Notes under the pieces: generated by a model | Databases searched by the model: none | What the model was told of the DNA's origin: nothing | What the model saw: the letters and a program-made list of their open reading frames with translations, nothing else | In this document: positions 1-64,000 of the stretch, in pieces | Layout of the letters: each line of letters starts with the position of its first letter | How positions within the stretch are numbered: position 1 is the first letter of the stretch | Translations under genes and position numbers: made by a program | Source of the DNA: Clostridium sp. CAG:302 | GTDB taxonomy: Bacteria; Bacillota_I; Bacilli_A; RF39; UBA660 | Length of the DNA stretch: 64,000 nt | Direction: 5' to 3' | Assembly (NCBI GenBank): GCA_000431795.1 | Contig: FR887359.1 | Location: 9,551-73,550, forward strand

Positions 1-569
1 TTTTAGACTTTGACAATGTTGATAGCACAAACTTGAATAGACAATATTTATATAATGATTGCGATATTTCCAAAAGCAAAGTAGATGTTGTTGAACAAAA
101 AATTAAATTAAAAAATCCATCGGCTATAGTAAAATCATATAATATGTTTGTAAAAAATTATGATGAAATAGAGAACATAATAAAAAAAGAGCATATTGAT
201 ATTGTTATATGTGCTGCTGATACACCTTTTCTTGATATAAGAATTTTCATATTGGAAGCCTGCATTTCTTGCAAAGTACCATGTATTTTTGGTGGTGTGA
301 GTATTTTAACAGGTCAATATGGGCCAACATTTTTAAATTCTAAAAAAATGAGTTTATATTTAAAGAAGTTAAATAAAATAAAGAAAGAAGTTAAATGCAA
401 TAATACTAATAAATCCTCTTTTGGGCCTACTAACACTATAATTTCTGCTTATATGTCTATTGATATTATAATGACCTTATTAAATATACGAAAAAGTATT
501 AATTCATTGAACAAAATTAAAACATTAAATTTTATTACAAGGAAGGATTATGAAGAAGAAAGATTTTGA
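1..569 (+). CDS. ThiF/MoeB/MccB-family (E1-like) adenylyltransferase, C-terminal part; 5' end lies outside the window
   Basis: The frame is open to the window edge. Translation from nt 3 reads LDFDNVDSTNLNRQ, the E1-like D-x-D-x-V-x-x-S/T-N-L-N-R-Q motif, then ICAADTPF and GPTNTIISAYMSIDIIM. The TTG at 33 in the ORF track is internal. Confidence 0.75.
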   Translation, partial: LDFDNVDSTNLNRQYLYNDCDISKSKVDVVEQKIKLKNPSAIVKSYNMFVKNYDEIENIIKKEHIDIVICAADTPFLDIRIFILEACISCKVPCIFGGVSILTGQYGPTFLNSKKMSLYLKKLNKIKKEVKCNNTNKSSFGPTNTIISAYMSIDIIMTLLNIRKSINSLNKIKTLNFITRKDYEEERF

Positions 570-2172
570 TCCAAATAATTATAATAAATTAAATAATTTA
601 AGAAAAAAAATAATTAAAGATACTTCTAGTTTTATTAATATGGACAATAAAAAAATTATAGAAATAGGTTCAGGAAATGGTAATTTTTCTAAACTATTAA
701 GTAAGAAATTCAATAGTTCTTATATATATGGTATAGATATAGTTTCACAATATATTGATTTTTCAAAAAAAAATAATAATAATTATAATATCCAATTTGA
801 AAAGAAAAATATATATGATGTTGATTCTACATATGATATAGCATTTATGATATTTTCTATGGCAGAGTTACTTAAGAATGATACGTTAGAAAATATATTA
901 AATAAGATTAAAGATAAAATATTATGTAATGGTTATCTTATACTTGTTGATGAGTTTTTTGATGATTATTCTGAAGAGTGTGATTTAATTGGAATAGAGG
1001 TTATGCAGAAATTAGGGTATAAGTACTCAAATTATGATGAGTTGAAAAACATTATAGATAATACTAATTTTGAAATTATATTTACAAAGGTATATGATAA
1101 TAAGCAAAAAATGACAAACATATTTGGCTCAAAACTGCAAATATTCTATGAAAATAAATTAAATGAATTTGATGATACTAAAAAATATGATTCTGAGCTA
1201 ATTTGGGAAACTATGAAAGATAAAATAATTAAAGCAGATGGTATGAGAACTTATAACAAATCAAGACTAATTATATTAAAAAAGACTAATAATATTATTG
1301 ATAAACTATGTACTCTTAAAAGTGATTTGTGTCTATATTATTCTTTATCCACTATTAAAGATAATATTAAATACTATAAAGATTTAAAAATAGATAATTT
1401 AGAATATGCTTTTCCAGTAAAAACATTTCCTAATGATAAAATATTAAATTTATTTTATATTAATAATTTTTACTTTGATGTATCTAATAAAAATGAAGAA
1501 AAACTAATAAGAAAGTATAAAACTTTAAACTTTTATTCAGATCCTACAATGAGTATAAGAAATAATAGTTATATCAGATTATATATTCATAATATAGGAT
1601 CGCATTTTGGAATGAGTTATGATGGTAAATCATATGAAATATATCACATACATATTTCATTAAATAAAGATAGAAAAATTCAGAAAAAGATGCTTGAAGT
1701 AATAGCCTCTCTTAATTATAATAAGACAAAATATCTAGATATCGGTGGAAGTTATGATAATTTAAGTTATTTGGAATTTAATTTATTTTTGAGTAAAATA
1801 AGAAATGTAGTACCAAAAAAAGTTAAGATCTTAATTGAGGCTGGCAGTATGTGGTTTAAAGATAGTGGCTTTTTAGTATGCAAAGTTAAAAGTATTAATA
1901 GTATTGGAAAAATTAAATTTGCTTATGTTAATGCCTCCAGAGAACTACATACAAAATGGTCTATTCCAAAATATATTAATATTAATTATGGCGATAATGA
2001 TTACATAATATGTGGTGCAACCTGTTATGAAAAAGATTTGTTCTTTCATGCATATAACACTAGTATTAAGTATGATGATACAATTTATTTCAGTAATATA
2101 GAACCATATTCTTATTCTTTTAATACTGATTTTAACGGTATCAATAAAGCGGAAGTGATTATAGATGAATAA
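550..2172 (+). CDS. Fusion protein: N-terminal class I SAM-dependent methyltransferase-fold domain plus C-terminal PLP-dependent Orn/DAP/Arg-type decarboxylase domain
   Basis: The N-terminus has IIEIGSGNGNFS (SAM motif I) and ILVDEF. The C-terminal half has YAFPVKTFPN (PLP-lysine context like AxKAN), HNIGSHFG, LDIGGSY, EAGSMWF and CGATCYEKD. The start overlaps the upstream stop. Confidence 0.65.
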   Translation: MKKKDFDPNNYNKLNNLRKKIIKDTSSFINMDNKKIIEIGSGNGNFSKLLSKKFNSSYIYGIDIVSQYIDFSKKNNNNYNIQFEKKNIYDVDSTYDIAFMIFSMAELLKNDTLENILNKIKDKILCNGYLILVDEFFDDYSEECDLIGIEVMQKLGYKYSNYDELKNIIDNTNFEIIFTKVYDNKQKMTNIFGSKLQIFYENKLNEFDDTKKYDSELIWETMKDKIIKADGMRTYNKSRLIILKKTNNIIDKLCTLKSDLCLYYSLSTIKDNIKYYKDLKIDNLEYAFPVKTFPNDKILNLFYINNFYFDVSNKNEEKLIRKYKTLNFYSDPTMSIRNNSYIRLYIHNIGSHFGMSYDGKSYEIYHIHISLNKDRKIQKKMLEVIASLNYNKTKYLDIGGSYDNLSYLEFNLFLSKIRNVVPKKVKILIEAGSMWFKDSGFLVCKVKSINSIGKIKFAYVNASRELHTKWSIPKYININYGDNDYIICGATCYEKDLFFHAYNTSIKYDDTIYFSNIEPYSYSFNTDFNGINKAEVIIDE

Positions 2173-3265
2173 AAAAGAAAAAGTTTTTTTTGAAAAGTTA
2201 TTTTGTATGAGCATTCATTCAAAGGCAGAAATAAATTCTTTACTTAGGGTTAAGTATAGAATTGATCTACCATTAACTAATAAGAATAATGACTTTTTTA
2301 TTAAAGAAAATTATACTTTTAATTATAATTATCAAAGATTCGATTCACAATTAAATTATAATGATTATGTAAGTAATTTTTATAATATAAATGATATTCA
2401 TTCAAAGACAATATTTACTAATTGTGGTATGTCAAGTATCTTTTGTGTTTTATATGCCATAAGTAGAATTGGTAATTATAAAGTCGTTTATGAAAAAGAT
2501 ACATATTTTGAAACTCAAAAAATAATCAAATCTTTAAATTTGAATCATGGTAAGAAAATTATATACTATGACACTATCAGTGATAATTTTAATTTTGATA
2601 GCAATGTAAATAACAAAATAATAATAATCGATACAACTTGTTATCATTCATACGATTTTAAAGAATTTATTACAAAATTATTAAATAACAATAATTTTGT
2701 AATAGCGGTTAGAAGTCATGTGAAACTAGATATGCTTGGTTTAGAATATGCCTTTTTAGGTTCTACAACTTTCTTTCTTTCTGATAAAACTAATAAAACA
2801 CAACTTAATAATTATAAGAAAATTATATATAATACAATTAATATTGGCGGTAATATTGGTGTAATTGCTTCTGAAAAATGCATATTTCCATTATTAAATA
2901 ATATTGATTTTATAAAGCTAAATGATTATAGAATTAGAAGAATAAAATTTAATAATAAATATTTTTATGAAAAAAATAATGAAAATAAATGTTTAACATT
3001 GCATAATCATAATTTATTTTTAACACTAATTACTAATACAAATAATATTCAAGAATTGATAGATATTGTTAAAAGTATTGCAATTAATTCAAAAGGATTA
3101 TGTTATTACTCCTCTTCATTTGGTTTTGATTATATAGCTTTGGATACTTATTTCGACTTTTGTAGTAAAAAAAATACAATTAGAATTTCTATAGGTGATG
3201 TTAGTAAAAAAGTGTTAAATGATTTTATTGATTATTTTAAGGAAAATTTAAATGGTAAAATTTAG
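2165..3265 (+). CDS. PLP-dependent enzyme resembling the Cys/Met-metabolism family (cystathionine gamma-synthase/beta-lyase-like)
   Basis: Motifs are FTNCGMSSIF (SGMAAI-like), IIIIDTT and VRSHVKLDMLG (S-x-x-K Schiff-base context). It overlaps the upstream gene by 8 nt. Confidence 0.45.
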   Translation: MNKKEKVFFEKLFCMSIHSKAEINSLLRVKYRIDLPLTNKNNDFFIKENYTFNYNYQRFDSQLNYNDYVSNFYNINDIHSKTIFTNCGMSSIFCVLYAISRIGNYKVVYEKDTYFETQKIIKSLNLNHGKKIIYYDTISDNFNFDSNVNNKIIIIDTTCYHSYDFKEFITKLLNNNNFVIAVRSHVKLDMLGLEYAFLGSTTFFLSDKTNKTQLNNYKKIIYNTINIGGNIGVIASEKCIFPLLNNIDFIKLNDYRIRRIKFNNKYFYEKNNENKCLTLHNHNLFLTLITNTNNIQELIDIVKSIAINSKGLCYYSSSFGFDYIALDTYFDFCSKKNTIRISIGDVSKKVLNDFIDYFKENLNGKI

Positions 3266-4466
3266 TATTGATTACATTAATTCGGCTAGTTTCTTTAAAA
3301 AACTAGATTATTCTAATAAAATTATTTTAAGCTCTACTGCAGATACACTTTTTATATATGATAGAGAAAAAAATAAATATATTTTAAATGCTTGTGAATC
3401 GTTTAAGGTATATAATAATAAATATTTATTTAATTTGAGAAAAGATATCTATTATTATGATGGCACAAGAGTGACTGCTCATGATTATGTAAAAGCAATA
3501 ATAGAACAGCAACAACTGATACCAGAATTCTTTATAAATGTTTTATCAATAAACAGTACAGATACTACAATTTTTATAGTTCTTAAGAAAAAAGATAAAA
3601 AATTTATAAATAAATTGTCTTTTTACTTATTTTCTCCACATTCTAAAAAAACTTGTGGAAGATATTATATTAGTGAAATTTCAAATAAAAAAATTGTATT
3701 ATTACCAAATGAATTTTATAGAGATAGAGCTGTAGATAAATTGGAATTTATTTTATGTGAAAACATAATAGAGGATAACATGTATTTTAGTAAAAGAATA
3801 ACTGATATAAATAATAATACATTTTTAAAGTTAAATAACACTAATTTTAAAAATGAAAAAAGTGGTATAATTTTTAGCATTGAAGTTAGTACAAAATTTT
3901 CTATAAATGAAAGAAATCATATTATAAATAGTATTGATAAAAATCAAATCATTAATCAATTAGGAAATTCATATTTCGTGAAAAATGATTTTTTCTTTGA
4001 TGAAATATCAAAATATAAGTATCACAATGTAAAAAAATTAAAAAAAAAGAAGGAATTAAGATTCTTTTACAATAAATACTATCCTAACTATGAAATTTCT
4101 TTGCTTATAAAAAAAGAATTGGAAAAGAAAAATTATGATGTTAAGTTATTTGAAATAGATTATAATGATTTTAAAAAACTTACTGACTTTGATTTGAAAT
4201 TGGTTTTAAACTATTTTGAATATATTGACAATTTGTATTTTTATAATAGCAATTACTTTAAATATGTTATGAATAAAAATCATAAATACAATTTTTTGTT
4301 GAATAAAAAAATTTTACTTAAAACTATCAATTTTTTATTTAAAAAGAAATGGATTAAAGAGCCACTAATCTCATTTTATAGTAGCTATAATTCAAATGAA
4401 TATACTAAATATTTTTCGTATTTAGAATGCAATTATAATAAGATTAAAGATAAAAATAAAAATTAA
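3252..4466 (+). CDS. Family-5 solute-binding-protein-like protein without a signal peptide or lipobox
   Basis: FNLRKDIYYYDGTRVTAHDYVKAI matches the SBP family 5 (OppA/DppA) signature region. There is no N-terminal hydrophobic segment. It overlaps the upstream gene by 14 nt. Confidence 0.5.
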   Translation: MVKFSIDYINSASFFKKLDYSNKIILSSTADTLFIYDREKNKYILNACESFKVYNNKYLFNLRKDIYYYDGTRVTAHDYVKAIIEQQQLIPEFFINVLSINSTDTTIFIVLKKKDKKFINKLSFYLFSPHSKKTCGRYYISEISNKKIVLLPNEFYRDRAVDKLEFILCENIIEDNMYFSKRITDINNNTFLKLNNTNFKNEKSGIIFSIEVSTKFSINERNHIINSIDKNQIINQLGNSYFVKNDFFFDEISKYKYHNVKKLKKKKELRFFYNKYYPNYEISLLIKKELEKKNYDVKLFEIDYNDFKKLTDFDLKLVLNYFEYIDNLYFYNSNYFKYVMNKNHKYNFLLNKKILLKTINFLFKKKWIKEPLISFYSSYNSNEYTKYFSYLECNYNKIKDKNKN

Positions 4467-4786
4467 ATTGTATAATCATATGTTGTGGCCCAAAAACTGC
4501 ATCATATAATGAAAAAAATTGATACAAAACTATTTAGTTTTTGAATCGCTATTTTGCCAAACCTATATAACTATTTACACAAAATATGAGGCTTCAAAAA
4601 GACTTATTTATGATACCTCGTATATGATATTTGAAATAAAGAAAATGATTGAAACAAAAAAATTAGTTGAATTTTTGCTCCTTTAGTCGCTCTGTATAAA
4701 AAAATCATAAATAGTAGCATTTTTTCTATTGTAAAAAAGTAAAAACTTTTGTATACTTATTATAGATAAAATAAGGAGTTGGTCTT

Positions 4787-6586
4787 ATGTATACTGGTAT
4801 TTTCTTTTCAATAGAAGCACTTTTCTACTTAGGATTATTGTTATTAGTTTATTTTAAGAAAAAAGTATTTAAAAGTAGAGAAAATAAAATTTATTCAATT
4901 TTAGTTATTGTAACATTTATAGAACTTTTAACTGAAATAATTTTGGATATTGTTGGCCCATTATATCAAGCAATACCAAAAATTAGCTATTCAGTAGCAA
5001 AAATATATTGTATATTTATTATATTATGGAATTGTTTACTTTGTACCTATGTTTTTCTAGTAGCCCTAAAAATGAAAAACAAAGAACGTTATTCTAGTAG
5101 TACAAAAACATTACTAATAAGTTTTGGAATAGCTTTATCTCTTGCTTCTGCATTACTTCCAATTAATTTCTACTATTCCGGAAAAATAGCATATACATAT
5201 GGTCCAAGCGTTAATGTAGTATATATATCCGCTATTGTATATTCTTTGATAGGAGTATTTTGCTTACTTTGGAATGCTAAAGAATGGAAAGATAAAAGAT
5301 TTATACCAGTAATTATTCTTGTTACTCTAGGTAGTCTTTGCTCATACATTCAATATATGAATCCTGGTTTATTACTTGCAACAGCGGTTCATTCCTTTAT
5401 AACATTCATAATGTACTTTACCATTGAAAACCCTGATGTAAAAATGATTGAGGAATATCATAAAGCCAAAGAAATTGCCGATAACGCTAATGAAGATAAA
5501 ACAATGTTTTTATATAATATGACTAACGATATAAGAGCAATTACTAAAGATATAAATAATGATGCCAATAATGCTATACTTGAATTAGATAGTAAAAAAA
5601 TAGACAAAGACTATATGAGTGAATGCTTAAGAGGTATCAAAGAAAATACCGCTAGATTTACAACAATGACTAATGAAATATTAGATGTATCTAGTATAGA
5701 TAATGCAAATATCAAAGTATATGATGAGAAGTATAGTATAAAACTATTATTAAGAAGATTAGTAACACTATATAATGATAAATGCAAAGAAAAGAATTTA
5801 ACTTTCAGAAGTGATATTGATAGTACTTTACCAGAGTATCTATATGGTGATAGTCTCGGACTTAAAAATGTACTAACTAGTATTCTAGATAATAGTGTTA
5901 AATATACAAGTAATGGTTATGTAGAGTTAAATGTAAGTACCATTATAAAAAATAATATAGTAAGACTAATAATAACCATAGAGGATTCCGGTATTGGTAT
6001 ATCTCCTGATAAATTAGATACCATCTTTTATAAAAATAGGGAAGAAATAGATGGAAGTAATATTAAGAATAATTTATATACTGCTAAAAAACTAATTACT
6101 TTAATGGGAGGTACTATAATTGCCAGTAGTAATTATAATGAAGGTACTACAATGAAAATAGTTCTAGACCAGAAACTAGGAGAACAATATGATGAAAAAC
6201 TAAATAAGTATGAAAATACCTATGATAAAAAAAGAATCCTACTTGTAGATGATAATATTTCTACTAATAAGATAATAAGTAAATTACTTAAAGATACCAA
6301 TATAGAATTAGATTATGTAGGTTTAGGTAAAGAAGCCCTAGATAAAATTAGAAGTAAAGAAAAATATGACTTAATTCTATTAGATGAAGTAATGGATCCA
6401 CTAGATGGAAAGACAGTTATGAAAAAATTTAAAGATATCAGAGATTTCAATACCAAAGTCATATTACTAACTAGAAATAACGAATACGAATATAACGAAG
6501 AATACCTAAAGTATGGCTTTGCTGGTTATCTCTTAAAACCAATAAATAAAGATAAATTATTAGAAATAATAGATAAGTACCTATAA
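4787..6586 (+). CDS. Hybrid sensor histidine-kinase-like protein: multi-pass membrane N-terminus, DHp-like region, HATPase domain and C-terminal receiver domain
   Basis: About 6 hydrophobic helices sit in the first 210 aa. The H-box-like segment is FLYNMTNDIRAI, the N box is ILDNSVKYT and the G1 box is IEDSGIGIS. The receiver domain has LLVDDN, LILLDEVMDPLDG and YLLKPI. An RBS AAGGAG lies upstream. Confidence 0.8.
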   Translation: MYTGIFFSIEALFYLGLLLLVYFKKKVFKSRENKIYSILVIVTFIELLTEIILDIVGPLYQAIPKISYSVAKIYCIFIILWNCLLCTYVFLVALKMKNKERYSSSTKTLLISFGIALSLASALLPINFYYSGKIAYTYGPSVNVVYISAIVYSLIGVFCLLWNAKEWKDKRFIPVIILVTLGSLCSYIQYMNPGLLLATAVHSFITFIMYFTIENPDVKMIEEYHKAKEIADNANEDKTMFLYNMTNDIRAITKDINNDANNAILELDSKKIDKDYMSECLRGIKENTARFTTMTNEILDVSSIDNANIKVYDEKYSIKLLLRRLVTLYNDKCKEKNLTFRSDIDSTLPEYLYGDSLGLKNVLTSILDNSVKYTSNGYVELNVSTIIKNNIVRLIITIEDSGIGISPDKLDTIFYKNREEIDGSNIKNNLYTAKKLITLMGGTIIASSNYNEGTTMKIVLDQKLGEQYDEKLNKYENTYDKKRILLVDDNISTNKIISKLLKDTNIELDYVGLGKEALDKIRSKEKYDLILLDEVMDPLDGKTVMKKFKDIRDFNTKVILLTRNNEYEYNEEYLKYGFAGYLLKPINKDKLLEIIDKYL

Positions 6587-6699
6587 ACCATGGTACTTAT
6601 CTTTACATAATAATTGGTAAAATTTTTCTACCATATTTTTTTGACATTATTACATATTTGTGGTAGAATTATAACTAGTTAAAAAGAACTTCTTTTTAA

Positions 6700-6728
6700 T
6701 TGACAAATAATATTTTTTTTGAGATAAT
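6700..6728 (+). promoter_or_regulatory. Sigma-A-type promoter for gpsB (TTGACA, 17 nt, GATAAT with TG extension)
   Basis: TTGACA lies at 6700-6705 and TGAGATAAT ends at 6728. A second similar promoter lies upstream (TTGACA 6641-6646, TGGTAGAAT ending at 6669). Confidence 0.55.
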
Positions 6729-6749
6729 TTTATTATAGAGGTGGTTTAA

Positions 6750-7073
6750 ATGAATGATAGAATTACTTTAACTATGCAAGATATTTTAGAGAAGGAATTC
6801 AAAATAGATGCCAGAGGATATAGACCGCAAGAAGTAGATAAATTTTTAGATATTATTATTAAAGATTATAATGAATATAATAATATTATAAGAAACCTAG
6901 AAAAAGAAAAAAGAGCTCTAGCTCTTGAAAACCAAAATCTAAAAAATGAAGCAAGAAATTTAAGATCAAGTATTGAAGCTGCTAGAATTGGCGAAAAAGA
7001 AATAACAAATGTTGATTTATTAAGAAGAATATCTCAGTTAGAGAAGATAATTTTAGGAAAATCAGAACAATAA
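6750..7073 (+). CDS. gpsB: Cell-cycle protein GpsB (DivIVA-domain protein)
   Basis: The N-terminus LTMQDILEKEFKIDARGYRPQEVDKFLDIIIKDYNEY is the GpsB/DivIVA lipid-binding domain signature. The C-terminus is coiled-coil, and the gene is adjacent to rnpB as in Bacillus. Confidence 0.85.
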   Translation: MNDRITLTMQDILEKEFKIDARGYRPQEVDKFLDIIIKDYNEYNNIIRNLEKEKRALALENQNLKNEARNLRSSIEAARIGEKEITNVDLLRRISQLEKIILGKSEQ

Positions 7074-7424
7074 TTTATCTGGGTAAATGCTGCATATAAT
7101 TATGTAGAGGAAAGTCCATGCTCGCACTATCTGTGATGATAGTAGTGTTTGTGCTTAGGGAAAAAATAACCTAAGGCAGGTAACTGACGGCGTTCGTTTT
7201 ATCTAAGGGAAACTATGATAAAATGGATATAAAGTGCCACAGAAACGAGTCTATGAAGAAATTCGTAGAATGAAACGAGGTAAACCCCGCAAGCGAGAAA
7301 CCCAAAATATGGTAGGGGAATCTTCCGAGGAAAATAAGAATCCAAAGAAGAATGACATTATGTCATAGATAAATATTTACCGCCTAGCAATAGGTACAGA
7401 ACATGGCTTATAAGATTTATTATT
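7069..7424 (+). ncRNA. rnpB: RNase P RNA, type B (Firmicute type)
   Basis: Universal blocks are GAGGAAAGTCCATGCTCGCAC, AAAGTGCCACAGAAACG, GGTAAACCCCGCAAGCGAGAAACCCAAA, GGTAGGGGAA and ACAGAACATGGCTTA. P1 pairs 7069-7080 with 7413-7424. The ends are good to about 10 nt. Confidence 0.93.
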
Positions 7425-7437
7425 ATTAAGGAGAAGT

Positions 7438-7911
7438 ATGAAAAACATTGGACTGAAATTAAAAGAAAAAAGAATACAAAATGGTTTGTCTATTGATGAA
7501 GTAGCAGAGGACTTAAAACTAAGACCTTCACAAATAGAAAGTATTGAAGAAGGAAGAAAAGATGACTTCAAAGACATATTCTACCTAAAGTATTTTATTA
7601 GAGACTATGCCAAATATTTGGGTTTAGATAGTGATAAAATGTTAGATGAATTTAATGAATACTTGTTTGACGAAACATCAAAGATACCAGTAGATATGAT
7701 AAAAGAGGCTAAAAAAGAAAAAAATGAAGTAGTCTCAAATGAAAAAGTATCACCATATACAAAAAGCTCTAAGAAAAAACTAGGAGTACCAAAGATAATA
7801 ATTGGCCTAATAGCCCTAGTGGTTCTAATTATAGTAGGATACATTTTAGTAAGTAACTATAAAGGCAATGACTTTAGTGATAAAAACATTACATATAGTA
7901 TAAGGAGATAA
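7438..7911 (+). CDS. rodZ: RodZ-like cytoskeleton protein (N-terminal XRE-type HTH plus one TM helix)
   Basis: It has IGLKLKEKRIQNGLSIDEVAEDLKLRPSQIESIEEG and a single TM (IIIGLIALVVLIIVGYILV). It sits directly upstream of pgsA as ymfM/rodZ does in Bacillus. Confidence 0.7.
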   Translation: MKNIGLKLKEKRIQNGLSIDEVAEDLKLRPSQIESIEEGRKDDFKDIFYLKYFIRDYAKYLGLDSDKMLDEFNEYLFDETSKIPVDMIKEAKKEKNEVVSNEKVSPYTKSSKKKLGVPKIIIGLIALVVLIIVGYILVSNYKGNDFSDKNITYSIRR

Positions 7912-7912
7912 A

Positions 7913-8506
7913 ATGAATAAAGCAAATAAAATAACAATGAGTAGAATTATAATGTCATTGATAATTATAACAATAATGCTATTTCCTTTTGACCAAGTTG
8001 GTTTAGAATTTCCAACATATATACTAAAAGGAAATATTGTTATAGACTTAAAATATATACTAGTAGGAGTACTATTTGTAATAGCCTCATTTACTGATTT
8101 CTTAGATGGACATGTGGCTAGAAAATATAATATGGTAACTGACTTTGGTAAGATGATAGATGCTATTAGTGACAAATTACTTACTAATTCAGTATTAATA
8201 ATTCTTGCTTGTAATGGTAAGGTATCCACTATAATAGCAGTAGTAATAGTTATGCGTGATATCATAGTAGATTCTATAAAAATGGTAGTGGGTAACAAAG
8301 GAACTGCTGTAGCGGCTATTGGAATTGCCAAAGTAAAGACAGCAACATTGATGGTAGGTATAGTTTTAACACTATTCTATAATTTACCATTTGAATTAAT
8401 ACCACTTAGGGTATCAGACTTCCTATTAGCAGTAGCGGCTATACTATCTGTAATATCAGGAATAAAATATTATATAATGGCTAAACCATATTTAAAAGAT
8501 AGATAA
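7913..8506 (+). CDS. pgsA: CDP-diacylglycerol--glycerol-3-phosphate 3-phosphatidyltransferase
   Basis: The CDP-alcohol phosphatidyltransferase motif DFLDGHVARKYNMVTDFGKMIDAISDK is present in a multi-TM protein. Confidence 0.9.
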   Translation: MNKANKITMSRIIMSLIIITIMLFPFDQVGLEFPTYILKGNIVIDLKYILVGVLFVIASFTDFLDGHVARKYNMVTDFGKMIDAISDKLLTNSVLIILACNGKVSTIIAVVIVMRDIIVDSIKMVVGNKGTAVAAIGIAKVKTATLMVGIVLTLFYNLPFELIPLRVSDFLLAVAAILSVISGIKYYIMAKPYLKDR

Positions 8507-8532
8507 TACTTAGGTATTATTTATTTTTTTGC

Positions 8533-8593
8533 TCACTTCCAGCCTAAGGTCTTTCAGTGCTATTTTTAGTCTTTATTAAAAGTCTAAAAATAG
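8533..8593 (+). repeat. Tandem-hairpin intergenic repeat, copy 1 (partly degenerate first stem)
   Basis: The loop motif AGCCTAAGGTCT lies at 8541-8552. The second hairpin pairs CTATTTTTAG (8560-8569) with CTAAAAATAG (8584-8593). It starts 27 nt after the pgsA stop. Confidence 0.7.
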
Positions 8594-8677
8594 TATGCCA
8601 GTGCATCTATTATATATAAGCCACAAATAGATATTTATATGTTAATTGGTATTGTTTTTAAAAAAACACAAAAAACA

Positions 8678-8690
8678 CGAACAAATGTAC
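8678..8690 (+). promoter_or_regulatory. Candidate LexA (Cheo/SOS) box upstream of recA
   Basis: CGAACAAATGTAC compares with the Firmicute consensus CGAAC-N4-GTTCG, with one mismatch in the right arm. It sits just upstream of the -35 element. Confidence 0.5.
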
Positions 8691-8699
8691 TAAAATGTA

Positions 8700-8728
8700 T
8701 TGACAACCAAAAAAATATATTATATAAT
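8700..8728 (+). promoter_or_regulatory. recA promoter (TTGACA, 17 nt, TATAAT)
   Basis: A perfect -35 lies at 8700-8705 and a perfect -10 at 8723-8728, 40 nt upstream of the recA ATG. Confidence 0.7.
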
Positions 8729-8767
8729 TGTTTTGTAATTAAGGAAAGTGTAGGAAAGAGAGGAATT

Positions 8768-9808
8768 ATGGCAAAGACAGTTGAAAAGGATTCTGCATTA
8801 GAACAAGTATTAGCAGACATAGAAAAGCAATTTGGAAAAGGGGCAATTATGAAACTAGGAGAGCAGGAACATAAAGAAGTAGAAGTATGTCCTAGTGGTT
8901 CATTAAGTTTAGATATAGCCCTAGGAGTAGGAGGATATCCTAAGGGAAGAATAATTGAAATATATGGGCCTGAATCTTCAGGTAAGACAACATTCGCATT
9001 ACATGCAATTGCTGAAGTACAAAAGCAAGGAGGAAGAGCAGCATTTATAGATGCTGAGCATTCACTAGATCCAGTATATGCCCACAATTTAGGAGTAAAT
9101 ACTGATGAATTATTATTATCCCAGCCAGATACAGGAGAGCAAGCTTTAGAAATTTGTGATGCTCTAGTAAAGAGTGAAGCTGTTTCAATAATAGTAATAG
9201 ACTCAGTAGCGGCCCTTGTACCACAAGCAGAAATAGATGGAGAAATGGGTGATTCACATGTTGGATTACAAGCAAGATTAATGAGCCAAGCATTAAGAAA
9301 ATTATCCGGTTCAATTAACAAAACAAAAACAATTGTAATATTTATTAATCAGCTAAGAGAAAAAGTAGGAGTACTATTTGGTAATCCCGAAACCACACCA
9401 GGTGGTAAAGCATTAAAATACTATTCTTCAGTTAGACTTGATATAAGAAGAGGAGAACAATTAAAAGTAGGCTCTGATGTAGTAGGAAATAAAACTAATA
9501 TTAAAGTAGTAAAAAATAAAGTAGCTCCACCATTCAAAACAGCTACAGTTGATATAATGTATGGTGAAGGTGTATCAAAAGAAGGAGAATTATTAGATTT
9601 AGCCTCTGATGCTGGTATTGTTGAAAAAAGTGGTGCTTGGTATGCCTACAAAGGAGACAAAATTGGTCAAGGAAAAGAAAATGCTAAAATATATCTAAAA
9701 GAAAATTCAAAAATTGAAAACGAAATAGAAGAGTTAGTTAGAAAGCATTATAATATTTCTTTAAATAAAAAAGTAGAGAAAGAAGCTAAAACTAAAGAAT
9801 CAAAATAA
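8768..9808 (+). CDS. recA: Recombinase RecA
   Basis: It starts [31 protein letters not shown], with Walker [10 protein letters not shown] and [11 protein letters not shown]. The start is set at ATG 8768 (RBS GGAAAGAGAGG); the 8639 start in the ORF track runs through the promoter. Confidence 0.97.
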
Positions 9809-9811
9809 CTA

Positions 9812-9840
9812 AAGGAATAAAAATAATATTCCTTTTTTCT
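9812..9840 (+). terminator. Rho-independent terminator of recA
   Basis: The AAGGAATA/TATTCCTT stem is followed by TTTTT. Confidence 0.75.
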
Positions 9841-9865
9841 ATGTCATATGATAAAATGTAAGTAG

Positions 9866-10804
9866 GTGATAAAATTGAAAAAAAGCATAATAATATATAA
9901 TCCTAATTCAGGAAAATATAATAAAGAAAAAACATTACCAAAATTAAAAGAAGTATTAAATGATTATAATTATGAAGTAGAAATAATGGAAACAAAAAGG
10001 AAAGGTCATGCTACTATGCTAGTAAAAAAAATTCCTTATGTAGATTTACTTATTTCAATAGGTGGAGACGGAACATTCAATGAAGTTATGACTGGTAACT
10101 TTGCTAGAAAGAAAAGACTAACCCTATGCCATCTTCCATCAGGAACAACTAATGATATTGGAGCTATGTGGGGATATGGTAAAGACATAGTATCCAATTT
10201 AAAATTAGCTTTAAATGGTGAGATAAAAAGAATAGATGTATGTACAATAAATGGCAAACCATTAGTATATACTGCCGGTTTTGGTAAGTTTATGAATATC
10301 CCATATGAAACTCCAAGAGAATTAAAAAAGAGACTGGGACATTTAGCTTACATAAAAGAGGGTGCTAAAGATTTCTTTAGAAAAGTAAAACTATATGATA
10401 TAAGTTATGAGATAAATGGTGAAGAATATCGTGGACTATTCTCATTTGCCATTATAACAAATGCTAATAGAGTAGCGGGTATTAATAATTTTTATAAAGA
10501 TATTAAATTAAATGACAATCAGTTTGAAGTTTTAATGTGTAACATCACTAAATTAAAAGATGTAGTAAAGACATTGTATTTCTTTGCTAAATATGATGCC
10601 AGTAAAATACCGGGATTTTATTTTTATAAAACAGACAACTTCAAGTTCAAATTTAATACACCAATAAAAAAACCACTATGCATAGATGGCGAATCATTTG
10701 ATGATTTAAGTGGTGAATATGATGTTAAAATAGACAAAGATGTCTATGTCTTAATGCCATCAAAAAATATAAAAAGTTTATTTACAAATGAAGAGAAAAC
10801 CTAA
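9866..10804 (+). CDS. dagK: Diacylglycerol/lipid kinase (DagK/YegS family)
   Basis: It has IIYNPNSGK and ISIGGDGTFNEV. The start is GTG. Confidence 0.85.
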   Translation: MIKLKKSIIIYNPNSGKYNKEKTLPKLKEVLNDYNYEVEIMETKRKGHATMLVKKIPYVDLLISIGGDGTFNEVMTGNFARKKRLTLCHLPSGTTNDIGAMWGYGKDIVSNLKLALNGEIKRIDVCTINGKPLVYTAGFGKFMNIPYETPRELKKRLGHLAYIKEGAKDFFRKVKLYDISYEINGEEYRGLFSFAIITNANRVAGINNFYKDIKLNDNQFEVLMCNITKLKDVVKTLYFFAKYDASKIPGFYFYKTDNFKFKFNTPIKKPLCIDGESFDDLSGEYDVKIDKDVYVLMPSKNIKSLFTNEEKT

Positions 10805-10822
10805 AAATATAGTCTTCTCTTC
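10790..10822 (+). repeat. Single hairpin related to the repeat family, acting as the dagK terminator
   Basis: The stem is GAAGAGAA/TTCTCTTC and the loop AACCTAAAAATATAGTC, similar to AGCCTAAATAGTC in copy 4. The dagK stop lies inside the loop, and TTTTC follows. Confidence 0.5.
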
Positions 10823-10830
10823 TTTTCTAT

Positions 10831-11415
10831 TTACTTATAGCAGCCATTTCTAATCATTTGTCTTTTCCAGTTAATATTAGCCATAAAAACATATAGTCTC
10901 TTAGTCATTGGTCTAATTGTAGTCTCTAATATAATTTCATTACCATTATCTATACATTCTTTGAACTTCTTAATTTTAATCAAAAAAGGTATAGAAATCA
11001 ATTTATATAACCAAAACTTTTCACACTTACCAACAATCTCTCCAGCTCCAATATTAAAAGAGCCCATATATTTTGCTTTATTTTTCTTGGCAAAGTTTTC
11101 TATAATTAATGAAGCAGTTCTATTATGTTTAGCCTCCCAAAAACCACAGTTAATAATTGTATAAATTTTTTTATTACTAATATCAATCTTGTTACTTAGA
11201 ATATATTCCATAAATTCAATTATTTTGCATGTAGGTCCATCAACATATAAAGGAAAACATAAAATAATAGTATCCACCTTTTTAATGTCTTTTAAAATAT
11301 CGCTAAATCTATCCCTATATACACATTTAATCTTTTCCTTGTCTTTAATTTTATTCAGAAAATAATTAGAATTACCATTTTCTAATTTTGGACTACCATT
11401 TACATATAATTTCAT
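10831..11415 (-). CDS. Flavodoxin-like fold protein (NAD(P)H-dependent FMN reductase family)
   Basis: It has MKLYVNGSPKLENGNS at the N-terminus and VDTIILCFPLYVDGP. Confidence 0.55.
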   Translation of the reverse strand: MKLYVNGSPKLENGNSNYFLNKIKDKEKIKCVYRDRFSDILKDIKKVDTIILCFPLYVDGPTCKIIEFMEYILSNKIDISNKKIYTIINCGFWEAKHNRTASLIIENFAKKNKAKYMGSFNIGAGEIVGKCEKFWLYKLISIPFLIKIKKFKECIDNGNEIILETTIRPMTKRLYVFMANINWKRQMIRNGCYK

Positions 11416-11888
11416 ATATTTATCTCCTTATAATCATTATAAAAATAAATTTCTGGATAATTAGTATTCAAATTATTCATATTAGCCTCTACAAACCTAG
11501 TGGCAATTTTTTTATCTTCTTCAGTAATATTTTCACCATAAAAATAAACTTTAAAATTGATTTTTTTATCTATTCTAACTTTATGATGTATCTCACCATT
11601 TCTAATAGTAAAGAAAGGTTCAACAAATGATATGCTTCTTTCAATAATCTTTTTAACTTTACTACTATAAGTACCATAAGTAAATTTACTAATAATAATA
11701 AGTTCATCACTTTCTAAAATTTTTTTACCATTATAAGTAATATTATCCTTATGTACACATTCCAGTGGTTTTCTAACCCAGCAAGAAAAACATCCTATAC
11801 AGCTTTTTTCAGCATCACTAACTAAAACATCAGTATCATTTAACTTCAAAAAAGAGGTATCCTCTAAATCATGTATTATTGTTCTCAT
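11412..11888 (-). CDS. Flavodoxin-like / iron-sulfur flavoprotein-like protein with a Cys cluster
   Basis: It has CIGCFSCWVRKPLEC followed by ESDELIIISKFTYGTYSS. The ATGA overlap with the downstream gene indicates coupling. No clear RBS was found. Confidence 0.45.
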   Translation of the reverse strand: MRTIIHDLEDTSFLKLNDTDVLVSDAEKSCIGCFSCWVRKPLECVHKDNITYNGKKILESDELIIISKFTYGTYSSKVKKIIERSISFVEPFFTIRNGEIHHKVRIDKKINFKVYFYGENITEEDKKIATRFVEANMNNLNTNYPEIYFYNDYKEINI

Positions 11889-12020
11889 AATAAAAAATAT
11901 GCTAAATTAAAATATTTAGCACTATAATACTAGTAACTATTATAAAACCCACTTCAAAATTACTCCGAAATGAGTAAAATGAGTGGAAAATTGGAAGTAA
12001 AAATGGAAAAATCAAAGTAA

Positions 12021-12047
12021 AAAAGTCTTATTTTATAAGACTTTTGC
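12021..12047 (-). terminator. Terminator downstream of tmRNA (palindromic, potentially bidirectional)
   Basis: The AAAAGTCTTAT/ATAAGACTTTT hairpin is flanked by A and T runs. Confidence 0.7.
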
Positions 12048-12055
12048 ATTCTTAA

Positions 12056-12414
12056 TGGTGGAGCTGAGGGGAATCGAACCCCTGTCCGCAAATACAGTAG
12101 CTTAACCTTCTACAAGATTAGTAAGTTATTAAAATTCATAAGCAAGTAGATAACTTACAATCATAATTGCTTACTAGTTTATGTTTATTCGTTATGAAGT
12201 CTAAACAAAAATCATAATATAGTCTGCTTTATAAGTCCTATCTAATTCTCACAGACAAAGAATTAGTAGAACCTGTCGCTACCTATAGGTTAGGCATAAG
12301 CAACAGCGTTTGTATAGCTGTTTCCAGTTATATTTAATTTCACTCTTGTAACGTAAGAGATACTCGTCTTGCTAATTAAGCCCAAATATTTTCGTCGAAA
12401 CCAAAGACAGCCCC
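12056..12414 (-). ncRNA. ssrA: tmRNA (SsrA)
   Basis: The reverse complement begins GGGGCTGTCTTTGGTTTCGACG and ends GGACAGGGGTTCGATTCCCCTCAGCTCCACCA. The internal tag frame ends ...NSYTNAVAYA with TAA at 12290-12292. Confidence 0.95.
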
Positions 12415-12533
12415 AAATACATATATAATTTTACCAAACAAATGTTTCTTTGTCAATTTTTTATTCAAATTTTATTGTAATATTACAAATTTTAATGTAT
12501 AATTACTATAGAATAGAAATAGGGAGCGTTAGT

Positions 12534-13196
12534 ATGGATTATAACAATGTAGAAAATAAAAATTATTTTGGAGTAAGACATTACAATGTTAAAATAGTAA
12601 AAGAAAAAATAAAACCATTAAAATTCATTTCCAGTGTTATATCATATGCTATTTTTATATGGTTATTATTAATTGGATTAACACTATTAGTTTATATTGC
12701 AGACATTAAAATTCGTGCAGCTAAAGGAGATAATACTCCACCTAAATATAATGCTTATGTAGTATTAACAGGTTCAATGATACCAGAAATAATGCCTAAT
12801 GATGTAGTAATAACAAAGAAGAGAGATGCTAAAGAATTACAAGCAGGTGATATTATAACATTTGTATCATCCGATCCAAGACTTTCAAATATAATAGTAA
12901 CTCATAGAATAAAACAAGTATTTACTAATTCAAATACTGGTAAACGTGAATTTCAAACTAAGGGAGATAATAATAATGTTGAAGATTTTGTTTTAGCACA
13001 AGAGCAAAATGTAATAGGAGAAGTAATCTATAAAATACCAAAACTAGGTTACGTACAAGCACTATTAGCTTCAAAAGGAGGATTAATAATAATAGTCCTA
13101 ATACCATGTTTAGCAATATTATCTTATGATATAGTAAAATTATGTAAGAGAATAGCCACTAAAAAGAAAAGTAAATCTACCGTTGTAAGAAGGTGA
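12534..13196 (+). CDS. sipW: Signal peptidase I, SipW-like (eukaryal/archaeal-type S26B)
   Basis: It has VLTGSMIPEIMPNDVV (catalytic Ser), THRI (His) and TKGDNNNVED, with N- and C-terminal TM segments. The start is set at ATG 12534 behind RBS AGGGAG. Confidence 0.8.
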   Translation: MDYNNVENKNYFGVRHYNVKIVKEKIKPLKFISSVISYAIFIWLLLIGLTLLVYIADIKIRAAKGDNTPPKYNAYVVLTGSMIPEIMPNDVVITKKRDAKELQAGDIITFVSSDPRLSNIIVTHRIKQVFTNSNTGKREFQTKGDNNNVEDFVLAQEQNVIGEVIYKIPKLGYVQALLASKGGLIIIVLIPCLAILSYDIVKLCKRIATKKKSKSTVVRR

Positions 13197-13202
13197 TAAG
13201 TT

Positions 13203-14507
13203 ATGCCAAAAACCAATAGATTTCATGTCAAAGAAATAGATAAACAAAATGTTACAGTAGAAGAAGAAAGAAAATATCGCTCACCATTTATATTATTTCT
13301 AATAAGAAATGGAAAGTTAATACTAACAATATCTCTTCTTTTTTCACTATCAGTATTTATAATAGCATTTTCACTTATTATGAAAAATATAAAAGATTCA
13401 TCAATTTTAACATATGAATCAAATGGAGTAATAGTAAAATTTACTTCAAGTGATGAATCAATATTAGATGGAACACCAATAACTCCAGAATATGCCGATA
13501 AACTATTTACTAATAGTGTTCAAAATAGTAATAATGAAGGTGTAGTTATAAAAATTAATGAAGAAACATTTAATTACGGTAAAGTAATATTTTATTCAGA
13601 TAAAACAATTCTAATAAAATATAATGACGGCACATACTTACGAGTATATCCTGTTAATAATAATTATGCAGTAGATGAAGAAGGTGTATTAAATTCAAAT
13701 GCAGTAAGAAAAAGTTTAACTGGAGAAATAAAACAAAATGCTTTAGGTATGAATATATTATACTTATCAGATGGAAGCACTGAAGTAACATATCAAGATG
13801 AAACCATCCTTGTAAGAAATGGTGATATGACAAGTACAAACGATGAATTCTATACTAATTTAAGTTTAGTATCAATAAAGAAAAAAGAAGAAAATGGTAA
13901 AATATATTATTCAAAAAACATAATAAAAGAAAATAATACATTAATTGTTGATAATAAACCATATAAAGTAAAAAAAGAAGTGGATACCAAACAAGATAAT
14001 ATAAAAATAATATATTATGAAAATGATTATGCTGAAGTAATAAAAGATGACTTAAGCATAATAGTTGAAAAGAGTGAACATATTAGGTATGATGGCTATA
14101 TATTTGAAATAGTATATCAAAACAAAGAAGAAGTTAATATCAAAGATTTAATAGATATAAAAAAGATAACTCTTAATAATACTAATCAAAAAGAAATAAA
14201 TTATATCATAGTACTTGAAGAAACAAGTAACTATGAAAAGTACAATTTAAAAAAATTACCAGAAGAATGTTTAAGATTTAGTATCTACAATAATGGCAAA
14301 ATGAATAAAAATAATCTTTTAAGTAATAATTTAAAAGGAAAAGAAGGATATGAATTTAACAACAATACCTACTTACTATATGAAGGAAAATTAAATGAAT
14401 TAAGCACTACAGATATAGATATAGGTATGTGGATAGATTATGAACAAACAAACAATGAAAATATGAATTCAGCATTCATAGGAACAGTAAGAGTATATAT
14501 AGAATAA
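13203..14507 (+). CDS. Membrane-anchored extracellular protein of unknown function, with a C-terminal strand pattern shared with the TasA-like neighbour
   Basis: One TM is present (LILTISLLFSLSVFIIAFSLIM). The C-terminus IDIGMWIDYEQTNNENMNSAFIGTVRVYIE parallels IDITLRVWLSSDTKNTQIGKTFNSKIVI of the next gene. RBS is AAGGTGA. Confidence 0.5.
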   Translation: MPKTNRFHVKEIDKQNVTVEEERKYRSPFILFLIRNGKLILTISLLFSLSVFIIAFSLIMKNIKDSSILTYESNGVIVKFTSSDESILDGTPITPEYADKLFTNSVQNSNNEGVVIKINEETFNYGKVIFYSDKTILIKYNDGTYLRVYPVNNNYAVDEEGVLNSNAVRKSLTGEIKQNALGMNILYLSDGSTEVTYQDETILVRNGDMTSTNDEFYTNLSLVSIKKKEENGKIYYSKNIIKENNTLIVDNKPYKVKKEVDTKQDNIKIIYYENDYAEVIKDDLSIIVEKSEHIRYDGYIFEIVYQNKEEVNIKDLIDIKKITLNNTNQKEINYIIVLEETSNYEKYNLKKLPEECLRFSIYNNGKMNKNNLLSNNLKGKEGYEFNNNTYLLYEGKLNELSTTDIDIGMWIDYEQTNNENMNSAFIGTVRVYIE

Positions 14508-14525
14508 TAGGAAAGGTGGTATATT

Positions 14526-15062
14526 ATGAAAAAGAAAAATATCATAAAGATAAGTGCAATTGTTTTTTCAATAATACTTGTAATAGTGGCAATAACAACT
14601 ACTACACAATCATATTTTAATAAAGACAATTATGCTAAAAATCCAACAGAATATCAAACAGGATTATTATCAATTGAAGCAGTATCTAAATCAAATAATA
14701 TATCACTATCAAATACATTACCAATGAGTGATACTGAAGGAGGGCAGATAGAACCATATGTATTTACAATAAGAAATAATGGTAATGTCGACTATAAATT
14801 TAATGTAAAATTATTATCCACTAGTGATAATACATTTTCACCGGAATATATAAAAATAAAAATAGATGATGAAGGAGTAAAAACTTTATCATCATTAACA
14901 GATAGCATCATAAAAAAAGATATCATATTACCTGCGGGCGAAACAATAGATATAACTCTTAGAGTATGGTTAAGCAGTGATACCAAAAACACTCAAATAG
15001 GTAAAACATTTAATTCTAAAATAGTAATAGATGGACAATCAATATACACAAGTACAAATTAA
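14526..15062 (+). CDS. TasA/camelysin-like secreted protein with a SipW-type signal peptide
   Basis: It starts MKKKNIIKISAIVFSIILVIVAITTTTQSYFNKD, a K-rich, hydrophobic leader with a xxYF(N/T/S)D-like SipW-cognate motif. It is about 150 aa when mature and sits next to sipW. Confidence 0.6.
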   Translation: MKKKNIIKISAIVFSIILVIVAITTTTQSYFNKDNYAKNPTEYQTGLLSIEAVSKSNNISLSNTLPMSDTEGGQIEPYVFTIRNNGNVDYKFNVKLLSTSDNTFSPEYIKIKIDDEGVKTLSSLTDSIIKKDIILPAGETIDITLRVWLSSDTKNTQIGKTFNSKIVIDGQSIYTSTN

Positions 15063-15123
15063 GAAGTACAAACATATACAATAGATTATGATGCTAATGG
15101 CGGAACAGTAATAGCCTAATATT

Positions 15124-15152
15124 AAGATACATACTAATATATGTATCTTTTT
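15124..15152 (+). terminator. Rho-independent terminator
   Basis: The AAGATACATA/TATGTATCTT stem is followed by TTTT. Confidence 0.7.
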
Positions 15153-15186
15153 CTATTATTTGTTAATAATACTAATGGTGAAATAT

Positions 15187-15672
15187 ATGAAGAAAAATAA
15201 TATAATACTAATAAGTCTAATAATAGTGGTATTAACAGCCTTATGTACAATTGCGGGTACATATGCAGTAATAATAAATGTAACAAATGAAAATGGAACA
15301 GATAAAATAATAAATAATATAGATATCAAAGACTTATTAACTAATGATAATGGTACTTATAATAATACCTATTACCAAGTAAAAAATGAATTAAATGTAA
15401 CTGAAGAAGAAATGAATATATTAATGAATTCAGAACCATTAAATAATAAATTAAAATTAGTACTAGACTCTATAGTAAAATATAGTCTAAGAAATAATAA
15501 GGAAGCAAAATATAGTAATGATGAAATGTATAATATGATAATTGAAGGTATAAATTCTACTCCTAATATAAGCGAAGAATTAAAAAATAAAGTAATAATA
15601 TCTTCAGATAGACATAAACAAGATATTTCAGATTTTCTTTATGATATAGAAGTATCTCTAAAAGGAGATTAA
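15187..15672 (+). CDS. Secreted or anchored protein of unknown function with a SipW-like signal-peptide end (AGTYAVI)
   Basis: It starts MKKNNIILISLIIVVLTALCTIAGTYAV. The start is set at ATG 15187. Confidence 0.45.
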   Translation: MKKNNIILISLIIVVLTALCTIAGTYAVIINVTNENGTDKIINNIDIKDLLTNDNGTYNNTYYQVKNELNVTEEEMNILMNSEPLNNKLKLVLDSIVKYSLRNNKEAKYSNDEMYNMIIEGINSTPNISEELKNKVIISSDRHKQDISDFLYDIEVSLKGD

Positions 15673-15674
15673 TT

Positions 15675-15977
15675 ATGTATATAGTATATTTATTAATAAT
15701 ATTATTAATGGTACTATTATTTATATTAGTAAAAGATAAAATATCAATACTAAAAATAATAGGAATAACATTAATATCTTCAGGAGTATTAATAACTTTA
15801 TTAGCAGTCGCCATAAAAGTATTAATTAAAACAACAATTTATTATATAAACTTAAGCAAAGTAACTAGTATAATACTAAGTAATTTTCTTATCATAAGTA
15901 CAATATTTATATTATCAGGATTATTTTCATATATAATGTATAAAATATTAAGACCAAAAGAAATAGTAAAAGTATAA
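15675..15977 (+). CDS. Small integral membrane protein (3 predicted TM helices)
   Basis: The sequence is hydrophobic throughout and starts 2 nt after the preceding stop. Confidence 0.45.
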   Translation: MYIVYLLIILLMVLLFILVKDKISILKIIGITLISSGVLITLLAVAIKVLIKTTIYYINLSKVTSIILSNFLIISTIFILSGLFSYIMYKILRPKEIVKV

Positions 15978-16055
15978 CAAAAATAGTTATATTTTTTTCT
16001 TATAATTATATATTTTTTTTCTCTAATGTGATAAAATTAATATGGAGATGATAGT

Positions 16056-17408
16056 ATGACTATAAAAAAGAATGACATTAATAAAAAAGAGAAAAAAGAA
16101 ATATCAAAAACAAATAAAAATATCAAAGAAAAAACAAATACAAATACTAAAAAGAACACACAAGAAAGTAAAAAAGGTATAAAAAAAGATAATAATTTAA
16201 TAAATAAAATAAAAATATCAAAAAATAAAGATAAAGATTTATATAATGTTAAAGAAGTAGTAATAGTAATGATATTTTCTATAGGTATAGGTTTCTTAAT
16301 GTGCTTTGGAATAATTAGTATTTTTACTGGTAAAAATTATTTTAAAGTAACTAGAGATTTAGATAAAGTAATAGATACATACTATGCAATCGTAGATAAT
16401 TACTATGGCGATTTAGATAAAAGTACTATCATCGATGGAGCAGTAGAAGGAATGATTTCATCAGTTGGTGATACCTTTACAACATACACAAATACAAATG
16501 ATACTGAAGCCTTTGATGAAACAATAAATGGAAGTTATGAAGGAATAGGATGCAGTGTAGCTACATATAACGATGGCAAAATAGTAGTAATAGAAATATT
16601 TGAAAATTCTCCAGCAGATACTTCAGGACTAAAAGTAGGCGATGTAATTACCAAGATGGATGGAGAAAGCCTTGAAGGAAAGACTGGAAACGATGTATCA
16701 AGCTACATAAAGAACAGCGGTAAAAATAAAGTAGTATTAACAGTAATAAGAGATAATGAAGAAAAAGAAGTAACAATAAATTTAAGTAAAGTAGATATAC
16801 CATATGTATCTGGTGAAGTGATAGAAAAAAACAATAAAAAAGTAGGATATATAAAAATATCACTATTTGCTAATAGTTCTTATAAACAATTCAAAAATAA
16901 ACTGGAAAAGTTAGAAAAAGAAAATATAGATAGTCTTATCATTGATGTTCGCGATAACAGCGGTGGTTACCTAACCTCAGTAACCGATATATGTAATCTA
17001 TTCTTAGAAAAAGGTAAAGTTATTTATCAACTACAAGATGAAAATGGTACAGTAAAGAAAAAAGATACCACTAAAGAAAAAAGAACTTATGATATAGTAG
17101 TTCTAATAAATGGTTCTTCAGCCTCAGCCTCTGAAATATTAGCTTCCGCAATTAAAGAAAGTTATAAGGGAATGGTTGTAGGACAAAACAGTTATGGAAA
17201 AGGAACTGTTCAGCAAACAAGAAAATTATTAGATGGAAGTATGATAAAATATACTACTCAAAAATGGTTAACACCTGATGGTAACTTCATAAATGAAATA
17301 GGGGTAAAGCCAACTAATGAAGTAATACTATCTGAAGATTATTATAAAAATCCAAGTATAGAAACAGATAATCAATTACAAGAAGCATTAAGTTTATTAA
17401 CAAAGTAA
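16056..17408 (+). CDS. S41 family carboxy-terminal processing peptidase (PDZ domain)
   Basis: It has a lysine-rich N-terminus plus a TM, the PDZ segment GIGCSV...FENSPADTSGLKVGDVITKMDG, and the catalytic region DVRDNSGGYL and VLINGSSASASEILASAIKE. Confidence 0.9.
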   Translation: MTIKKNDINKKEKKEISKTNKNIKEKTNTNTKKNTQESKKGIKKDNNLINKIKISKNKDKDLYNVKEVVIVMIFSIGIGFLMCFGIISIFTGKNYFKVTRDLDKVIDTYYAIVDNYYGDLDKSTIIDGAVEGMISSVGDTFTTYTNTNDTEAFDETINGSYEGIGCSVATYNDGKIVVIEIFENSPADTSGLKVGDVITKMDGESLEGKTGNDVSSYIKNSGKNKVVLTVIRDNEEKEVTINLSKVDIPYVSGEVIEKNNKKVGYIKISLFANSSYKQFKNKLEKLEKENIDSLIIDVRDNSGGYLTSVTDICNLFLEKGKVIYQLQDENGTVKKKDTTKEKRTYDIVVLINGSSASASEILASAIKESYKGMVVGQNSYGKGTVQQTRKLLDGSMIKYTTQKWLTPDGNFINEIGVKPTNEVILSEDYYKNPSIETDNQLQEALSLLTK

Positions 17409-17432
17409 GACTTTAATAGTCTTATTTTCTTT
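17406..17432 (+). terminator. Rho-independent terminator
   Basis: The AAGACT/AGTCTT stem is followed by a T-rich tract. Confidence 0.55.
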
Positions 17433-17461
17433 TGGTTTAATATAATATAATGGTGATACAT

Positions 17462-17887
17462 ATGATTGTTAAATATACAGAAAAAGAAAAAGAACTGCTA
17501 GCAAGATTAATGCGTGCAGAAGCGGTTGGTGAAGGTAATCTAGGCATGTTAATGGTAGGAAACGTCGGAATAAATAGAGTACTCGCAGACTGCTTAACAT
17601 TTAAAGATATTAGAAGTATATCCGAAATGGTTTATCAAAGTCCTGGTGGCTTCTCGGGAACTTCAAGTTCTTTATTCTATGGCAATCCAACAGCTTTAGA
17701 ATCTTCTCTAGCAGAAAGAGTTATCCGCGGAGAATATTACTATCCTGCAACTAATGCCTTATGGTTTTATGCTCCGCCAGAAGGAACATCATGTAAAAGT
17801 ACTTGGTGGTATCAATCCCTTTCTGGTAGATACAAAAATCATTGTTTCTATAAGCCAGATAAAGGAGTATGTAAAGAAATACACTAA
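17462..17887 (+). CDS. Cell-wall hydrolase of the SleB/CwlJ family
   Basis: It has LLARLMRAEAVGEGNLGMLMVGNVGINRV and ALWFYAP. The start could be 17450 or 17462. Confidence 0.8.
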   Translation: MIVKYTEKEKELLARLMRAEAVGEGNLGMLMVGNVGINRVLADCLTFKDIRSISEMVYQSPGGFSGTSSSLFYGNPTALESSLAERVIRGEYYYPATNALWFYAPPEGTSCKSTWWYQSLSGRYKNHCFYKPDKGVCKEIH

Positions 17888-18690
17888 TGTTAAATCTACT
17901 AAAAGGATTCATAATCGGAATAGGTAAAATAATACCAGGAGTATCAGGATCTGTACTTGCCATAACACTAGGAGTATATGATAAATCAGTAGAATATATA
18001 AATAACTTTAAACATAATAAAAAAGAAAGTTTAAAATATCTCTTACCACTTGGTATAGGAATAATAATATCTATAATTATATTTAGTAAAATAATAACCA
18101 TACTATTAGATAAATACTATCAAATTACTATGTTATTTTTCATTGGATTAATAATAGGTGGATTACCAGAAATAATAAAAAAAGTAAAAAAACAAGATAA
18201 TATAATTGTGGGAACTAGTTTTATAATATTCTTTATAATATCAATTTCTAATTTAAATAGTAACTATATATTAAAAGGAAATATTTTGGATATTATAATA
18301 CTATTTATTTCAGGTCTTCTTGAAGCCATAGGCACAGTAGTACCAGGAGTATCTTCTTCAGCCCTTCTTATGATACTAGGAACATATAATATAATATTAT
18401 CTTCCATAGGTAATATTACTTCTATATCTGTAATATTAACCAATATAAAAATAATAATACCATTTCTATTAGGAGTATTTCTAGGTATCATTACTCTAAT
18501 AAAGATAATAGATTATCTTCTAAAGAAGCATGAAAATAAATTATATTCCTTTGTACTAGGAGTATTATTATCAAGTATAATACTCTTAATAATAAAAGTA
18601 TTTAAAGAAAAAATCACCATTGTAGAATTAATATTAGGAATAATATTCTTGTTACTAGGAGTTTTAATATCAAACTTAATAAAAAAATAA
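17887..18690 (+). CDS. DUF368-family membrane protein (family linked to undecaprenyl-phosphate recycling)
   Basis: GFIIGIGKIIPGVSGSVLAITLGVYD and a second GTVVPGVSSSALLMILG repeat sit in a polytopic protein. Confidence 0.75.
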   Translation: MLNLLKGFIIGIGKIIPGVSGSVLAITLGVYDKSVEYINNFKHNKKESLKYLLPLGIGIIISIIIFSKIITILLDKYYQITMLFFIGLIIGGLPEIIKKVKKQDNIIVGTSFIIFFIISISNLNSNYILKGNILDIIILFISGLLEAIGTVVPGVSSSALLMILGTYNIILSSIGNITSISVILTNIKIIIPFLLGVFLGIITLIKIIDYLLKKHENKLYSFVLGVLLSSIILLIIKVFKEKITIVELILGIIFLLLGVLISNLIKK

Positions 18691-18691
18691 A

Positions 18692-18712
18692 AAAGCCACA
18701 AGGCTTTTTATT
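18692..18712. terminator. Bidirectional terminator between the DUF368 gene and the tRNA cluster
   Basis: The AAAAGCC-ACAA-GGCTTTT hairpin is flanked by A and T runs. Confidence 0.7.
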
Positions 18713-18720
18713 ATTAAAAT

Positions 18721-18797
18721 TGGTGACCAGTATGGAATTCGAATCCATGAATGCTGCCGTGAAAGGGCAGTGTGTTAAGCCACTTCACCAACTGGCC
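18721..18797 (-). tRNA. tRNA-Glu (anticodon UUC)
   Basis: The reverse complement GGCCAGTTGGTGAAGTGG...CTGCCCTTTCACGGCAG...GGATTCGAATTCC...CACCA folds as a cloverleaf with anticodon loop CUUUCAC. CCA is encoded. Confidence 0.9.
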
Positions 18798-18801
18798 AAA
18801 A

Positions 18802-18878
<77 letters not shown>

Positions 18879-18946
18879 ATCTGCATTGCTTTTTAATTAT
18901 ACCATACAAGAAATATATTTGCAAGTATTTTTTAAAACAATAAAAA

Positions 18947-19022
18947 TGGTGGGGCGTTAGGGATTCGAACCCTAGACCCACTGATTAAGAGTCAGTTGCT
19001 CTACCAACTGAGCTAACGCCCC
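18947..19022 (-). tRNA. tRNA-Lys (anticodon CUU)
   Basis: The reverse complement is GGGGCGTTAGCTCAGTTGGTAGAGCAACTGACTCTTAATCAGTGGGTCTAGGGTTCGAATCCCTAACGCCCCACCA. Confidence 0.9.
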
Positions 19023-19053
19023 AACGATGTGTTAACAATCAAACACAATCAAT

Positions 19054-19081
19054 ATTATACCATATATTTTTAATTTGTAAA
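19054..19081 (-). promoter_or_regulatory. Promoter of the tRNA-Lys/Ile/Glu cluster
   Basis: On the minus strand it reads TTTACA, 16 nt, then TGGTATAAT (extended -10). Confidence 0.6.
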
Positions 19082-19152
19082 TAAATAAAACAAAATTTAT
19101 TGAAAAAAATAATTCTTTATGTTATCATCTAAATATAAGGAAGGTAAAACAT

Positions 19153-19269
19153 ATGAAAAGCAAATCAAAAAAAGAAGATAAAAATCTAGTAATGCTATGT
19201 ATCTACATAGGACTTGCAGGTACACTTACCATTTTAGCAATATATTTCTTAACTAAATATGTATTTTAG
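19153..19269 (+). CDS. 38-aa small membrane protein (MKSKSKKEDKNLVMLCIYIGLAGTLTILAIYFLTKYVF)
   Basis: RBS AAGGAAGG lies 8 nt upstream. It has one TM helix and is followed at once by the AGAGAG-CACA-CTCTCT hairpin plus T-run. It is below the ORF-track length cutoff. Confidence 0.45.
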   Translation: MKSKSKKEDKNLVMLCIYIGLAGTLTILAIYFLTKYVF

Positions 19270-19349
19270 AGAGCACACTCTCTATTTTTTATTATTTTAA
19301 TATATAATATATTACTCTCTTATATATAATAGATATGGTTGATATATCA

Positions 19350-19399
19350 TTTATAGACTATAGGCTATAAATGACACTCTAAGATAATAGCTTAGAGTG
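19350..19399 (-). repeat. Tandem-hairpin intergenic repeat, copy 3 (inverted orientation)
   Basis: TTTATAG-ACTATAGG-CTATAAA is followed by CACTCTAAG-ATAATAG-CTTAGAGTG. These are the same stems as copy 9 (47603-47657) but reverse-complemented in order. Confidence 0.7.
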
Positions 19400-19444
19400 A
19401 ACATTAAAAACAATATTTTTCTTTTACAAATTATAGTAATAAAA

Positions 19445-19473
19445 TTGACTTTTAAGTACGCATTTGCTATAAT
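19445..19473 (+). promoter_or_regulatory. Promoter of the giant surface-protein operon (TTGACT, 17 nt, TGCTATAAT)
   Basis: The -35 lies at 19445-19450 and the extended -10 ends at 19473. Confidence 0.65.
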
Positions 19474-19500
19474 TTATATGATAGGTAATGGTGATAAAAT

Positions 19501-22500
19501 ATGAAAAAAATCGGAATTAAAGATAAAAGTTTTTGGCTAATCTTAAGTTTAAGTATAATAACTTTAATAATTCTAACAGTAGGAGTAATCTTTCTAACAA
19601 GAAAATCCTCTAAAGAATTTTATAGTGCAGGATATATTATAAATAGTACTGCCACAAAAAGCGACAAATATTACTTTAACGATAATACAGTCTATAAAGA
19701 AAATGTATTTAATGAATATACATTTAAAGATGTAGACAACAAAGAAGTAGCCACTAGCAAAGAAAACTTCATTCACTATTTAGATGAATCATTATCATTT
19801 ATGAAAAATGGAGTAATTCTAGATTTAGATAACTTTAATCAAAAACTAGTACCATACTATAATGTTACAGATAAAGTAATCCTAAAATATAGTAATGGCG
19901 GTTATATAGTAGAAACAGCAGATAAAACTTTAATATTTGGAAATCTACTAGGTAGAATAACAGATAATAAATATATAGTTATTGGTAACGATATAAAAAT
20001 AAAACTAGCGGGTAACGAAGAACCAGTAAAAGGAAAATACTTTGAACTATTATTTGTTGAAGATGGTATTGTCAAAGTAGAAAACAATGAAGGAAGTTAT
20101 CAAACCACTACCGAAGGAACAACAATCTTTGCTGGAGATAAAATAAAAATAGAATTAGGTAGCAAAAAAGTCTTCTATGACGAAGAAGAAAAACTAACTC
20201 TTGATGAAATGACTATTGATGGTAACGAAAACATTAATTTAGACACCTCAAAAGTAAAAGATAATAAAGATGGAAATGGTTCAGGAGATGGTACAGACAG
20301 CAATACACCTAATGATAACAATAACCCTAATAATAATAATCCAGGAAATAATACCGACAATCCTAGTGATAATACTGGTAATGGCACAGATGGTAAAGAT
20401 AACAACACCACTGAAATAAGAAAAGAAGTATCAGTAGACTTAGTAAAAGCACTATTAGATATCAACAGTCTAAATGCCACAATTCAAGTTATTGACACAG
20501 CAAATCAAATAAAAGGAAACTTAATTTTAACATTATATGATGTAGATAATGCTGAAACAGTATATACAAAAATACTACTAACATCATCAGATCTTCAAGA
20601 AGTAGCAGTTACCTCACTATCACCAAATACTAACTATTATATGTCAATAAAAGATTCAGATAACTATGAATACTTATCAAGAAACTTTAGAACAGATAAC
20701 TTAGAATTAAGTTTAAAAAGAGAAATGGTAACTACAAGCTCAGTTACATATTCCGTAGATTTTAGCAGTGATGAAAACATAAAATCCGCTAAAGTAACTC
20801 TAAAAGATAGTGAGAATAACATAATAAATAACCACACCTTCATAAATGGTGAAGATGAAGAATTTACATTTAGTGGTCTAACAAAAAACACTTCATACAA
20901 AGTAATTCTAGATGAAGTACTATTCAAAAATACCAATTACTCTAAGGTATACACAATAAACACATCGGTTAAAACATTAAAAGCAAAACCATCTCTTGGA
21001 GAAGTAAATGTAAAATCAAATGAAGAAAGCAAAACATTTGAACTATCAATGGAAAAGCCAACAGATGAAGATGAAAGCATCTCAAATTATATTTATAAAA
21101 TATACGATTTAGATACTATAACTGAAGAAAATGTAGATACCTTAACCCCAGTATACACATTTAGTACAGTAAATTTAAAAAATGAAATATTAAAATTAGG
21201 TGAAAACAATTTAGCCTCAAACAAAAATTATGTTTATAAAGTAACAGTAAGATACTATGATAATTATAAAGAAAATGAAATAGATTCAGTATTAAGTAGT
21301 CCCTTCATTATCGCTGGTTTACCTTCAGTAACTTTCGAAGAGAAAGAAGTAGACTTTAACTCAATGCATTTATTACTAACATTAAAAGATGAAGGCTGCA
21401 CAATACCGGGAAGAAGCTGCTACCAAGGAGATCCTTCTGATAAAAGTGATATTTACATAACTTATAAAGGAGCCAATGACAAAGAAAGTAAATATATAAA
21501 CAACATTACATTCGATCCAGAAACATTAACTTATGATTTAAGAGTATCAGGATTAACAGAAAATAAAGATTATAAGTTTGAAGTATGGGGAAATTATGAT
21601 TTATACAATGGCAAAGGATTACAAGTAAATAAACCATTAGGATCTGCAATAATAACTACTGCCGGTATAGAAAACCTTACTATGTCAGAATGGACTCTAA
21701 ATAACTATTCTAACGAATTACCAATATCAGTAAATACAAAATTAACTGTAACCAAACCAAGTAGTACAATAATCGATAAACTAGACTCCTTCAAAATAAA
21801 TCTTTATAAAGGAAGCGAAGTTAAAAAAGAAAATCTTTTAGGTAGTTATCCTGTTGAGGGAAACAACAACATCAAATCAAATTATTACAATAAATCATTC
21901 AATATTAATTCAAGTCAGTTTGGTATAACAGATATAAATAATCTAAGAGAAGTATCAGGTGGAAAATTAAATAGATATTACACTATAGAAGTAGCAGATG
22001 CTTATGATGCTGATAAGACAAATCAGTTCAAAATTCAAGATAACATATTTATATATGAAATACCAGCAATACTTCTACTTGAAGATGAAGTGTCTTCTCC
22101 TGAAGTAATTGTTGAAGAAATAACTAAAAAGCAAGCCCAATCTGGAGAATATGGTGATTTTAACGAATTAGGAATAAACAAAAATCTTTCATCAAATACC
22201 GTAGTAGGTTATAAAGTAACCGCTAACTTCGATAAGAAGAAAGTAGAATCATATTTTCAAGGAGATAATCCAATCAAAGAGTTAAACTTCTATGCCAATA
22301 TGGATGGTAAAGTAATAGAAAAGAAAACCATAAACTTCGCTGAAGAAGAAAATTATACTATATATTTCTTCCTAAAAGATGGAACAGATTACAACACTGT
22401 AGATACAGAATTAAGAAGAGGTAATAACTATACCTTCTCAATAGATTTAAGTTTAGATACAAATAACGATAAAGAAATAGATACTAATTATCCAAGTAAA

Positions 22501-25092
22501 AAACCAACTAGTGAAACCATAACAAGTATTAAAGAAGAACCAAAAATAAAAATGTATATTGATAGTAGTACTTCAAACTCTATAACCTACAAGTATATAG
22601 TAGTAGATTATGATAATGCCTTGGTAAAAGAAGAAGATAAATATCTAATACATTACACAGTAGGAGAAGATTCCACTGAAGAATATACTACTGAAATATC
22701 AAATACCGCTAGTATGGAAACTTTTACACTATCAAATCTAACTAATGAAACCATCTATAATATATATTATAATAAAGCACTAAATAAAAAAGAAAAACCA
22801 AGTGCTATCAGCTTTAAATACTACTTTGATGGCTACCATAATGCCAGTAAATATGGACTTAGTTACATACTAAAATATGATGAATTTGATAATGAATTAA
22901 CCCTAAGATTAAATAATAATGATTTCTTAGATAGAGTTTCAGCATATCTAGTAACCTTAACTTCAGGTTCACTAAAATATGAGGAAGTAATAACAACCCC
23001 ATTAGAATGTGGTACAGAAGAAGAACCAAGTAAATGCATAAAAATAGATTATGCTAATATAAAAGACTTTAAAGGAAAAGATATAACAGTAAAACTAGAG
23101 GCCTTCTATGACACAGGTTATGTAGGCTTTGGTAGCAAATCATTACTTGGAGATTACTTTACTTCTCGTGGACTAATAGATGATAAAAATGCAAGTAATA
23201 TAGGATTTATATTACAAGAAATAGGTAATACCAAAGGAAAATACTATTACATATATAAAAATTCAAATAATAAAGTAGAGTCAATAATAAGTGATACACC
23301 AAATGGAATATTTGGAATAACACCAACTATATATACTGAAAGTCATAAACAATCAAGTTTATCTACTACTAATGTTGTAGATATCATAAATAAAAGTTTC
23401 ATAAATTATGGTGAAGTATCCCTAAATTCTGATATAGATGTTTTAACAAATGGTATTAAACTAAAGAGTCATAACATATTCATAGCCCCTAAAGTATTAG
23501 ACAAAACCGAAATACAAACAACAAATAATAAATTTAAGTTTAACAGTATCATTCCAAAAGTTGATACAAAATTAACACCGCTAATAAATGGAGCAATAAT
23601 TAATATAAACTTATCAATAGACACTGACACTTTAGAAACAGACTATGTAAAAATAGACGGAAAATATATGTTTTATATAGATATTTATACTAAAGATGAA
23701 GAAGGTGAACTAGTGTTCGCAAAATCAGTATCAACGGATTATGAACATTTAACAAATATTTCTTTCGCAGGCCTAAATCCAGATAGCACATACTATTATA
23801 AGATCTCCGCATATATGAATGGAAGAGATGAAAAAACACCATTATTTGCTTTAGGTAAAAACGGCTATATACAATATTTAAATACTCTAAAGACATTAGG
23901 AAAAGATGATATTTTCAAAAATATTGAGTACTCACACAAATCAACAAAAGGTGAAACAGTATATAGTGAAAGAACATTAAATATAACAACAGGTCTAAAA
24001 TCAAAAGAAAACTTCAATGTAAGATATGAATTATATGATCCTGAAGGCAACTTGGAAAAATGGGGCGGAACAGTATTAAACAAAGATATAACAAACAAAA
24101 ATAATGCAATATTTACTGCCGATATTACAGGTAATGACTTCGTTTTTGGAGGAGATTATCATAGATTAGTAATAACTGCAGTAACAACAGATGACGAACC
24201 TAAAGAACTAGAATTATACAATGACACACTAAAAGCAACAACATTATTTGGCGAACTAAAAGAACCAAACATAGTTCTATACCAAAGTACCGGAATAGAC
24301 AAAATATCCGGAAATTATGATTATTACATTGACTATAATATAAATATCGAAGATACAGATAGAGTAATAAAAGATGGAAAATTCTATGCGGAACTTAAAT
24401 ATTCTCCACAAGAAAAAGTCTGTCCAAATGAAGAAGATTGTAAATTAGAAATAGATTTATATAACTTAAAATGCAATTCAAATGGTGCTAATAGTAAAAT
24501 AGCCTCATGTACCATAATTGAAAACAAAGTAAATAATACATTTACACTAAAAGTTAGATATGCATCTTTAAAACCTAATACTGAATACTATATTTCCACA
24601 AGTGCTAATATATATCGTAATAATGTTTCATTAGACACCAAAGAAGAAGTAGTAAAATTTGGAGCATTTCAATATACAAAAAGTGAACTTGGTTTTTCAA
24701 TAGGAGATCCATATTTAACAGCAGTAGGAAATAATTTAATATTAAAGTTTAAAGGTGCAACAAATAATATTAAAGAATCAATAAAAGGTATCAAATATAA
24801 TCTTTATGTCAACAGACAATCGGAAATAAAATTAGATTCAAATGAAAAAGGATTAATACCAAGTATGACATCAAATTTAGTAAAAGATGCTATAAATTAC
24901 GGGGACATTATATATAAAGTAGATAAAGATAATTACCCATATATTGAGATACCAATACCTGACGGAGTTAAAATAGGAACAAACAACGATTTATATGTAA
25001 GATATTACTATGAAGATAATGGTGAACTACTAATGCTGTCAATAAACGGGACTACGACTCATAGGTATCAAGTTGGTACTGGTGATAACTAA
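19501..25092 (+). CDS. Giant (1863 aa) N-terminally membrane-anchored surface protein built from many FN3/Ig-like modules
   Basis: It has an N-terminal TM (FWLILSLSIITLIILTVGVIFL) and an N/D/G/P-rich linker (nt ~20260-20410). FN3-style strand motifs recur: LSPNTNYYMSIKD, GLTKNTSYKVILD, LASNKNYVYKVTVRY, GLTENKDYKFEVWGNYD, LTNETIYNIYYN, GLNPDSTYYYKISAY and LKPNTEYYISTSA. Confidence 0.7.
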   Translation: MKKIGIKDKSFWLILSLSIITLIILTVGVIFLTRKSSKEFYSAGYIINSTATKSDKYYFNDNTVYKENVFNEYTFKDVDNKEVATSKENFIHYLDESLSFMKNGVILDLDNFNQKLVPYYNVTDKVILKYSNGGYIVETADKTLIFGNLLGRITDNKYIVIGNDIKIKLAGNEEPVKGKYFELLFVEDGIVKVENNEGSYQTTTEGTTIFAGDKIKIELGSKKVFYDEEEKLTLDEMTIDGNENINLDTSKVKDNKDGNGSGDGTDSNTPNDNNNPNNNNPGNNTDNPSDNTGNGTDGKDNNTTEIRKEVSVDLVKALLDINSLNATIQVIDTANQIKGNLILTLYDVDNAETVYTKILLTSSDLQEVAVTSLSPNTNYYMSIKDSDNYEYLSRNFRTDNLELSLKREMVTTSSVTYSVDFSSDENIKSAKVTLKDSENNIINNHTFINGEDEEFTFSGLTKNTSYKVILDEVLFKNTNYSKVYTINTSVKTLKAKPSLGEVNVKSNEESKTFELSMEKPTDEDESISNYIYKIYDLDTITEENVDTLTPVYTFSTVNLKNEILKLGENNLASNKNYVYKVTVRYYDNYKENEIDSVLSSPFIIAGLPSVTFEEKEVDFNSMHLLLTLKDEGCTIPGRSCYQGDPSDKSDIYITYKGANDKESKYINNITFDPETLTYDLRVSGLTENKDYKFEVWGNYDLYNGKGLQVNKPLGSAIITTAGIENLTMSEWTLNNYSNELPISVNTKLTVTKPSSTIIDKLDSFKINLYKGSEVKKENLLGSYPVEGNNNIKSNYYNKSFNINSSQFGITDINNLREVSGGKLNRYYTIEVADAYDADKTNQFKIQDNIFIYEIPAILLLEDEVSSPEVIVEEITKKQAQSGEYGDFNELGINKNLSSNTVVGYKVTANFDKKKVESYFQGDNPIKELNFYANMDGKVIEKKTINFAEEENYTIYFFLKDGTDYNTVDTELRRGNNYTFSIDLSLDTNNDKEIDTNYPSKKPTSETITSIKEEPKIKMYIDSSTSNSITYKYIVVDYDNALVKEEDKYLIHYTVGEDSTEEYTTEISNTASMETFTLSNLTNETIYNIYYNKALNKKEKPSAISFKYYFDGYHNASKYGLSYILKYDEFDNELTLRLNNNDFLDRVSAYLVTLTSGSLKYEEVITTPLECGTEEEPSKCIKIDYANIKDFKGKDITVKLEAFYDTGYVGFGSKSLLGDYFTSRGLIDDKNASNIGFILQEIGNTKGKYYYIYKNSNNKVESIISDTPNGIFGITPTIYTESHKQSSLSTTNVVDIINKSFINYGEVSLNSDIDVLTNGIKLKSHNIFIAPKVLDKTEIQTTNNKFKFNSIIPKVDTKLTPLINGAIININLSIDTDTLETDYVKIDGKYMFYIDIYTKDEEGELVFAKSVSTDYEHLTNISFAGLNPDSTYYYKISAYMNGRDEKTPLFALGKNGYIQYLNTLKTLGKDDIFKNIEYSHKSTKGETVYSERTLNITTGLKSKENFNVRYELYDPEGNLEKWGGTVLNKDITNKNNAIFTADITGNDFVFGGDYHRLVITAVTTDDEPKELELYNDTLKATTLFGELKEPNIVLYQSTGIDKISGNYDYYIDYNINIEDTDRVIKDGKFYAELKYSPQEKVCPNEEDCKLEIDLYNLKCNSNGANSKIASCTIIENKVNNTFTLKVRYASLKPNTEYYISTSANIYRNNVSLDTKEEVVKFGAFQYTKSELGFSIGDPYLTAVGNNLILKFKGATNNIKESIKGIKYNLYVNRQSEIKLDSNEKGLIPSMTSNLVKDAINYGDIIYKVDKDNYPYIEIPIPDGVKIGTNNDLYVRYYYEDNGELLMLSINGTTTHRYQVGTGDN

Positions 25093-25106
25093 GAAAGGAA
25101 GTAATT

Positions 25107-26519
25107 ATGAGAAAATATGATATAAAAAATAAGAGAAACATAGGAATAATTATAGGAATTTCAATTATAATTATTATCATGTTTTCTCTAGTTATAAAGT
25201 TCTTCTTATCATTAAGCAAAGAAGAATACATTGTATCAAAAGGAAATATCGTTTTTGATAAAGATAAAACCACTATAAAACTAAATAGTGAAGGAAAAAT
25301 AAAAACCAAATGGAAAGGAGAGTATTACCTAACATACGATGGTAAAGACTATGAGTTAGGTAATACCGCCCTTGCCTTTAACGAAGAAACAACTGAAATA
25401 AAACTATATGGAAGATATTATGAAATCTCCAGTGGTAGTGAAATAAACATAACAAGTAATGAAACAACAATAAAAAACTCATTACTTACTAAGTTCTACA
25501 AACTAGCAGATCGCAAATACCTTATCATCGATAAAGAAATAAAGTCTGCAGATAACCTTTTATCAACAACCGATTTCCTACTAGTAGAATTAGATAAAGC
25601 CGGAAATGCAACACTTACTAATCATAAAGTAAATTTAAAAACATTTTCCGAAACACAAATAATTACTTCTAACTATACATTTGATATAGCAACCGAAATA
25701 TTGACCTATGGAAGCGACAAAATAGATCTAAAAAAGATTATTGGTTCTAGTAATAATTACACCAAAGAAGATTTAATTCCAGACGAAAGCAAAAATGTCA
25801 ATGACAATGTTACTAACATAGGTACAAATGGTAATAATGGAAATAATACAACTGGTGGAAATGATGGAAACAATACCGGTGGCAATGGAAATACAACCGG
25901 AGGAAACGGAGGCACCACCATTGAAGAAATTAAAAAAGCCACTAAACAGACATCAGTAGTATCAGTAACATCCACAGTAAATAAAATTATTATAGACTAT
26001 GTAATCTACGATCCATATAAAGAATACACATCAGTCTATATGGAAGTACAAAAAGAAGATTCAGATAAAGTAGAAGTAATATATCTAAATGCAAACAACA
26101 CAAGATACGAATTAAAAGACATATTACCAAATACCAAATACAATCTAAAATTCAAATATACGGCTACTGAAGAAGGACAAACTATTATAAAAGAATTTTC
26201 CAATACCACCATATCCACACAAAAACCAAAACTATCATTGAAAGTAACCAGAACAAGAGCGGGTGAGATAACATATGTCATAACAACAGATAATAGTTAT
26301 AAATTAACAAAAGCAGATCTAGTAGTTACCATAAAAGATAGCAAAACAGGTGAAACAAGAAAAAAGACAATATCTGATGTATCAATTGATAGCAAAGAAA
26401 AAATAGTCAAACTAGACAAAATGACAGATGGCGATATCATCGAATTAAAATTAATAAATGTCAAATCAGAGGATACCATCATCAAAGGCATTACCGCTAG
26501 TGATAAATTCATATATTAG
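25107..26519 (+). CDS. N-terminally anchored surface protein (470 aa) with a G/N/T-rich linker and FN3-like C-terminal modules
   Basis: The TM is IGIIIGISIIIIIMFSLVIKFF, the linker is GTNGNNGNNTTGGNDGNNTGGNGNTTGGNGGTT, and an FN3-like motif is LKDILPNTKYNLKFKY. RBS is AAAGGAAG. Confidence 0.6.
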   Translation: MRKYDIKNKRNIGIIIGISIIIIIMFSLVIKFFLSLSKEEYIVSKGNIVFDKDKTTIKLNSEGKIKTKWKGEYYLTYDGKDYELGNTALAFNEETTEIKLYGRYYEISSGSEINITSNETTIKNSLLTKFYKLADRKYLIIDKEIKSADNLLSTTDFLLVELDKAGNATLTNHKVNLKTFSETQIITSNYTFDIATEILTYGSDKIDLKKIIGSSNNYTKEDLIPDESKNVNDNVTNIGTNGNNGNNTTGGNDGNNTGGNGNTTGGNGGTTIEEIKKATKQTSVVSVTSTVNKIIIDYVIYDPYKEYTSVYMEVQKEDSDKVEVIYLNANNTRYELKDILPNTKYNLKFKYTATEEGQTIIKEFSNTTISTQKPKLSLKVTRTRAGEITYVITTDNSYKLTKADLVVTIKDSKTGETRKKTISDVSIDSKEKIVKLDKMTDGDIIELKLINVKSEDTIIKGITASDKFIY

Positions 26520-26528
26520 GGAGGTACA

Positions 26529-27272
26529 ATGAAACAGTTCATAAAAGAAAAATATAATATCTTAATACCAGTCTTTCTTGGAGTAGTAATACTAATAGCC
26601 CTATTCCTATATGGAAGAGAATATCGAAATAATAGATATGCCTATGAAAAAGAACAAGATGTTTACCAGTACTTCTCAAAAAACAAAATAGAATACAAAG
26701 CCACTATCAGTAGAAATAGAAAAGATGTCGTATTAGATATCAAAAGCAAAGACTTTAACGTCAGCCTAGATAGCACACCAATATACATAAAAGATAGTGA
26801 TAAAGTAATATTTCCTAAAGAAATGAGTGCTGTCTTTCCAATAAAAGATAGACAGTATGCAGTAAATGCCCTAACAGAAATATACAAAAAAAATGACTTA
26901 TATTACCTAAATCAAAAAGGAATAAATAAGTCATTCGATTATATGTTCCTATATGATGGTAAAGACCTATATTTCTTTATCGATACCGTAACACTAAAAG
27001 TGGGAGATAAAGAAATAACCCTAAGTCCAATGTCATATATAGATTGTTCATATCTAAACCTATTATCATATTATGATAAAGAATCCGATACATACGAAAT
27101 AATAGAATTAAATAACACCAACAGTTCAGTACTAGTAGAAACAAAATATATGACTATCGATGTGTCCAGTGATGAAATAATATATAAAGACGATTTCACA
27201 ATGTTAATAAATAATTTCAGTTCACTACCAAAACTAGTGGACAACATAGAAAATAGCGGAGCTTCAAATTAA
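26529..27272 (+). CDS. N-terminally anchored extracytoplasmic protein (247 aa), unknown function
   Basis: The TM is ILIPVFLGVVILIALFLY and the RBS is GGGAGG. It is the last gene of the operon. Confidence 0.5.
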   Translation: MKQFIKEKYNILIPVFLGVVILIALFLYGREYRNNRYAYEKEQDVYQYFSKNKIEYKATISRNRKDVVLDIKSKDFNVSLDSTPIYIKDSDKVIFPKEMSAVFPIKDRQYAVNALTEIYKKNDLYYLNQKGINKSFDYMFLYDGKDLYFFIDTVTLKVGDKEITLSPMSYIDCSYLNLLSYYDKESDTYEIIELNNTNSSVLVETKYMTIDVSSDEIIYKDDFTMLINNFSSLPKLVDNIENSGASN

Positions 27273-28210
27273 GCTTCGCTATATATTTTTTTATCAAAAT
27301 TATGCGTACCATCATTAAGTTCTTCCAAAGTCTTTGTAGTTATCAAGAAATAAGTATCTCTATTAATATTAGTCTCACTAATAGGATCATCCCAAGTCAA
27401 ATCCAAATGATACCATTTACCATCTAAATAAACTAAATTCCAAATATGTTCATCATTACTAATCTTATAATTAATAATATTAAGTTTATCAAGAAAGATA
27501 GCCATTGCATCAGCATAACCATTACAAGTACCATATCCCTGTATCAATACCCCATAAGCCGTATTAGATTTATAAGTAGCATCATTCTTATTATTATACT
27601 TAAGTTTATCATATTCAGCATTGTCAATAATAAAATCATGAATAATCTTAATTTTCTCTCTAGTAGGAGTACTATTAGTAATCTTCTCACTAATAACCTT
27701 ATCAACTACTTTATTAATTTCCTCAATTTCCTTATCAGTATAAGCCTTGTTAACACTAATGCCAATCTTATAATCACCACCATAAGTAAGTTTAATATTA
27801 TTAGAACTATTATAAGGATGAACAAAGTTATTCAAAACAGAAATAACATCCTTAAATTCCTCACCATCATTACTCGTAAGTCTATTAATATCATTACTAT
27901 ATGATGTATAATCTCTATCAATATATCTTTCCAAATAATCAGAACCACTATTAATAGCATAATACACAAAATCAATAAAGTCCTTCTTATTTATTATACC
28001 AGTACCAGTATAATTATTAACATATTCAAAATTATCTTCAAGATAATAATCATTAACTTTAACATTAGTACTAGAATAATTCTTATTTACCGAATATTCA
28101 TAGTACTTATAAATAATATCTTTTCTAAAAAAAGCACCAGCAGTAACAGTACAAATAGCTATAGCACCAACTGCAATAATTAGTTTACCACCTTTTTTTT
28201 CTTTTTTCAT
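27269..28210 (-). CDS. Membrane-anchored transglutaminase-like cysteine protease-fold protein
   Basis: The core GYGTCNGYADAMAIFLDKLNI...EHIWNLVYLDGKWYHLDLTWDD carries the Cys-His-Asp transglutaminase-core pattern. An N-terminal TM is present, and the stop codon overlaps the stop of the convergent gene. Confidence 0.8.
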   Translation of the reverse strand: MKKEKKGGKLIIAVGAIAICTVTAGAFFRKDIIYKYYEYSVNKNYSSTNVKVNDYYLEDNFEYVNNYTGTGIINKKDFIDFVYYAINSGSDYLERYIDRDYTSYSNDINRLTSNDGEEFKDVISVLNNFVHPYNSSNNIKLTYGGDYKIGISVNKAYTDKEIEEINKVVDKVISEKITNSTPTREKIKIIHDFIIDNAEYDKLKYNNKNDATYKSNTAYGVLIQGYGTCNGYADAMAIFLDKLNIINYKISNDEHIWNLVYLDGKWYHLDLTWDDPISETNINRDTYFLITTKTLEELNDGTHNFDKKIYSEA

Positions 28211-28307
28211 CTATTCACCTCTCTTAAATTCATTATACCATTTAAAAACTATGTGGTAAAGTTAAAAATAGTACTTTTTCAAAATATTTTACCAACTTTT
28301 CTAATTC

Positions 28308-28363
28308 CCACTTAAGCCTGTAGTCTTAAGTGGAACAAGGAAGCCTAAATAGTCTTCCTTGTT
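28308..28363 (+). repeat. Tandem-hairpin intergenic repeat, copy 4
   Basis: CCACTTAAG-CCTGTAGT-CTTAAGTGG is followed by AACAAGGAAG-CCTAAATAGT-CTTCCTTGTT. Confidence 0.8.
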
Positions 28364-28642
28364 TCAAATTTTATTCATTATCACATAATTAATACTTGCT
28401 ATAAATCTAAGAATTGTTGGTAATAATAAAATAATTTAAAAAAAATTTCGAAAAAATGGCAAAATTAGATATCAAATCTTGTATATAAGTATGAGAGGAT
28501 AAAAATGGTAGAAGGGAGGAGTATGACATAAACTAATCAAAAATAAAAAGAATACTTAGGAGAATCAAGAAAGGAAAGAAGAAATAATGGTAAAAGAAAA
28601 ATTAAAGGTAAAATCTAATATATATGTTTTGCAATGTGGCTC

Positions 28643-28671
28643 TTGAAAAGTGCAAAAAACTTGTGTATAAT
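28643..28671 (+). promoter_or_regulatory. Orphan sigma-A-type promoter (TTGAAA, 17 nt, TATAAT) inside a 770-bp ORF-free gap
   Basis: The -35 lies at 28643-28648 and the -10 at 28666-28671. No ORF with an RBS follows for about 300 nt. Confidence 0.45.
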
Positions 28672-28997
28672 GTAAATGTAACTATTTTACCCAATGATTA
28701 TCATAATGATATCAAAAGATATATATAATGCTTATAAATTACTTGATAATAATATACTAAGTACTAAAGAAAAAGATAGGAAATTGCATTAATAGTTTAT
28801 AATATTTAAACACAAAAATGTACGGTAGTTCGTATCGGAGTTTATGTCTGTGGAAGACTCTAATTACAGAGTTCATGAAGCAGAAATCGCATCACTGCGA
28901 AGTGATGTAAACAATTATATTTGTTTTTTATTTTAAATTATCTATACTTATTATTCATTATTTGGTATAATAAAAAAGAAATATGGAGGTAATAGAC

Positions 28998-29555
28998 ATG
29001 GAAGTAAATTATAGAAACCCAAAAATATACTTATTAAGTGGAAAAGCTAGACACGGTAAAGATACAATAGCTGGATACCTAAAAGAATTCTACGAAAAAG
29101 ATGGCAAAAAGGTTATCTTTTCACGAGCGGGCAAATATATAAAGTTCTATGCCATGGAGATGACTGGTTGGGATGGCAGTGAAGAAACCAAACCAAGAAC
29201 GTTGCTTCAGGAGTTAGGCACAGATGTAATAAGAAATAAATTAAACAAAGCAGAAATGTTTATAGATAGGCAGATAGATGATATAGAAATATACTCATAT
29301 TTTTATGATGCTATCATTGTTCCAGACATCAGATTACCAAGAGAAATAGATAGTATCAAGGAAAAGTTCGATAATGTAGTAACTATCAAAGTAGAAAGAA
29401 TTAATTTTGAAACCAATTTATCAGGTAAAGAACAAAAACATAGTACAGAGACTGCCATGGATAGTTATGAAGATTTTGACTACGAGATAACAAATGATAC
29501 ACTAGAAAAACTAAAAGAAGATGTATATAAGATATACCAGGAGGAAACCAAATGA
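28998..29555 (+). CDS. P-loop NTPase resembling deoxynucleoside-monophosphate kinases
   Basis: The P-loop context is IYLLSGKARHGKDTIAGYL. The start is set at ATG 28998 behind GGAGG, and the stop overlaps the alaS start (ATGA). Confidence 0.5.
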   Translation: MEVNYRNPKIYLLSGKARHGKDTIAGYLKEFYEKDGKKVIFSRAGKYIKFYAMEMTGWDGSEETKPRTLLQELGTDVIRNKLNKAEMFIDRQIDDIEIYSYFYDAIIVPDIRLPREIDSIKEKFDNVVTIKVERINFETNLSGKEQKHSTETAMDSYEDFDYEITNDTLEKLKEDVYKIYQEETK

Positions 29556-32245
29556 AAAAGCTAAAAGGTAATGAAATAATAAATATGTACTTAAATTTCT
29601 TTGGAGAAAGAGGGCACACAATAATAGAGTCAGCCTCACTTATTCCCAAAGATGATCCGACAGTACTTTGGATAAATGCCGGTGTAACACCATTAAAAAA
29701 ATATTTTGATGGAACAATCGTACCAAAAAACAAAAGATTAACTAGTTGTCAAAAATGTATTAGAACAGGAGACATTGAGTCAGTTGGACACACTGCGAGA
29801 CATCATACTTTTTTTCAAATGCTAGGTAACTTCAGTATTGGTGACTATTTTAGGGAAGAAGCCATCACTTGGGCTTATGAATTACTTACTAGTCCTAAAT
29901 ACTTTGATATAGATAAAGATAAATTATATGTAACAGTGTATACTCACGATGATGACACTTACAACTTATGGTTAAAATTAGGCATAAAAAAAGATCACCT
30001 AATAAGACTAGATGGCAATTTCTGGGAAATAGGTCCAGGACCATCAGGCCCTGATACCGAAATTTTCTACGACAGAGGAGAAAAATATGATAAAGAACAT
30101 AAAGGTATCAGTCTATTACAAAATGAAGAAGAAAACGATCGCTATATAGAAATATGGAATAACGTTTTAAGCCAGTTCAATGCCACTGAAGGATTAAAAA
30201 GAGAAGACTATCCAGAACTACCTAGTAAAAATATCGATACAGGTATGGGCGTTGAAAGAATGGCATGCATTCTTCAAGAAACCGAAACAAACTATGAAAC
30301 AGATTTATTTATTCCAATAATGAAAGGAATTGAAGAAATATCACATTTACCATATACAGGCCAGATGGAATTCAAAGTAATCGCCGACCATATAAGAACC
30401 CTAACATTTGCTCTAGCAGATGGAGCAGTATTTGAAAATGTTGGAAGGGGCTACGTTCTAAGAAGATTATTAAGAAGAGCTTCGCGTATGGGAAGAAAAC
30501 TAAATATAAATAGAGAGTTCCTAAGTGACCTAATAGATATCGTTGTAGAAAATTACAAAGAAATATATCCATATCTAGTAGGAGAATCATCAAAAGTAAA
30601 AGATCTAATTACCAAAGAAGAGTTACTATTTCAAAAGACACTTCTATCAGGAGAAAAACATTTAGAAGAATTATTCCAAAATAGTACCAAAGTCATCAGC
30701 GGTAAAGATGCTTTCAAATTATATGATACCTACGGTTACCCAATAGAACTTACCATAGAAGCCGCCGAAGAAAAAGGCTTCACAGTGGATACCGAAAGTT
30801 TCAAGTCCTATATGAATGCCCAAAAAACACTAGCAAGAAACAGCAGAAAAGTAGAAAGTAGCATGAACATTCAAAATGACGCTCTAATAAATTATAAAGA
30901 AGAAAGCAAGTTCGTAGGATACGATAAATTAGGATTAGAAACAGAAGTAACATCCATCATGAAAGATAATCAGTTCGTTGATAGTTCCAGTGATGAATGC
31001 TACATCTTTCTAAAAGAAAATCCATTTTATGCCGAAAGCGGTGGCCAGGTAGCGGACTCAGGATACCTAAAAAACGACAAGTGTAAACTGGAAGTATTAG
31101 ATGTTATCAAAGCACCAAATGGTCAGCACATGGTATATGTAAAAGTTCTTGAAGGAACAGTAACCAAAGGAGATAAAATTTTAACTCATGTATCCAAAGA
31201 AAAAAGACTAAATACCATGAAGAACCACTCTTCAGTTCATCTATTACAAAAATCACTACAAGAACTACTAGGAGACTCCGTTCATCAGGCAGGCTCTAAA
31301 GTAGATGACAAAATGTTAAGATTTGACTTCAACTATCATGGTAGACTATCAGATGAACTAATATTAAAGGTAGAAGACTTAGTAAATCAAAAAATACAAG
31401 CAGCATACGAAACAAAGATAGAGTATATGAGCCTAGATGAAGCTAAGAAAAAAGGTGCTATGGCTTTATTCAGTGACAAGTATGGAAGCGTTGTAAGAGT
31501 AGTAACAATTGGCGATTCTGTAGAACTTTGTGCCGGAACCCATGTAATCAATTCAAAAGATATAAACAAATTTGCCATAGCAAGCGTTGAAAACAAAGGC
31601 TCAGACACATTCAGAGTAATTGCTGCTACTGATACAAACATCGAAGAAATATTAGGAGAAGAAGTATCAAAATATAACGAGCAGATGTTAAAACTATTAG
31701 ATAAAGCCAAAAAAATCGTATTAGCGGCTAAAGAATTAAATATAGACCTAAAATTCAACTTCAACATAGCAAACGATGCCCCTACTAGTTATAAGGATAT
31801 CATAATAAATAAGAACGAATTAGAAAGTCTAAAAGATAGTATAAAAGAGTTAGAAAAAGAATTTATTATTAAAAAGAACGAAAAGTCCATAAGTGATTTA
31901 ACAAGTTTCTTAAGTATTAAAGAAGAAATAAATGGTATTACAACAATAATAAGCATTACCAATGACTATGATATATCAACATTAAAACAAATAGTATCCG
32001 CTTTGAGTAATCAGTTGGATAATAGTTTTATCTTACTTGCCAATCAGAATAAAGATGATAGTGTTAACTTCATAGCCAAGTCAACCTCAAACAGAGTAGA
32101 CTGCGGTATGATTATTAAAGAATTATCAACATCATGCAAAGGTAACGGTGGTGGTTCCAAAGTATTCGCTCAAGGTGGTGGAACAGACGGAACTAACATA
32201 GCAGCATTACTTATAAACATTAAAGAAAAAATAAAAAAATTATAA
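29552..32245 (+). CDS. alaS: Alanine--tRNA ligase
   Basis: It has FFGERGHTIIESASLIP, FFQMLGNFSIGDYF, the editing-domain HSSVHLL and CAGTHV, and a C-terminal DHHA1-like GGGSKVFAQGGG. The protein is 897 aa. Confidence 0.97.
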   Translation: MKKLKGNEIINMYLNFFGERGHTIIESASLIPKDDPTVLWINAGVTPLKKYFDGTIVPKNKRLTSCQKCIRTGDIESVGHTARHHTFFQMLGNFSIGDYFREEAITWAYELLTSPKYFDIDKDKLYVTVYTHDDDTYNLWLKLGIKKDHLIRLDGNFWEIGPGPSGPDTEIFYDRGEKYDKEHKGISLLQNEEENDRYIEIWNNVLSQFNATEGLKREDYPELPSKNIDTGMGVERMACILQETETNYETDLFIPIMKGIEEISHLPYTGQMEFKVIADHIRTLTFALADGAVFENVGRGYVLRRLLRRASRMGRKLNINREFLSDLIDIVVENYKEIYPYLVGESSKVKDLITKEELLFQKTLLSGEKHLEELFQNSTKVISGKDAFKLYDTYGYPIELTIEAAEEKGFTVDTESFKSYMNAQKTLARNSRKVESSMNIQNDALINYKEESKFVGYDKLGLETEVTSIMKDNQFVDSSSDECYIFLKENPFYAESGGQVADSGYLKNDKCKLEVLDVIKAPNGQHMVYVKVLEGTVTKGDKILTHVSKEKRLNTMKNHSSVHLLQKSLQELLGDSVHQAGSKVDDKMLRFDFNYHGRLSDELILKVEDLVNQKIQAAYETKIEYMSLDEAKKKGAMALFSDKYGSVVRVVTIGDSVELCAGTHVINSKDINKFAIASVENKGSDTFRVIAATDTNIEEILGEEVSKYNEQMLKLLDKAKKIVLAAKELNIDLKFNFNIANDAPTSYKDIIINKNELESLKDSIKELEKEFIIKKNEKSISDLTSFLSIKEEINGITTIISITNDYDISTLKQIVSALSNQLDNSFILLANQNKDDSVNFIAKSTSNRVDCGMIIKELSTSCKGNGGGSKVFAQGGGTDGTNIAALLINIKEKIKKL

Positions 32246-32253
32246 AATACAAA

Positions 32254-32288
32254 GATTTCACTCAAATTATTAGTGAAGTCTTTTTTTT
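32254..32288 (+). terminator. Rho-independent terminator of alaS
   Basis: A 9-bp stem GATTTCACT/AGTGAAGTC is followed by T8. Confidence 0.8.
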
Positions 32289-32289
32289 G

Positions 32290-32343
32290 CCTCTTAAGCC
32301 TGTAGTCTTAAGAGGAACAGAGAAGCCTAAGGTCTTCTCTGTT
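32290..32343 (+). repeat. Tandem-hairpin intergenic repeat, copy 5
   Basis: CCTCTTAAG-CCTGTAGT-CTTAAGAGG is followed by AACAGAGAAG-CCTAAGGT-CTTCTCTGTT. Confidence 0.85.
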
Positions 32344-32370
32344 AAAACATATATATTAAATAATTAATAT

Positions 32371-32399
32371 TTGCATTTTTGTCTATTTTTTGTTATAAT
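32371..32399 (+). promoter_or_regulatory. rnj promoter (TTGCAT, 17 nt, TGTTATAAT)
   Basis: The -35 lies at 32371-32376 and the extended -10 ends at 32399. Confidence 0.65.
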
Positions 32400-32441
32400 T
32401 ATTAAGTCTTTTACTTAAGAAAAAAGAAAGGAGAAATCAAT

Positions 32442-34091
32442 TTGAGTAAAATAAAATTATTTTCACTAGGAGGACTAGATGAAAATGGCAAAAATATGTT
32501 TATTATTGAAGTAGATAAAGAAATATTTGTATTTGAAGCCGGTCTTAAATACGCCGATGAGTTTACTTTAGGAATAGACTATATAATACCAAATATAAGT
32601 TATTTAAAAGAAAATAAAAAAAGAATAAAAGGAATATTTTTAACGCATGGACACGAAGAAAATATTGGTGCATTACCCGATTTAATGCCAGATTTAGAAG
32701 GCGTACCAGTATTTGCCTCAAAGTATACTTTAGATATCGTAAAAAAAGAGTTTGAAACATACAAGATAGATACCAGTAGCCTAAAAGAAATTAAGGCTAA
32801 TATTCCACTGGAAGTAGGAAAAATCAAAGTGTTTCCTGTAAATCTATCACATTCTGCTCCAGATAACTTTGGATATGCCATATATACAAGTGATGGAGTA
32901 ATATTTTATGCATCAGACTTTGTTGTAGATCCATTAATGAAAGGTGCATATAAAACCGATATAGGCAAATTAGCATATATAGGTAAACAAAATGTATTAT
33001 GTTTACTTACCGAATCAAATTATGCTGGCATTGAAGGATTCACATCACCAAGACATAGAATAGCGGACCTAATAAAAGAAACATTAAATGCTACAGAAGG
33101 AAGAATAATATTCAATGTTTTAGATTCACATTTATATCGTATCCAAGAATTATTTAGTGAATTAGAAAAAACAGATCGTAAAGTAGTAATAATGGGTAAA
33201 AGACTAAAAACAATAATAGATTCCGCTATTGAAAATCATTATTTAAACATTAATAAAAAGATAATTGGAGATTTATCAAATATAAATGATAAAAATGTAG
33301 TAATATTAAATGCTAATGAAAAAGAAAAACCATATTACAATATAATGAAAATAGTAAATGGTTATGATAAATTTATTAAATTAAACGAAGAGGACACAAT
33401 TTTCTTAGCAACACCAATATTTGAGAATAGAGAAAAAACATTCTATCATTTGCTAGATGAAATATCAAAGATAGGTGCTAAGGTAGTAACATTATCTTCA
33501 CATAAATACTTATCACATCATGCAGCTAAAGAAGATTTAATGATAATGATAAATCTAATGAATCCAAAATACTATTTTCCAATAAGAGGAGAATATAAGG
33601 ATCAAGTATTAAATGCTGAAATAGGAGAACTATCAGGAATACCAAAAGAAAATATTCTATTAAAAGAAAATGGTGATGTTGTCCTAATAGAAAATGGTAT
33701 TCTAAAAGAAGATTTTGAAAAAGTACCATCAGGTTCTATCCTAATAGATGGTAATTCATCAGATGATATTGGTGAAATGGTTCTAAAAGACCGTGAGATA
33801 CTATCAGATAATGGTATTATGATAATATCAGTTACTTTAAACAAGCAAACAAAAGAAATAATATCCGGACCAGAAGTGCTTACCAGAGGTTTTGTCTATG
33901 TAAGAGATTCCTATGAATTAATAAAAGAAATAAAAAGAATATCTACTGAAATAATACTATTAAATACAAGTAGTTCAAGATACATAGAGTACAACAAAGT
34001 AAAAAATTCTATTAGAGATGAACTATCAAAATATTTAATTAAAGAGACTGGTAATAAACCTATGATTATTACAGTAATGCAAGAAATATAG
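32442..34091 (+). CDS. rnj: Ribonuclease J
   Basis: It has IKLFSLGGLDENGKNM and the metallo-beta-lactamase motif THGHEENIG, in a 549-aa beta-CASP architecture. The start is TTG behind AAAGGAG. Confidence 0.92.
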   Translation: MSKIKLFSLGGLDENGKNMFIIEVDKEIFVFEAGLKYADEFTLGIDYIIPNISYLKENKKRIKGIFLTHGHEENIGALPDLMPDLEGVPVFASKYTLDIVKKEFETYKIDTSSLKEIKANIPLEVGKIKVFPVNLSHSAPDNFGYAIYTSDGVIFYASDFVVDPLMKGAYKTDIGKLAYIGKQNVLCLLTESNYAGIEGFTSPRHRIADLIKETLNATEGRIIFNVLDSHLYRIQELFSELEKTDRKVVIMGKRLKTIIDSAIENHYLNINKKIIGDLSNINDKNVVILNANEKEKPYYNIMKIVNGYDKFIKLNEEDTIFLATPIFENREKTFYHLLDEISKIGAKVVTLSSHKYLSHHAAKEDLMIMINLMNPKYYFPIRGEYKDQVLNAEIGELSGIPKENILLKENGDVVLIENGILKEDFEKVPSGSILIDGNSSDDIGEMVLKDREILSDNGIMIISVTLNKQTKEIISGPEVLTRGFVYVRDSYELIKEIKRISTEIILLNTSSSRYIEYNKVKNSIRDELSKYLIKETGNKPMIITVMQEI

Positions 34092-34175
34092 CCAAAAGCT
34101 ATATTTTTTCTTTAAAATAATAAAAAAGTATTCCTTTTTATTTTATTTTTTGTTATAATGTAGAAGAGGTATGAT

Positions 34176-34814
34176 ATGAAAAAAGTATTAATACTAAGTG
34201 CATTGTTAATATTATGCATAGGTTGTACTAGAATAGATAACACTGATGATTATAAGGTAATAATAGACGATATAATAGAGGAAAACAATATAAGTACAAA
34301 TACAGCCTCAATGGGATATAAATATTATTTACCCATTGGAGTAAAAAAAGTATATGATAAAGATTATAATCAAAAATTCAAATATGAAGATGTAAATATT
34401 TATTTATATGTAGATGCTGTAAGTTATTATTATCATAATCCATTAAATTTTAAAGATGAGACTGGGAAAGAGTTTTACTATAAAATAAGTAATGGTGAAA
34501 AAATGGGCTATATATCTATAGAAAAAAACGAAAACGATTATTTTCTTAAAATAATATATAATTATGCAAAAATAGAAGCCAATGTTCCAAAAGAAAAATT
34601 AAACGAAGTAATAGCAAATAGTATGATTATACTAAATAGCATTGATTATAATGATAATTTAATAAAGAAAATTCTTGAAGATGAATACTATTCAAGTACT
34701 GCTGAAGAATATAAAATAAGAAAGCCAGAAAATACAACGAGTAAATTCTCAGAGTATTTAAGTGAATATGTAGTAGATGAGGAAACAGTAATTCCTGATT
34801 TACCAGAATATTAA
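34176..34814 (+). CDS. Putative lipoprotein, unknown function
   Basis: The signal peptide MKKVLILSALLILCIGC has a lipobox-like end. Confidence 0.5.
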   Translation: MKKVLILSALLILCIGCTRIDNTDDYKVIIDDIIEENNISTNTASMGYKYYLPIGVKKVYDKDYNQKFKYEDVNIYLYVDAVSYYYHNPLNFKDETGKEFYYKISNGEKMGYISIEKNENDYFLKIIYNYAKIEANVPKEKLNEVIANSMIILNSIDYNDNLIKKILEDEYYSSTAEEYKIRKPENTTSKFSEYLSEYVVDEETVIPDLPEY

Positions 34815-34832
34815 CAAAAGGGAGATATGACT

Positions 34833-35897
34833 ATGAAATTTATTGATAAACTAAAAGATTTATTCACTGATGAAGAAGAAGTAGTGGAGACAAAAGAAAT
34901 AGAACTAGAGAAAGAAGAAAAAGAAGAAGAACATAAACTTCCTACTTTTATGCGAAATAAAATTGAGCAAGAAGAAAAAAGAGAGGAAATAAGAAAACAG
35001 CGTGAAGAGTCACCAAAAGAAGATGTCATAAGTGATAGAGAAATAGTAAAGACAAGAAGCAGCAACTTCTCATTTCCTATGGATATGGATGATGATCCAA
35101 TTCCTAGAACATTTGTAAATACAACTTCAAGCAATTATAACACTGCCTATAATAACAATAAAAATGTTTTAGATAAAGAAAAGAAAGTATCAGAACTATA
35201 TGCCAAAAAGGAAGAGCCTAAACCAAAAAAATTCAAACCAACTCCAGTTATATCTCCAGTATATGGAGTACTTGATAAAAATTACACTAAAGATGAAGTA
35301 AAAGTACAAGATGAAGATTCTTATGAAATAAAAAGACCATCTAGAAAAGTTGATTTTGAGACAGTAAGAAATAAAGCTTTTGGTAGTTTAACAGATGATA
35401 TAAGAAACAATTTGTGTGAAAATTGTGAATTATATAAGGAAGTAAAAATAACCAAAAATGCTGACAAAAAGTTACTTAGTGATGATGACAATCTTTTATC
35501 CGAAATGACAAAAGATGATGTAAAAGATGTAACATTAGAGGAGGCAGAAGATAATTATTTTGATTTCGGTGTGGACTATGAAATACCAAAAAAGGAAGAA
35601 AAGCCAAGTGTAGTAATTAATGCTAAAGAAGTTGAAGTAAATGATAGTGATGTAAAAATAGTAAATCACAATGGCACTGAAAGCACTGCTGAGAAAATAG
35701 AAGTAAAAGAAGAACCACCAAAAAGAACGACTAGAGTAACTGTAAAAAAAGAATTAGAGGATACAAAAGAATTTGAAAAAGTATCACCAGAAGAAAAGAC
35801 CATAGATGAAGCACTTAATGGTGGTAAAGATATAAGTGCTGATGAAGATAATGATATCTTTAATTTAATAGATTCAATGTACGAAGGGGATGAATAA
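34833..35897 (+). CDS. Acidic/lysine-rich low-complexity protein, unknown function
   Basis: It starts MKFIDKLKDLFTDEEE and has long E/K-rich stretches. The start could be 34827 or 34833; RBS spacing favours 34833. Confidence 0.45.
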   Translation: MKFIDKLKDLFTDEEEVVETKEIELEKEEKEEEHKLPTFMRNKIEQEEKREEIRKQREESPKEDVISDREIVKTRSSNFSFPMDMDDDPIPRTFVNTTSSNYNTAYNNNKNVLDKEKKVSELYAKKEEPKPKKFKPTPVISPVYGVLDKNYTKDEVKVQDEDSYEIKRPSRKVDFETVRNKAFGSLTDDIRNNLCENCELYKEVKITKNADKKLLSDDDNLLSEMTKDDVKDVTLEEAEDNYFDFGVDYEIPKKEEKPSVVINAKEVEVNDSDVKIVNHNGTESTAEKIEVKEEPPKRTTRVTVKKELEDTKEFEKVSPEEKTIDEALNGGKDISADEDNDIFNLIDSMYEGDE

Positions 35898-35899
35898 TA

Positions 35900-36166
35900 G
35901 TGACTGCAAGTGAAGTTTTACCAGTAATTTTGTATATATTAGGTGCTATTTTACTAGTGGCATTAATAGTATTAACTATAAAGTTAACAATAACAATACA
36001 TAAAATAGATAAAGTTGTTGATAATATTACTGAGAAAGTTACTGCTTTAGATGGATTATTTTCTGTTGTAAATGCAGTAAGTAACAAGTTTACATTCATA
36101 ACAGATAAAGTAGTTAACATAATTTATTCATTAATAGAAAAAATAACAAAAAGAAAGGAAGATTGA
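35900..36166 (+). CDS. DUF948-like (YtxG-like) membrane-anchored general stress protein
   Basis: It has an N-terminal TM and then a coiled region (IHKIDKVVDNITEKVTALDG). It lies upstream of a YtxH-like gene as in the Bacillus ytxGHJ locus. The start is GTG. Confidence 0.55.
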   Translation: MTASEVLPVILYILGAILLVALIVLTIKLTITIHKIDKVVDNITEKVTALDGLFSVVNAVSNKFTFITDKVVNIIYSLIEKITKRKED

Positions 36167-36169
36167 AAA

Positions 36170-36571
36170 ATGAGTAAAAAAGGACTTGGAAAATTCGTTT
36201 TAGGTGCAGGAATAGGAGCAGGCTTAGCCCTACTATTTGCTCCAAAGAAAGGGAGCGACCTAAGACGTGATATCAAAAGAAAATTTGATGAATTCATGAA
36301 AGATGTAGATAAAATTGAAATAGAAGACATCAAAGAAAGTTTTACTAAAAAAGTAGATGAAATCAAAAAAGAACTAGAAGATCTAGATAAAGAAAAAGTA
36401 GAAAAAATAGCTAAGAAGAAGGCTAAAGAATTACAAAGAAAAGCCGAAGATCTAGTGGACTTAGCTAAAGAAAAAGGAACACCAGTCCTTGAGGGCATTG
36501 CAGATGACTTAAAACACAAAGTAATTTGTGTATGCACAGAAATAATTAACAAATTAGAAAAAGGAGAATAG
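36170..36571 (+). CDS. YtxH-domain protein
   Basis: It has GAGIGAGLALLFAPKKGSDLRRDIK followed by a charged helical region. Confidence 0.75.
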   Translation: MSKKGLGKFVLGAGIGAGLALLFAPKKGSDLRRDIKRKFDEFMKDVDKIEIEDIKESFTKKVDEIKKELEDLDKEKVEKIAKKKAKELQRKAEDLVDLAKEKGTPVLEGIADDLKHKVICVCTEIINKLEKGE

Positions 36572-36609
36572 TCAGTAGTGATTATTCTTTTTCTAGAAAG
36601 GGAAATAAA

Positions 36610-37359
36610 ATGAAAGTACTAATAACAGGAGCATCTTCCGGAATGGGTTACGACATGGCCAAATATCTAAGCACATATAATTTTGACCTATTTCTCGTAG
36701 CTAAAGACAAAAAAGAATTAGATAAAAAATTCAAAGATTTAAAGAACAAAATAAAAACCTATGGCTTCGACTTATCCAAAGAAGAAGAATGTATAAAACT
36801 CTACAAAGAAGTAAGAAATGAAAACATTGACATATTAATAAACAATGCCGGCTTTGGCGACGCAGGTAATTTTACCGAAACAAACCTAGATAAAGAAATG
36901 AATATGATAGATTTAAACATCAAAGCCTACCATATTCTTACCAAACTATTTCTAAGAGATTTTGTCAAAAGAGATTATGGTCGCATCCTAAATGTTGCTT
37001 CCATGGCGGGCTTCATGCCAGGACCATACATGGCTACATACTATGCCACTAAAAACTATATAGTGAGCCTATCCCTAGCCATTTATGAAGAACTAAAAAA
37101 GGATAAATCAAATGTAAAAATATCCATATTCTGTCCCGGTCCAGTAGCAACAAACTTTAATAATGTTGCTAATGTAAAATTTAACATATCATCACTTACT
37201 AGTGAATTTGCCAGTAGATATGCTATAGATAATATGTTTAAAAACAAACTAATAATAATACCACCCAATATGAAATTAAACTACTTACTTGCCAAAATAA
37301 TGCCTAAAAAGTTCGTATTAGCGGTAAATAGCCTGATAGAAGAAAGAGATTCCCAATAA
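36610..37359 (+). CDS. Short-chain dehydrogenase/reductase (SDR) family oxidoreductase
   Basis: It has VLITGASSGMG, NNAG and YYATKNY (YxxxK). Confidence 0.85.
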   Translation: MKVLITGASSGMGYDMAKYLSTYNFDLFLVAKDKKELDKKFKDLKNKIKTYGFDLSKEEECIKLYKEVRNENIDILINNAGFGDAGNFTETNLDKEMNMIDLNIKAYHILTKLFLRDFVKRDYGRILNVASMAGFMPGPYMATYYATKNYIVSLSLAIYEELKKDKSNVKISIFCPGPVATNFNNVANVKFNISSLTSEFASRYAIDNMFKNKLIIIPPNMKLNYLLAKIMPKKFVLAVNSLIEERDSQ

Positions 37360-37413
37360 TTTCTTTCTTTTTTTTCCAAAATATTATATAATTAAGAAGA
37401 AAGAAGGGATACT

Positions 37414-38349
37414 ATGAGTTTTACCAGCACAGTAAAAGAAGAAGTAACTAGATTAGACACCACCAGACTAGAGGACATATCCGAGTTATCTGCCATATTT
37501 AGAATAAGTGCTAATATAAATAACAACATCATTTTATCACTAGAAAACAACGCCGTTGCCAGAAGGTGTTTCAAACTAATAAAAAACATCTACAATATAA
37601 CTCCAAGTATTACAGTTAGAAACAAAAAACTAGGTAAAGGCTTCACTTACATATTAACAATAAACAATGATCCCAAAGAGTTACTCGAAGACTTATCAAT
37701 TCTAGATGGCAACAAATACTTATCAGTGCCAAAAGAATATATAGTATCCGATGAAGATAGTTTAAGAGCCTACTTACGCGGAGTATTTCTAGTATCCGGT
37801 TCAGTAAACGACCCCAAAACATCAAGGTATCACTTAGAATTTGTTTTGGATACCAAAGAATACTCTGAGTTCATAAATAAATTACTAAACAGCTATAACC
37901 TTAATAGTAGAATAATAAAAAGAGAAAGAAACTACACTGTCTATATCAAAGAAGCCGAAAAAATAAGTGATTTCTTAAGAGTAATAAAAGCCTTTTCTGC
38001 TGTTATGTATTTCGAAGACATAAGAATATATCGTGATCATAAAAACATGACCAATCGTCTTAATAATTGCGAGCAGGCTAATATAGATAAAATATTTTTA
38101 ACAGCCTCAAAACAAGTAAAAGATATTGAAAAATTATATGAACTAGATATGGTAGATACTCTAGATGATAAGCTAAAAGAAGTAATAGAGTATCGTATGA
38201 AGTATAAAGAAAGTTCATTAAGTGAACTAGCAAACATTATATCTTCAGAAACTGGAGTAGAAATAACCAAGTCGGGACTAAATCATCGTTTTAGAAAGAT
38301 TAAAGAAATACTAGAAAATTATCTCAAAGAAAAAGAGAAGAGTAAGTAA
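37414..38349 (+). CDS. whiA: DNA-binding protein WhiA
   Basis: It has MSFTSTVKEEV, LAGLIDADG-derived repeats (YLRGVFLVSGSVNDP) and a C-terminal HTH (LSELANIISSETGVEITKSGLNHRFRKI). Confidence 0.9.
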   Translation: MSFTSTVKEEVTRLDTTRLEDISELSAIFRISANINNNIILSLENNAVARRCFKLIKNIYNITPSITVRNKKLGKGFTYILTINNDPKELLEDLSILDGNKYLSVPKEYIVSDEDSLRAYLRGVFLVSGSVNDPKTSRYHLEFVLDTKEYSEFINKLLNSYNLNSRIIKRERNYTVYIKEAEKISDFLRVIKAFSAVMYFEDIRIYRDHKNMTNRLNNCEQANIDKIFLTASKQVKDIEKLYELDMVDTLDDKLKEVIEYRMKYKESSLSELANIISSETGVEITKSGLNHRFRKIKEILENYLKEKEKSK

Positions 38350-38363
38350 TATTATTATATATT

Positions 38364-38418
38364 CCCCCTTAAGCCTGTAGTCTTAAGAGGCATAAGAAAG
38401 CCTAAGGTCTTTCTTATG
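38364..38418 (+). repeat. Tandem-hairpin intergenic repeat, copy 6
   Basis: CCCCTTAAG-CCTGTAGT-CTTAAGAGG (one mismatch) is followed by CATAAGAAAG-CCTAAGGT-CTTTCTTATG. It starts 15 nt after the whiA stop. Confidence 0.85.
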
Positions 38419-38447
38419 AAAAAAATGAAAAAAATGTCAAAAAATAG

Positions 38448-38771
38448 TTGACAAGTATAAAGGAATATTATATACTTATATCATCTAATAGATAAGCACA
38501 CAAACATATTAATTGTAGAAACATATAAAACGAAGTTTGTTTTATATATCTACCTAAATAGAAGTTTTATTTAGAATATTAATATGAGTGCAGATTAATG
38601 GGTGTTAAAGTAGAGACTTTAATTTCTTATCTTACTATTAGATATACATATATGTATGAGAGAAGTAACTCATTAGATAAGAGGTTGGTTGTATTAACTG
38701 ACATTAATATGATTTAACTATTCGTAAACTTGGGAATGTACTATTTGTCAGATAGTATGTTCTTTTCTTTT
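38448..38771 (+). ncRNA. Candidate structured RNA (leader or stand-alone sRNA) bounded by a promoter and an intrinsic terminator; family not recognised
   Basis: The promoter is TTGACA (38448), 17 nt, TATACT (38471-38476). Several hairpins are present, with a long-range pairing of 38484-38497 with 38628-38645. The terminator is an 11-bp stem (38734-38762) plus TTTTCTTTT. Confidence 0.4.
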
Positions 38772-38812
38772 ATCATAAATTATGCTATACTATTTGCGAA
38801 AGAAGTGATACC

Positions 38813-40983
38813 ATGAAAGAACTATTAAGTCCCGCGGGAAATATGGAATGCCTAAAAGCAGCAATTCATAATGGCGCAGATGCCATCTATCTAGGAGGTA
38901 AATCCTTTGGAGCACGTGCCTTCGCTGGTAATTTTACTAATGAAGAATTGAAAGAAGCCGTTAATTATGCTCACTTATATGGCGTAAAAATATATGTAGC
39001 GGCCAATACCATTATCTACAATAATGAAATAAAAGACTTCTTAGAATATATAAATATCTATATCAAATAGGTGTGGATGCTTTAATAATGCAAGATATAG
39101 GTATGATATCATTAGTAAGAAAAATATTTCTTGATATAGAAGTTCATGCTTCAACACAGTGTCATAATCACAATAGCGAAGGTATCAAATTATTAAAATC
39201 ACTTGGAGTAACAAGAGTAGTACTTGATAGAGAAATGTCATTAAAAGAAATAGAGAACATTAATATAGATATTGAAAAAGAAGTCTTTATACATGGAGCT
39301 CTATGTAATTCATATTCTGGTTGCTGTCTATTTAGTTTTATGAATGGTGGAAGAAGTGGTAACAGAGGAGAATGTACACAAGTTTGTAGACTACCATTTA
39401 AATTAATAAAAAATGGTAAATACATAGATACTCCAAATAAATATTTACTTAGTACCAAAGAATTAAATACCATTAATAATTTTGATAAATTACTAGACTC
39501 AGATATTGTAAGTTTCAAAATAGAAGGAAGAATGAAGTCACCAAGTTATGTTGGTTATGTAACAAGACTATATCGAAAACTAATAGATAATCATACTAAC
39601 AAAGTAACTAGCGAAGAAGAAAATAATCTAAAAATACTATTTAACAGGGACTTCACCAGTGGTTATTTATTTAATGATAAAGTAATGAACACAAGTACTT
39701 CCAATCATCAAGGATTAGAAATAGGAAGAGTACTCGAAGTAACCCCTAAAAAAATAAAAATTAAATTAACAAATAATCTATATCAAGAAGATGGCATCAG
39801 ATTCAAAAACAGTAACCTAGGTATGATAGCTAACTTCATATATAACGAAAAAGATTTACTCATAAATACTGCTAATAAAGGAGATATAATCTATCTAGAT
39901 AATAAAATAAATTTAAAAGAAAAAGATATACTTATTAAAACTTCCAGTGGGCATCTAGATGAAGAAATCCTATCTACTAGTGAAAAGAAAATAATTATAA
40001 CTATTGATGTATTGCAAATAAATGATTATTTAGAAATAACATTCAAAGATAATAATGGTAATAAAGTTAGTGATAGAGTAAAAACAGAAGTACCACAAAA
40101 AAGACCTACAACTAATGAAGAAATAAAAGAAAAACTAACTAAATTAGGAAATACTCCATTTATATGTAGTAAAATAAATATAAATATAAATAAAGATATC
40201 TTTGTTAATATGAAAGATTTAAATAACATAAGAAGATTACTTATAAATAACCTAACAGAAGCAAGAACCAGTATTAAGAGAGACCTTATCGTTAATGAAT
40301 ATCCATTAGATTATAATGAAGAAACAAACTACTATACTGAAATATCTGTTCTTGCCCGAAATAAAGACCAAGTAGAAGCCTCTCTTGCCATGAATGTTGA
40401 TAGAATATATCTGGATAGTGATTTATATGAAGAATATAAAGGTAACAGCAAAGTATATTTAAGACTAGAAAGAGTAAATAGTACCTATCCTTGTACCACC
40501 AGTAACATACTTGCCACTGAATTGGGAGCTATAAATAAGTATAAAAATAGTAATCTAATTAGTGACTACTACCTAAATGTAGTAAATAACTATAGTATCA
40601 AGTTCCTTCTTGATAATGGTGTTAAAAGAGTAACATTATCCCCAGAAATAAATTATAACTATCTAGATGATTACATCAAAGATAAAGTAGAAATTATTAT
40701 CTATGGTACCATTGAAAATATGCTTACCAAGTCCTGCCCAATCAAAGAACTAAAGATGTGTCCGTGTAAGAAAGAAGATATTTATTTTCTAGAGGACATA
40801 AATAAAAATAGATATAGAATTCTTCATAACAATTGTCTAACTCATATTATGCACTATAAAAAAATAAATTATATAGACAATATAGAATATTACAAAAATA
40901 TTGGTATTAGATCATTTAGACTAGAATTACTTGATGAAACTTATGATGAAGTAATTAAATTAATTAATGAAATAAAGAAATAA
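38813..40983 (+). pseudogene. U32-family (collagenase-like / RlhA-TrhP-type) protein, long fused form, interrupted by a -1 frame change after codon 85
   Basis: ORF 38813-39070 (ELLSPAGNMECLKAAIHNGADAIYLGG) and ORF 39073-40983 (VDALIMQDIG...EGRMKS...) are consecutive parts of one U32 protein. Adding one A to the AAA run at 39052-39054 gives a continuous ...DFLEYIKYLYQIGVDALIMQDIG. Confidence 0.75.
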
Positions 40984-40997
40984 TTATTAATATATAA

Positions 40998-41051
40998 CCT
41001 ATGAAGCCTAAGGTCTTCATAGGAACCATAGAGCTTATAATCTCTATGGTT
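40998..41051 (+). repeat. Tandem-hairpin intergenic repeat, copy 7, with extra hairpins at 41090-41143
   Basis: CCTATGAAG-CCTAAGGT-CTTCATAGG is followed by AACCATAGAG-CTTATAAT-CTCTATGGTT. Further on lies CTTTAGGGAG-TCTATAGC-CTCCCTAAAG. Confidence 0.8.
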
Positions 41052-41163
41052 AAAATATTGTTTTATATAGTAAACTACCAAAAAATATTCTTTAGGGAGT
41101 CTATAGCCTCCCTAAAGCCTCTTAAAACTATAGATTTAAAAGGAAAAAATAACACAATACCAG

Positions 41164-41192
41164 TTGACAAATCAAATATTTAGTCATATAAT
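41164..41192 (+). promoter_or_regulatory. Promoter of the thrS T-box leader (TTGACA, 17 nt, TATAAT)
   Basis: The -35 lies at 41164-41169 and the -10 at 41187-41192. Confidence 0.7.
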
Positions 41193-41198
41193 TAATAC

Positions 41199-41400
41199 AT
41201 ATTCAATGCAATGATGAGGACACGATTATATATACTTTATTCATAGAGAGTTAGTGGCTGGTGTAAGCTAATAATAAAAATATATAATTACTACCTCAGA
41301 GTGGAATGCAAACATTTCCGGTTAACAACCGTTATCAAAATTAAGACCAAAGAAGGATGGTACCGAGATCGTATTCTCTCCTTCAGAAGGTCTTTTTTTC
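41199..41400 (+). promoter_or_regulatory. T-box riboswitch leader, threonine specifier
   Basis: It has the GA/K-turn motif CAATGATGAGGA, AGAGAG, distal-loop GGTGTAA, a specifier region ACTACC (Thr codons) at ~41290-41295 and the T-box sequence GGATGGTACCGAG. The terminator pairs AAGACC..GAAGGA with TCCTTC..GGTCTT and ends in T7 (41343-41399). Confidence 0.85.
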
Positions 41401-41420
41401 ATTAAAGGGAGGTTTAAAAA

Positions 41421-41669
41421 ATGAAAAACACTTACATACCTATAGAGGTTAATAAACAAAATAAAGTAAAAACATGGTATTTAGATGTAACAAATCTAGG
41501 ACTTGAAGAACTAATATCATTAAAAAATGAATTAAATGGAGTATCAGTAAGCTGTCTAGATGCCATTATTTACGATAGAACATGTTCATCAGCCTTTATG
41601 CATCAAATACGCAAAGAAAGAAAACAAACAGGTAAAAGAAAAATTCAAAAGAAAATAAGAAGAAGATAA
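41421..41669 (+). CDS. 82-aa protein of unknown function with a strongly basic C-terminal tail, between the T-box and thrS
   Basis: A strong RBS AAAGGGAGG precedes it. The tail is [19 protein letters not shown]. Confidence 0.5.
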
Positions 41670-41682
41670 GGAGATAGATAAT

Positions 41683-43437
41683 ATGATAAATATTAAAGAA
41701 AATGAAGATTTAAGTAGATTAAATCACTCTTGTGCTCACTTACTTGCACAAGCTGTAAAACACTTATATCCAAATGCTAAATTTTGGGTAGGACCAGTAA
41801 TTGAAGATGGATTTTATTATGACATTGATTTGGGTGATGAAGTAATAAAAGAAGAGGACTTACCAAAGATTGAAAAGGAAATGAAAAAAATAGCTAAAGA
41901 TGGTAAGAGAATAGTAAGACATGAACTAACTAAAAAAGAAGCTTTAGAAATGTTCCATGATGATCCATATAAAATAGATTTAATTAGCAGAATGGATGAA
42001 AAAGAACAAGTAATATCTTGTTACACTCAAGGAGACTTCACTGATCTTTGCCGTGGACCTCATGTTGATACAGTAAAAGAATTAAAATACTTCAAACTAA
42101 TTAAAGTATCCGGAGCCTATTGGAAGGCTGATTCAAATAACAAAATGCTTCAGAGAATATATGGCGTATGCTTTAGAAATGAAGAAGATTTAAATGACTA
42201 CATTAAGGAACTTGAAGACCGTAAAGCAAGAGACCATAGAAAGATAGGCAAAGACTTAGATATCTTTATGAATCATGATCTAGTAGGTAAGGGAATGCCT
42301 TTATGGTTACCAAATGGTTCAATAGTAAGAAAAGAACTAGAAAACTATATCTATCATAAAGAACAGAAATTAGGTTATTCTCACGTATATACACCTTGTG
42401 TTGGAACAGTAGACTTATATAAAACTTCAGGCCATTGGGATCATTATAAGGAAAATATGTTCCCATCAATGAAAGTAGATGATGAAGAGTTTGTACTAAG
42501 ACCAATGAATTGTCCACATCATATGTTAATCTATGGAAATACTATCCATTCATATCGTGAATTACCAATCAAAATAGGAGAATTTGCTACAGACTTTAGA
42601 TATGAAGCTTCAGGAGCAGTAAAAGGTTTAGAAAGAGTAAGGTGTATGTGTCAAAATGATGCCCATCTATTCGTAAGACCAGATCAAATAAAACAAGAGT
42701 TCAAAGAAGTAGTAAGTCTAATACTAGATGTCTACAAGGACTTTGGTTTAAAAAATTATACTTTCAGATTATCCCTTAGAGATCCTGAAGATAAACATAA
42801 ATACTTTGATGATGATGAGATGTGGAATAATGCTGAAAATGAATTAAGAGAAGTTCTTAATGAGATAGGAGTACCATATCACGAAGCCATTGGAGAGGCA
42901 GCTTTCTACGGGCCTAAATTAGATGTTGAAGTAAAACCAGCAGTAGGACCTGAAGTAACTCTATCAACTTGTCAATTAGATTTCTTATTACCAAGAAGAT
43001 TTAACTTATCATACATAGATAATAATGGTGAAAAGAAAGTACCAGTAGTTCTACATAGAGCTATATTTGGAACATTTGATAGATTCACTGCCTTCATTCT
43101 TGAAGAAACAAAAGGAGCTCTTCCATTATGGTTATCACCAGTACAAATAAATATTATCCCAGTAAATAACGAATATCACCTAGAATACGCTACTAACTTA
43201 TTAAATAAACTAAGAGATAAAGAGTTCCGTGTGGAACTAGATTCTCGTGATGAAAAGATGGGTTATAAAATAAGAGAAGCTCAAACTAAGAAGATACCAT
43301 ACACTCTAGTACTAGGTAATAATGAAAGAGATAATAATACTATAACATATCGTAAATATGGTGAAGAGTCTACTACTACAATGAGTACTGAAGAATTTAT
43401 TACTATGATTGAAGAGCAAATAAAAGAATATAAATAA
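41683..43437 (+). CDS. thrS: Threonine--tRNA ligase (short form lacking the N-terminal TGS domain)
   Basis: It starts at the editing/SAD region ([33 protein letters not shown]). Class II motifs are [16 protein letters not shown] and GPKLD, followed by the anticodon-binding domain. Confidence 0.95.
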
Positions 43438-43445
43438 CATAAAAA

Positions 43446-43478
43446 TGTAAAGTATATAACTACTTTACATTTTCTATA
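43446..43478 (+). terminator. Terminator after thrS (TGTAAAGTA/TACTTTACA)
   Basis: A stem plus T-run; it is paralogous to the terminator at 44008-44040. Confidence 0.75.
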
Positions 43479-43492
43479 TAAAAGGAGAACTT

Positions 43493-44005
43493 ATGACAAA
43501 AGAAGAACTATTACAAAAATTAACACTAGTGGCTATGGATCATGCTGATATTACTACTTTGGACAAACCAATTATAGGCACTCATTCCTTAGCCCCTTGT
43601 CTTGGAATACTTCTATATGATGAAAAAAAGAAAATGGCCCTCGTTGCTCATGCCAGATCAGGAAACCCAATTCCTGCTTTAGATGAGTTATTTACCATTA
43701 TCTATAAAAACAGATTATCTAGTACTAAGTTTAAGTATAAAATATTTGATGGTTACTACAAAGAAGAAGCAAAGTTTTATCATACCAAAGAAATAATAAA
43801 GAAACATTTCAAAGAATATATACCCTTTAATGAAGAAGAAATACCAAGTACTGCTCTTCTAAAGAATCCTAACCTTGAAGCCAACGAATTCTATTTTGAT
43901 GCTTCTACGGGTAAGTTTGTAACTAGTGAGGTATTAGCACTTCTACTAGAAGATAGCACCATTACTGAAGAAGAAAATAAACCAAAACATAGAAAAAAAA
44001 TATAA
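43493..44005 (+). CDS. CheD-like (chemoreceptor glutamine deamidase fold) protein
   Basis: THSLAPCLGILLYDEKKKMALVAHA aligns with the CheD core (a)LGSCVgVtLYDpvtKiGGlaH. The Cys and His are spaced 17 residues apart, as in CheD. Confidence 0.55.
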   Translation: MTKEELLQKLTLVAMDHADITTLDKPIIGTHSLAPCLGILLYDEKKKMALVAHARSGNPIPALDELFTIIYKNRLSSTKFKYKIFDGYYKEEAKFYHTKEIIKKHFKEYIPFNEEEIPSTALLKNPNLEANEFYFDASTGKFVTSEVLALLLEDSTITEEENKPKHRKKI

Positions 44006-44007
44006 AA

Positions 44008-44040
44008 TTGTAAAGTATACTAATTACTTTGCATTTTTTC
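44008..44040 (+). terminator. Terminator after the CheD-like gene (TGTAAAGTA/TACTTTGCA)
   Basis: A stem plus T6; it is a near-duplicate of the thrS terminator. Confidence 0.75.
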
Positions 44041-44072
44041 TATCAATTTGTTATAATATAAGTGGAGGTACT

Positions 44073-45164
44073 ATGAAAGAAAAAGCACTTGAAGTATTAA
44101 AAAAATTATCTGAAAACAACTATGAATCCTACCTAGTTGGAGGTTATCCTAGAGATCTAATATTAGGAAGAAAAACTAATGATATAGATATTTGTACAAG
44201 TGCAACTCCTAAAGAAATATTAGAAATATTTGATGATGTTATTGTATCAGATATGCAATATGGATCTGTAGTAATTGTATATAAAGGCTGTAAGTTTGAT
44301 ACCACTACATTTAGAAAAGAAATAAAGTATGAAAGTAATCGAAAGCCAGTAAAAATAAAATACATTAAAGATATCAAAAAAGACCTTTTACGAAGAGACT
44401 TTACTATCAATACTTTATGTATTGATAAAGATGGTAATCTACTAGATATATTAAATATAAGAAGTGATTTAGATAACAAATTACTTAAAACAGTAGGTAA
44501 TCCTAGATATCGTATTAAAGAAGATTCTCTTAGAATACTTAGATGTATAAGATTTGCTACTATCCTAGATTTTGATATAGAAAAGAAGACTAAATACTTC
44601 CTAACTAAATATAGTTATTTATTAAAATCATTATCTATAAATAGAAAGAAAGAAGAACTAGATAAAATATTCTTATCTAAGAATAAAGAAAGAGGAAGAA
44701 GACTACTATTAGAATTAAATCTTACTAATGCTTTAGATTTAGATAAACTAGCTACAATTACTATGTGTACTGATCTTACAGGTATTTGGTGTCAGCTAGA
44801 AGTAGATGATATCTATCCATTTACTAAAGTAGAGAAAGAGCAGATGTCTAAGTTAAGAGAACTATTAAAGTATGATAAAATAGATAACTATCTACTATAT
44901 AAATATGGTTTATATCTATGTACAGTCTATGCCGAAATAAAAGGTATACCAAGAAGAAAAATAAATACTATGTATTCTAAATTACCAATACTTACAAGAA
45001 GAGATATAAATGTAACTGGTGAAGAAATATCTATGATATTAAATAAACCTCCTGGTAAATATATTAAAGATATACTAGATGATATAGAAGTAAATATACT
45101 AAATAGTAGTATTGGTAATGATAAAGAAGAAATAACTAAATATATTAAAGATAAATACTTATAG
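44073..45164 (+). CDS. cca: CCA-adding tRNA nucleotidyltransferase
   Basis: It has YLVGGYPRDLILGRKTNDIDICT and RRDFTINTL. Confidence 0.9.
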   Translation: MKEKALEVLKKLSENNYESYLVGGYPRDLILGRKTNDIDICTSATPKEILEIFDDVIVSDMQYGSVVIVYKGCKFDTTTFRKEIKYESNRKPVKIKYIKDIKKDLLRRDFTINTLCIDKDGNLLDILNIRSDLDNKLLKTVGNPRYRIKEDSLRILRCIRFATILDFDIEKKTKYFLTKYSYLLKSLSINRKKEELDKIFLSKNKERGRRLLLELNLTNALDLDKLATITMCTDLTGIWCQLEVDDIYPFTKVEKEQMSKLRELLKYDKIDNYLLYKYGLYLCTVYAEIKGIPRRKINTMYSKLPILTRRDINVTGEEISMILNKPPGKYIKDILDDIEVNILNSSIGNDKEEITKYIKDKYL

Positions 45165-45189
45165 AAATATAGGTATTTTTTATATATAT

Positions 45190-45248
45190 CCCCTTAAGCC
45201 TGTAGTCTTTCGGGGCAAAAGAAAGCCTTAAGTAAAGTCTTTCTTTTG
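45190..45248 (+). repeat. Tandem-hairpin intergenic repeat, copy 8
   Basis: CCCCTTAAG-CCTGTAGT-CTTTCGGGG (partly degenerate) is followed by CAAAAGAAAG-CCTTAAGTAAAGT-CTTTCTTTTG. Confidence 0.8.
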
Positions 45249-45294
45249 AACATTTTTGGGTACTAAACCAAATAAAAAGTACATAATTATTACT

Positions 45295-45918
45295 ATGAAA
45301 TACCTATATATAATAATATTACTTTTTATAATGACTGGATGCACTTTTTCAAATGATTATAAAGAAGACTATAACATTCTTGAAAATAATTCTATTAGAT
45401 TTATTAAGAGTGATGCTAGTATATCTTTCTTAATAAATAAGGATAATACTTTTTATCTTCTAGTGTTAAATGGAACTACTGTTACTGATACTGACTACCT
45501 AATAAAAATAGATAATACTAAGTATAACATTAACTATACTGAAGAATACCTACTAAAAGATACTTTAGTACTACAAGATATCATATTTAAAATAAATGAT
45601 AAGATAGAAATAATACTAAATAATAAAACATTTTGTATATACCTAGATAGATTAAATAAAGATAATTTTTTAGAATGTGATTTTATATATTTATATGATA
45701 TTGATAAAGACTTCTATATAACAATAGATAGTAACCTTTTAGTACTCTTTTATGATGCTTATACTAAGTTTAATTATAAATTCATGTATGAACTCTCTAA
45801 AGTATGGATAGATTCATATACCATAAGTAATGATAGTTATACAACATTAACTATCTATGAAGATAATTTCTGTGTTTCTTCATATAAAATAAGAGGTAAA
45901 ACTATTCACAAAAAATAA
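45295..45918 (+). CDS. Putative lipoprotein, unknown function
   Basis: It starts MKYLYIIILLFIMTGC, a lipobox-like end. The start is set at ATG 45295, because the TTG at 45256 lies next to the repeat. Confidence 0.5.
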   Translation: MKYLYIIILLFIMTGCTFSNDYKEDYNILENNSIRFIKSDASISFLINKDNTFYLLVLNGTTVTDTDYLIKIDNTKYNINYTEEYLLKDTLVLQDIIFKINDKIEIILNNKTFCIYLDRLNKDNFLECDFIYLYDIDKDFYITIDSNLLVLFYDAYTKFNYKFMYELSKVWIDSYTISNDSYTTLTIYEDNFCVSSYKIRGKTIHKK

Positions 45919-45956
45919 AAAAAATGATACAATCTATTATATGGAGGAGAAGTAGT

Positions 45957-46358
45957 ATGAATAAAAAAGTATTAATAACCATTTTAATAACTATAATTCT
46001 TCTCATATTTAGTATAATTCTATATCCCATAATAAAAAATAACAACTACCAAAAGAAATTACTAAATAATATTTATGAAAATACTGATTTAAAAGATATA
46101 AAATATCTAAATAAAGATAATAATTACTTCATAATAAAAACAAAAGATAAAGTACTAGTTTTAGATTTAAACCATGAAGAAGTATATAGTATAAGTACTA
46201 GTGAAATAAAGAAAAGTAATTTAGATTTATCTTATACAAGAAATAGTTTATACTATAAAGAAAGAATAAGAAAAAATAATAAATTAACATACAAATATTA
46301 TGATATAAAAACAAATGAAGAAGTATTTACTAGTGTACTAGGAGGTTCCAATGAATGA
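45957..46358 (+). CDS. Membrane-anchored protein, unknown function
   Basis: It starts MNKKVLITILITIILLIFSIILYPII behind RBS GGAGGAG. Confidence 0.5.
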   Translation: MNKKVLITILITIILLIFSIILYPIIKNNNYQKKLLNNIYENTDLKDIKYLNKDNNYFIIKTKDKVLVLDLNHEEVYSISTSEIKKSNLDLSYTRNSLYYKERIRKNNKLTYKYYDIKTNEEVFTSVLGGSNE

Positions 46359-46995
46359 GATAGAAAATATATTAAAAGAAAAACCAATTGTATTACCAAG
46401 ATATTTATTTAATTACTATCTTAGACTAGGTATTACTCCTGAAGAATTAATAATTTTAATATTTATTATGGATAAAGGTAATAAAGTAATATATAATCCA
46501 TTAGAATTAAGTGAAGAACTAGGAATGGATAAATTCAAAGTAATGGAACTTTTAAATAGTTTAAATGAAAAAAAGATTATATCTATAACTGTTGAAAAAG
46601 AAAATAATAAGAGTGAAGAATACATATCATTAGAATTACTTTATAAAAAGATAGCCAATATATTAATAGATAAAAAAGAAGATAAGACACTAGATAATAG
46701 TGATATATTCTCTATATTTGAAAAAGAGTTTGGTAGAACAATATCCTCAATGGAATGTCAAATAATTAAAGGTTGGATAGATGATGGTTTTTCTCATGAA
46801 CTAATAATGGAAGCTCTAAAAGAGGCTATATATAATGGTGTAACAAGTCTTAGATATATTGAAAAGATATTATATGAATGGCGTAAAAAAGGATATAAGA
46901 ATAAAAAAGATATACAAGAAGCTAAAGAAAAGTACCATGAAAGTAAAAAAGAAACTAAAGACTATTTCTTTTATGATTGGATAAATGATGATTAA
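46351..46995 (+). CDS. dnaD: DnaD-domain replication initiation / membrane attachment protein
   Basis: An N-terminal wHTH-like region precedes the C-terminal DnaD/DnaB_2 domain (FEKEFGRTISSMECQIIKGWIDD...RYIEKILYEWRKKG). It is followed by nth as in Bacillus. Confidence 0.7.
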   Translation: MNEIENILKEKPIVLPRYLFNYYLRLGITPEELIILIFIMDKGNKVIYNPLELSEELGMDKFKVMELLNSLNEKKIISITVEKENNKSEEYISLELLYKKIANILIDKKEDKTLDNSDIFSIFEKEFGRTISSMECQIIKGWIDDGFSHELIMEALKEAIYNGVTSLRYIEKILYEWRKKGYKNKKDIQEAKEKYHESKKETKDYFFYDWINDD

Positions 46996-47623
46996 TAAGA
47001 TATTAGATTATTTAGATGAATTATATCCTAATCCCAAGTGTGAACTAGAATATACTAAAGACTATGAATTATTAATAGCTATAGTAATGAGTGCTCAAAC
47101 TACTGATAAAAGAGTTAATATGGTAAATAAAGTTTTATTTAAGAAGTATCAGAGCATTAAAGAGTTATCAGAAGCAAGTCTTGAAGATATAGAAAAAATA
47201 ATTAAACCAATAGGTACTTATAAAAAGAAGGCTGTATTTATTAAAGAAATAGCTACTAAATTAATAAATGATAATATTAAAGTTATTCCAAATGATAGAG
47301 AATATTTAAGCTCTTTTCCTGGAGTGGGTAGAAAAACTATAAATGTCTTTTTATCAGTTATTTATAATGAACCCTTAGTAGCGGTGGATACTCATGTAAA
47401 TAGAGTAAGTAAAAGACTTAAACTAGCTAAAGATGGTGATGATGTTCTTGAGGTAGAAAAGAAACTTATGAAGAAAATACCTAAAGATAAATGGAATAAA
47501 GTTCATCATCAGTTAGTTTTCTTTGGTAGATATAAATGTAAGAGTATCAGTCCTTTATGTACTGATTGCAAATTAAAAGATATATGTAAATATTATTCCG
47601 TTCACTCTAAGCCAAGGTCTTAG
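46985..47623 (+). CDS. nth: Endonuclease III
   Basis: It has the HhH-GPD segment FPGVGRKTINVFL, VDTHVNRV, and the 4Fe-4S cluster CKSISPLCTDCKLKDIC. Confidence 0.92.
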   Translation: MMINKILDYLDELYPNPKCELEYTKDYELLIAIVMSAQTTDKRVNMVNKVLFKKYQSIKELSEASLEDIEKIIKPIGTYKKKAVFIKEIATKLINDNIKVIPNDREYLSSFPGVGRKTINVFLSVIYNEPLVAVDTHVNRVSKRLKLAKDGDDVLEVEKKLMKKIPKDKWNKVHHQLVFFGRYKCKSISPLCTDCKLKDICKYYSVHSKPRS

Positions 47624-47657
47624 AGTGTTATTTATAGCCTGCTTCTCAGTCTATAAA
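47603..47657 (+). repeat. Tandem-hairpin intergenic repeat, copy 9, overlapping the nth 3' end
   Basis: CACTCTAAG-CCAAGGT-CTTAGAGTG is followed by TTTATAG-CCTGCTTCTCAGT-CTATAAA. The nth stop TAG (47621-47623) lies in the 3' arm of hairpin 1. Confidence 0.8.
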
Positions 47658-47720
47658 TAAATATCAGCCATATTCATTATATTCGGGGTGAATACTAAAT
47701 TAAAAAGAAAGGAACAAATT

Positions 47721-48566
47721 ATGGATACTAAGTTAAATGATAAGAAAATAGTAAAATTTAAAAGAATATATATAGAAATAACTAATGTATGTAATTTAAA
47801 TTGTTCTTTTTGTAGTAACTCAAACAAAGTAAAAAGAGAAATGACTCCTGAAGAATTTAAAGAAGTATTAAGTAAAATAAATAACTATACAGATTATATA
47901 TATCTTCATGTAAAGGGAGAACCACTTACTCACCATAACTTAGATAAGATACTAGATATCACTAAAGAATATAATAAAAAAGTATGTATTACTACCAATG
48001 GTGTATTTCTAAAAGATAAATTACCCATATTAAAAAAATATGATAATATCTATCAAATAAATATATCCCTACATAGTGAAAATAATAAAAAAAACTATCT
48101 TGAAGATATAATATCTTCAGTAAATGAATTATCTCCATATATAAGCTACCGCTTTTGGACATTAGATAATAATAAGATGGATAATAAAACCAAAGAATAT
48201 ATTAAAATATTAAAAAAAGTCTATAATAAAGAAGAAATATATGATGGTATAAAACTAAAAGATAAAGTATATTTAAGTTTAGACAATAAATTTACTTGGC
48301 CAAGTATAAATAATAATTATTATAATGAAAAAGGTACTTGTCTAGGAGCTAAAACTCAGTTAGCTATATTATCTGATGGTACAGTTAGTATCTGCTGTCT
48401 AGATAGTGAAGGAGTATCAAATTTAGGTAATATTTATTTAAGTACTATGGAAGATATTCTGGCTAGTGATAAATATCAAAATATTCTAAAAGGTTTTAAT
48501 GATAATAAAGTATATTTAGATATATGTAAACATTGTTCATATAAAGAAAGATTTGATAAAAAATAG
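47721..48566 (+). CDS. Radical SAM protein with a C-terminal SPASM/twitch-like Cys-rich domain
   Basis: It has the CNLNCSFC (CxxxCxxC) motif and C-terminal GTCLGA...SICCLDSEG...DICKHCSY. The start is set at ATG 47721. Confidence 0.75.
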   Translation: MDTKLNDKKIVKFKRIYIEITNVCNLNCSFCSNSNKVKREMTPEEFKEVLSKINNYTDYIYLHVKGEPLTHHNLDKILDITKEYNKKVCITTNGVFLKDKLPILKKYDNIYQINISLHSENNKKNYLEDIISSVNELSPYISYRFWTLDNNKMDNKTKEYIKILKKVYNKEEIYDGIKLKDKVYLSLDNKFTWPSINNNYYNEKGTCLGAKTQLAILSDGTVSICCLDSEGVSNLGNIYLSTMEDILASDKYQNILKGFNDNKVYLDICKHCSYKERFDKK

Positions 48567-48658
48567 TAAGATAAATTTGTAAATAAAAAAGTAAATAGCT
48601 AGTAAAAACTTTTTACTTTTTTTCTTTTGTGATATACTAAGTATAGGTGAGGTACAAT

Positions 48659-50467
48659 ATGTGTGGAATAAATGGAATAATAAGTAAAGAAAAAGACAAA
48701 GATAAATTAATAAAAGAAATGAATAAAAGAATAGTTCATCGTGGACCTGATGCTGAAGGTATATATGTAGATGATAATGTTGCCTTAGGTCAAAGAAGAC
48801 TATCAATAATCGATCTTGAGGGTGGTAATCAGCCTATATATAATAAAGATAAAAGTATTTTAATAGTATATAATGGTGAAGTATATAATTATAAAGAATT
48901 AAAAGAAGAATTAACTGAATACGAGTTTCAAACAAACTCTGATACTGAAGTAATATTACATGGATATGAAAAGTGGGGTAAAGAGTTACCTAAAAAGTTA
49001 AGAGGTATGTTTGCCTATGCTATCTACGATAAGAATAAAAATGAAATATTTATATCTAGAGATCATTTTGGTATTAAACCATTATACTATTATCAAAATA
49101 AAGATGTAATATTATTTGGTTCAGAAATAAAAAGTTTTTTAGCTCATCCTAAATTTAAAAAAGAATTAAATAAAGAGTTAATAGGACCATATCTAACATT
49201 TAGTTTTACTCCAACAGATGAAACATTCTTTAAAGATGTCTATAGATTACCTGGTGGTCACTCTATGACTATTAATGTTAAAACTAAGAAAATAAAAATA
49301 GAAAGATATTTTAAAGTTGAGTTTTCTAATACCAAAGAAAGTTTTGATGAGGTAGTTGAGGAAATCTCTAAAGTAATGGATGATTCAGTAAAACATCATC
49401 TAATAAGTGATGTTGAAGTTGGTTCTTTCCTTTCTAGCGGTGTTGATTCTTCTTACTTAGTAAGTTTAGCAAAACCAGATAAAACTTATACTATTGGTTT
49501 TGATTTAGCTAAATATAGTGAAATAGAATATGCTAAAGATTTAACTGATAAATTAAAAATAAAGAATATTAGTGAAAAAATATCTAAAGAAGAATATATG
49601 AAAGCTATTCCTGATGTCTACTACCACATGGATGAGCCAACTGCTGATGGCTGTGCAATAGCGGTATACTTCTTATCAAGACTTGCCAGTAAAGATGTAA
49701 AAGTAGTACTATCAGGAGAAGGAGCTGATGAGTTCTTTGGAGGCTATAATAGTTATGATGATAACTTTTATACTAAATTACCATTATTTGTAAGAAAGAC
49801 ACTTGCTAGTATTTGTAAAGTTTTACCTAAAAATAAAATAACTAGATATATAATAAGAAGAGGAATGTCAATAGAAGAATCTTATGTTAGTATAAATAGA
49901 ACTTATTATGATGATGAATTAAAAGATGTACTAAAATATAAAGATTATATAAAAAATAAAGATATAACTAAAGAAGTATATGAAGAGTATAAAGATTATA
50001 ATAAACTAAATAAAATGCTCGCAGTAGATATAAGATATTGGCTAAGTAATAATATTCTTACTATTGTAGATAGAATGACTATGGCTCACTCTATAGAATC
50101 TAGAGTACCATTTACTGATATAGATGTCTTTAAAGTATCTAGTATATTACCAAAGAAATATAAAGTAAGTGAAGGTACTACTAAAGTGGCTTTAAGAGAG
50201 GCTGCTAAAAAGGTAATACCAAATGATGCTTATAAAAAGAAAAAACTAGGCTTTCCAGTACCAATTAGAGAATGGATAAGAGAAGACGACTTTTATAATG
50301 AAATAAAAAATACATTTAATACCGATATTTCTAAAGAGTTATTCAATAATGATTATCTAATGAAAATATTAGATGAACATAAAAATAGAGAAAAAGATAA
50401 TTATCGTAGGATATGGGCTGTATATAGTTTCTTAAAATGGTATGAAGAATACTTTGTAAAAAGATAA
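48659..50467 (+). CDS. asnB: Asparagine synthase (glutamine-hydrolysing)
   Basis: The N-terminal nucleophile is MCGI(N)GII. It has RGPD, the SGGVDSS-type PP-loop (LSSGVDSS) and SGEGADEFFGGY. The start is ATG 48659. Confidence 0.9.
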   Translation: MCGINGIISKEKDKDKLIKEMNKRIVHRGPDAEGIYVDDNVALGQRRLSIIDLEGGNQPIYNKDKSILIVYNGEVYNYKELKEELTEYEFQTNSDTEVILHGYEKWGKELPKKLRGMFAYAIYDKNKNEIFISRDHFGIKPLYYYQNKDVILFGSEIKSFLAHPKFKKELNKELIGPYLTFSFTPTDETFFKDVYRLPGGHSMTINVKTKKIKIERYFKVEFSNTKESFDEVVEEISKVMDDSVKHHLISDVEVGSFLSSGVDSSYLVSLAKPDKTYTIGFDLAKYSEIEYAKDLTDKLKIKNISEKISKEEYMKAIPDVYYHMDEPTADGCAIAVYFLSRLASKDVKVVLSGEGADEFFGGYNSYDDNFYTKLPLFVRKTLASICKVLPKNKITRYIIRRGMSIEESYVSINRTYYDDELKDVLKYKDYIKNKDITKEVYEEYKDYNKLNKMLAVDIRYWLSNNILTIVDRMTMAHSIESRVPFTDIDVFKVSSILPKKYKVSEGTTKVALREAAKKVIPNDAYKKKKLGFPVPIREWIREDDFYNEIKNTFNTDISKELFNNDYLMKILDEHKNREKDNYRRIWAVYSFLKWYEEYFVKR

Positions 50468-50520
50468 TAAAAAACTTCTTTTTTTAAATTAGGGATGATA
50501 TAATCTTATTAGGGAGAGGA

Positions 50521-51450
50521 GTGATTATTATTAAAAAGAAAATATTATTAATATTAGCAGTAATATTAATGGGTTTTGGTACATTATATAGACCAGCTTT
50601 AGCGGATTCTGGATGGGATTCTGATTATGATTCAGGAGGAAGTTGGGATTCAGGAAGTGACTGGGATTCTAGTAGTAGCTGGGATTCAGGTAGTGATTGG
50701 GATTCCAGTAGTAGTTGGAGTTCTGGTGGAAGTTCTATTAGTGGCTCAGGTGGTGGTATTTCATTAGTAGCGGTTATTATTGTAGTTGTTATAATAGTAG
50801 TAGTGGTTTCTAAAAATGGTGGTAACAAAGGTGGAGGAAGTTCTAATATATCAAATAGTATAAATGGTTCTAATAATATAAGTAATTATAAAGATATTGA
50901 TTCGGAAAAAATAAAGAGTATTGATAAAGATTTAAATGTTAGTGAATTCAAAACAAAAGTATTTAGAACATATAAAGATATTCAAACAGCATGGATGAAC
51001 TTTGATACAGATACTATAAGAAAATTAACCACTGATGAAATATATAACATGTATAGTAGTCAATTAGAAACATTAAAACTAAAGAAACAAAGAAACATCA
51101 TGAAAGATATAGAATTAATTGACGTTAAGATAATAGATATTCATAAAGAAAATGATGTTATTACAATAGATGCATATTTAAATGTAAAATGCTATGATTA
51201 TGTTATAAAAGATGCAACTGGAGAGGTAACTCGTGGAACAGACAAATCTAAAATGAATATAAAATATAAATTATCATTTGTTAAGTCAGCATCAAATAAC
51301 AATACAGAAGAAAAATGTCCTAACTGTGGAGCACCGGTAGACATAGTAAGTTCTGCAGTTTGCCCATATTGCGATAGTACTTTAGTAAAAGATGCTGGAG
51401 ATTATGTAATGAGTAAAAAAGTATCTTTGGGACAAACTTTAGAAAGGTAA
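50521..51450 (+). CDS. Membrane protein: signal peptide, S/D/W-rich repeat ectodomain, TM, then Tim44-like domain with a C-terminal zinc ribbon
   Basis: The signal peptide ends PALA-DSG. SWDSGSDWDSSS repeats are followed by the TM VAVIIVVVIIVVVV, a Tim44-like region (FKTKVFRTYKDIQTAWMNFDTDTIRKLTTDEIY) and CPNCGAPVDIVSSAVCPYCDS. The start is GTG behind GGGAGAGGAG. Confidence 0.6.
   Translation: MIIIKKKILLILAVILMGFGTLYRPALADSGWDSDYDSGGSWDSGSDWDSSSSWDSGSDWDSSSSWSSGGSSISGSGGGISLVAVIIVVVIIVVVVSKNGGNKGGGSSNISNSINGSNNISNYKDIDSEKIKSIDKDLNVSEFKTKVFRTYKDIQTAWMNFDTDTIRKLTTDEIYNMYSSQLETLKLKKQRNIMKDIELIDVKIIDIHKENDVITIDAYLNVKCYDYVIKDATGEVTRGTDKSKMNIKYKLSFVKSASNNNTEEKCPNCGAPVDIVSSAVCPYCDSTLVKDAGDYVMSKKVSLGQTLER
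50641..50712 (+). repeat. Tandem 36-bp coding repeat (2 full units plus partial flanks) encoding SWDSGSDWDSSS
   Basis: AGTTGGGATTCAGGAAGTGACTGGGATTCTAGTAGT is followed by AGCTGGGATTCAGGTAGTGATTGGGATTCCAGTAGT. Confidence 0.8.
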
Positions 51451-51454
51451 GTTT

Positions 51455-51970
51455 ATGGAAGATTTTAATGAAGCAATGTTTAAAACAAAAGTCGATAATA
51501 TATTTGTAAAATTATATACTTGTATTATGAAAGGTGATTTAACAGATGTTAGACACTTTATAAGTGAAGAATTATATAATAATTATATTAATAAAATAAA
51601 TGAATTAATTAGTCATAATAAAAGACAAATGTATGATGAAATTAATGTTAAAAACACTATGATTATAAACAGGAAGATTTTAGAAGATAAAGAAATTATT
51701 GATGTAGAAATAGTTTCTAGATATATGGATTATATAATTGACATAAATACTGGTGATCTTATATCAGGAGATGATACAAGAAGGATAGAGAGAAGAAATA
51801 TATTAAGATTTGAAAAAAAGTTAAATACTAAAGATTTTGGTATTGTTCGCAAATGTCCGGGATGTGGTGCTAGTATTAATGTTAATAATACTGGTAAGTG
51901 TGAGTATTGTGATACAATATTCAATTTAGATGACTATGATTATATTTTAGTGTCAATAAATGTAAATTAA
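51455..51970 (+). CDS. Tim44-like domain protein with a zinc ribbon
   Basis: FKTKVDNIFVKLYTCIMKGDLTDVRHFISEELY is paralogous to the previous gene. The ribbon is CPGCGASINVNNTGKCEYCDT. Confidence 0.6.
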   Translation: MEDFNEAMFKTKVDNIFVKLYTCIMKGDLTDVRHFISEELYNNYINKINELISHNKRQMYDEINVKNTMIINRKILEDKEIIDVEIVSRYMDYIIDINTGDLISGDDTRRIERRNILRFEKKLNTKDFGIVRKCPGCGASINVNNTGKCEYCDTIFNLDDYDYILVSINVN

Positions 51971-52024
51971 TAAAAAATATTAAAAAAGTATGCTATAATT
52001 AAATAAATAAGAGGAGGAAATAAT

Positions 52025-53206
52025 ATGGGATTAATAAAAGCATTTAGTACTTCAAAGTCTTCTGTTTTAGGAGAACAGTTTAAGGAGTACGTAACATGTC
52101 CAACAATGGATAAAGGGGTACTAGTACAAAGGGGAATAGTAGAACATGGCAAAGGAAATAAAAATCCTTCTGAGAATATAATATCTAATGGAAGTGTCAT
52201 TGCTGTACCAGAAGGAACTGCAATGATGGTTATAGAGAATGGTGCAATTTTAGAATTCTCTGCTGTAGCAGGAACATATACTTTTGATAAAGGAACAGAA
52301 ACTAGTGTCTTTGAAGGTGGTTTTGGTAAGGGCTTAGTTGAAGCTATTAAAAAGATGGGAAAGAGAACAACATTTGGAGGTCAAACTGCTAATGATCAAA
52401 GGGTTTATTATATAAACTTACTTGCCATAACAGGTAATAAATTTGGCTCTCCACAACCAAGGAAAATAACTGATGATAAATATGGAATGCTTGAAGTGAC
52501 TTTTTTTGGCGAGTATGCTATAAAAATAGATGATCCAACTATATTAGTTCAAAATGTAATTGGTTCCAATGCTAAGGATACAATATATTATAGCGATATT
52601 CTTGAAGATCAATTTAAAACTAAGTTTGTTGAAAAACTAACGCAAGCAATAACTGTTGTAATGAGAAAACACAAAATACCTTTTGGTGATATTGGTATGT
52701 ATAATACAGATATAGTAACAGAAATGAATAACCTATTACAAAACGATTTAGTAGAAAAGTATGGTGTTAAAATTTCTGATATAGCAATTGCGGATATTAA
52801 TTTAACTGATAAATCAATGGAAAGAGTATCCAAGATTGATGACGCTACAATATTCTCAAATAGTTCTCTTCAGTCAGGATTAATGGCTGAGGCAAGTGCT
52901 GAAGCAATGAAGAGTGCTGCTTCTAATAGTAATGGAGCAATGATGGGATTCATGGGAATGAATATGGCTCAAAATAGTGGTGCAACAATGATGGGAGCAG
53001 TACAAAAAGGCGATACTGTTTCAAATGAGGAAAGAGAAATGCCAGAACCTGGAAGCTTATTTAAGAAAGAAGAACCTAAAAAGGAAGAATCAGTGCAAGA
53101 AGCAAATGTAGAAGAAAGCAGTACAGGGCCTAAGTTTTGTCCTAATTGCGGAGCTCCTGCTAATGGTGGAAACTTCTGTACAAACTGTGGTAATAAACTA
53201 AGATAG
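52025..53206 (+). CDS. SPFH-domain protein with a C-terminal zinc ribbon (YdjI-like)
   Basis: The N-terminus MGLIKAF...SVIAVPEGTAMMVIENGAI precedes an SPFH-like core, an M/A/G-rich linker and CPNCGAPANGGNFCTNCGN. Confidence 0.65.
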   Translation: MGLIKAFSTSKSSVLGEQFKEYVTCPTMDKGVLVQRGIVEHGKGNKNPSENIISNGSVIAVPEGTAMMVIENGAILEFSAVAGTYTFDKGTETSVFEGGFGKGLVEAIKKMGKRTTFGGQTANDQRVYYINLLAITGNKFGSPQPRKITDDKYGMLEVTFFGEYAIKIDDPTILVQNVIGSNAKDTIYYSDILEDQFKTKFVEKLTQAITVVMRKHKIPFGDIGMYNTDIVTEMNNLLQNDLVEKYGVKISDIAIADINLTDKSMERVSKIDDATIFSNSSLQSGLMAEASAEAMKSAASNSNGAMMGFMGMNMAQNSGATMMGAVQKGDTVSNEEREMPEPGSLFKKEEPKKEESVQEANVEESSTGPKFCPNCGAPANGGNFCTNCGNKLR

Positions 53207-53288
53207 TAAAAAAATTACTATCTCTTTAAATTCATATATTTAGATATAATGTTTAAGAATTATTATATTAAAGAAAGAGGTAGATAAA

Positions 53289-54932
53289 ATGACTGATATA
53301 GAAATAGCAAGAAGTATAAATCCTAAAGATATAACTGAAGTAGCCAAAACTCTTGGTATTGAAAATAAAATAGAATTATATGGTAGTAATAAAGCTAAAA
53401 TATCTTTAGATTTATTAGATAAAAAAAGAAATAGTAAATTAGTTTTAGTAACTGCCATAAATCCCACTCCAATGGGTGAGGGTAAAACTACGGTCTCAAT
53501 ATCTTTAAATGATGCTTTGCGTAAATTAGGTAAGAAAAGTATTTTAACACTAAGGGAACCATCACTAGGACCAGTATTTGGTGTGAAGGGAGGAGCTACC
53601 GGAGGAGGATATGCTCAGGTAATACCCATGGAAGATATTAATCTTCATTTTACTGGGGATTTTCATGCCATAACTACTGCTAATAATTTATTATGTTCAG
53701 TGATAGATAACCATATCTATCAAGGCAACACTTTAAATATTGATAAAGTAATATTTAAAAGATGTTTAGATTTAAATGATAGACAGTTAAGGGTAATAAA
53801 TACAGGGTTATCAAAAGAAAAAAATACTAAAGAGAGAATTGATGGCTTTGATATAACTGCTGCTTCTGAAATAATGGCCATTTTATGTCTTAGTAAAGAT
53901 TTAAATGACTTAAAGAGAAGACTAGGTAATATTGTAATTGGCTATGATAATAAAGGAAAAGAGATAACTGCTAGAATGTTAAAGGCTGATGGAGCAATGA
54001 CTGTTTTACTAAAAGATGCTATAAAGCCTAATTTAGTTCAAACCCTCGAAGGTAATCCATGCATCATACATGGTGGACCATTTGCTAATATTGCTCATGG
54101 ATGTAATAGTGTAATAGCTACTAATATTGCTATGTCATTAGGAGATATTACAATAACTGAAGCAGGTTTTGGAGCGGACCTAGGAGCAGAAAAATTCTTA
54201 GATATAAAATGTCGAAATATTAATACTCACCCTGATGCAGTAGTTCTAGTAGCTACAATTAGATCACTTAAATATCATGGAGGAATGCTTAAAGAGAATA
54301 TAGCAAAAGAAAGTATTGACTATCTAGAAAAAGGTATGAATAATCTATATAAACATATACATAATTTAAAAGAAGTATATGGACTTAATGTAGTCGTAGC
54401 TATTAATAGGTTCAGTGCTGATACAAACAAAGAAATTAGTTTTTTAGAAGAAAAATTAAATAAAATAGATGTAGATTATGCTGTTACTGATGGCTATTCA
54501 TTAGGTAGTAATGGAAGTATAGAATTAGCTAGAAAAGTTTTAGATAATATTAATAAACCTAATAACTTTAACTATGCTTATGATATAAATGATAGTATTA
54601 AAGAAAAGATATATAAAGTATCTGCAAAAATATATGGTGCTAAAGATGTAGAGTATTCAGATGTAGCTTTAGAAAAACTATCACTACTCGAAGAAAAATA
54701 TAATAATGTACCAATATGTATTGCTAAAACACAGTATTCATTATCGGATGATCCAAAGAATTTGGATCCTAAGAAAGACTATAATATTCATGTGATAGAT
54801 CTTGTACTAAAGAGTGGTGCAGAATTTATCGTAGTCTTAACTGGAGACATAATGACTATGCCAGGATTACCAAAGGTACCAAATAGTGAGAATATCGATA
54901 TTATAGATGATGTAACTATAGGAATATTTTAG
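53289..54932 (+). CDS. fhs: Formate--tetrahydrofolate ligase
   Basis: It has TDIEIA, INPTPMGEGKTT, GGPFANIAHG and CIAKTQYS. Confidence 0.95.
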   Translation: MTDIEIARSINPKDITEVAKTLGIENKIELYGSNKAKISLDLLDKKRNSKLVLVTAINPTPMGEGKTTVSISLNDALRKLGKKSILTLREPSLGPVFGVKGGATGGGYAQVIPMEDINLHFTGDFHAITTANNLLCSVIDNHIYQGNTLNIDKVIFKRCLDLNDRQLRVINTGLSKEKNTKERIDGFDITAASEIMAILCLSKDLNDLKRRLGNIVIGYDNKGKEITARMLKADGAMTVLLKDAIKPNLVQTLEGNPCIIHGGPFANIAHGCNSVIATNIAMSLGDITITEAGFGADLGAEKFLDIKCRNINTHPDAVVLVATIRSLKYHGGMLKENIAKESIDYLEKGMNNLYKHIHNLKEVYGLNVVVAINRFSADTNKEISFLEEKLNKIDVDYAVTDGYSLGSNGSIELARKVLDNINKPNNFNYAYDINDSIKEKIYKVSAKIYGAKDVEYSDVALEKLSLLEEKYNNVPICIAKTQYSLSDDPKNLDPKKDYNIHVIDLVLKSGAEFIVVLTGDIMTMPGLPKVPNSENIDIIDDVTIGIF

Positions 54933-55006
54933 TATTCCTTTTCTTTATAAATGCTTTATTTTATTAAAATAATGTGCTAAAATACTAAAAGAAAGAAGGA
55001 AGAAGT

Positions 55007-56272
55007 ATGAAAGTAGGAATATGTTCATTAGGATGTAAAGTTAATATATATGAAAGCGAATTAGTTACTAATATATTAAAAAATAATAATTATACAGTAG
55101 TGGATTTTGAGGATAAAGCAGATATATATATAATAAATACTTGTAGTGTAACTAATGAAAGTGATAAGAAAAGCAGAAAGATGATAAATAGGGCTAAGAA
55201 GAATAATCCTGCCGCTATTATTATAGTAATGGGTTGTTATAGCCAGGTTAATGCCGAGGATATAGATGTAGATATTGTCTTAGGTAATAAAGATAAATCT
55301 AAAATAGTAGAAATAATTGAAGAATATATAAAAACAAAGCAAAAGAAAAAAATAATATATGATTTAACTAAAGTAGACTTTGAAAAGATGGAAATAACTA
55401 ATTTTGATAGTCATACTAGAGCTTTTGTAAAAATACAAGATGGATGTAATGCTTTTTGCTCCTACTGTATAATACCCTATGTAAGAGGTAGAGTAAGAAG
55501 TAAAGATCCTGAAGATGTTATTAAAGAAGTAACAACACTAGTGGAAAAAGGTTATAAAGAAATAGTACTAACAGGTATTCATACGGGTAGGTATGGAACT
55601 GATATAAATACTACCCTTGAAGAACTATTAAATAAATTAGTAAATATACCAAATATATATCGTATAAGATTATCTTCAATAGAGATAAATGAAATAACTC
55701 CAGGTATAAAAGAATTATTAAAAGAAAATAAAGTGATGGCTAAACATTTACATATACCATTACAATCAGGATCTAATAAAATATTAAAACTTATGAATAG
55801 AAGATATAACAAAGAAGAATTTCTGTCTATGGTAGATAATTTAAGAGATATACCTGATATATCTTTAACTACTGATTTAATTGTAGGCTTTCCAAATGAA
55901 GGTGAAGAAGAATTTAATGAGACAATAGATACTCTAAAAAAAATAGGCTTTACTAAGATTCATACTTTTCCATATTCAAAAAGAAAGGGTACCCCAGCGG
56001 CCATTATGGATAATCAGGTATTCCCAGAAGAAAAGAAAAAGAGAGTACATAGAATATTAGACTTATCTAATAAGTATGAACATAATTTCTATGAAAGTAA
56101 GATAGGCAAAATCTATGATGGTGTAGTAGAGGTTCATTCTAATGGTACCACTATTGTTCACACCTCCAACTTTATACCAGTAATTATTAATGATATAGTA
56201 GAAGAGGGTACTATAGTAGATGTTAAAATAGAAAAAGTAGAAGATTTAAAAGTATATGGAAGAATAGTTTAA
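55007..56272 (+). CDS. mtaB: tRNA (N6-threonylcarbamoyladenosine) methylthiotransferase MtaB
   Basis: It has LGCKVNIYESE, the radical SAM motif CNAFCSYC and a C-terminal TRAM-like domain. Confidence 0.85.
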   Translation: MKVGICSLGCKVNIYESELVTNILKNNNYTVVDFEDKADIYIINTCSVTNESDKKSRKMINRAKKNNPAAIIIVMGCYSQVNAEDIDVDIVLGNKDKSKIVEIIEEYIKTKQKKKIIYDLTKVDFEKMEITNFDSHTRAFVKIQDGCNAFCSYCIIPYVRGRVRSKDPEDVIKEVTTLVEKGYKEIVLTGIHTGRYGTDINTTLEELLNKLVNIPNIYRIRLSSIEINEITPGIKELLKENKVMAKHLHIPLQSGSNKILKLMNRRYNKEEFLSMVDNLRDIPDISLTTDLIVGFPNEGEEEFNETIDTLKKIGFTKIHTFPYSKRKGTPAAIMDNQVFPEEKKKRVHRILDLSNKYEHNFYESKIGKIYDGVVEVHSNGTTIVHTSNFIPVIINDIVEEGTIVDVKIEKVEDLKVYGRIV

Positions 56273-56285
56273 AAGGAGAATAAAT

Positions 56286-56852
56286 ATGAGTGAAAACAAG
56301 TATGTATATCATGGAAGTCATATACCTGATTTAAAAGTAATCAAACCACATAAGAGTACACATCAGCAAAACTGGGTATATGCCACATCTTCAAAAGCAG
56401 TCGCTACCATTTTCTTAAGTAACAAACATAGTGATTTATATTATTACTTGGGTGGTAATGACGAAGATAACAATCTTGTTCTCGTAGAAAGAAAAAAAGG
56501 TATGTTTAAGGATATATTTAATGTATCTGGTTCTATTTATAAACTTAGTTCTAAAAACTTTCTTAATGGTATTACTGGCTGGTCTATGGAAGTTGTAAGT
56601 AATAGAGAAGAGCAAGTACTTGAAGAAGAAAAAATAACAGATGTTTATGAAGAACTAATAAAATTTAATGATGAGGGAAAAATTAAATTATATTTATATC
56701 CTAACAGACCTAGTTATATTCCTTTAGATAATAGTGATTTAATACCTAAAGTAATTAGATGGTCAAAAAAAGGATTAAAAATAGGAAACTTCTTTGAATT
56801 GTATCCAGAACTTACTGATAGGTTCTATGAAGAATTAGAAAAAACTAAATAG
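56286..56852 (+). CDS. 188-aa protein of unknown function, inserted between mtaB and its terminator
   Basis: RBS AAGGAG is present. The motifs YVYHGS, WVYATSS and MEVVS are only loosely reminiscent of H-Y-E ADP-ribosyltransferase folds. Confidence 0.4.
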   Translation: MSENKYVYHGSHIPDLKVIKPHKSTHQQNWVYATSSKAVATIFLSNKHSDLYYYLGGNDEDNNLVLVERKKGMFKDIFNVSGSIYKLSSKNFLNGITGWSMEVVSNREEQVLEEEKITDVYEELIKFNDEGKIKLYLYPNRPSYIPLDNSDLIPKVIRWSKKGLKIGNFFELYPELTDRFYEELEKTK

Positions 56853-56860
56853 TAATATAT

Positions 56861-56892
56861 GGAAGAATAGTTTAATATTCTTTCTTTTTTTT
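56861..56892 (+). terminator. Rho-independent terminator (AAGAATA/TATTCTT plus T-run)
   Basis: The 5' arm is a copy of the last codons of mtaB. Confidence 0.7.
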
Positions 56893-56943
56893 CTTAAGCC
56901 ATTTGTCTTAAGAAGCATAAGTAAGCCTAAGGTCTTCCTTATG
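56891..56943 (+). repeat. Tandem-hairpin intergenic repeat, copy 10
   Basis: TTCTTAAG-CCATTTGT-CTTAAGAA is followed by CATAAGTAAG-CCTAAGGT-CTTCCTTATG. Confidence 0.8.
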
Positions 56944-56974
56944 AAAACAATTTATGGGAAATTATGTTAAGTAA

Positions 56975-57003
56975 TTGACATCAAAAAAGAGTAATGCTAT
57001 AAT
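56975..57003 (+). promoter_or_regulatory. Promoter of the ABC exporter operon (TTGACA, 17 nt, TGCTATAAT)
   Basis: The -35 lies at 56975-56980 and the extended -10 ends at 57003. Confidence 0.7.
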
Positions 57004-57056
57004 TCATATAGTCAAGAAATTATGCATGGATACATAATATAAAAATGGAGGTTAAA

Positions 57057-58820
57057 ATGATAAAACTATTAAAGAAATTAACTAAAAAAGATTGGCTTTT
57101 TGTATTTATAAGTGTACTTTTAATAGTATTTCAAGTATGGTTAGAATTAAAAATGCCAGATTACATGTCTAATATTACTCAGTTAGTACAAACTAAAGGA
57201 GCAGATATGAAAGATATTTTAAAGGAAGGCTCTTATATGCTATTATGTGCTTTAGGTAGCCTACTTAGTGCGGGAATAGTAGGATATTTTATTTCAGGAA
57301 TAGCGGCTTCTTTCTCATTTAATGTAAGAGAGGCAATCTTTAAGAAAGTACTTAATTTAGATACTAGTGAAATAAAGAACTTTTCTACTAGTAGTCTAAT
57401 AACAAGAACTACTAATGATATAACTCAGGTAGAAATGCTAATTGGAATGGGTCTTCAATTAATGATAAAGGCTCCAATTACTGCTGCTTGGGCTATTACT
57501 AAAATATTAGGTAAGAGTCTAGAGTGGAGTATGGCTACAGCGGTAGCAGTCATTATTCTAATTACCACTATAATTATTCTAATGATTATAGTTATGCCAA
57601 GATTTAAGATAGTTCAAAATCTTATTGATAAGATAAATTCAGTAACTAGAGAAAATTTAACTGGTATTAGAGTAGTAAGAGCATTTAATGCTGAAAAATA
57701 TCAAGAAGATAAATTTAATAAAGTAAATAATGATTTAACTAATACACAAATGTTTAATCAAAAAGCATTTAATATTCTAAGTCCTATGATGAATATAGTG
57801 ATGCATACTCTAACATTATCTATCTATTTCATTGGAGCTCTTTTGATAGATAAGGCTTTAATGGGAGATAAAATAGTTTTATTTGGAGATATGATTGTCT
57901 TTTCATCATATGCTATGCAGGTAATAATGTCTTTCTTAATGCTTGCTATGATCTTTATGATGTTACCTCGTGCTAATGTGTCTGCAAAAAGAATAAATGA
58001 AGTACTAGATACAGAAGTAACAATTGAAGATGGTAAAGTAACTAAGAATAAGAATGGTTTAAGGGGGACTGTTGAATTTAAAAATGTATCATTTAAATAT
58101 CCTGATGCTGATGAATATATCTTAGAAAATATTAGTTTTACTGCTAATGAAGGAGATACTGTTGCTTTTATAGGATCTACTGGTTCTGGTAAGAGTACAT
58201 TAATAAATTTAATACCAAGATTCTATGATGCTACTGAGGGTGAAATACTAGTAAATGGTATTAATGTTAAAGATTATAAAGAAGAATATTTACATAATAT
58301 TGTTGGATATGTTCCTCAGAAGGCTGTTATGTTCTCTGGTACTGTAGAGTCAAATATTACTTATGGTAAGAGTATTTTAGGTAAACCTGATAAAAAGAAG
58401 ATTAATGAAGCGTTAAAAGTATCACAGGCTTATGAATTCGTTTCAAAACTAGAAAAGAAAGAAAAAAGTCATATAGCCCAAGGCGGTACTAATGTTTCAG
58501 GAGGTCAAAAACAAAGATTATCAATTGCTAGAACTATTGCCAGAAGTCCTGAAATATATATATTTGATGATTCGTTTAGTGCTTTAGACTATAAAACAGA
58601 TTCAGTACTAAGAAAAGAATTAAAAAAATATACTAAGAAGGCTACTAGTCTAATTGTAGCACAAAGAATAGGAACGATTATGAATGCTGATAAAATAATT
58701 GTTTTAGATAAGGGTAAATGTGTTGGAATAGGTACTCATAGTGAACTTATGAAAACTTGTGAAGTATATAAAGAAATTGCCCTTTCACAAGTAACAAAGG
58801 AGGAACTAGAAAATGCATAA
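57057..58820 (+). CDS. ABC exporter, fused permease/ATPase subunit (heterodimer partner 1)
   Basis: It has six TM helices, Walker A GSTGSGKST, signature VSGGQKQRLSIAR and Walker B IYIFDDSFSALD. The start is set at ATG 57057 behind GGAGG. Confidence 0.9.
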   Translation: MIKLLKKLTKKDWLFVFISVLLIVFQVWLELKMPDYMSNITQLVQTKGADMKDILKEGSYMLLCALGSLLSAGIVGYFISGIAASFSFNVREAIFKKVLNLDTSEIKNFSTSSLITRTTNDITQVEMLIGMGLQLMIKAPITAAWAITKILGKSLEWSMATAVAVIILITTIIILMIIVMPRFKIVQNLIDKINSVTRENLTGIRVVRAFNAEKYQEDKFNKVNNDLTNTQMFNQKAFNILSPMMNIVMHTLTLSIYFIGALLIDKALMGDKIVLFGDMIVFSSYAMQVIMSFLMLAMIFMMLPRANVSAKRINEVLDTEVTIEDGKVTKNKNGLRGTVEFKNVSFKYPDADEYILENISFTANEGDTVAFIGSTGSGKSTLINLIPRFYDATEGEILVNGINVKDYKEEYLHNIVGYVPQKAVMFSGTVESNITYGKSILGKPDKKKINEALKVSQAYEFVSKLEKKEKSHIAQGGTNVSGGQKQRLSIARTIARSPEIYIFDDSFSALDYKTDSVLRKELKKYTKKATSLIVAQRIGTIMNADKIIVLDKGKCVGIGTHSELMKTCEVYKEIALSQVTKEELENA

Positions 58821-61170
58821 CGGTAAAGAAGAAAAAAGAAATACTCCTCCAAGAGGGGGTCATGGTCCAATGAGGACCATTGAAAAGCCAAAGAATTTTG
58901 GCGAGGCTCTATCTAAATTATTTAAAAGTTTAAATGATTTTAAAGTACTACTAATAATATCTTTAGTACTAGCGGGTCTATCAGCAATCTTAGCTTTAGT
59001 ATCACCAGATAGATTATCTGATTTAACTGATGAGATATCTAAGGGTCTAACTATTAATACTACTAATATGGAAAAACTACAAGATGATTTGTTAACTAAT
59101 CTTAACGAAGAAACTTTTGCAGGTATATTAAATCTAAATATTGATGAGAGTACTATTTATAAAGTGAATACTGCTAGTATATCAGCTTTAGATAAAGAAA
59201 AGTTTAATAATACTATCAGTGCTATGACTAAAGAAAATGCTACTACTTCATTAGGTAAATTACCAGATAGTGTATTAGATATTATACTTGAAGATTCTAC
59301 ATATAATGATATATTAATAACTAAGGAAGATAAAATAAATCTACTTAAATCATTATCTAATTATAATAGTGAGACTAAAGATTATTCATTTATAACTAAA
59401 CTTCCAGATAGTATAAATAATGTCTTATTTCCTAGTTCTACTATTGATAATATTGAAATAACTACTAAAGATAAAGTAGAATTTATTAGTAAGATGTCTA
59501 CCTTAAAGAAAGATGCTTCAGTAAATGAAATATATAAAATAGTAGAAACATTACCTAATAGTATTCAAAAATTAGTTAATCCAAAGATGAATGTTGAAAA
59601 AATAACTAAGATGGCTACTATATTATTAATTATATATGTAATAAGTGCTACATTTAGTTATCTTGAGGGTATATTTATGGTTAAAGTAGCCAATAACTAT
59701 GCTAGGAGATTAAGAAATAAAATATCATTAAAGATAAATAAATTACCCCTTAAATTCTTTGATCACAACCTATCAGGAGATATTTTATCTAGAGTAACTA
59801 ATGATGTAGATACAATTGCTCAGTCATTAAATCAAAGTTTATCTACTTTAGTATCTTCAATTACATTATTTATTGGTTCTATTATTATGATGTTTGTAAC
59901 TAACTATATACTAGCTATAACCGCTATTGTATCTAGTTTAATAGGATTTATATTAATGTTTATAATTCTTAATAAATCACAAAAGTATTTTACTAAGAGA
60001 CAAGAAGAACTTGGTAATTTAAATGGTTACATAGAGGAAGTATATTCTGGATTAAATGTTGTTAAAACTTGTAATGGGACTGATGAGTCTACTAAAGAAT
60101 TTGATAAGTTAAATAAAAGACTTTATACTTGTAATAGAAAGAGTCAGTTTTTATCAGGATTAATGCAACCTATCATGGGCTTTGTTGGTAACTTTGGTTA
60201 TGTTGCTGTATGTGTAGTAGGTTCTCTTCTAGTATCAAAAGATATTATATCATTTGGCACAATAGTAGCCTTCATAATCTATGTAAGATTATTTACTAAT
60301 CCGTTATCACAAATAGCTCAGTCTATGACCTCACTTCAGACAACAGCGGCTGCCAGTGAAAGAGTATTTGCTTTTCTAGAGGAAAAAGAAATGTCTAAAG
60401 AGACAAATATTATTAAGAAATTAGATAAGGATAAAGTAAAAGGAAAAATAGAGTTTAAAAATGTTAAGTTTGGGTATGATGAAGATAAAATTATCATTAA
60501 AGACTTTACTGCTACTGCAAAACCAGGTCAAAAGATAGCTATTGTTGGTCCAACAGGAGCGGGTAAAACTACTATGGTAAACTTACTTATGAAGTTCTAT
60601 GAAATAAATTCTGGTGATATTAAGATTGATGGTGTATCTATTAAAGAGTTAACTAGAGAAAATGTTCATGATTTATTTACTATGGTACTTCAAGATACTT
60701 GGTTATTTAATGGTACTGTTAAAGAAAATATTGTTTATAATAGAAAGAATATTAGTGATAAGAAAGTAAAAGAAATATGCAAAGTAGTAGGAGTAGATCA
60801 TTTTATTAAAACACTACCTAATGGTTATGATAGTGAGATATCTGATACTGATTCTATTTCAGCAGGACAAAGACAGTTACTTACTATTGCTCGTGGTATG
60901 ATTGAGAATGCTCCTTTCTTAATCCTAGATGAAGCTACATCTAATGTAGATACTAGAACTGAAGAATTAGTACAAAAGGCTATGGATAAGTTAATGGAGA
61001 ATAAGACTTCATTTATTATAGCTCATAGATTATCTACTATTAGAAATGCTGATTTGATATTGGTTATGAAAGATGGTAATATTATTGAGACTGGTAATCA
61101 TGATAAGCTTATGAAAGAGAATGGTTTCTATGCTAGTTTGTATAATTCTCAGTTTGAAAGCTTAAAATAA
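58813..61170 (+). CDS. ABC exporter, fused permease/ATPase subunit (heterodimer partner 2) with a large insertion between TM1 and TM2
   Basis: It has Walker A GPTGAGKTT, signature ISAGQRQLLTIAR and Walker B FLILDEATSNVD. The protein is 785 aa, with about 200 aa between TM1 (~aa 44-64) and TM2 (~aa 268-290). Confidence 0.9.
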   Translation: MHNGKEEKRNTPPRGGHGPMRTIEKPKNFGEALSKLFKSLNDFKVLLIISLVLAGLSAILALVSPDRLSDLTDEISKGLTINTTNMEKLQDDLLTNLNEETFAGILNLNIDESTIYKVNTASISALDKEKFNNTISAMTKENATTSLGKLPDSVLDIILEDSTYNDILITKEDKINLLKSLSNYNSETKDYSFITKLPDSINNVLFPSSTIDNIEITTKDKVEFISKMSTLKKDASVNEIYKIVETLPNSIQKLVNPKMNVEKITKMATILLIIYVISATFSYLEGIFMVKVANNYARRLRNKISLKINKLPLKFFDHNLSGDILSRVTNDVDTIAQSLNQSLSTLVSSITLFIGSIIMMFVTNYILAITAIVSSLIGFILMFIILNKSQKYFTKRQEELGNLNGYIEEVYSGLNVVKTCNGTDESTKEFDKLNKRLYTCNRKSQFLSGLMQPIMGFVGNFGYVAVCVVGSLLVSKDIISFGTIVAFIIYVRLFTNPLSQIAQSMTSLQTTAAASERVFAFLEEKEMSKETNIIKKLDKDKVKGKIEFKNVKFGYDEDKIIIKDFTATAKPGQKIAIVGPTGAGKTTMVNLLMKFYEINSGDIKIDGVSIKELTRENVHDLFTMVLQDTWLFNGTVKENIVYNRKNISDKKVKEICKVVGVDHFIKTLPNGYDSEISDTDSISAGQRQLLTIARGMIENAPFLILDEATSNVDTRTEELVQKAMDKLMENKTSFIIAHRLSTIRNADLILVMKDGNIIETGNHDKLMKENGFYASLYNSQFESLK

Positions 61171-61182
61171 TTATTTGTTTAT

Positions 61183-61240
61183 CCTCTTAAGTCTAGGCCT
61201 TAAGAGGCAAAAGAGAGCCTTAAAATAAGTCTCTCTTTTG
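61183..61240 (+). repeat. Tandem-hairpin intergenic repeat, copy 11
   Basis: CCTCTTAAG-TCTAGGC-CTTAAGAGG is followed by CAAAAGAGAG-CCTTAAAATAAGT-CTCTCTTTTG. Confidence 0.85.
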
Positions 61241-61314
61241 AATATTTTGGTTATAAAATATCTAGTTTTATTTTAATATTTATGGTAAAATACTAGAGAA
61301 AGAAGGAATATATT

Positions 61315-62439
61315 ATGATATATTTAGATAATAGTGCTACTACTATGGTAGATGATAGAGTCTTAGAAACATTTAATAAGGTATGTAAAAATTATCCAGG
61401 TAATTCTAATTCATTACATAGTCTAGGAATAAAATCAAAAGAATTAGAGGAATATGCTACTGAAAAGATAAGCAATTTACTAGGAGTAAAACCTAGTGAA
61501 ATAATATATACTTCAGGAGCTTCTGAATCAAATAATACAGTATTAAAGGGAGTAGCCTCTAAATATAAAAATCGTGGTAATCATATAATTACTACACCTC
61601 TAGAACATTCATCAATATTAGAAACTTGTAAATATTTAGAAAACAAAGGATTTATTATTGATTATGTTAAAATAAAAGATAATGGTTTAATAGATATTGA
61701 AGATTTAGAAAGACTATTAACAGATAATACTATTTTAGTTTCAGTAGCTTATGTTGATAGTGAACTGGGTATAAGGCAAGATATAGATACTATTAGTAAG
61801 ATAGTAAAAAAACATCCTAAGTGTTATTTCCATGTTGATGCTACTCAGGCTATTGGTAAAATAAAGGTAGATCCTACTAGTATAGATTTCATTAGTATGT
61901 CTGCTCATAAAATATTTGGCTTAAAAGGAATAGGTCTATTAATAAAAAAAGATAATATTGTTATTGATAATTTAATTCATGGAGGAAAGAGTACTACCAT
62001 TTATCGTAGTGGTACTCCAGCATTACCATTAATATGTAGTCTTATGAAAGCCTTGGAATTAGTTATTCCAAATATAGATAAAAATTATGAATATGTATCA
62101 TCTCTAAGTAGGAAGATAAAAGATAATTTAAAAAAGTATGATAATATTCATATAAATAGTACTGAAAATAGTATTCCATATATTATTAATTTTAGTGTAA
62201 TAGGAGTAAAACCAGAGACATTTATTCATACTATGGAAGAAGAAGACATTTATCTATCCACTAAAAGTGCCTGTTCTACTAGTGATGTATCATTATCAGT
62301 AGATAGTATATATCATAATAGAGAAATATCTATGAGTAGTATAAGAATAAGTTTAAGTTATAAAAATACTGAAGAAGAGATAGATAAGTTTATCAAAGCA
62401 TTTGATAAAATATATAACAAATTAGTGTTTAAAAAATAA
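61315..62439 (+). CDS. Cysteine desulfurase (class V aminotransferase, NifS/IscS-like)
   Basis: It has IYLDNSATT, SGASESNN, HVDATQAIGK, SMSAHKIFG (PLP lysine) and STKSACS (active-site Cys loop). Confidence 0.85.
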   Translation: MIYLDNSATTMVDDRVLETFNKVCKNYPGNSNSLHSLGIKSKELEEYATEKISNLLGVKPSEIIYTSGASESNNTVLKGVASKYKNRGNHIITTPLEHSSILETCKYLENKGFIIDYVKIKDNGLIDIEDLERLLTDNTILVSVAYVDSELGIRQDIDTISKIVKKHPKCYFHVDATQAIGKIKVDPTSIDFISMSAHKIFGLKGIGLLIKKDNIVIDNLIHGGKSTTIYRSGTPALPLICSLMKALELVIPNIDKNYEYVSSLSRKIKDNLKKYDNIHINSTENSIPYIINFSVIGVKPETFIHTMEEEDIYLSTKSACSTSDVSLSVDSIYHNREISMSSIRISLSYKNTEEEIDKFIKAFDKIYNKLVFKK

Positions 62440-62551
62440 AACATTGTTACATAATAAAATTAGAAGTTAAGAAGTTTTTAATTAGGTAGAAGTATTTAAG
62501 ATATAAAACTTCTTTTTTCATTGCAATTTTAATATAATGATAGATTAATAA

Positions 62552-62579
62552 TTGACAAAAACATAAAATATGCTATAAT
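62552..62579 (+). promoter_or_regulatory. Promoter of the sortase/adhesin locus (TTGACA, 16 nt, TGCTATAAT)
   Basis: The -35 lies at 62552-62557 and the extended -10 ends at 62579. Confidence 0.6.
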
Positions 62580-62612
62580 AGTAAACCATCTGAGAGAATT
62601 ATTGGGGGCTTT

Positions 62613-63341
62613 ATGAATAAGAATAAAAAAATAATATTAATAATAACTTTTATCTTAGTAATATTATTATTGTTAGTTGGAGTATATCTATATAAGTCAA
62701 ATAGAAAAAAAGATTATTACTTAAATATAGATATAGAATCAAATAATAATGTTAATAATCCTATTAACTATGAAGAAGTTATTAACAATTTGAGAGAAGA
62801 ATATAATAATAAAGATATTAAAGGTGTCTTGGAAATAGATAATACTGATTATATCGTACCAATATTACAAGGTAGTGATAATAACTATTATTTAAATCAT
62901 GATGCTTATGGAAATAGAAGTGGTATGGGCTCTATCTACCTAGATTTTAGAGTGGATATTGATACCAGTAGAAAATTACTAATTTATGGTCATAATTCTT
63001 CAAATATTGATATGCCATTTAAAATACTTGAAGAGTTCTATGATAAAGATTATTACGATAATCACAAATATGTGTGGATAACCACAAGTACTGCAAAAAA
63101 GAAGTATGAAATATTTTCTATTTATGTAGAAACAAAAGATTTTTCTTACATGGATGTTAACTTTGCTAGTGATAAAGATTATCTTGAACACATTACGAAG
63201 TTAAAAGAAAAATCAATGTATGATACTGGAGTAGAAGTAAATTCTGATGATGAAGTGTTAATACTTCAAACATGTAGTACACATAAAGATTATAGTAATT
63301 ATCAAAGAAAATATTTACTAATAATATTAAGGAGGGTTTAA
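62613..63341 (+). CDS. srtB: Class B sortase
   Basis: It has an N-terminal TM, ILQGSDNNYYLNHD, LLIYGHNSS (His), LILQTCS (Cys) and a conserved Arg near the C-terminus. Confidence 0.8.
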   Translation: MNKNKKIILIITFILVILLLLVGVYLYKSNRKKDYYLNIDIESNNNVNNPINYEEVINNLREEYNNKDIKGVLEIDNTDYIVPILQGSDNNYYLNHDAYGNRSGMGSIYLDFRVDIDTSRKLLIYGHNSSNIDMPFKILEEFYDKDYYDNHKYVWITTSTAKKKYEIFSIYVETKDFSYMDVNFASDKDYLEHITKLKEKSMYDTGVEVNSDDEVLILQTCSTHKDYSNYQRKYLLIILRRV

Positions 63342-63344
63342 TTA

Positions 63345-64000
63345 ATGAAAAAAAGTTTAAAAAAGTTTACTAAGATATTAGTACTAATAGCAATGATTTT
63401 TTCAGACTTAATGACACCAATTAGTGTATTAGCAGATCAAATATCTGAAAGTACTCCTAATAAAGGTGATATTGGTATTGATAATAAAGTAACAAATAAT
63501 GGCGAAATGGCTATTGTTAGTGTTGGCTCTACTAAAGAAAAAGGCGGAGTAAAAGTTACTAAAACAGTTAGTAAAACAGACACTGAAGGTAGATATAAAA
63601 TTGATTTTAAAATAGAAGGAAAGGATGATGAAACAAGTACCGAAGTTCCTAAGCAAGTATATGCTGTTGTAGTATTTGATAAATCTAGCAGTATGGAAAG
63701 TTCTTATGAGTGTGTTGAGTATGACTGGCGTGACTGTATAAGAACTGAGTATAATAACAAATGGGAAAGCGCAGTAAATGGAGCTATAACATTTGCTAAA
63801 ACTCTATCAAATAAAATAAATGGAGCAAAAATTGCCTTAGTAGGTTTTTCTGGTGATAATGGATATTATTATGATGATTCTGAGTTTGATGATGCTGAAA
63901 TAATTAAAATAAATAATAATACTTGGTTTAGTGGCACAGAACTTACCTCAGATGATTTTGGAAGCCCAATTGGTGGAACCAATTTACAAGCCGGACTTAT
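63345..64000 (+). CDS. Secreted vWA-domain surface protein, likely pilus or adhesin subunit; 3' end outside the window
   Basis: The signal peptide MKKSLKKFTKILVLIAMIFSDLMTPISVLA is followed by the MIDAS motif VVFDKSSSM and GGTNLQAGL. The frame stays open to the window end and is absent from the ORF track. Confidence 0.7.
   Translation, partial: MKKSLKKFTKILVLIAMIFSDLMTPISVLADQISESTPNKGDIGIDNKVTNNGEMAIVSVGSTKEKGGVKVTKTVSKTDTEGRYKIDFKIEGKDDETSTEVPKQVYAVVVFDKSSSMESSYECVEYDWRDCIRTEYNNKWESAVNGAITFAKTLSNKINGAKIALVGFSGDNGYYYDDSEFDDAEIIKINNNTWFSGTELTSDDFGSPIGGTNLQAGL

Follow-up and report, generated by a model that had tools for sequence, protein, structure and literature searches.

ThiF-dependent peptide pathways

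To our knowledge, every characterized RiPP ThiF homologue adenylates a C-terminal carboxylate. The types listed in the 2025 reviews and a 2024 mining study are microcin C, pantocin A, GRC thiolactone, and enterofaecin, to which a 2025 Org Lett paper added the indolylamide type. In the pantocin A, GRC thiolactone, enterofaecin, and indolylamide types, the activated peptide carboxylate is captured by a nucleophile (PMC12250964; PMC12150305). Microcin C resembles the locus described here in having a short ribosomally made precursor whose gene precedes that of a ThiF/E1-like adenylyltransferase carrying an N-terminal extension. Both also have a SAM-fold protein and a PLP decarboxylase of the alanine-racemase fold, which together turn an aminocarboxypropyl into an aminopropyl group in microcin C (PMC10491745). 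The chemistry of MccB requires a C-terminal Asn (PMC4010828). The present cluster differs by adding a conserved PEP-synthase-like (dikinase-like) phosphotransferase, a gamma-family PLP enzyme, and a cytoplasmic OppA-like protein; its ThiF lacks the CxxC motif of MccB, and in its relatives an ABC-F takes the place of the MFS, GNAT, and S66 functions.

Pantocin A (PaaA), the GRC thiolactone (GrcB), the enterofaecin imide (EnfB), and the indolylamide (IndF) likewise depend on a leader-dependent ThiF-like enzyme, and the pantocin precursor, like the one described below, has 30 residues. However, their clusters combine ThiF with transporters, radical-SAM enzymes, or regulators and lack the dikinase-like enzyme, the decarboxylase/PLP pair, the SBP-like protein, and ABC-F. 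Daptides have a C-terminal Thr, and a PLP enzyme and an N-methyltransferase make their cationic terminus; their clusters encode an oxidoreductase, an aminotransferase, and a separate RRE protein. In daptides too the C-terminal residue is modified, the terminus becoming an N,N-dimethylated amine, but ThiF, the dikinase-like enzyme, an alanine-racemase-fold decarboxylase, and ABC-F are all missing from daptide clusters.

Here, we analyzed a 64-kb stretch of Clostridium sp. CAG:302 (the window), the left edge of which probably carries the last four genes of an uncharacterized ThiF-dependent RiPP operon, distinct from microcin C, in which the C-terminal residue appears to be rebuilt and the product probably targets the ribosome. 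This gene set is not described in the ThiF-type RiPP literature covered (the 2025 reviews, the 2024 mining study, and the 2025 Org Lett paper).

Operon structure and precursor peptide

As the earlier note had described, positions 1-4466 hold four overlapping genes; all are on the + strand:

1..569, + strand: 3' part of the ThiF gene, open from the window edge and translated from base 3 (189 codons of a 315-aa protein)
550..1284, + strand: methyltransferase domain (residues 1-245) of a 540-aa fusion protein, class I SAM-methyltransferase
1285..2172, + strand: PLP decarboxylase domain (residues ~246-540) of the fusion protein, alanine-racemase fold, Orn/DAP/Arg-type
2165..3265, + strand: gamma-family PLP enzyme, 366 aa, fold-type-I, Cys/Met-metabolism
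3252..4466, + strand: cytoplasmic OppA/DppA-like protein, 404 aa, SBP_bac_5 fold, no signal peptide

The fusion gene (550-2172; 540 aa) overlaps the ThiF gene by 20 nt, the PLP gene (2165-3265) overlaps the fusion gene by 8 nt, and the SBP-like gene (3252-4466) overlaps the PLP gene by 14 nt. Each of the three internal starts (550, 2165, and 3252) has a Shine-Dalgarno-like purine run in front of it. A hybrid histidine kinase/response regulator gene lies directly 3' of the operon in the window genome.

The block had been suspected of being acquired, given its richness in A+T and in Asn, Lys, and Ile. The A+T richness was borne out: the GC content of 1-4466 was 0.207, compared with 0.275 in the remaining window, and was the second lowest among 239 segments of the same size. 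Foreign codon usage was not, since the GC3 of the operon genes (0.125-0.17) was the same as that of recA, PFOR, and pgsA. Thus, the A+T excess reflects amino-acid composition, with N, K, I, Y, and F making up 45-55% of the residues.

The window starts inside the ThiF gene, and the upstream part was read from a human-gut contig (L001) that was 100% identical over 600 aligned bases (window 1-600) and differed at 1 of 4466 positions overall. Its order is promoter, 30-codon gene, hairpin, PEP-synthase-like phosphotransferase, ThiF, and then the window genes. The promoter is sigma-70-like (TTTACA-17-TG-GATAAT), the 30-codon precursor gene has a GGAGG Shine-Dalgarno site and encodes MTKILKKIFRLNRVDDIDAELAKMSMSQRS, and an attenuator-like stem-loop with a T-run follows it (L001 7175-7205). 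The full ThiF gene spans L001 9073-10020 (315 aa), with its first 126 codons upstream of the window. Both the short precursor gene and the ThiF N terminus were therefore located where the earlier note had expected them.

Nine precursors were recovered across clusters and aligned by eye. Their C terminus, [Q/H]-R-[S/C/T], was almost invariant; the last residue was Ser, Cys, or Thr in all nine, and the anticipated C-terminal Asn occurred in none (0/9), which conflicts with the chemistry by which microcin C is defined. Two leader motifs were also conserved, M-x-K-[ILF]-[ILF]-K and [D/N]-I-D-x-E-L. The position, length, leader motifs, and C terminus of the small ORF were kept across clusters whose enzymes are only 30-55% identical, and strong Shine-Dalgarno sites were found in L001, L009, L010, L012/L013, and L018.

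Enzymes of the operon

The first window gene had been read as the C-terminal part of a ThiF/MccB-family adenylyltransferase, and the searches agreed. The Pfam ThiF model matched the window part at E 2.1e-27 and the full-length L001 protein at E 2.5e-42. Among all PDB sequences, the family profile found Escherichia coli MccB first (E 1.8e-27; residues 44-298 against MccB 54-321), with PaaA much weaker (6.6e-18). GLGGxG, NxNRQ (R140), K153, and D200 were invariant, and an N-terminal extension of roughly 90 residues lies within the upstream 126 codons. The MccB CxxC motif was not conserved in the profile alignment of the family. The phosphotransferase encoded upstream combines ATP-grasp and phospho-His swivel domains with a further domain of unknown fold, roughly 250 aa long; its residues 54-368 matched PEP synthase and rifampicin phosphotransferase at 2e-51, and the catalytic motif GSxLSH316AAI is intact.

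Pfam, profiles, and invariant motifs all upheld the methyltransferase-decarboxylase fusion. Its N-terminal half matched six methyltransferase Pfam families, and the AlphaFold model of this domain (pLDDT 94) gave Plasmodium phosphoethanolamine N-methyltransferases as best Foldseek matches (2e-14), followed by BioC and plant N-methyltransferases. The closest structures are enzymes that methylate a primary amine, and in its model the domain looks like an amine N-methyltransferase. The decarboxylase domain scored 23.0 bits with Pfam Orn_DAP_Arg_deC (E 9.5e-5), exactly at the cut-off; its profile found carboxynorspermidine decarboxylase (1.4e-9), DAP decarboxylase (3e-7), and ODC (1.7e-5) in the PDB. 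All fold-type-III motifs were invariant, namely, FPVK (K291), DIGGxY (G399G400xY402), E430xG432S433, C488G489, E494xD496, and F528N529G530 (FNG).

The earlier note had equated this protein with the activities of MccD and MccE. The parallel held at the level of fold but not as a specific likeness: at a PDB-equivalent database size, the methyltransferase-domain profile met E. coli MccD at E 10 and the decarboxylase-domain profile met MccE at E 1.5, whereas the fusion-family profile reached 1e-9 to 1e-7 with other methyltransferases and carboxynorspermidine/DAP decarboxylases. MccD (PDB 5FCD) was absent among the 50 Foldseek matches listed for the methyltransferase model. In addition, the methyltransferase domain is missing in L017/L018 and L023, where the decarboxylase is retained, and is a separate ORF in L021; in related clusters, the place of the decarboxylase domain is taken by stand-alone homologues of about 338 aa. 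Therefore, the methyltransferase fold cannot be the obligatory donor step of the decarboxylase.

The third protein had no Pfam match as a single sequence, but some of its 42 homologues carry PF01053, in keeping with its proposed Cys/Met-metabolism affinity. GMSSI (G88M89), YFET (Y114xE116T117), DTT (D156T157T158), and RSHxK187LD (R183S184H185xK187L188D189) were invariant. The AlphaFold model (pLDDT 92) matched Met gamma-lyase, cystathionine gamma-synthase, and O-acetylhomoserine sulfhydrylase in Foldseek with a probability of 1.0 but a TM score of only about 0.53; CBL and Fub7 were also among the matches. Wherever a cluster has a decarboxylase gene, the PLP gene adjoins it, coming first in L033/L041 and second elsewhere. 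This adjacency, usually with overlap, recurs in the otherwise unrelated L020, L031, L033, L037-39, and L041, which fits consecutive action of the two enzymes.

The fourth protein alone fell below the Pfam SBP_bac_5 cut-off (25 bits against 32.4; E 1.2e-5), but its family profile matched OppA, DppE, PrgZ, and NikA down to 8.8e-11. No signal peptide, lipobox, or N-terminal hydrophobic segment was found in any of six homologues. The view of this protein as a family-5 SBP homologue without an export signal thus stands.

Related clusters

The same gene order was found in at least 10 diverged clusters, in genomes of 24 to 39% GC, as a conserved operon of six to seven genes usually closed by a ribosomal-protection-type ABC-F gene. 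The order peptide, dikinase-like enzyme, ThiF, (methyltransferase-)decarboxylase, PLP enzyme, SBP-like protein, and ABC-F occurs in L009, L010, L012, L015, L017/18, and L023; L021 keeps it with the ABC-F missing, and L016, L024, L025, and L030 are partial. Against the NCBIfam model for ribosomal-protection ABC-Fs (cut-off, 380), all four ABC-Fs tested reached 441-480 bits; the cluster ABC-Fs pass this ARE-type model and not those for EttA or Uup. Members of the ABC-F family can also serve housekeeping and regulatory functions. Neither the window operon nor the rest of the 64 kb contains an ABC-F gene, and no conserved cluster encodes an exporter or a leader peptidase.

More distant, uncharacterized clusters also resemble the locus. 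In L020 and L041, ThiF is encoded together with a homologue of the gene-3 PLP enzyme and an SBP-like protein; L020 has additional radical-SAM and 2OG oxygenase genes. In L008, ThiF and the gene-3 homologue flank a 392-aa ORF that is only suggested to be SBP-like. In these clusters, the PLP enzyme is 24% identical to that of the window, and the SBP-like match is a short motif with no Pfam or profile match. On the Enterococcus faecalis plasmid LR962333, the candidate precursor MNEEGKTTEMTFEDLFVEIISVERT also ends in R-T, but the cluster has no dikinase-like gene, decarboxylase, or ABC-F and carries genes for an MFS transporter and a PepF-like peptidase. A further PLP-enzyme homologue lies in a radical-SAM RiPP-like cluster, beside a Tet-type ribosomal-protection GTPase.

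Proposed pathway

Catalytic residues are intact in ThiF, the dikinase-like enzyme, the decarboxylase, and the PLP enzyme, and we infer every chemical step from enzyme families. The leader would be held by the N-terminal extension of ThiF, the OppA-like protein, or both, and ThiF would adenylate the free C-terminal carboxylate. The dikinase-like enzyme may pass a phosphoryl group from its His to an oxygen atom close to the C terminus, either of a hydroxyl or of a carbonyl; S-phosphorylation of Cys would be unusual. The terminal Ser, Cys, or Thr side chain could then act as the nucleophile, an idea taken solely from the S/C/T pattern of the precursors. To it, the gamma-family PLP enzyme would attach a 3-amino-3-carboxypropyl-type unit from activated homoserine or SAM, as cystathionine gamma-synthase does with cysteine. 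Like carboxynorspermidine decarboxylase and MccE, the decarboxylase domain would then convert this unit into a primary amine of the aminopropyl type, which the methyltransferase domain, where present, might N-methylate.

The carboxy(nor)spermidine pathway and muraymycin Mur24 follow the same logic, in which a 3-amino-3-carboxypropyl group is placed on a nucleophile and decarboxylated to aminopropyl. Among solved structures, carboxynorspermidine decarboxylase matches the window decarboxylase domain best, and its substrate is an N-(3-amino-3-carboxypropyl) compound. Mur24 demonstrates that aminocarboxypropyl transfer can be the work of a PLP enzyme instead of one with a methyltransferase fold (PMC10491745), but it is ACC-synthase-like and falls outside the Cys/Met gamma family. 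The acceptors in both systems are small-molecule amines, whereas the proposed gene-3 acceptor is a peptide side chain.

Alternative explanations

The modified peptide may instead act inside the cell or in signaling, as a quorum signal, an ABC-F-partnered translation regulator, or a scaffold for a cleaved amino-acid-derived metabolite, which we regard as possible though rather unlikely. The lack of an exporter and leader protease in the conserved clusters is an uneasy fit with a secreted antibiotic, other ThiF-type RiPPs (GRC and enterofaecin) are suspected signals (PMC12250964), and the kinase gene adjoins the operon here. Chemistry focused on the last residue also recalls scaffold-peptide pathways, and two genomes keep the cluster without ABC-F. 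However, the kinase gene is not conserved beside other clusters, and both the ARE-type assignment of the ABC-Fs and the PLP homologue beside the Tet-type GTPase count against signaling.

A true microcin C-type pathway, in which the fused MccD/MccE-like protein would aminopropylate the phosphate of a peptidyl-nucleotide to give a Trojan-horse aaRS inhibitor, is improbable. MccB is the closest solved relative of ThiF, and the pairing of a SAM-fold protein with an alanine-racemase-fold decarboxylase parallels MccD and MccE (PMC10491745; PMC7857480). L009 has an S51 (PepE-like) peptidase gene just after ABC-F, a GNAT gene upstream, and an amidase gene between the GNAT gene and the operon; L020 also has a GNAT gene. 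The peptidase and GNAT genes resemble microcin C immunity functions (PMC9239234), and a TrpRS gene lies near L010. Against this stand the missing Asn, the nonsignificant MccD and MccE scores, and the dispensable methyltransferase. The terminal residue varies among S, C, and T, so the mimicked aminoacyl-adenylate would vary too. The earlier note had proposed looking for an exporter and an immunity peptidase or acetyltransferase; MFS, GNAT, and S66 peptidase genes are absent from the conserved core, and the immunity-like gene that is conserved encodes a ribosome-acting ABC-F, unrelated to aaRS. The phosphotransferase, PLP enzyme, and SBP-like protein would be left unexplained. Of the earlier proposal of a microcin C-type tailoring module, the ThiF-dependent peptide tailoring operon survives and the microcin C identity does not.

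It is equally doubtful that the window-genome cluster is a non-functional remnant that has lost its ABC-F partner. The absence of ABC-F from the operon and the whole window, a 4-bp deletion that frameshifts the PLP gene in one strain, and the strongly A+T-drifted amino-acid composition would fit decay. Nevertheless, neither the precursor gene nor any of the five protein genes is disrupted, and no catalytic motif is missing. Only 1-5 of 4466 positions distinguish the window from five independent gut metagenomes, and the index of the contig collection lists the exact fusion protein in 1664 blocks.

A non-ribosomal small-molecule pathway (polyamine, modified amino acid, or ThiS/MoaD-like sulfur transfer) with an incidental 30-codon ORF is very improbable: ThiF, the carboxynorspermidine-decarboxylase-like and Cys/Met PLP enzymes, and the methyltransferase could suit amino-acid or polyamine metabolism, but the small ORF is conserved and in L001 has a strong Shine-Dalgarno site together with a promoter and an attenuator of its own, the ThiF, which has an N-terminal extension, groups with MccB, and the locus, including the L001 upstream part where a MoaD/ThiS context was sought, contains the precursor gene and no Gly-Gly-ended carrier, thiamine, or molybdopterin genes.

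Implications for the operon family

With the ABC-F missing in the window genome and the PLP gene frameshifted in one strain, the ThiF-dependent RiPP pathway may be dispensable or decaying in this organism. In most relatives, the ARE-type ABC-F that closes the operon suggests that the product acts on the ribosome. Together with these ABC-Fs, the PLP homologue beside a Tet-type protection GTPase points to a ribosome-directed toxic product.

Organization of the operon

The left edge of the window is occupied by overlapping genes on the forward strand. Their descriptions in the earlier note proved literally correct for 1-4466, although two of the four assignments wanted stronger evidence. Successive genes overlapped by 20, 8, and 14 nt, and a Shine-Dalgarno-like purine-rich sequence lay ahead of the starts of genes 2, 3, and 4. 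No intrinsic terminator was found 3' of the last operon gene.

Genes of the operon within the window
Window edge to 569, forward strand: gene 1, open frame, ThiF family
550-2172, forward strand: gene 2, 540 aa, methyltransferase-decarboxylase fusion
2165-3265, forward strand: gene 3, 366 aa, Cys/Met-metabolism-type PLP enzyme
3252-4466, forward strand: gene 4, 404 aa, SBP_bac_5-like protein

The contig collection indexes the exact fusion protein in 1664 of its blocks. Six long human-gut contigs (L001 to L006) were retrieved with this protein, and the upstream half of the operon was read from L001. L001 was identical to the window across 600 aligned bases, with base 1 of the window at L001 9452, and L001 to L005 showed 1 to 5 differences per 4466 positions. 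Leftward extension, which the earlier note had proposed, revealed a short precursor ORF and a complete ThiF gene with an N-terminal extension.

Features upstream of the window, on L001
3601-5070: 489-aa protein, weak HopA1-family match (E 0.0012)
5180-6931: 583-aa AMP-binding ligase
7039-7067: promoter-like TTTACA-17-TG-GATAAT
Ahead of the 30-codon ORF: GGAGG Shine-Dalgarno site
7086-7178: precursor ORF, 30 codons, MTKILKKIFRLNRVDDIDAELAKMSMSQRS
7175-7205: 8-bp stem-loop followed by a T-run, attenuator-like
7222-9054: 610-aa dikinase-like protein
9073-10020: complete ThiF, 315 aa

An attenuator-like hairpin after the structural gene is a common arrangement in RiPP operons. The earlier note had held that a sulfur-carrier, thiamine, or molybdopterin context without a precursor peptide would count against its reading. 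Among the window genes and upstream on L001, no MoaD/ThiS-like carrier, thiamine, or molybdopterin genes were found around the cluster, and the precursor was present. In L001, the 489-aa protein and the AMP-binding ligase sit between PFOR and the precursor gene. Both were rejected as cluster members, since they are missing from every other cluster and the promoter-like site separates them from the precursor.

The GC content of 1-4466 was 20.7%, compared with 27.5% for the rest of the window, and was the second lowest among 239 equal-sized windows. Asn, Lys, Ile, Tyr, and Phe made up 45 to 55% of the residues in the cluster proteins. The block is more A+T- and Asn/Lys/Ile-rich, as in the earlier note, which took this as a sign of possible acquisition. 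The GC3 of the cluster (0.125 to 0.17) equaled that of recA, PFOR, and pgsA, so the A+T excess arises from amino acid composition, and low GC was rejected as a sign of recent acquisition. The composition speaks for proteins under weak constraint and of long residence in an A+T-rich lineage, and against a recent import. Mobility of the cluster is suggested by its different neighbors in each species and by transposase genes beside it in L017/L018.

Conservation of the cluster and its precursor peptides

The order precursor peptide, dikinase-like enzyme, ThiF, decarboxylase (fused to the methyltransferase domain in some loci but not in others), PLP enzyme, and SBP-like protein was kept in the diverged loci L009, L010/L011, L012 to L014, L015, L016 (where the copy ends at the contig end), L017/L018, L021, and L023, and in part in L024, L025, and L030. 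Genomes with the cluster ranged from 24 to 39% GC, and the enzymes were only 30 to 55% identical between clusters. L015 (GTDB record CAZBKY010000004.1; 24% GC) is labeled "uncultured Muribaculaceae" yet carries a Firmicutes-type cluster and is probably mis-binned; a masked N run breaks its ThiF/fusion gene junction. A scan of GTDB species representatives yielded two distant loci only, neither from the window's species, and tblastn of PLSDB plasmids with the fusion protein gave one marginal match. No published account of a dikinase-like/ThiF/decarboxylase/PLP/SBP/ABC-F cluster was found in the literature outside most subscription journals. A 2024 paper that mined lactic acid bacteria mentions ThiF clusters without characterizing them (PMC11256085).

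C-terminal parts of the precursor peptides (the peptide itself for L018)
L001: ...DDIDAELAKMSMSQRS
L021: ...ENIDEELAKMSMSQRS
L010: ...ENIDKELVQMSMTQRS
L009: ...DNIDEELETLSMTQRC
L012: ...EDIDAELASCSMSQRS
L015: ...KNIDAELASCAMSQRS
L023: ...KNDLELLAICETHRS
L016: ...LDNIEKKLLESCEAQRT
L018: MENKEVKTVEIESTTAAELDAVDVEILECSMTQRC

The precursors shared an N-terminal M-x-K-[ILF]-[ILF]-K, an acidic [D/N]-I-D-x-E-L, and a C-terminal [Q/H]-R-[S/C/T]. The terminal residue of the nine precursors, from nine clusters, was Ser in six, Cys in two, Thr in one, and Asn in none. With enzymes that are only 30 to 55% identical between clusters, it is very unlikely that such an ORF was kept by chance. A scan of NCBIfam with the 30-aa peptide returned no family. 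A short conserved precursor gene beside a ThiF-like enzyme with intact ATP and Mg residues, the general hallmark of ThiF-dependent RiPPs, was found here.

ThiF and the dikinase-like enzyme

Gene 1 matched Pfam ThiF with an E value of 2.1e-27. In the complete protein, an extension of about 90 residues precedes the ThiF domain, and GLGGxG, NxNRQ, K153, and D200 were invariant. When the family profile was searched against all PDB sequences, E. coli MccB came first (1.8e-27; profile 44-298 against MccB 54-321), outranking ubiquitin E1s, PaaA (6.6e-18), ThiF, and MoeB. In tblastn of the ThiF protein against plasmids, mcc plasmids were not among the matches listed. The characterized RiPP ThiF homologues all adenylate a peptide carboxylate, which a nucleophile then captures (PMC12250964).

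The 610-aa protein combines PPDK_N and PEP-utilizers domains. Its family profile matched PEP synthase and rifampicin phosphotransferase at 2e-51 across residues 54-368, and the phospho-histidine motif GSxLSH316AAI was invariant. Residues from about 370 to 610 gave no match in profile or domain searches.

The fusion protein, the PLP enzyme, and the SBP-like protein

For gene 2, a search of 5.8 billion clustered proteins gave only 23 relatives. Its residues from about 25 to 180 matched six methyltransferase families in Pfam; Orn_DAP_Arg_deC (PF00278) scored exactly at the Pfam cut-off, and PF02784 is recorded in relatives. In a PDB search with a profile of 18 relatives, the N-terminal half matched class I SAM methyltransferases and the C-terminal half matched carboxynorspermidine decarboxylase (1.4e-9), DAP decarboxylase (3e-7), and also ODC. 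FPVK291 (the PLP lysine), DIGGxY, E430xGS, C488G...ExD, and FNG were invariant, and the domain possesses every element of an alanine-racemase-fold decarboxylase, namely, the PLP lysine, the GGG-type loop, the EPGR-type motif, the catalytic Cys, and the C-terminal beta-domain. The AlphaFold prediction of the methyltransferase domain (pLDDT 94) was closest, among the 50 Foldseek matches listed, to Plasmodium phosphoethanolamine N-methyltransferases (2e-14, about 20% identity), followed by BioC, cyclopropane synthases, and plant alkaloid N-methyltransferases. L017/L018 and L023 lack this domain, and L021 encodes it as an ORF of its own; the decarboxylase is always present.

Gene 3 alone had no Pfam match, and several of its 42 relatives carry a precomputed Cys_Met_Meta_PP match. 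The alignment showed invariant GMSSI, YFET, DTT, and RSHxK187LD, which we read as the phosphate loop, stacking Tyr, pyridine-N Asp, and PLP Lys of the cystathionine-synthase/lyase family. The best solved matches of its AlphaFold model (pLDDT 92) in Foldseek were Met gamma-lyase, cystathionine gamma-synthase, O-acetylhomoserine sulfhydrylase, cystathionine beta-lyase, and Fub7, with a probability of 1.0 and a TM score of about 0.53. The motifs and the overall fold are those of a gamma-family (fold type I) PLP enzyme. Sequence-only matches were sub-threshold (E 0.28 to 0.66), so the family is divergent; it was met at 204 metagenome loci, mostly from soil, at 20 to 27% identity. The decarboxylase and gamma-PLP genes were adjacent, usually overlapping, also in the unlike clusters L020, L031, L033, L037 to L039, and L041. 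In L006, a 4-bp deletion (CTTT, gene position 605-608) frameshifts the PLP gene at 11616-12712 (corresponding to window 2165-3265) and splits it into 231-aa and 88-aa ORFs; the five other contigs were nearly identical to the window.

Gene 4 was sub-threshold against Pfam SBP_bac_5, and its family profile matched OppA, DppE, PrgZ, MppA, and NikA down to 8.8e-11. No signal peptide or lipobox was found in six homologues, no ABC permease genes lay near the gene, and the protein falls about 100 aa short of the usual length of SBP_bac_5 members. Of the fold, export, and permease that characterize SBP_bac_5 transporters, fold homology alone was found. Gene 4 encodes a cytoplasmic derivative of SBP_bac_5 and not a component of a transporter. 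Here the profiles, motifs, and predicted structures agreed with the previous reading of the three genes: a methyltransferase fold and an Orn/DAP-type PLP decarboxylase in one polypeptide, a Cys/Met-metabolism-like PLP enzyme, and a family-5 SBP homologue without export signal.

Comparison with microcin C

The earlier note had interpreted the block as resembling a microcin C-type module. For comparison, proteins were taken from a real mcc operon on a plasmid of E. coli ATCC 25922, from which mccA (MRTGNAN) was recovered as a control, and domain profiles were scored at PDB-equivalent database size. Under this scoring, the ThiF profile matched MccB at 2.5e-27. An MccB-type ThiF with an N-terminal extension is thus a true likeness to microcin C, whereas MccB's CxxC motif is not conserved in the window family.

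The other comparisons did not sustain that interpretation. MccB chemistry requires a C-terminal Asn in the precursor (PMC4010828), the residue on which the succinimide and the N-P bond of microcin C depend. The short ORF expected upstream exists, but none of the nine precursors ends in Asn. Against E. coli MccD, the methyltransferase-domain profile reached only an E value of 10 (8.7 bits), and the hhalign alignment, with a probability of 54%, extended over no more than the SAM motif (78 columns). The MccD structure is PDB 5FCD (PMC10491745), and it was not among the 50 Foldseek matches listed for this domain, in which an MccD-type aminocarboxypropyl transferase was not recognized. The decarboxylase-domain profile reached only an E value of 1.5 against MccE (hhalign 34% probability over 134 columns) and was matched far better by carboxynorspermidine and DAP decarboxylases. 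MccE belongs to the alanine-racemase-fold superfamily (PMC7857480) and so shares its fold with the window domain. In addition, because the methyltransferase domain is dispensable in L017/L018 and L023, the decarboxylase substrate cannot depend on it. The exporter and the immunity peptidase or acetyltransferase anticipated in the earlier note were not recovered either, as no MFS exporter, GNAT, or S66 peptidase (MccE-CTD/MccF-type immunity) was found in the window cluster or the conserved core of its relatives. Where microcin C clusters have MFS and MccE-CTD/MccF immunity, the relatives have an ABC-F.

The resemblance to MccD and MccE is real at the level of fold and logic, not of family. What stands of the previous interpretation is the enzyme folds and the ThiF-dependent RiPP logic; membership of the microcin C family does not. 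Most probably, the cluster makes a ThiF-dependent RiPP and is not of the microcin C kind; it is best filed as a variant within the ThiF-dependent RiPPs with an unprecedented enzyme set. Co-occurrence of a ThiF with a methyltransferase fold and a PLP decarboxylase does not suffice to call microcin C, and the precursor C terminus must be checked.

ABC-F linkage and possible biological role

In most relatives, an ABC-F gene lies directly 3' of the SBP-like gene, sometimes overlapping it. The four ABC-Fs tested (L009, L010, L012, and L018) scored 441 to 480 bits on the NCBIfam ribosomal-protection model NF000355 (cut-off, 380 bits) and fell under the EttA and Uup cut-offs. With two ABC domains, an inter-domain linker, and scores above the NF000355 cut-off, these proteins of the relatives have the features of ARE-type ABC-Fs. 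In antibiotic clusters, ARE-type ABC-Fs usually protect the producer's ribosome. The ABC-F gene was absent in the window and in L021. In L021, hrcA-grpE-dnaK take its place 3' of the operon. In the window, the following gene lies there:

4787-6586, forward strand: hybrid histidine kinase, 599 aa, with an N-terminal multi-pass membrane region, HATPase_c, and a receiver domain

This kinase was rejected as a cognate sensor, as it is not conserved beside other clusters. In L010 (15590-17778), an APH(3')-family kinase gene (212 bits, just above the cut-off of 205) lies 3' of the ABC-F and is followed by genes for a 125-aa unknown protein and TrpRS. The APH(3') and TrpRS genes were set aside as resistance genes because each occurs in one lineage only; they could be extra resistance genes or mere neighbors.

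Another human-gut locus, L019 (270-8116), is radical-SAM RiPP-like, with a 29-aa ORF, two radical-SAM enzymes, an M29 aminopeptidase, a GNAT, and a gene 3 homologue as the final gene. It also encodes a Tet-type ribosomal-protection GTPase, which scored 504 bits, below the cut-off of 775. Together, the ABC-F in the operons of relatives and the Tet-type GTPase beside a gene 3 homologue point to a ribosome-directed product. Two alternatives stay live. The product may be intracellular or a signal rather than a classical secreted antibiotic, as neither an exporter nor a leader peptidase was found to be conserved in the clusters. The cluster may also be decaying in this lineage, since two genomes, the window's included, are without ABC-F and the L006 strain carries the frameshift in gene 3.

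Proposed chemistry

The operon architecture, the conserved precursor, the intact catalytic residues of the four enzymes, the cytoplasmic OppA-like protein, and the ABC-F linkage in relatives are established by computation. By analogy, ThiF is expected to adenylate the free C-terminal carboxylate of the precursor for capture by a nucleophile. The terminal residue is only ever Ser, Cys, or Thr, the three with a beta-nucleophile, which suggests that its side chain attacks something. In cystathionine gamma-synthase, the thiol of cysteine attacks a vinylglycine intermediate that is bound to PLP and arises from activated homoserine. A terminal Cys, Ser, or Thr with a free carboxylate could stand in for this cysteine and give an S- or O-(3-amino-3-carboxypropyl) adduct, which would closely resemble carboxy(nor)spermidine, the substrate of the decarboxylase's best solved relative. 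The decarboxylase domain would then remove the carboxyl and leave an aminopropyl group. Consecutive action of the decarboxylase and the gamma-PLP enzyme fits with their genes staying adjacent, usually overlapping, in unlike clusters. The optional methyltransferase domain, like the amine N-methyltransferases, may methylate the new amine. The dikinase-like enzyme would phosphorylate through its His; candidate acceptors are a carbonyl oxygen or a hydroxyl of Ser/Thr in the conserved S-M-[S/T] stretch. As a speculation, the new amine could capture the ThiF adenylate to form a lactam.

The sequence of aminocarboxypropyl transfer, decarboxylation, and N-methylation at the terminal side chain is offered tentatively. 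The most inclusive proposal is slightly more doubtful still: a new RiPP class from human-gut Bacillota that are prevalent and very low in GC. In it, the C-terminal Arg-Ser/Cys/Thr of a 30-mer would be activated by the MccB-like adenylyltransferase together with the PEP-synthase-like phosphotransferase. The terminal side chain would then receive an aminopropyl-type group (N-methylated in some lineages) through the action of the cystathionine-synthase-like PLP enzyme and the domain resembling carboxyspermidine decarboxylase. The resulting cationic warhead would block the ribosome, and a dedicated ARE ABC-F would serve for self-protection.

Distant relatives and genomic context

An unannotated cluster at 4303-10855 of E. 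faecalis plasmid LR962333 resembles a simpler form of the window cluster. Its ThiF is 32% identical to the window family, and its gene 3 homologue shows 24% identity. It further encodes a candidate precursor of 25 aa that ends in VERT, a 392-aa ORF whose match to an SBP-like motif is only weak, an MFS transporter, and a PepF-like peptidase. In the distant clusters L020 and L041, ThiF, the SBP-like protein, the decarboxylase, and the gamma-PLP enzyme occur together with other enzymes.

Other features of the window
7075-7415, forward strand: RNase P RNA class B, 278 bits
12056-12414, reverse strand: tmRNA, 165 bits
18805-18878 and 18950-19022, reverse strand: two tRNA genes
19501-25092, forward strand: very long ORF, 1863 aa

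DivIVA and RecA genes adjoin the cluster, and spore-coat genes (CotJB, Mn-catalase-type) lie nearby in L010. Along with the class B RNase P and the tmRNA, these indicate a very low-GC Bacillota or Mollicutes-like gut lineage.

Implications

New peptide chemistry is increasingly being traced to ThiF-like enzymes, including phosphoramidates, thiolactones, imides, and indolylamides. Here, ThiF is joined by three enzyme types whose combination has not been reported before in a RiPP pathway: a PEP-synthase-like phosphotransferase, a pair consisting of a gamma-family PLP enzyme and an alanine-racemase-fold decarboxylase, and a cytoplasmic OppA-like protein. As the exact proteins are present in very many human-gut metagenome assemblies (the 1664 blocks), the product could matter for competition or signaling in the gut. 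The operon-linked ARE-type ABC-F of the relatives provides a testable prediction of a ribosomal target, and the cluster ABC-Fs may be a natural reservoir and origin of ABC-F resistance genes.

Follow-up and report, generated by a model that had tools for sequence, protein, structure and literature searches.

REP elements are recognised as hairpins by RAYT, and the ends of IS200/IS605 insertion sequences are recognised by TnpA, likewise a structure-specific enzyme acting on a hairpin, while the BIMEs of E. coli bind gyrase and IHF. When transcribed, REPs are passive 3' stem-loops that act as a barrier to exonucleases or as a brake on read-through. The ends of IS200/IS605 elements, as known from work on IS608, carry, on one strand, a pair of subterminal hairpins that point the same way, with an unpaired or mismatched base that confers strand-specific recognition; terminal inverted repeats and target-site duplications are absent, and the orientation bias fits an active strand corresponding to the lagging-strand template. 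REP families comprise subfamilies with alternative complementary stem residues (PMC3733652), and REP stems have been reported to contain G•T pairs often. Here we describe, in a 64-kb stretch of DNA from an uncultured human-gut bacterium (hereafter, the window), a previously undescribed repeat family of ~55-base intergenic two-hairpin units, referred to below as modules.

Identification and extent of the repeat family

A covariance model built from 30 modules and run over the full window with filters off identified 11 two-hairpin modules, nine on the + strand and two on the - strand (Table 1). All of them fall within the non-coding ~9% of the window, except for a 21-nt overlap of the 47603 copy with the end of an ORF. 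A preliminary description of this DNA had listed at least 11 copies, a count that stands although one entry is exchanged for another. Eight + strand copies (28308, 32290, 38365, 40998, 45190, 47603, 56890 and 61183) and the inverted copy at 19347-19399 were recovered at 49–76 bits, and the copy originally placed at 8533 was recovered more weakly at 8534 (34 bits). A single hairpin included in that list (10790-10822) has no covariance-model match; it lies where two genes converge and has a T-run behind it, and so resembles an ordinary terminator. A degenerate - strand copy that had been overlooked (41090-41143) enters instead. The motifs AAGCCTGTAGTCTT (n=4) and AGCCTAAGGTCT (n=5) were found where they had been described, on the + strand only, and neither count was reached in any of 100 shuffles of the window.

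A covariance-model scan of the kind proposed in the preliminary description also found 58 further modules in ~380 kb of DNA from related human-gut 'Tenericutes/Bacilli' MAGs. Window and related DNA (443 kb) together contain 69 model matches of at least 41 bits, representing 54 distinct sequences, and in one gut Bacilli clade a module occurs about every 6 kb. The H1 20-mer is present in nine related MAGs, and more than 111 stretches of human-gut metagenomes also carry it. The modules are thus a genuine dispersed family, in which subfamilies can be distinguished by common extra flanking sequence; in subfamily B, ~30 nt located 3' of the second hairpin (H2) are common to four unrelated sites. In agreement with the earlier failure to assign the repeat to a named family, Rfam returned no match at gathering or E-value thresholds, a literature search found the motif in no paper, and plasmid and phage collections yielded no module matches.

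Table 1. Two-hairpin modules and associated features in the window (H1 and H2, first and second hairpin; scores from the covariance model).
Feature	Coordinates	Strand	Bits	Remarks
Hairpin + T-run terminator	from 8507			Directly 5' of 8534 module
Module, subfamily B, degenerate	8534..8593	+	34.4	Aligns with other B copies; H1 TCACTTCCAGCCTAAGGTCTTTCAGTG; H2 tip GTC..GTC; B-type 3' extension of ~30 nt, to ~8623
3' extension of 19347 module	~19317-19346
Module, subfamily B, inverted	19347..19399	-	53.9	Aligns with other B copies; between - strand tRNA genes and + strand gene, 64 nt beyond terminator of small + strand ORF
Module, subfamily A	28308..28366	+	73.3	CCACTTAAGCCTGTAGTCTTAAGTGG + AACAAGGAAGCCTAAATAGTCTTCCTTGTT; divergent gap, 97 nt from - strand gene start
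Intrinsic terminator of alaS	32253..32289	+		Canonical, read from sequence; hairpin (one T•G wobble pair) + T8; directly 5' of 32290 module
Module, subfamily A	32290..32343	+	76	Top-scoring window copy
Module, subfamily A	38365..38418	+	74.5	15 nt after whiA stop codon, no intervening terminator
Module	40998..41051	+	68.7	H1 CCTATGAAGCCTAAGGTCTTCATAGG; H2 tip GCT..ATC; 14 nt after U32 peptidase stop codon
Module, degenerate, inverted	41090..41143	-	50.9	38 nt from 40998 copy, hence head-to-head inverted pair; three tip substitutions
Module, subfamily A, long-apex H2	45190..45248	+	65.7	After terminator 45153-45189
Module, subfamily B	47603..47660	+	49.5	Aligns with other B copies; stop codon of ORF 46985-47623 inside H1; 3' extension to ~47690
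Module, subfamily A	56890..56943	+	65.7	Directly after terminator 56861-56889
Module, subfamily A, long-apex H2	61183..61240	+	62	12 nt after stop codon; H1 tip flipped (GTC..GCC, T•C mismatch)

Structure and covariation of the modules

Each module is composed of two identically oriented hairpins, H1 (~26 nt) and H2 (28–34 nt), which abut with essentially no spacer, in place of the 1–2 nt initially assigned. Both hairpins have an A/T-rich stem of 8–10 bp, free in sequence, leading to a tip that does not vary: an A-T and a G-C pair, a pyrimidine-pyrimidine mismatch (C•T) and a C-G pair. It is this tip, and not the loop as first thought, that is conserved: the apex past the tip varies from a triloop to a 4-bp extension, and the CCTNAGG palindrome previously regarded as a loop feature occurs in only 5 of ~22 hairpins. 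Among 73 non-redundant hairpins the tip mismatch is C•T in 69 and T•C in four, and never a Watson-Crick pair; a search of the window for Watson-Crick GxC..GyC tips on stems of at least 6 bp likewise found none. L022 and L060, two related copies, have the tip in opposite orientations.

The stems covary under structural constraint, as had been proposed, with 18 of 21 pairs changing on both sides and 97.2% of stem cells paired despite the sequence differences among copies, values reached in none of 500 shuffles. Compensatory stem variants are a known REP trait (PMC3733652), and the pattern alone is therefore not unusual. G•T pairs account for 6 of 1,133 stem cells (0.5%) and A•C for 8, whereas hairpin-plus-T-run terminators located 3' of ORFs in the same DNA contain ~14.5% G•T. 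Such strictly Watson-Crick stems favor a constraint at the DNA level, although a shortage of G•T cannot be counted as a REP trait, given the frequent G•T pairs reported for REP stems.

Genomic placement

Modules occupy a non-coding slot between the end of a transcription unit, often directly after the T-run of its terminator, and the next promoter, and either orientation is seen within this slot (L022, L008). A promoter-like TTGCAT-17-TATAAT sequence lies 27 nt downstream of the 32290 module. Most window copies begin 12–44 nt 3' of a + strand stop codon, close to the 13–45 nt given earlier. About half of all modules are located behind a canonical terminator; in the window, separate terminators precede not only the copies after alaS (32290) and after the 56286 gene (56890), as already recognized, but also those at 45190 and 8534. 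The module flanks are T-rich on the 5' side and show AA followed by mixed A/T on the 3' side, a signature that tracks the orientation of the module and not that of the gene. The modules are not terminators, which bears out the initial suspicion: they have no U-tract, many copies lie behind a canonical terminator, and gaps without a module normally contain such a terminator as well.

Conservation among relatives

Module numbers differ among the lineages compared: against 11 in the 64-kb window, L057 (21 kb) has five full-scoring modules and one decayed, and the outgroups L052-L056 (99 kb) have three. In L052-L056 no module is present after whiA, alaS, the CCA enzyme gene or nth, and the whiA site is also empty in the closer relative L057; L052-L057 share the right-hand flank of the whiA site, where the insertion boundaries are approximate. 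At the 47603 site, L052 and L054 have another C-terminus and a plain terminator, and L053 and L056 carry a related single-hairpin form at the site of the 40998 module. Overall, sister lineages are without modules at most of the matching sites. Among species at 86–93% identity, by contrast, module positions are stable, and no presence/absence polymorphism was seen either within the species of the window or at this level of divergence. No H2 was found to be shared between two sites of one genome, so that there is no sign of recent transposition.

At orthologous sites, the Watson-Crick palindromes are kept through compensated substitutions, with an occasional whole-hairpin swap between copies. 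Three sister species keep the 28308 module, with a single compensated change (A-T to C-G), the 38365 module shows a compensated A-T to G-C change in L027, and the stem changes of the 56890 ortholog in L015 are partly compensated. The 32290 ortholog has identical stems and other apex bases in L017 and is decayed in L057, while the 45190 module is identical in L057; in L023, the entire H2 of the latter is swapped for another fully complementary H2 that is present also at a second locus. The 40998 module is kept in L023, L027, L032 and L057. In L023, L032 and L057 the orthologs of its inverted neighbor at 41090 keep the canonical GCC..GTC tip on the - strand; the tip of the window copy, with its three substitutions, is polymorphic within the species. 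That the structure has been maintained over long times at every site could reflect a host function instead.

Origin and possible function

We see roughly an even chance that the modules are REP-like extragenic palindromic DNA repeats, forming a family specific to this lineage. Under this explanation, the modules would have spread through a DNA-level insertion process, with the mismatch-bearing tip presumably recognised by a structure-specific DNA enzyme on an extruded or single-stranded hairpin. Their orientation bias might stem from preferred insertion just 3' of a T-run, coding-strand T-runs being supplied by terminators, and a transcribed copy would be only a passive 3' stem-loop, hindering exonucleases or read-through in the manner of REPs. 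The RAYT/TnpA-like gene suggested as a partner in the preliminary description did not turn up in ~1.3 Mb of sampled DNA, which covers only a few percent of these genomes; neither a regular-expression search for HUH/Y1 motifs of HUH transposases nor tblastn with an IS608 TnpA query yielded anything there. GTAG or CGTC tags at the hairpin foot, terminal inverted repeats and target-site duplications were not found at the modules.

The follow-up outlined in the preliminary description (Infernal, R-scape, Term-seq) implies instead a cis-acting RNA element at mRNA 3' ends, a possibility that we regard as unlikely. The coaxially stacked hairpins would present C•U tips about two helical turns apart, to be bound or cut by a dimeric RNA-binding protein or RNase III-like enzyme, and might set mRNA 3' ends, stabilise the upstream message, assist factor-dependent termination or insulate transcription units. 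Such a role accords with the co-orientation of 33 of 44 non-redundant sites (~75%) with the upstream gene (nine are antisense and 2–3 lie in divergent gaps), with the many modules located 3–20 nt past a stop codon without any other terminator (whiA, the U32 peptidase gene, the gene ending at 61170), with the conserved strand asymmetry (C•T, not G•A), with the compensated changes that maintain structure at orthologous sites, and with the spacer-free junction, which would allow a continuous helix of ~20 bp. However, the copies behind strong canonical terminators would be poorly transcribed, and ~20% of copies are antisense to both neighboring genes, yet score equally to sense copies and are kept between species (e.g., L008/L031, L022/L029). 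The 28308 copy, in a divergent gap, and the 19347 copy have no co-oriented gene upstream; the fold is equally good on both strands (z-scores of -4.6 on the + strand and -4.8 on the - strand for the 32290 module), G•U pairs are nearly absent, unlike in RNA-level hairpins of the same genomes, and there is no match to an Rfam family. The scarcity of G•T pairs, the antisense and divergent-gap copies and the post-terminator placement together point to a DNA-level element, not a cis-acting RNA.

A DNA-level element could also be a host site, bound or extruded as a cruciform and recognised by a nucleoid protein, gyrase or a replication-restart factor, that is kept at transcription-unit boundaries for chromosome organisation or supercoil management. 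We consider this improbable, despite the exclusive location of modules between transcription units in either orientation, their strictly Watson-Crick palindromes and their positional stability among species. The module strand has a positive GC skew at 25 sites versus 12, placing the C•T-tip hairpin mostly on the lagging-strand template, but in the present data this replication-strand bias is inseparable from the gene-orientation bias. The modules show no link to a known binding consensus, matching sites in sister lineages lack them, and a double-stranded DNA-binding site needs no variable-yet-complementary stems. That the modules are ordinary intrinsic terminators, or palindromes that arose by chance in A/T-rich intergenic sequence, is barely conceivable: the hairpins lie after genes and a simple terminator scan flags three, but this explanation is contradicted by the flanks without U-tract, the placement of real terminators ahead of modules, the invariant mismatched tip, motif counts far above shuffles and the recurrence of the H1 20-mer across many genomes.

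Comparison with known systems

A ~130-nt palindromic repeat of Staphylococcus petrasii and S. pragensis, with weak similarity to Rfam tsr24, has as its apex a 20-mer identical to that of the modules (CTTAAGCCTGTAGTCTTAAG). Unlike the tandem modules, this repeat is a single long hairpin; the apex differs in the S. aureus tsr24 consensus, and the identity may be a coincidence, since about one chance 20-mer match is expected from the size of the collection. Intrinsic (Rho-independent) terminators, tandem forms included, share with the modules stable hairpins shortly after stop codons and a predominant co-orientation with genes; the modules differ from them in having no U-tract, G/C-poor stems with G-C pairs only at the tip, an invariant mismatch, almost no G•U pairs and a location behind genuine terminators.

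Like IS200/IS605 ends and their miniature derivatives (PATEs), the modules display two same-orientation hairpins on one strand and a strand-specific mismatch, without terminal inverted repeats or target-site duplication and with a bias consistent with the lagging-strand template. In contrast to IS200/IS605, they show only T-richness on the 5' side instead of a fixed tetra- or pentanucleotide target, the stems of H1 and H2 are not alike, TnpA was not detected in the DNA sampled, and their hairpins seem to extend right to the ends of the insert, whereas those of IS200/IS605 lie 10–19 nt inside.

The modules most resemble the REP elements of E. coli. Like the REPs and BIMEs of Enterobacteria and Pseudomonas, they are short imperfect palindromes of high copy number, strictly extragenic, found at gene 3' ends or between operon genes in either orientation, with a conserved hairpin asymmetry (mismatch or bulge); both are lineage-specific, with subfamilies that have alternative complementary stem residues (PMC3733652). 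REPs and BIMEs are GTAG-/CGTC-tagged and RAYT-associated, whereas the modules have no foot tag (GTAG occurs only inside the H1 apex) and no RAYT gene accompanies them in the DNA sampled. The modules are two different hairpins in direct tandem instead of inverted pairs, with A/T-rich stems, and conserve the tip while leaving the stems free, where in REPs the stem sequence defines the family; their host belongs to an uncultured low-GC lineage of gut Bacilli ('Tenericutes').

A dispersed two-hairpin repeat family in a low-GC gut lineage

The host is an uncultured low-GC gut Bacilli lineage with the standard genetic code. The window has a G+C content of 27% and carries nearly all its genes on the + strand, and the only families that Rfam recognized in it at the gathering threshold are RNase P class B, tmRNA and tRNA (three genes), none of them covering the modules. 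The alanyl-tRNA synthetase of the window is encoded as an identical protein by human-gut metagenome contigs, and the 20-mer CTTAAGCCTGTAGTCTTAAG of the first hairpin (H1) of the two-hairpin module was found in nine species-level human-gut MAGs ("uncultured Tenericutes" or "Bacilli bacterium").

A covariance model built on 30 distinct aligned modules from the window and related MAG loci, run unfiltered on the window, detected eleven modules, nine on the + strand and two on the - strand, revealing that the dispersed family first described from the sequence alone is real. A structural scan found abutting hairpin pairs with GCC...GTC tips at each previously listed place but 10790; this copy also went undetected by the model and, with a T-run following its hairpin at a convergent gene junction, is better read as a standard terminator. 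All eleven modules lie within the ~9% non-coding share of the window, the copy at 47603 overlapping the final codons of an ORF, and both motif strings of the family occur on the + strand only, at counts reached by 0 of 100 shuffles.

Modules and neighboring features in the window
Feature	Position	Strand	Remarks
Module	8534	+	covariance model, weak
Module	28308	+	covariance model
Module	32290	+	covariance model
Module	38365	+	covariance model
Module	40998	+	covariance model
Module	45190	+	covariance model
Module	47603	+	covariance model
Module	56890	+	covariance model
Module	61183	+	covariance model
Module	19347-19399	-	covariance model
Module	41090-41143	-	covariance model; inverted, 38 nt from 40998 copy; missed in preliminary description
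Terminator ahead of module	from 8507		hairpin + T-run
Terminator ahead of module	32253-32289		hairpin + T-run
Terminator ahead of module	45153-45189		hairpin + T-run
Terminator ahead of module	56861-56889		hairpin + T-run
38-codon ORF	19153-19283	+	unannotated; MKSKSKKEDKNLVMLCIYIGLAGTLTILAIYFLTKYVF
Leader of U32 peptidase gene	38420-38812	+	~390 nt
PGK motif match	38618-38711		35.6 bits; gathering 50.8
U32 peptidase ORF, first part	38813-39070
Missing base	39052
U32 peptidase ORF, second part	39073-40983
Substituted tip of inverted module	41100-41107
T-box leader	41202-41385	+	81.6 bits; gathering 93
Direct repeat, left	56253-56272		TATATGGAAGAATAGTTTAA
188-aa ORF	56286-56852		no Pfam match
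Direct repeat, right	56856-56875		TATATGGAAGAATAGTTTAA

Hairpin anatomy and the mismatched tip

H1 usually reads CCYCTTAAGCCTGTAGTCTTAAGRGG and is abutted, with a spacer of zero, by the second hairpin (H2), whose 9-10 bp stem is different at each site. The tip is invariant, consisting of A-T, G-C, C opposite T and C-G, past which the apex either closes at once in a tri- or tetraloop (examples are TGTA, TAAG and GAAA) or continues as an extra stem of 3-4 bp that ends in a loop. Of 73 non-redundant hairpins, 69 have C•T as the mismatch and 4 have T•C, and wherever a stem of at least 6 bp in the window is capped by GxC..GyC, the two variable bases are C/T or T/C and never a Watson-Crick combination. 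The flip occurs between related copies, GTC..GCC in one sampled stretch (L022) and GCC..GTC in another (L060). This constancy, flipped form included, marks the mismatched tip as a maintained feature, and the CCTNAGG palindrome to which the preliminary description had drawn attention in the loop is incidental.

The number of hairpins per unit is not fixed at two, since a more distant relative carries three abutting GCC..GTC-tipped hairpins followed by a T-run between AAA-ATPase and RNase J genes (L054, 4690-4771). Two structural readings were discarded: a three-way junction, which the flanks do not close, and a mimic of an anticodon loop or TGT substrate, considered for the UGU in the H1 apex, which is variable and forms no 7-nt loop.

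Covariation and strict Watson-Crick pairing

Over 443 kb of clade DNA, including the window, the covariance model returned 69 hits representing 54 distinct sequences, with two-sided changes in 18 of the 21 pairs and 97.2% of cells paired; no shuffled or slid structure approached the observed covariation. Compensated changes are also seen at orthologous sites of species 86-93% identical. At 28308 an A-T pair of H1 has become C-G; in H2, an A-T pair has become G-C at 38365, and AA/TT has become AG/CT at 32290. The compensatory stem variation originally read from the copies of the window thus stands.

However, wobble pairs are nearly missing. G•T accounts for 6 of 1133 cells in module stems, not above A•C (8), and for about 14.5% in hairpin-plus-T-run terminators of the same DNA, a small and noisy control of 32 hairpins, taken after ORFs only and with equal treatment of G•T in the search. 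The + and - strands of the modules fold equally well. Such strict Watson-Crick pairing is easier to reconcile with a constraint on the DNA than with a looser one on RNA. The family also warns annotators that covariation alone is no ground for scoring such hairpins as terminators or structured RNAs.

Terminators, flanks and orientation

In 36 non-redundant copies the base at +1 past H2 is A in 31 and that at +2 is A in 27, with T enrichment from +6 only; nor are the hairpins followed at once by a T-run when read on the reverse strand. A recognizable hairpin-plus-T-run terminator stands directly in front of about half of the modules, and intergenic gaps of the window without a module have ordinary terminators. 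Flank composition and the presence of these genuine terminators rule out the modules as intrinsic terminators, in agreement with the earlier view that they are "not simply terminators". Promoter-like -35/-10 pairs lie downstream of several modules, at varying distances; together with the terminators in front, they define a typical slot comprising a stop codon, an optional terminator, the module and the next promoter.

Across 47 non-redundant sites, orientation matches that of the gene ending just upstream in 33 of 44 scorable modules; nine others run antisense to a pair of same-strand genes on either side, and divergent gaps hold two or three. Antisense copies score equally with sense copies and are kept between species (L008/L031 and L022/L029, paired stretches from related genomes), the inverted module still lying between terminator and promoter in L022 and filling a short intra-operon gap in L008. 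The T-rich 5' flank and AA 3' flank track the module's own orientation, which points to a target preference or else to an element that includes a few of the flank bases. An insertion preference just 3' of a T-run would alone yield the 75% sense bias, because terminators would place T-runs on the coding strand. GC skew on the module strand is positive at 25 sites versus 12, a count confounded with gene orientation, and strand biases of replication and transcription are inseparable here, as modules beside clear lagging-strand genes are lacking.

Subfamilies and turnover among relatives

The family comprises at least two subfamilies. Subfamily A has CCYCTTAAG in H1, and subfamily B combines H1 CACTCTAAG and H2 TYATTTATAGCC with ~30 nt of common 3' sequence, ATATCAGCCATATCTATTATATATAAGAG; the window has three copies of it and the sampled stretch L001 has one. 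Common sequence extending beyond the hairpins at unrelated sites argues for dispersal of a DNA unit. Module positions are stable within the species of the window, and they are also kept between species that are 86-93% identical. The copy at 45190 and its counterpart in a related stretch (L023) have altogether different H2 hairpins, set apart by four compensated pairs and an indel in the apex, and the L023 version is also present at another locus in another MAG, so that the difference looks like copy-to-copy conversion.

Module density falls sharply in more distant relatives, which were picked via WhiA homologues. The closer relative L057 (95% WhiA identity) retains five full-scoring copies and a decayed one after alaS (21.5 bits), with no module after whiA; the outgroup L055 (89%) has none in 15.5 kb, and 80 kb of the outgroups L052-L054 and L056 (82-85%) yielded three, including a triple hairpin. 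The right-hand flank at the whiA site, AAAAAARTRAAAAAAATGTC-N-TTGACA, is common to the outgroups, where the module is absent, and comparison with these empty sites, at approximate boundaries, reveals no duplication flanking the module. Among the sampled sites no H2 is common to two sites of one genome, and the family therefore does not look recently active.

Other features near the modules

The tip of the degenerate inverted module on the - strand has three substitutions within 10 nt relative to its orthologs and is polymorphic within the species (L042); the local rate is unusually high, which suggests conversion from another copy. Beyond this module, a T-box leader with its own terminator, whose score under the Rfam gathering cutoff hid it from the default scan, precedes an 82-aa ORF and thrS and is ~80% conserved in two other stretches (L006, L010).

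Upstream, the leader of the U32 peptidase gene keeps segments in distant relatives (e.g., AATGGGTGTTAAAGTAGAG) and weakly matches the Rfam PGK motif; it may be an uncharacterized cis-regulatory RNA. The gene itself, whose product elsewhere has 713 aa, is split in the window by one base missing relative to five of five same-species contigs, either a frameshift or an assembly error. The 188-aa ORF is bracketed by a perfect 20-nt direct repeat and has no counterpart at the same site of L015, as if a gene had been inserted between a stop codon and the terminator belonging to it. The 38-codon ORF, 64 nt downstream of which lies an inverted module, has its own terminator, and its predicted product, with a lysine-rich N-terminus and one hydrophobic helix, is reminiscent of small membrane peptides or of type I toxins.

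Comparison with known elements

The preliminary description had recognized no named family, and no Rfam family, paper, plasmid or annotated phage was found to match. An Rfam E-value scan over a module gave noise only (E of at least 0.007), literature searches returned one irrelevant primer match for the motif strings and general REP papers only for RF39, repeats and REP, and plasmid and phage collections held no module match. Pattern scans of viral contigs gave chance matches except for the viral-classed IMGVR_UViG_3300045988_179395 (L060), whose true module (11485-11537) stands behind a terminator near a 2648-aa ORF; this contig could be a prophage, or else a piece of a related species' chromosome that was misclassified. 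Staphylococcus petrasii and S. pragensis (L003 5386-5409, L011, L019, L030) have several copies of a ~130-nt imperfect palindromic repeat with the H1 20-mer as its apex. This repeat is weakly similar, below threshold, to the S. aureus sRNA family tsr24 (RF02577), which differs from it in the consensus apex.

Among mobile elements, the IS200/IS605-derived PATEs resemble the module in its two same-strand hairpins with the same C•T tip and the same orientation, but they have a fixed 4-5 nt target on the 5' side and a cognate TnpA, whereas the module has a T-rich preference only, with no TnpA in the sampled DNA. MITEs (RUP, Correia/NEMIS, ERIC, bcr1) have terminal inverted repeats and target-site duplications; the module has no such repeats, its H1 and H2 stems are unrelated, and no duplication flanks it at the whiA site. 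Integron attC sites were rejected because the R''/R' core sites (RYYYAAC / GTTRRRY) are lacking, AAC...GTT ends being confined to a subset of H2 stems, and the housekeeping genes beside modules (e.g., alaS, whiA, thrS and the CCA enzyme gene) also count against them. A restriction site was discarded because DNA outside the modules shows no avoidance of CCTNAGG or of CTTAAG (23 occurrences against 12.7 expected); modules account for roughly half or more of the occurrences in the window. Uptake-sequence and CRISPR-like readings are ruled out by anatomy.

The modules are a real, previously undescribed extragenic palindromic repeat family of an uncultured gut Bacilli clade; a tip-reading enzyme, and any benefit to the host, are inferred. 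It is an improbable proposition that the mismatched tip is the mark of a new, lineage-specific hairpin-reading system in these reduced-genome gut bacteria, for example an ssDNA mobilization enzyme of a new kind outside the classical Y1 HUH transposases, or a protein that reads tandem C•U hairpins in RNA and so defines or insulates transcript ends, which would make the modules functional punctuation instead of passive repeats. REP-type repeats are well documented in Proteobacteria; to our knowledge they are hardly documented in low-GC Bacilli or "Tenericutes"-like gut lineages, which are known from metagenomes only. The family offers a handle for finding what reads such hairpins, be it an enzyme or a binding protein, a natural data set on the upkeep of perfect complementarity in short palindromes, and a sensitive sequence marker for the clade in gut metagenomes.

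Like REPs, the modules are short, imperfect, extragenic, multi-copy palindromes, with 11 in the 64 kb of the window and 69 hits over the 443 kb sampled from the clade. What defines a REP is its tag, GTAG or CGTC, and alternative complementary stem residues are usual in REP subfamilies (PMC3733652). The tag is absent from the stem foot of the 36 non-redundant copies, where no fixed tetranucleotide stands out from the T/A-rich positions -4 to -1 and +1 to +4, and GTAG occurs in the H1 apex only. Inverted pairs (BIMEs, REPINs) are frequent in REPs, whereas the module is a direct tandem of two different hairpins, with one inverted pair of modules in the window (40998/41090) and one more in L001. 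RAYT-associated REPs come with a RAYT gene (Y1 HUH transposase) in the genome, typically REP-flanked. No HUH/Y1 transposase was found by motif regular expression or by tblastn, for which the query was an IS608 TnpA sequence, in ~1.3 Mb of clade DNA from a small sample of genomes that took in 111 metagenome stretches carrying the H1 20-mer, and Pfam returned nothing relevant for ten unannotated ORFs near modules. The module behaves like a REP in where it lies, in its copy number and mixed orientation, and in having a conserved asymmetry and compensated stems; it departs from the definition in its tag and its pairing, and no RAYT was found in the sampled DNA. Its design is distinct, clean and easily modeled: hairpins in direct tandem whose mismatched tip is fixed, whose stems are free and in which wobble pairs are virtually absent.
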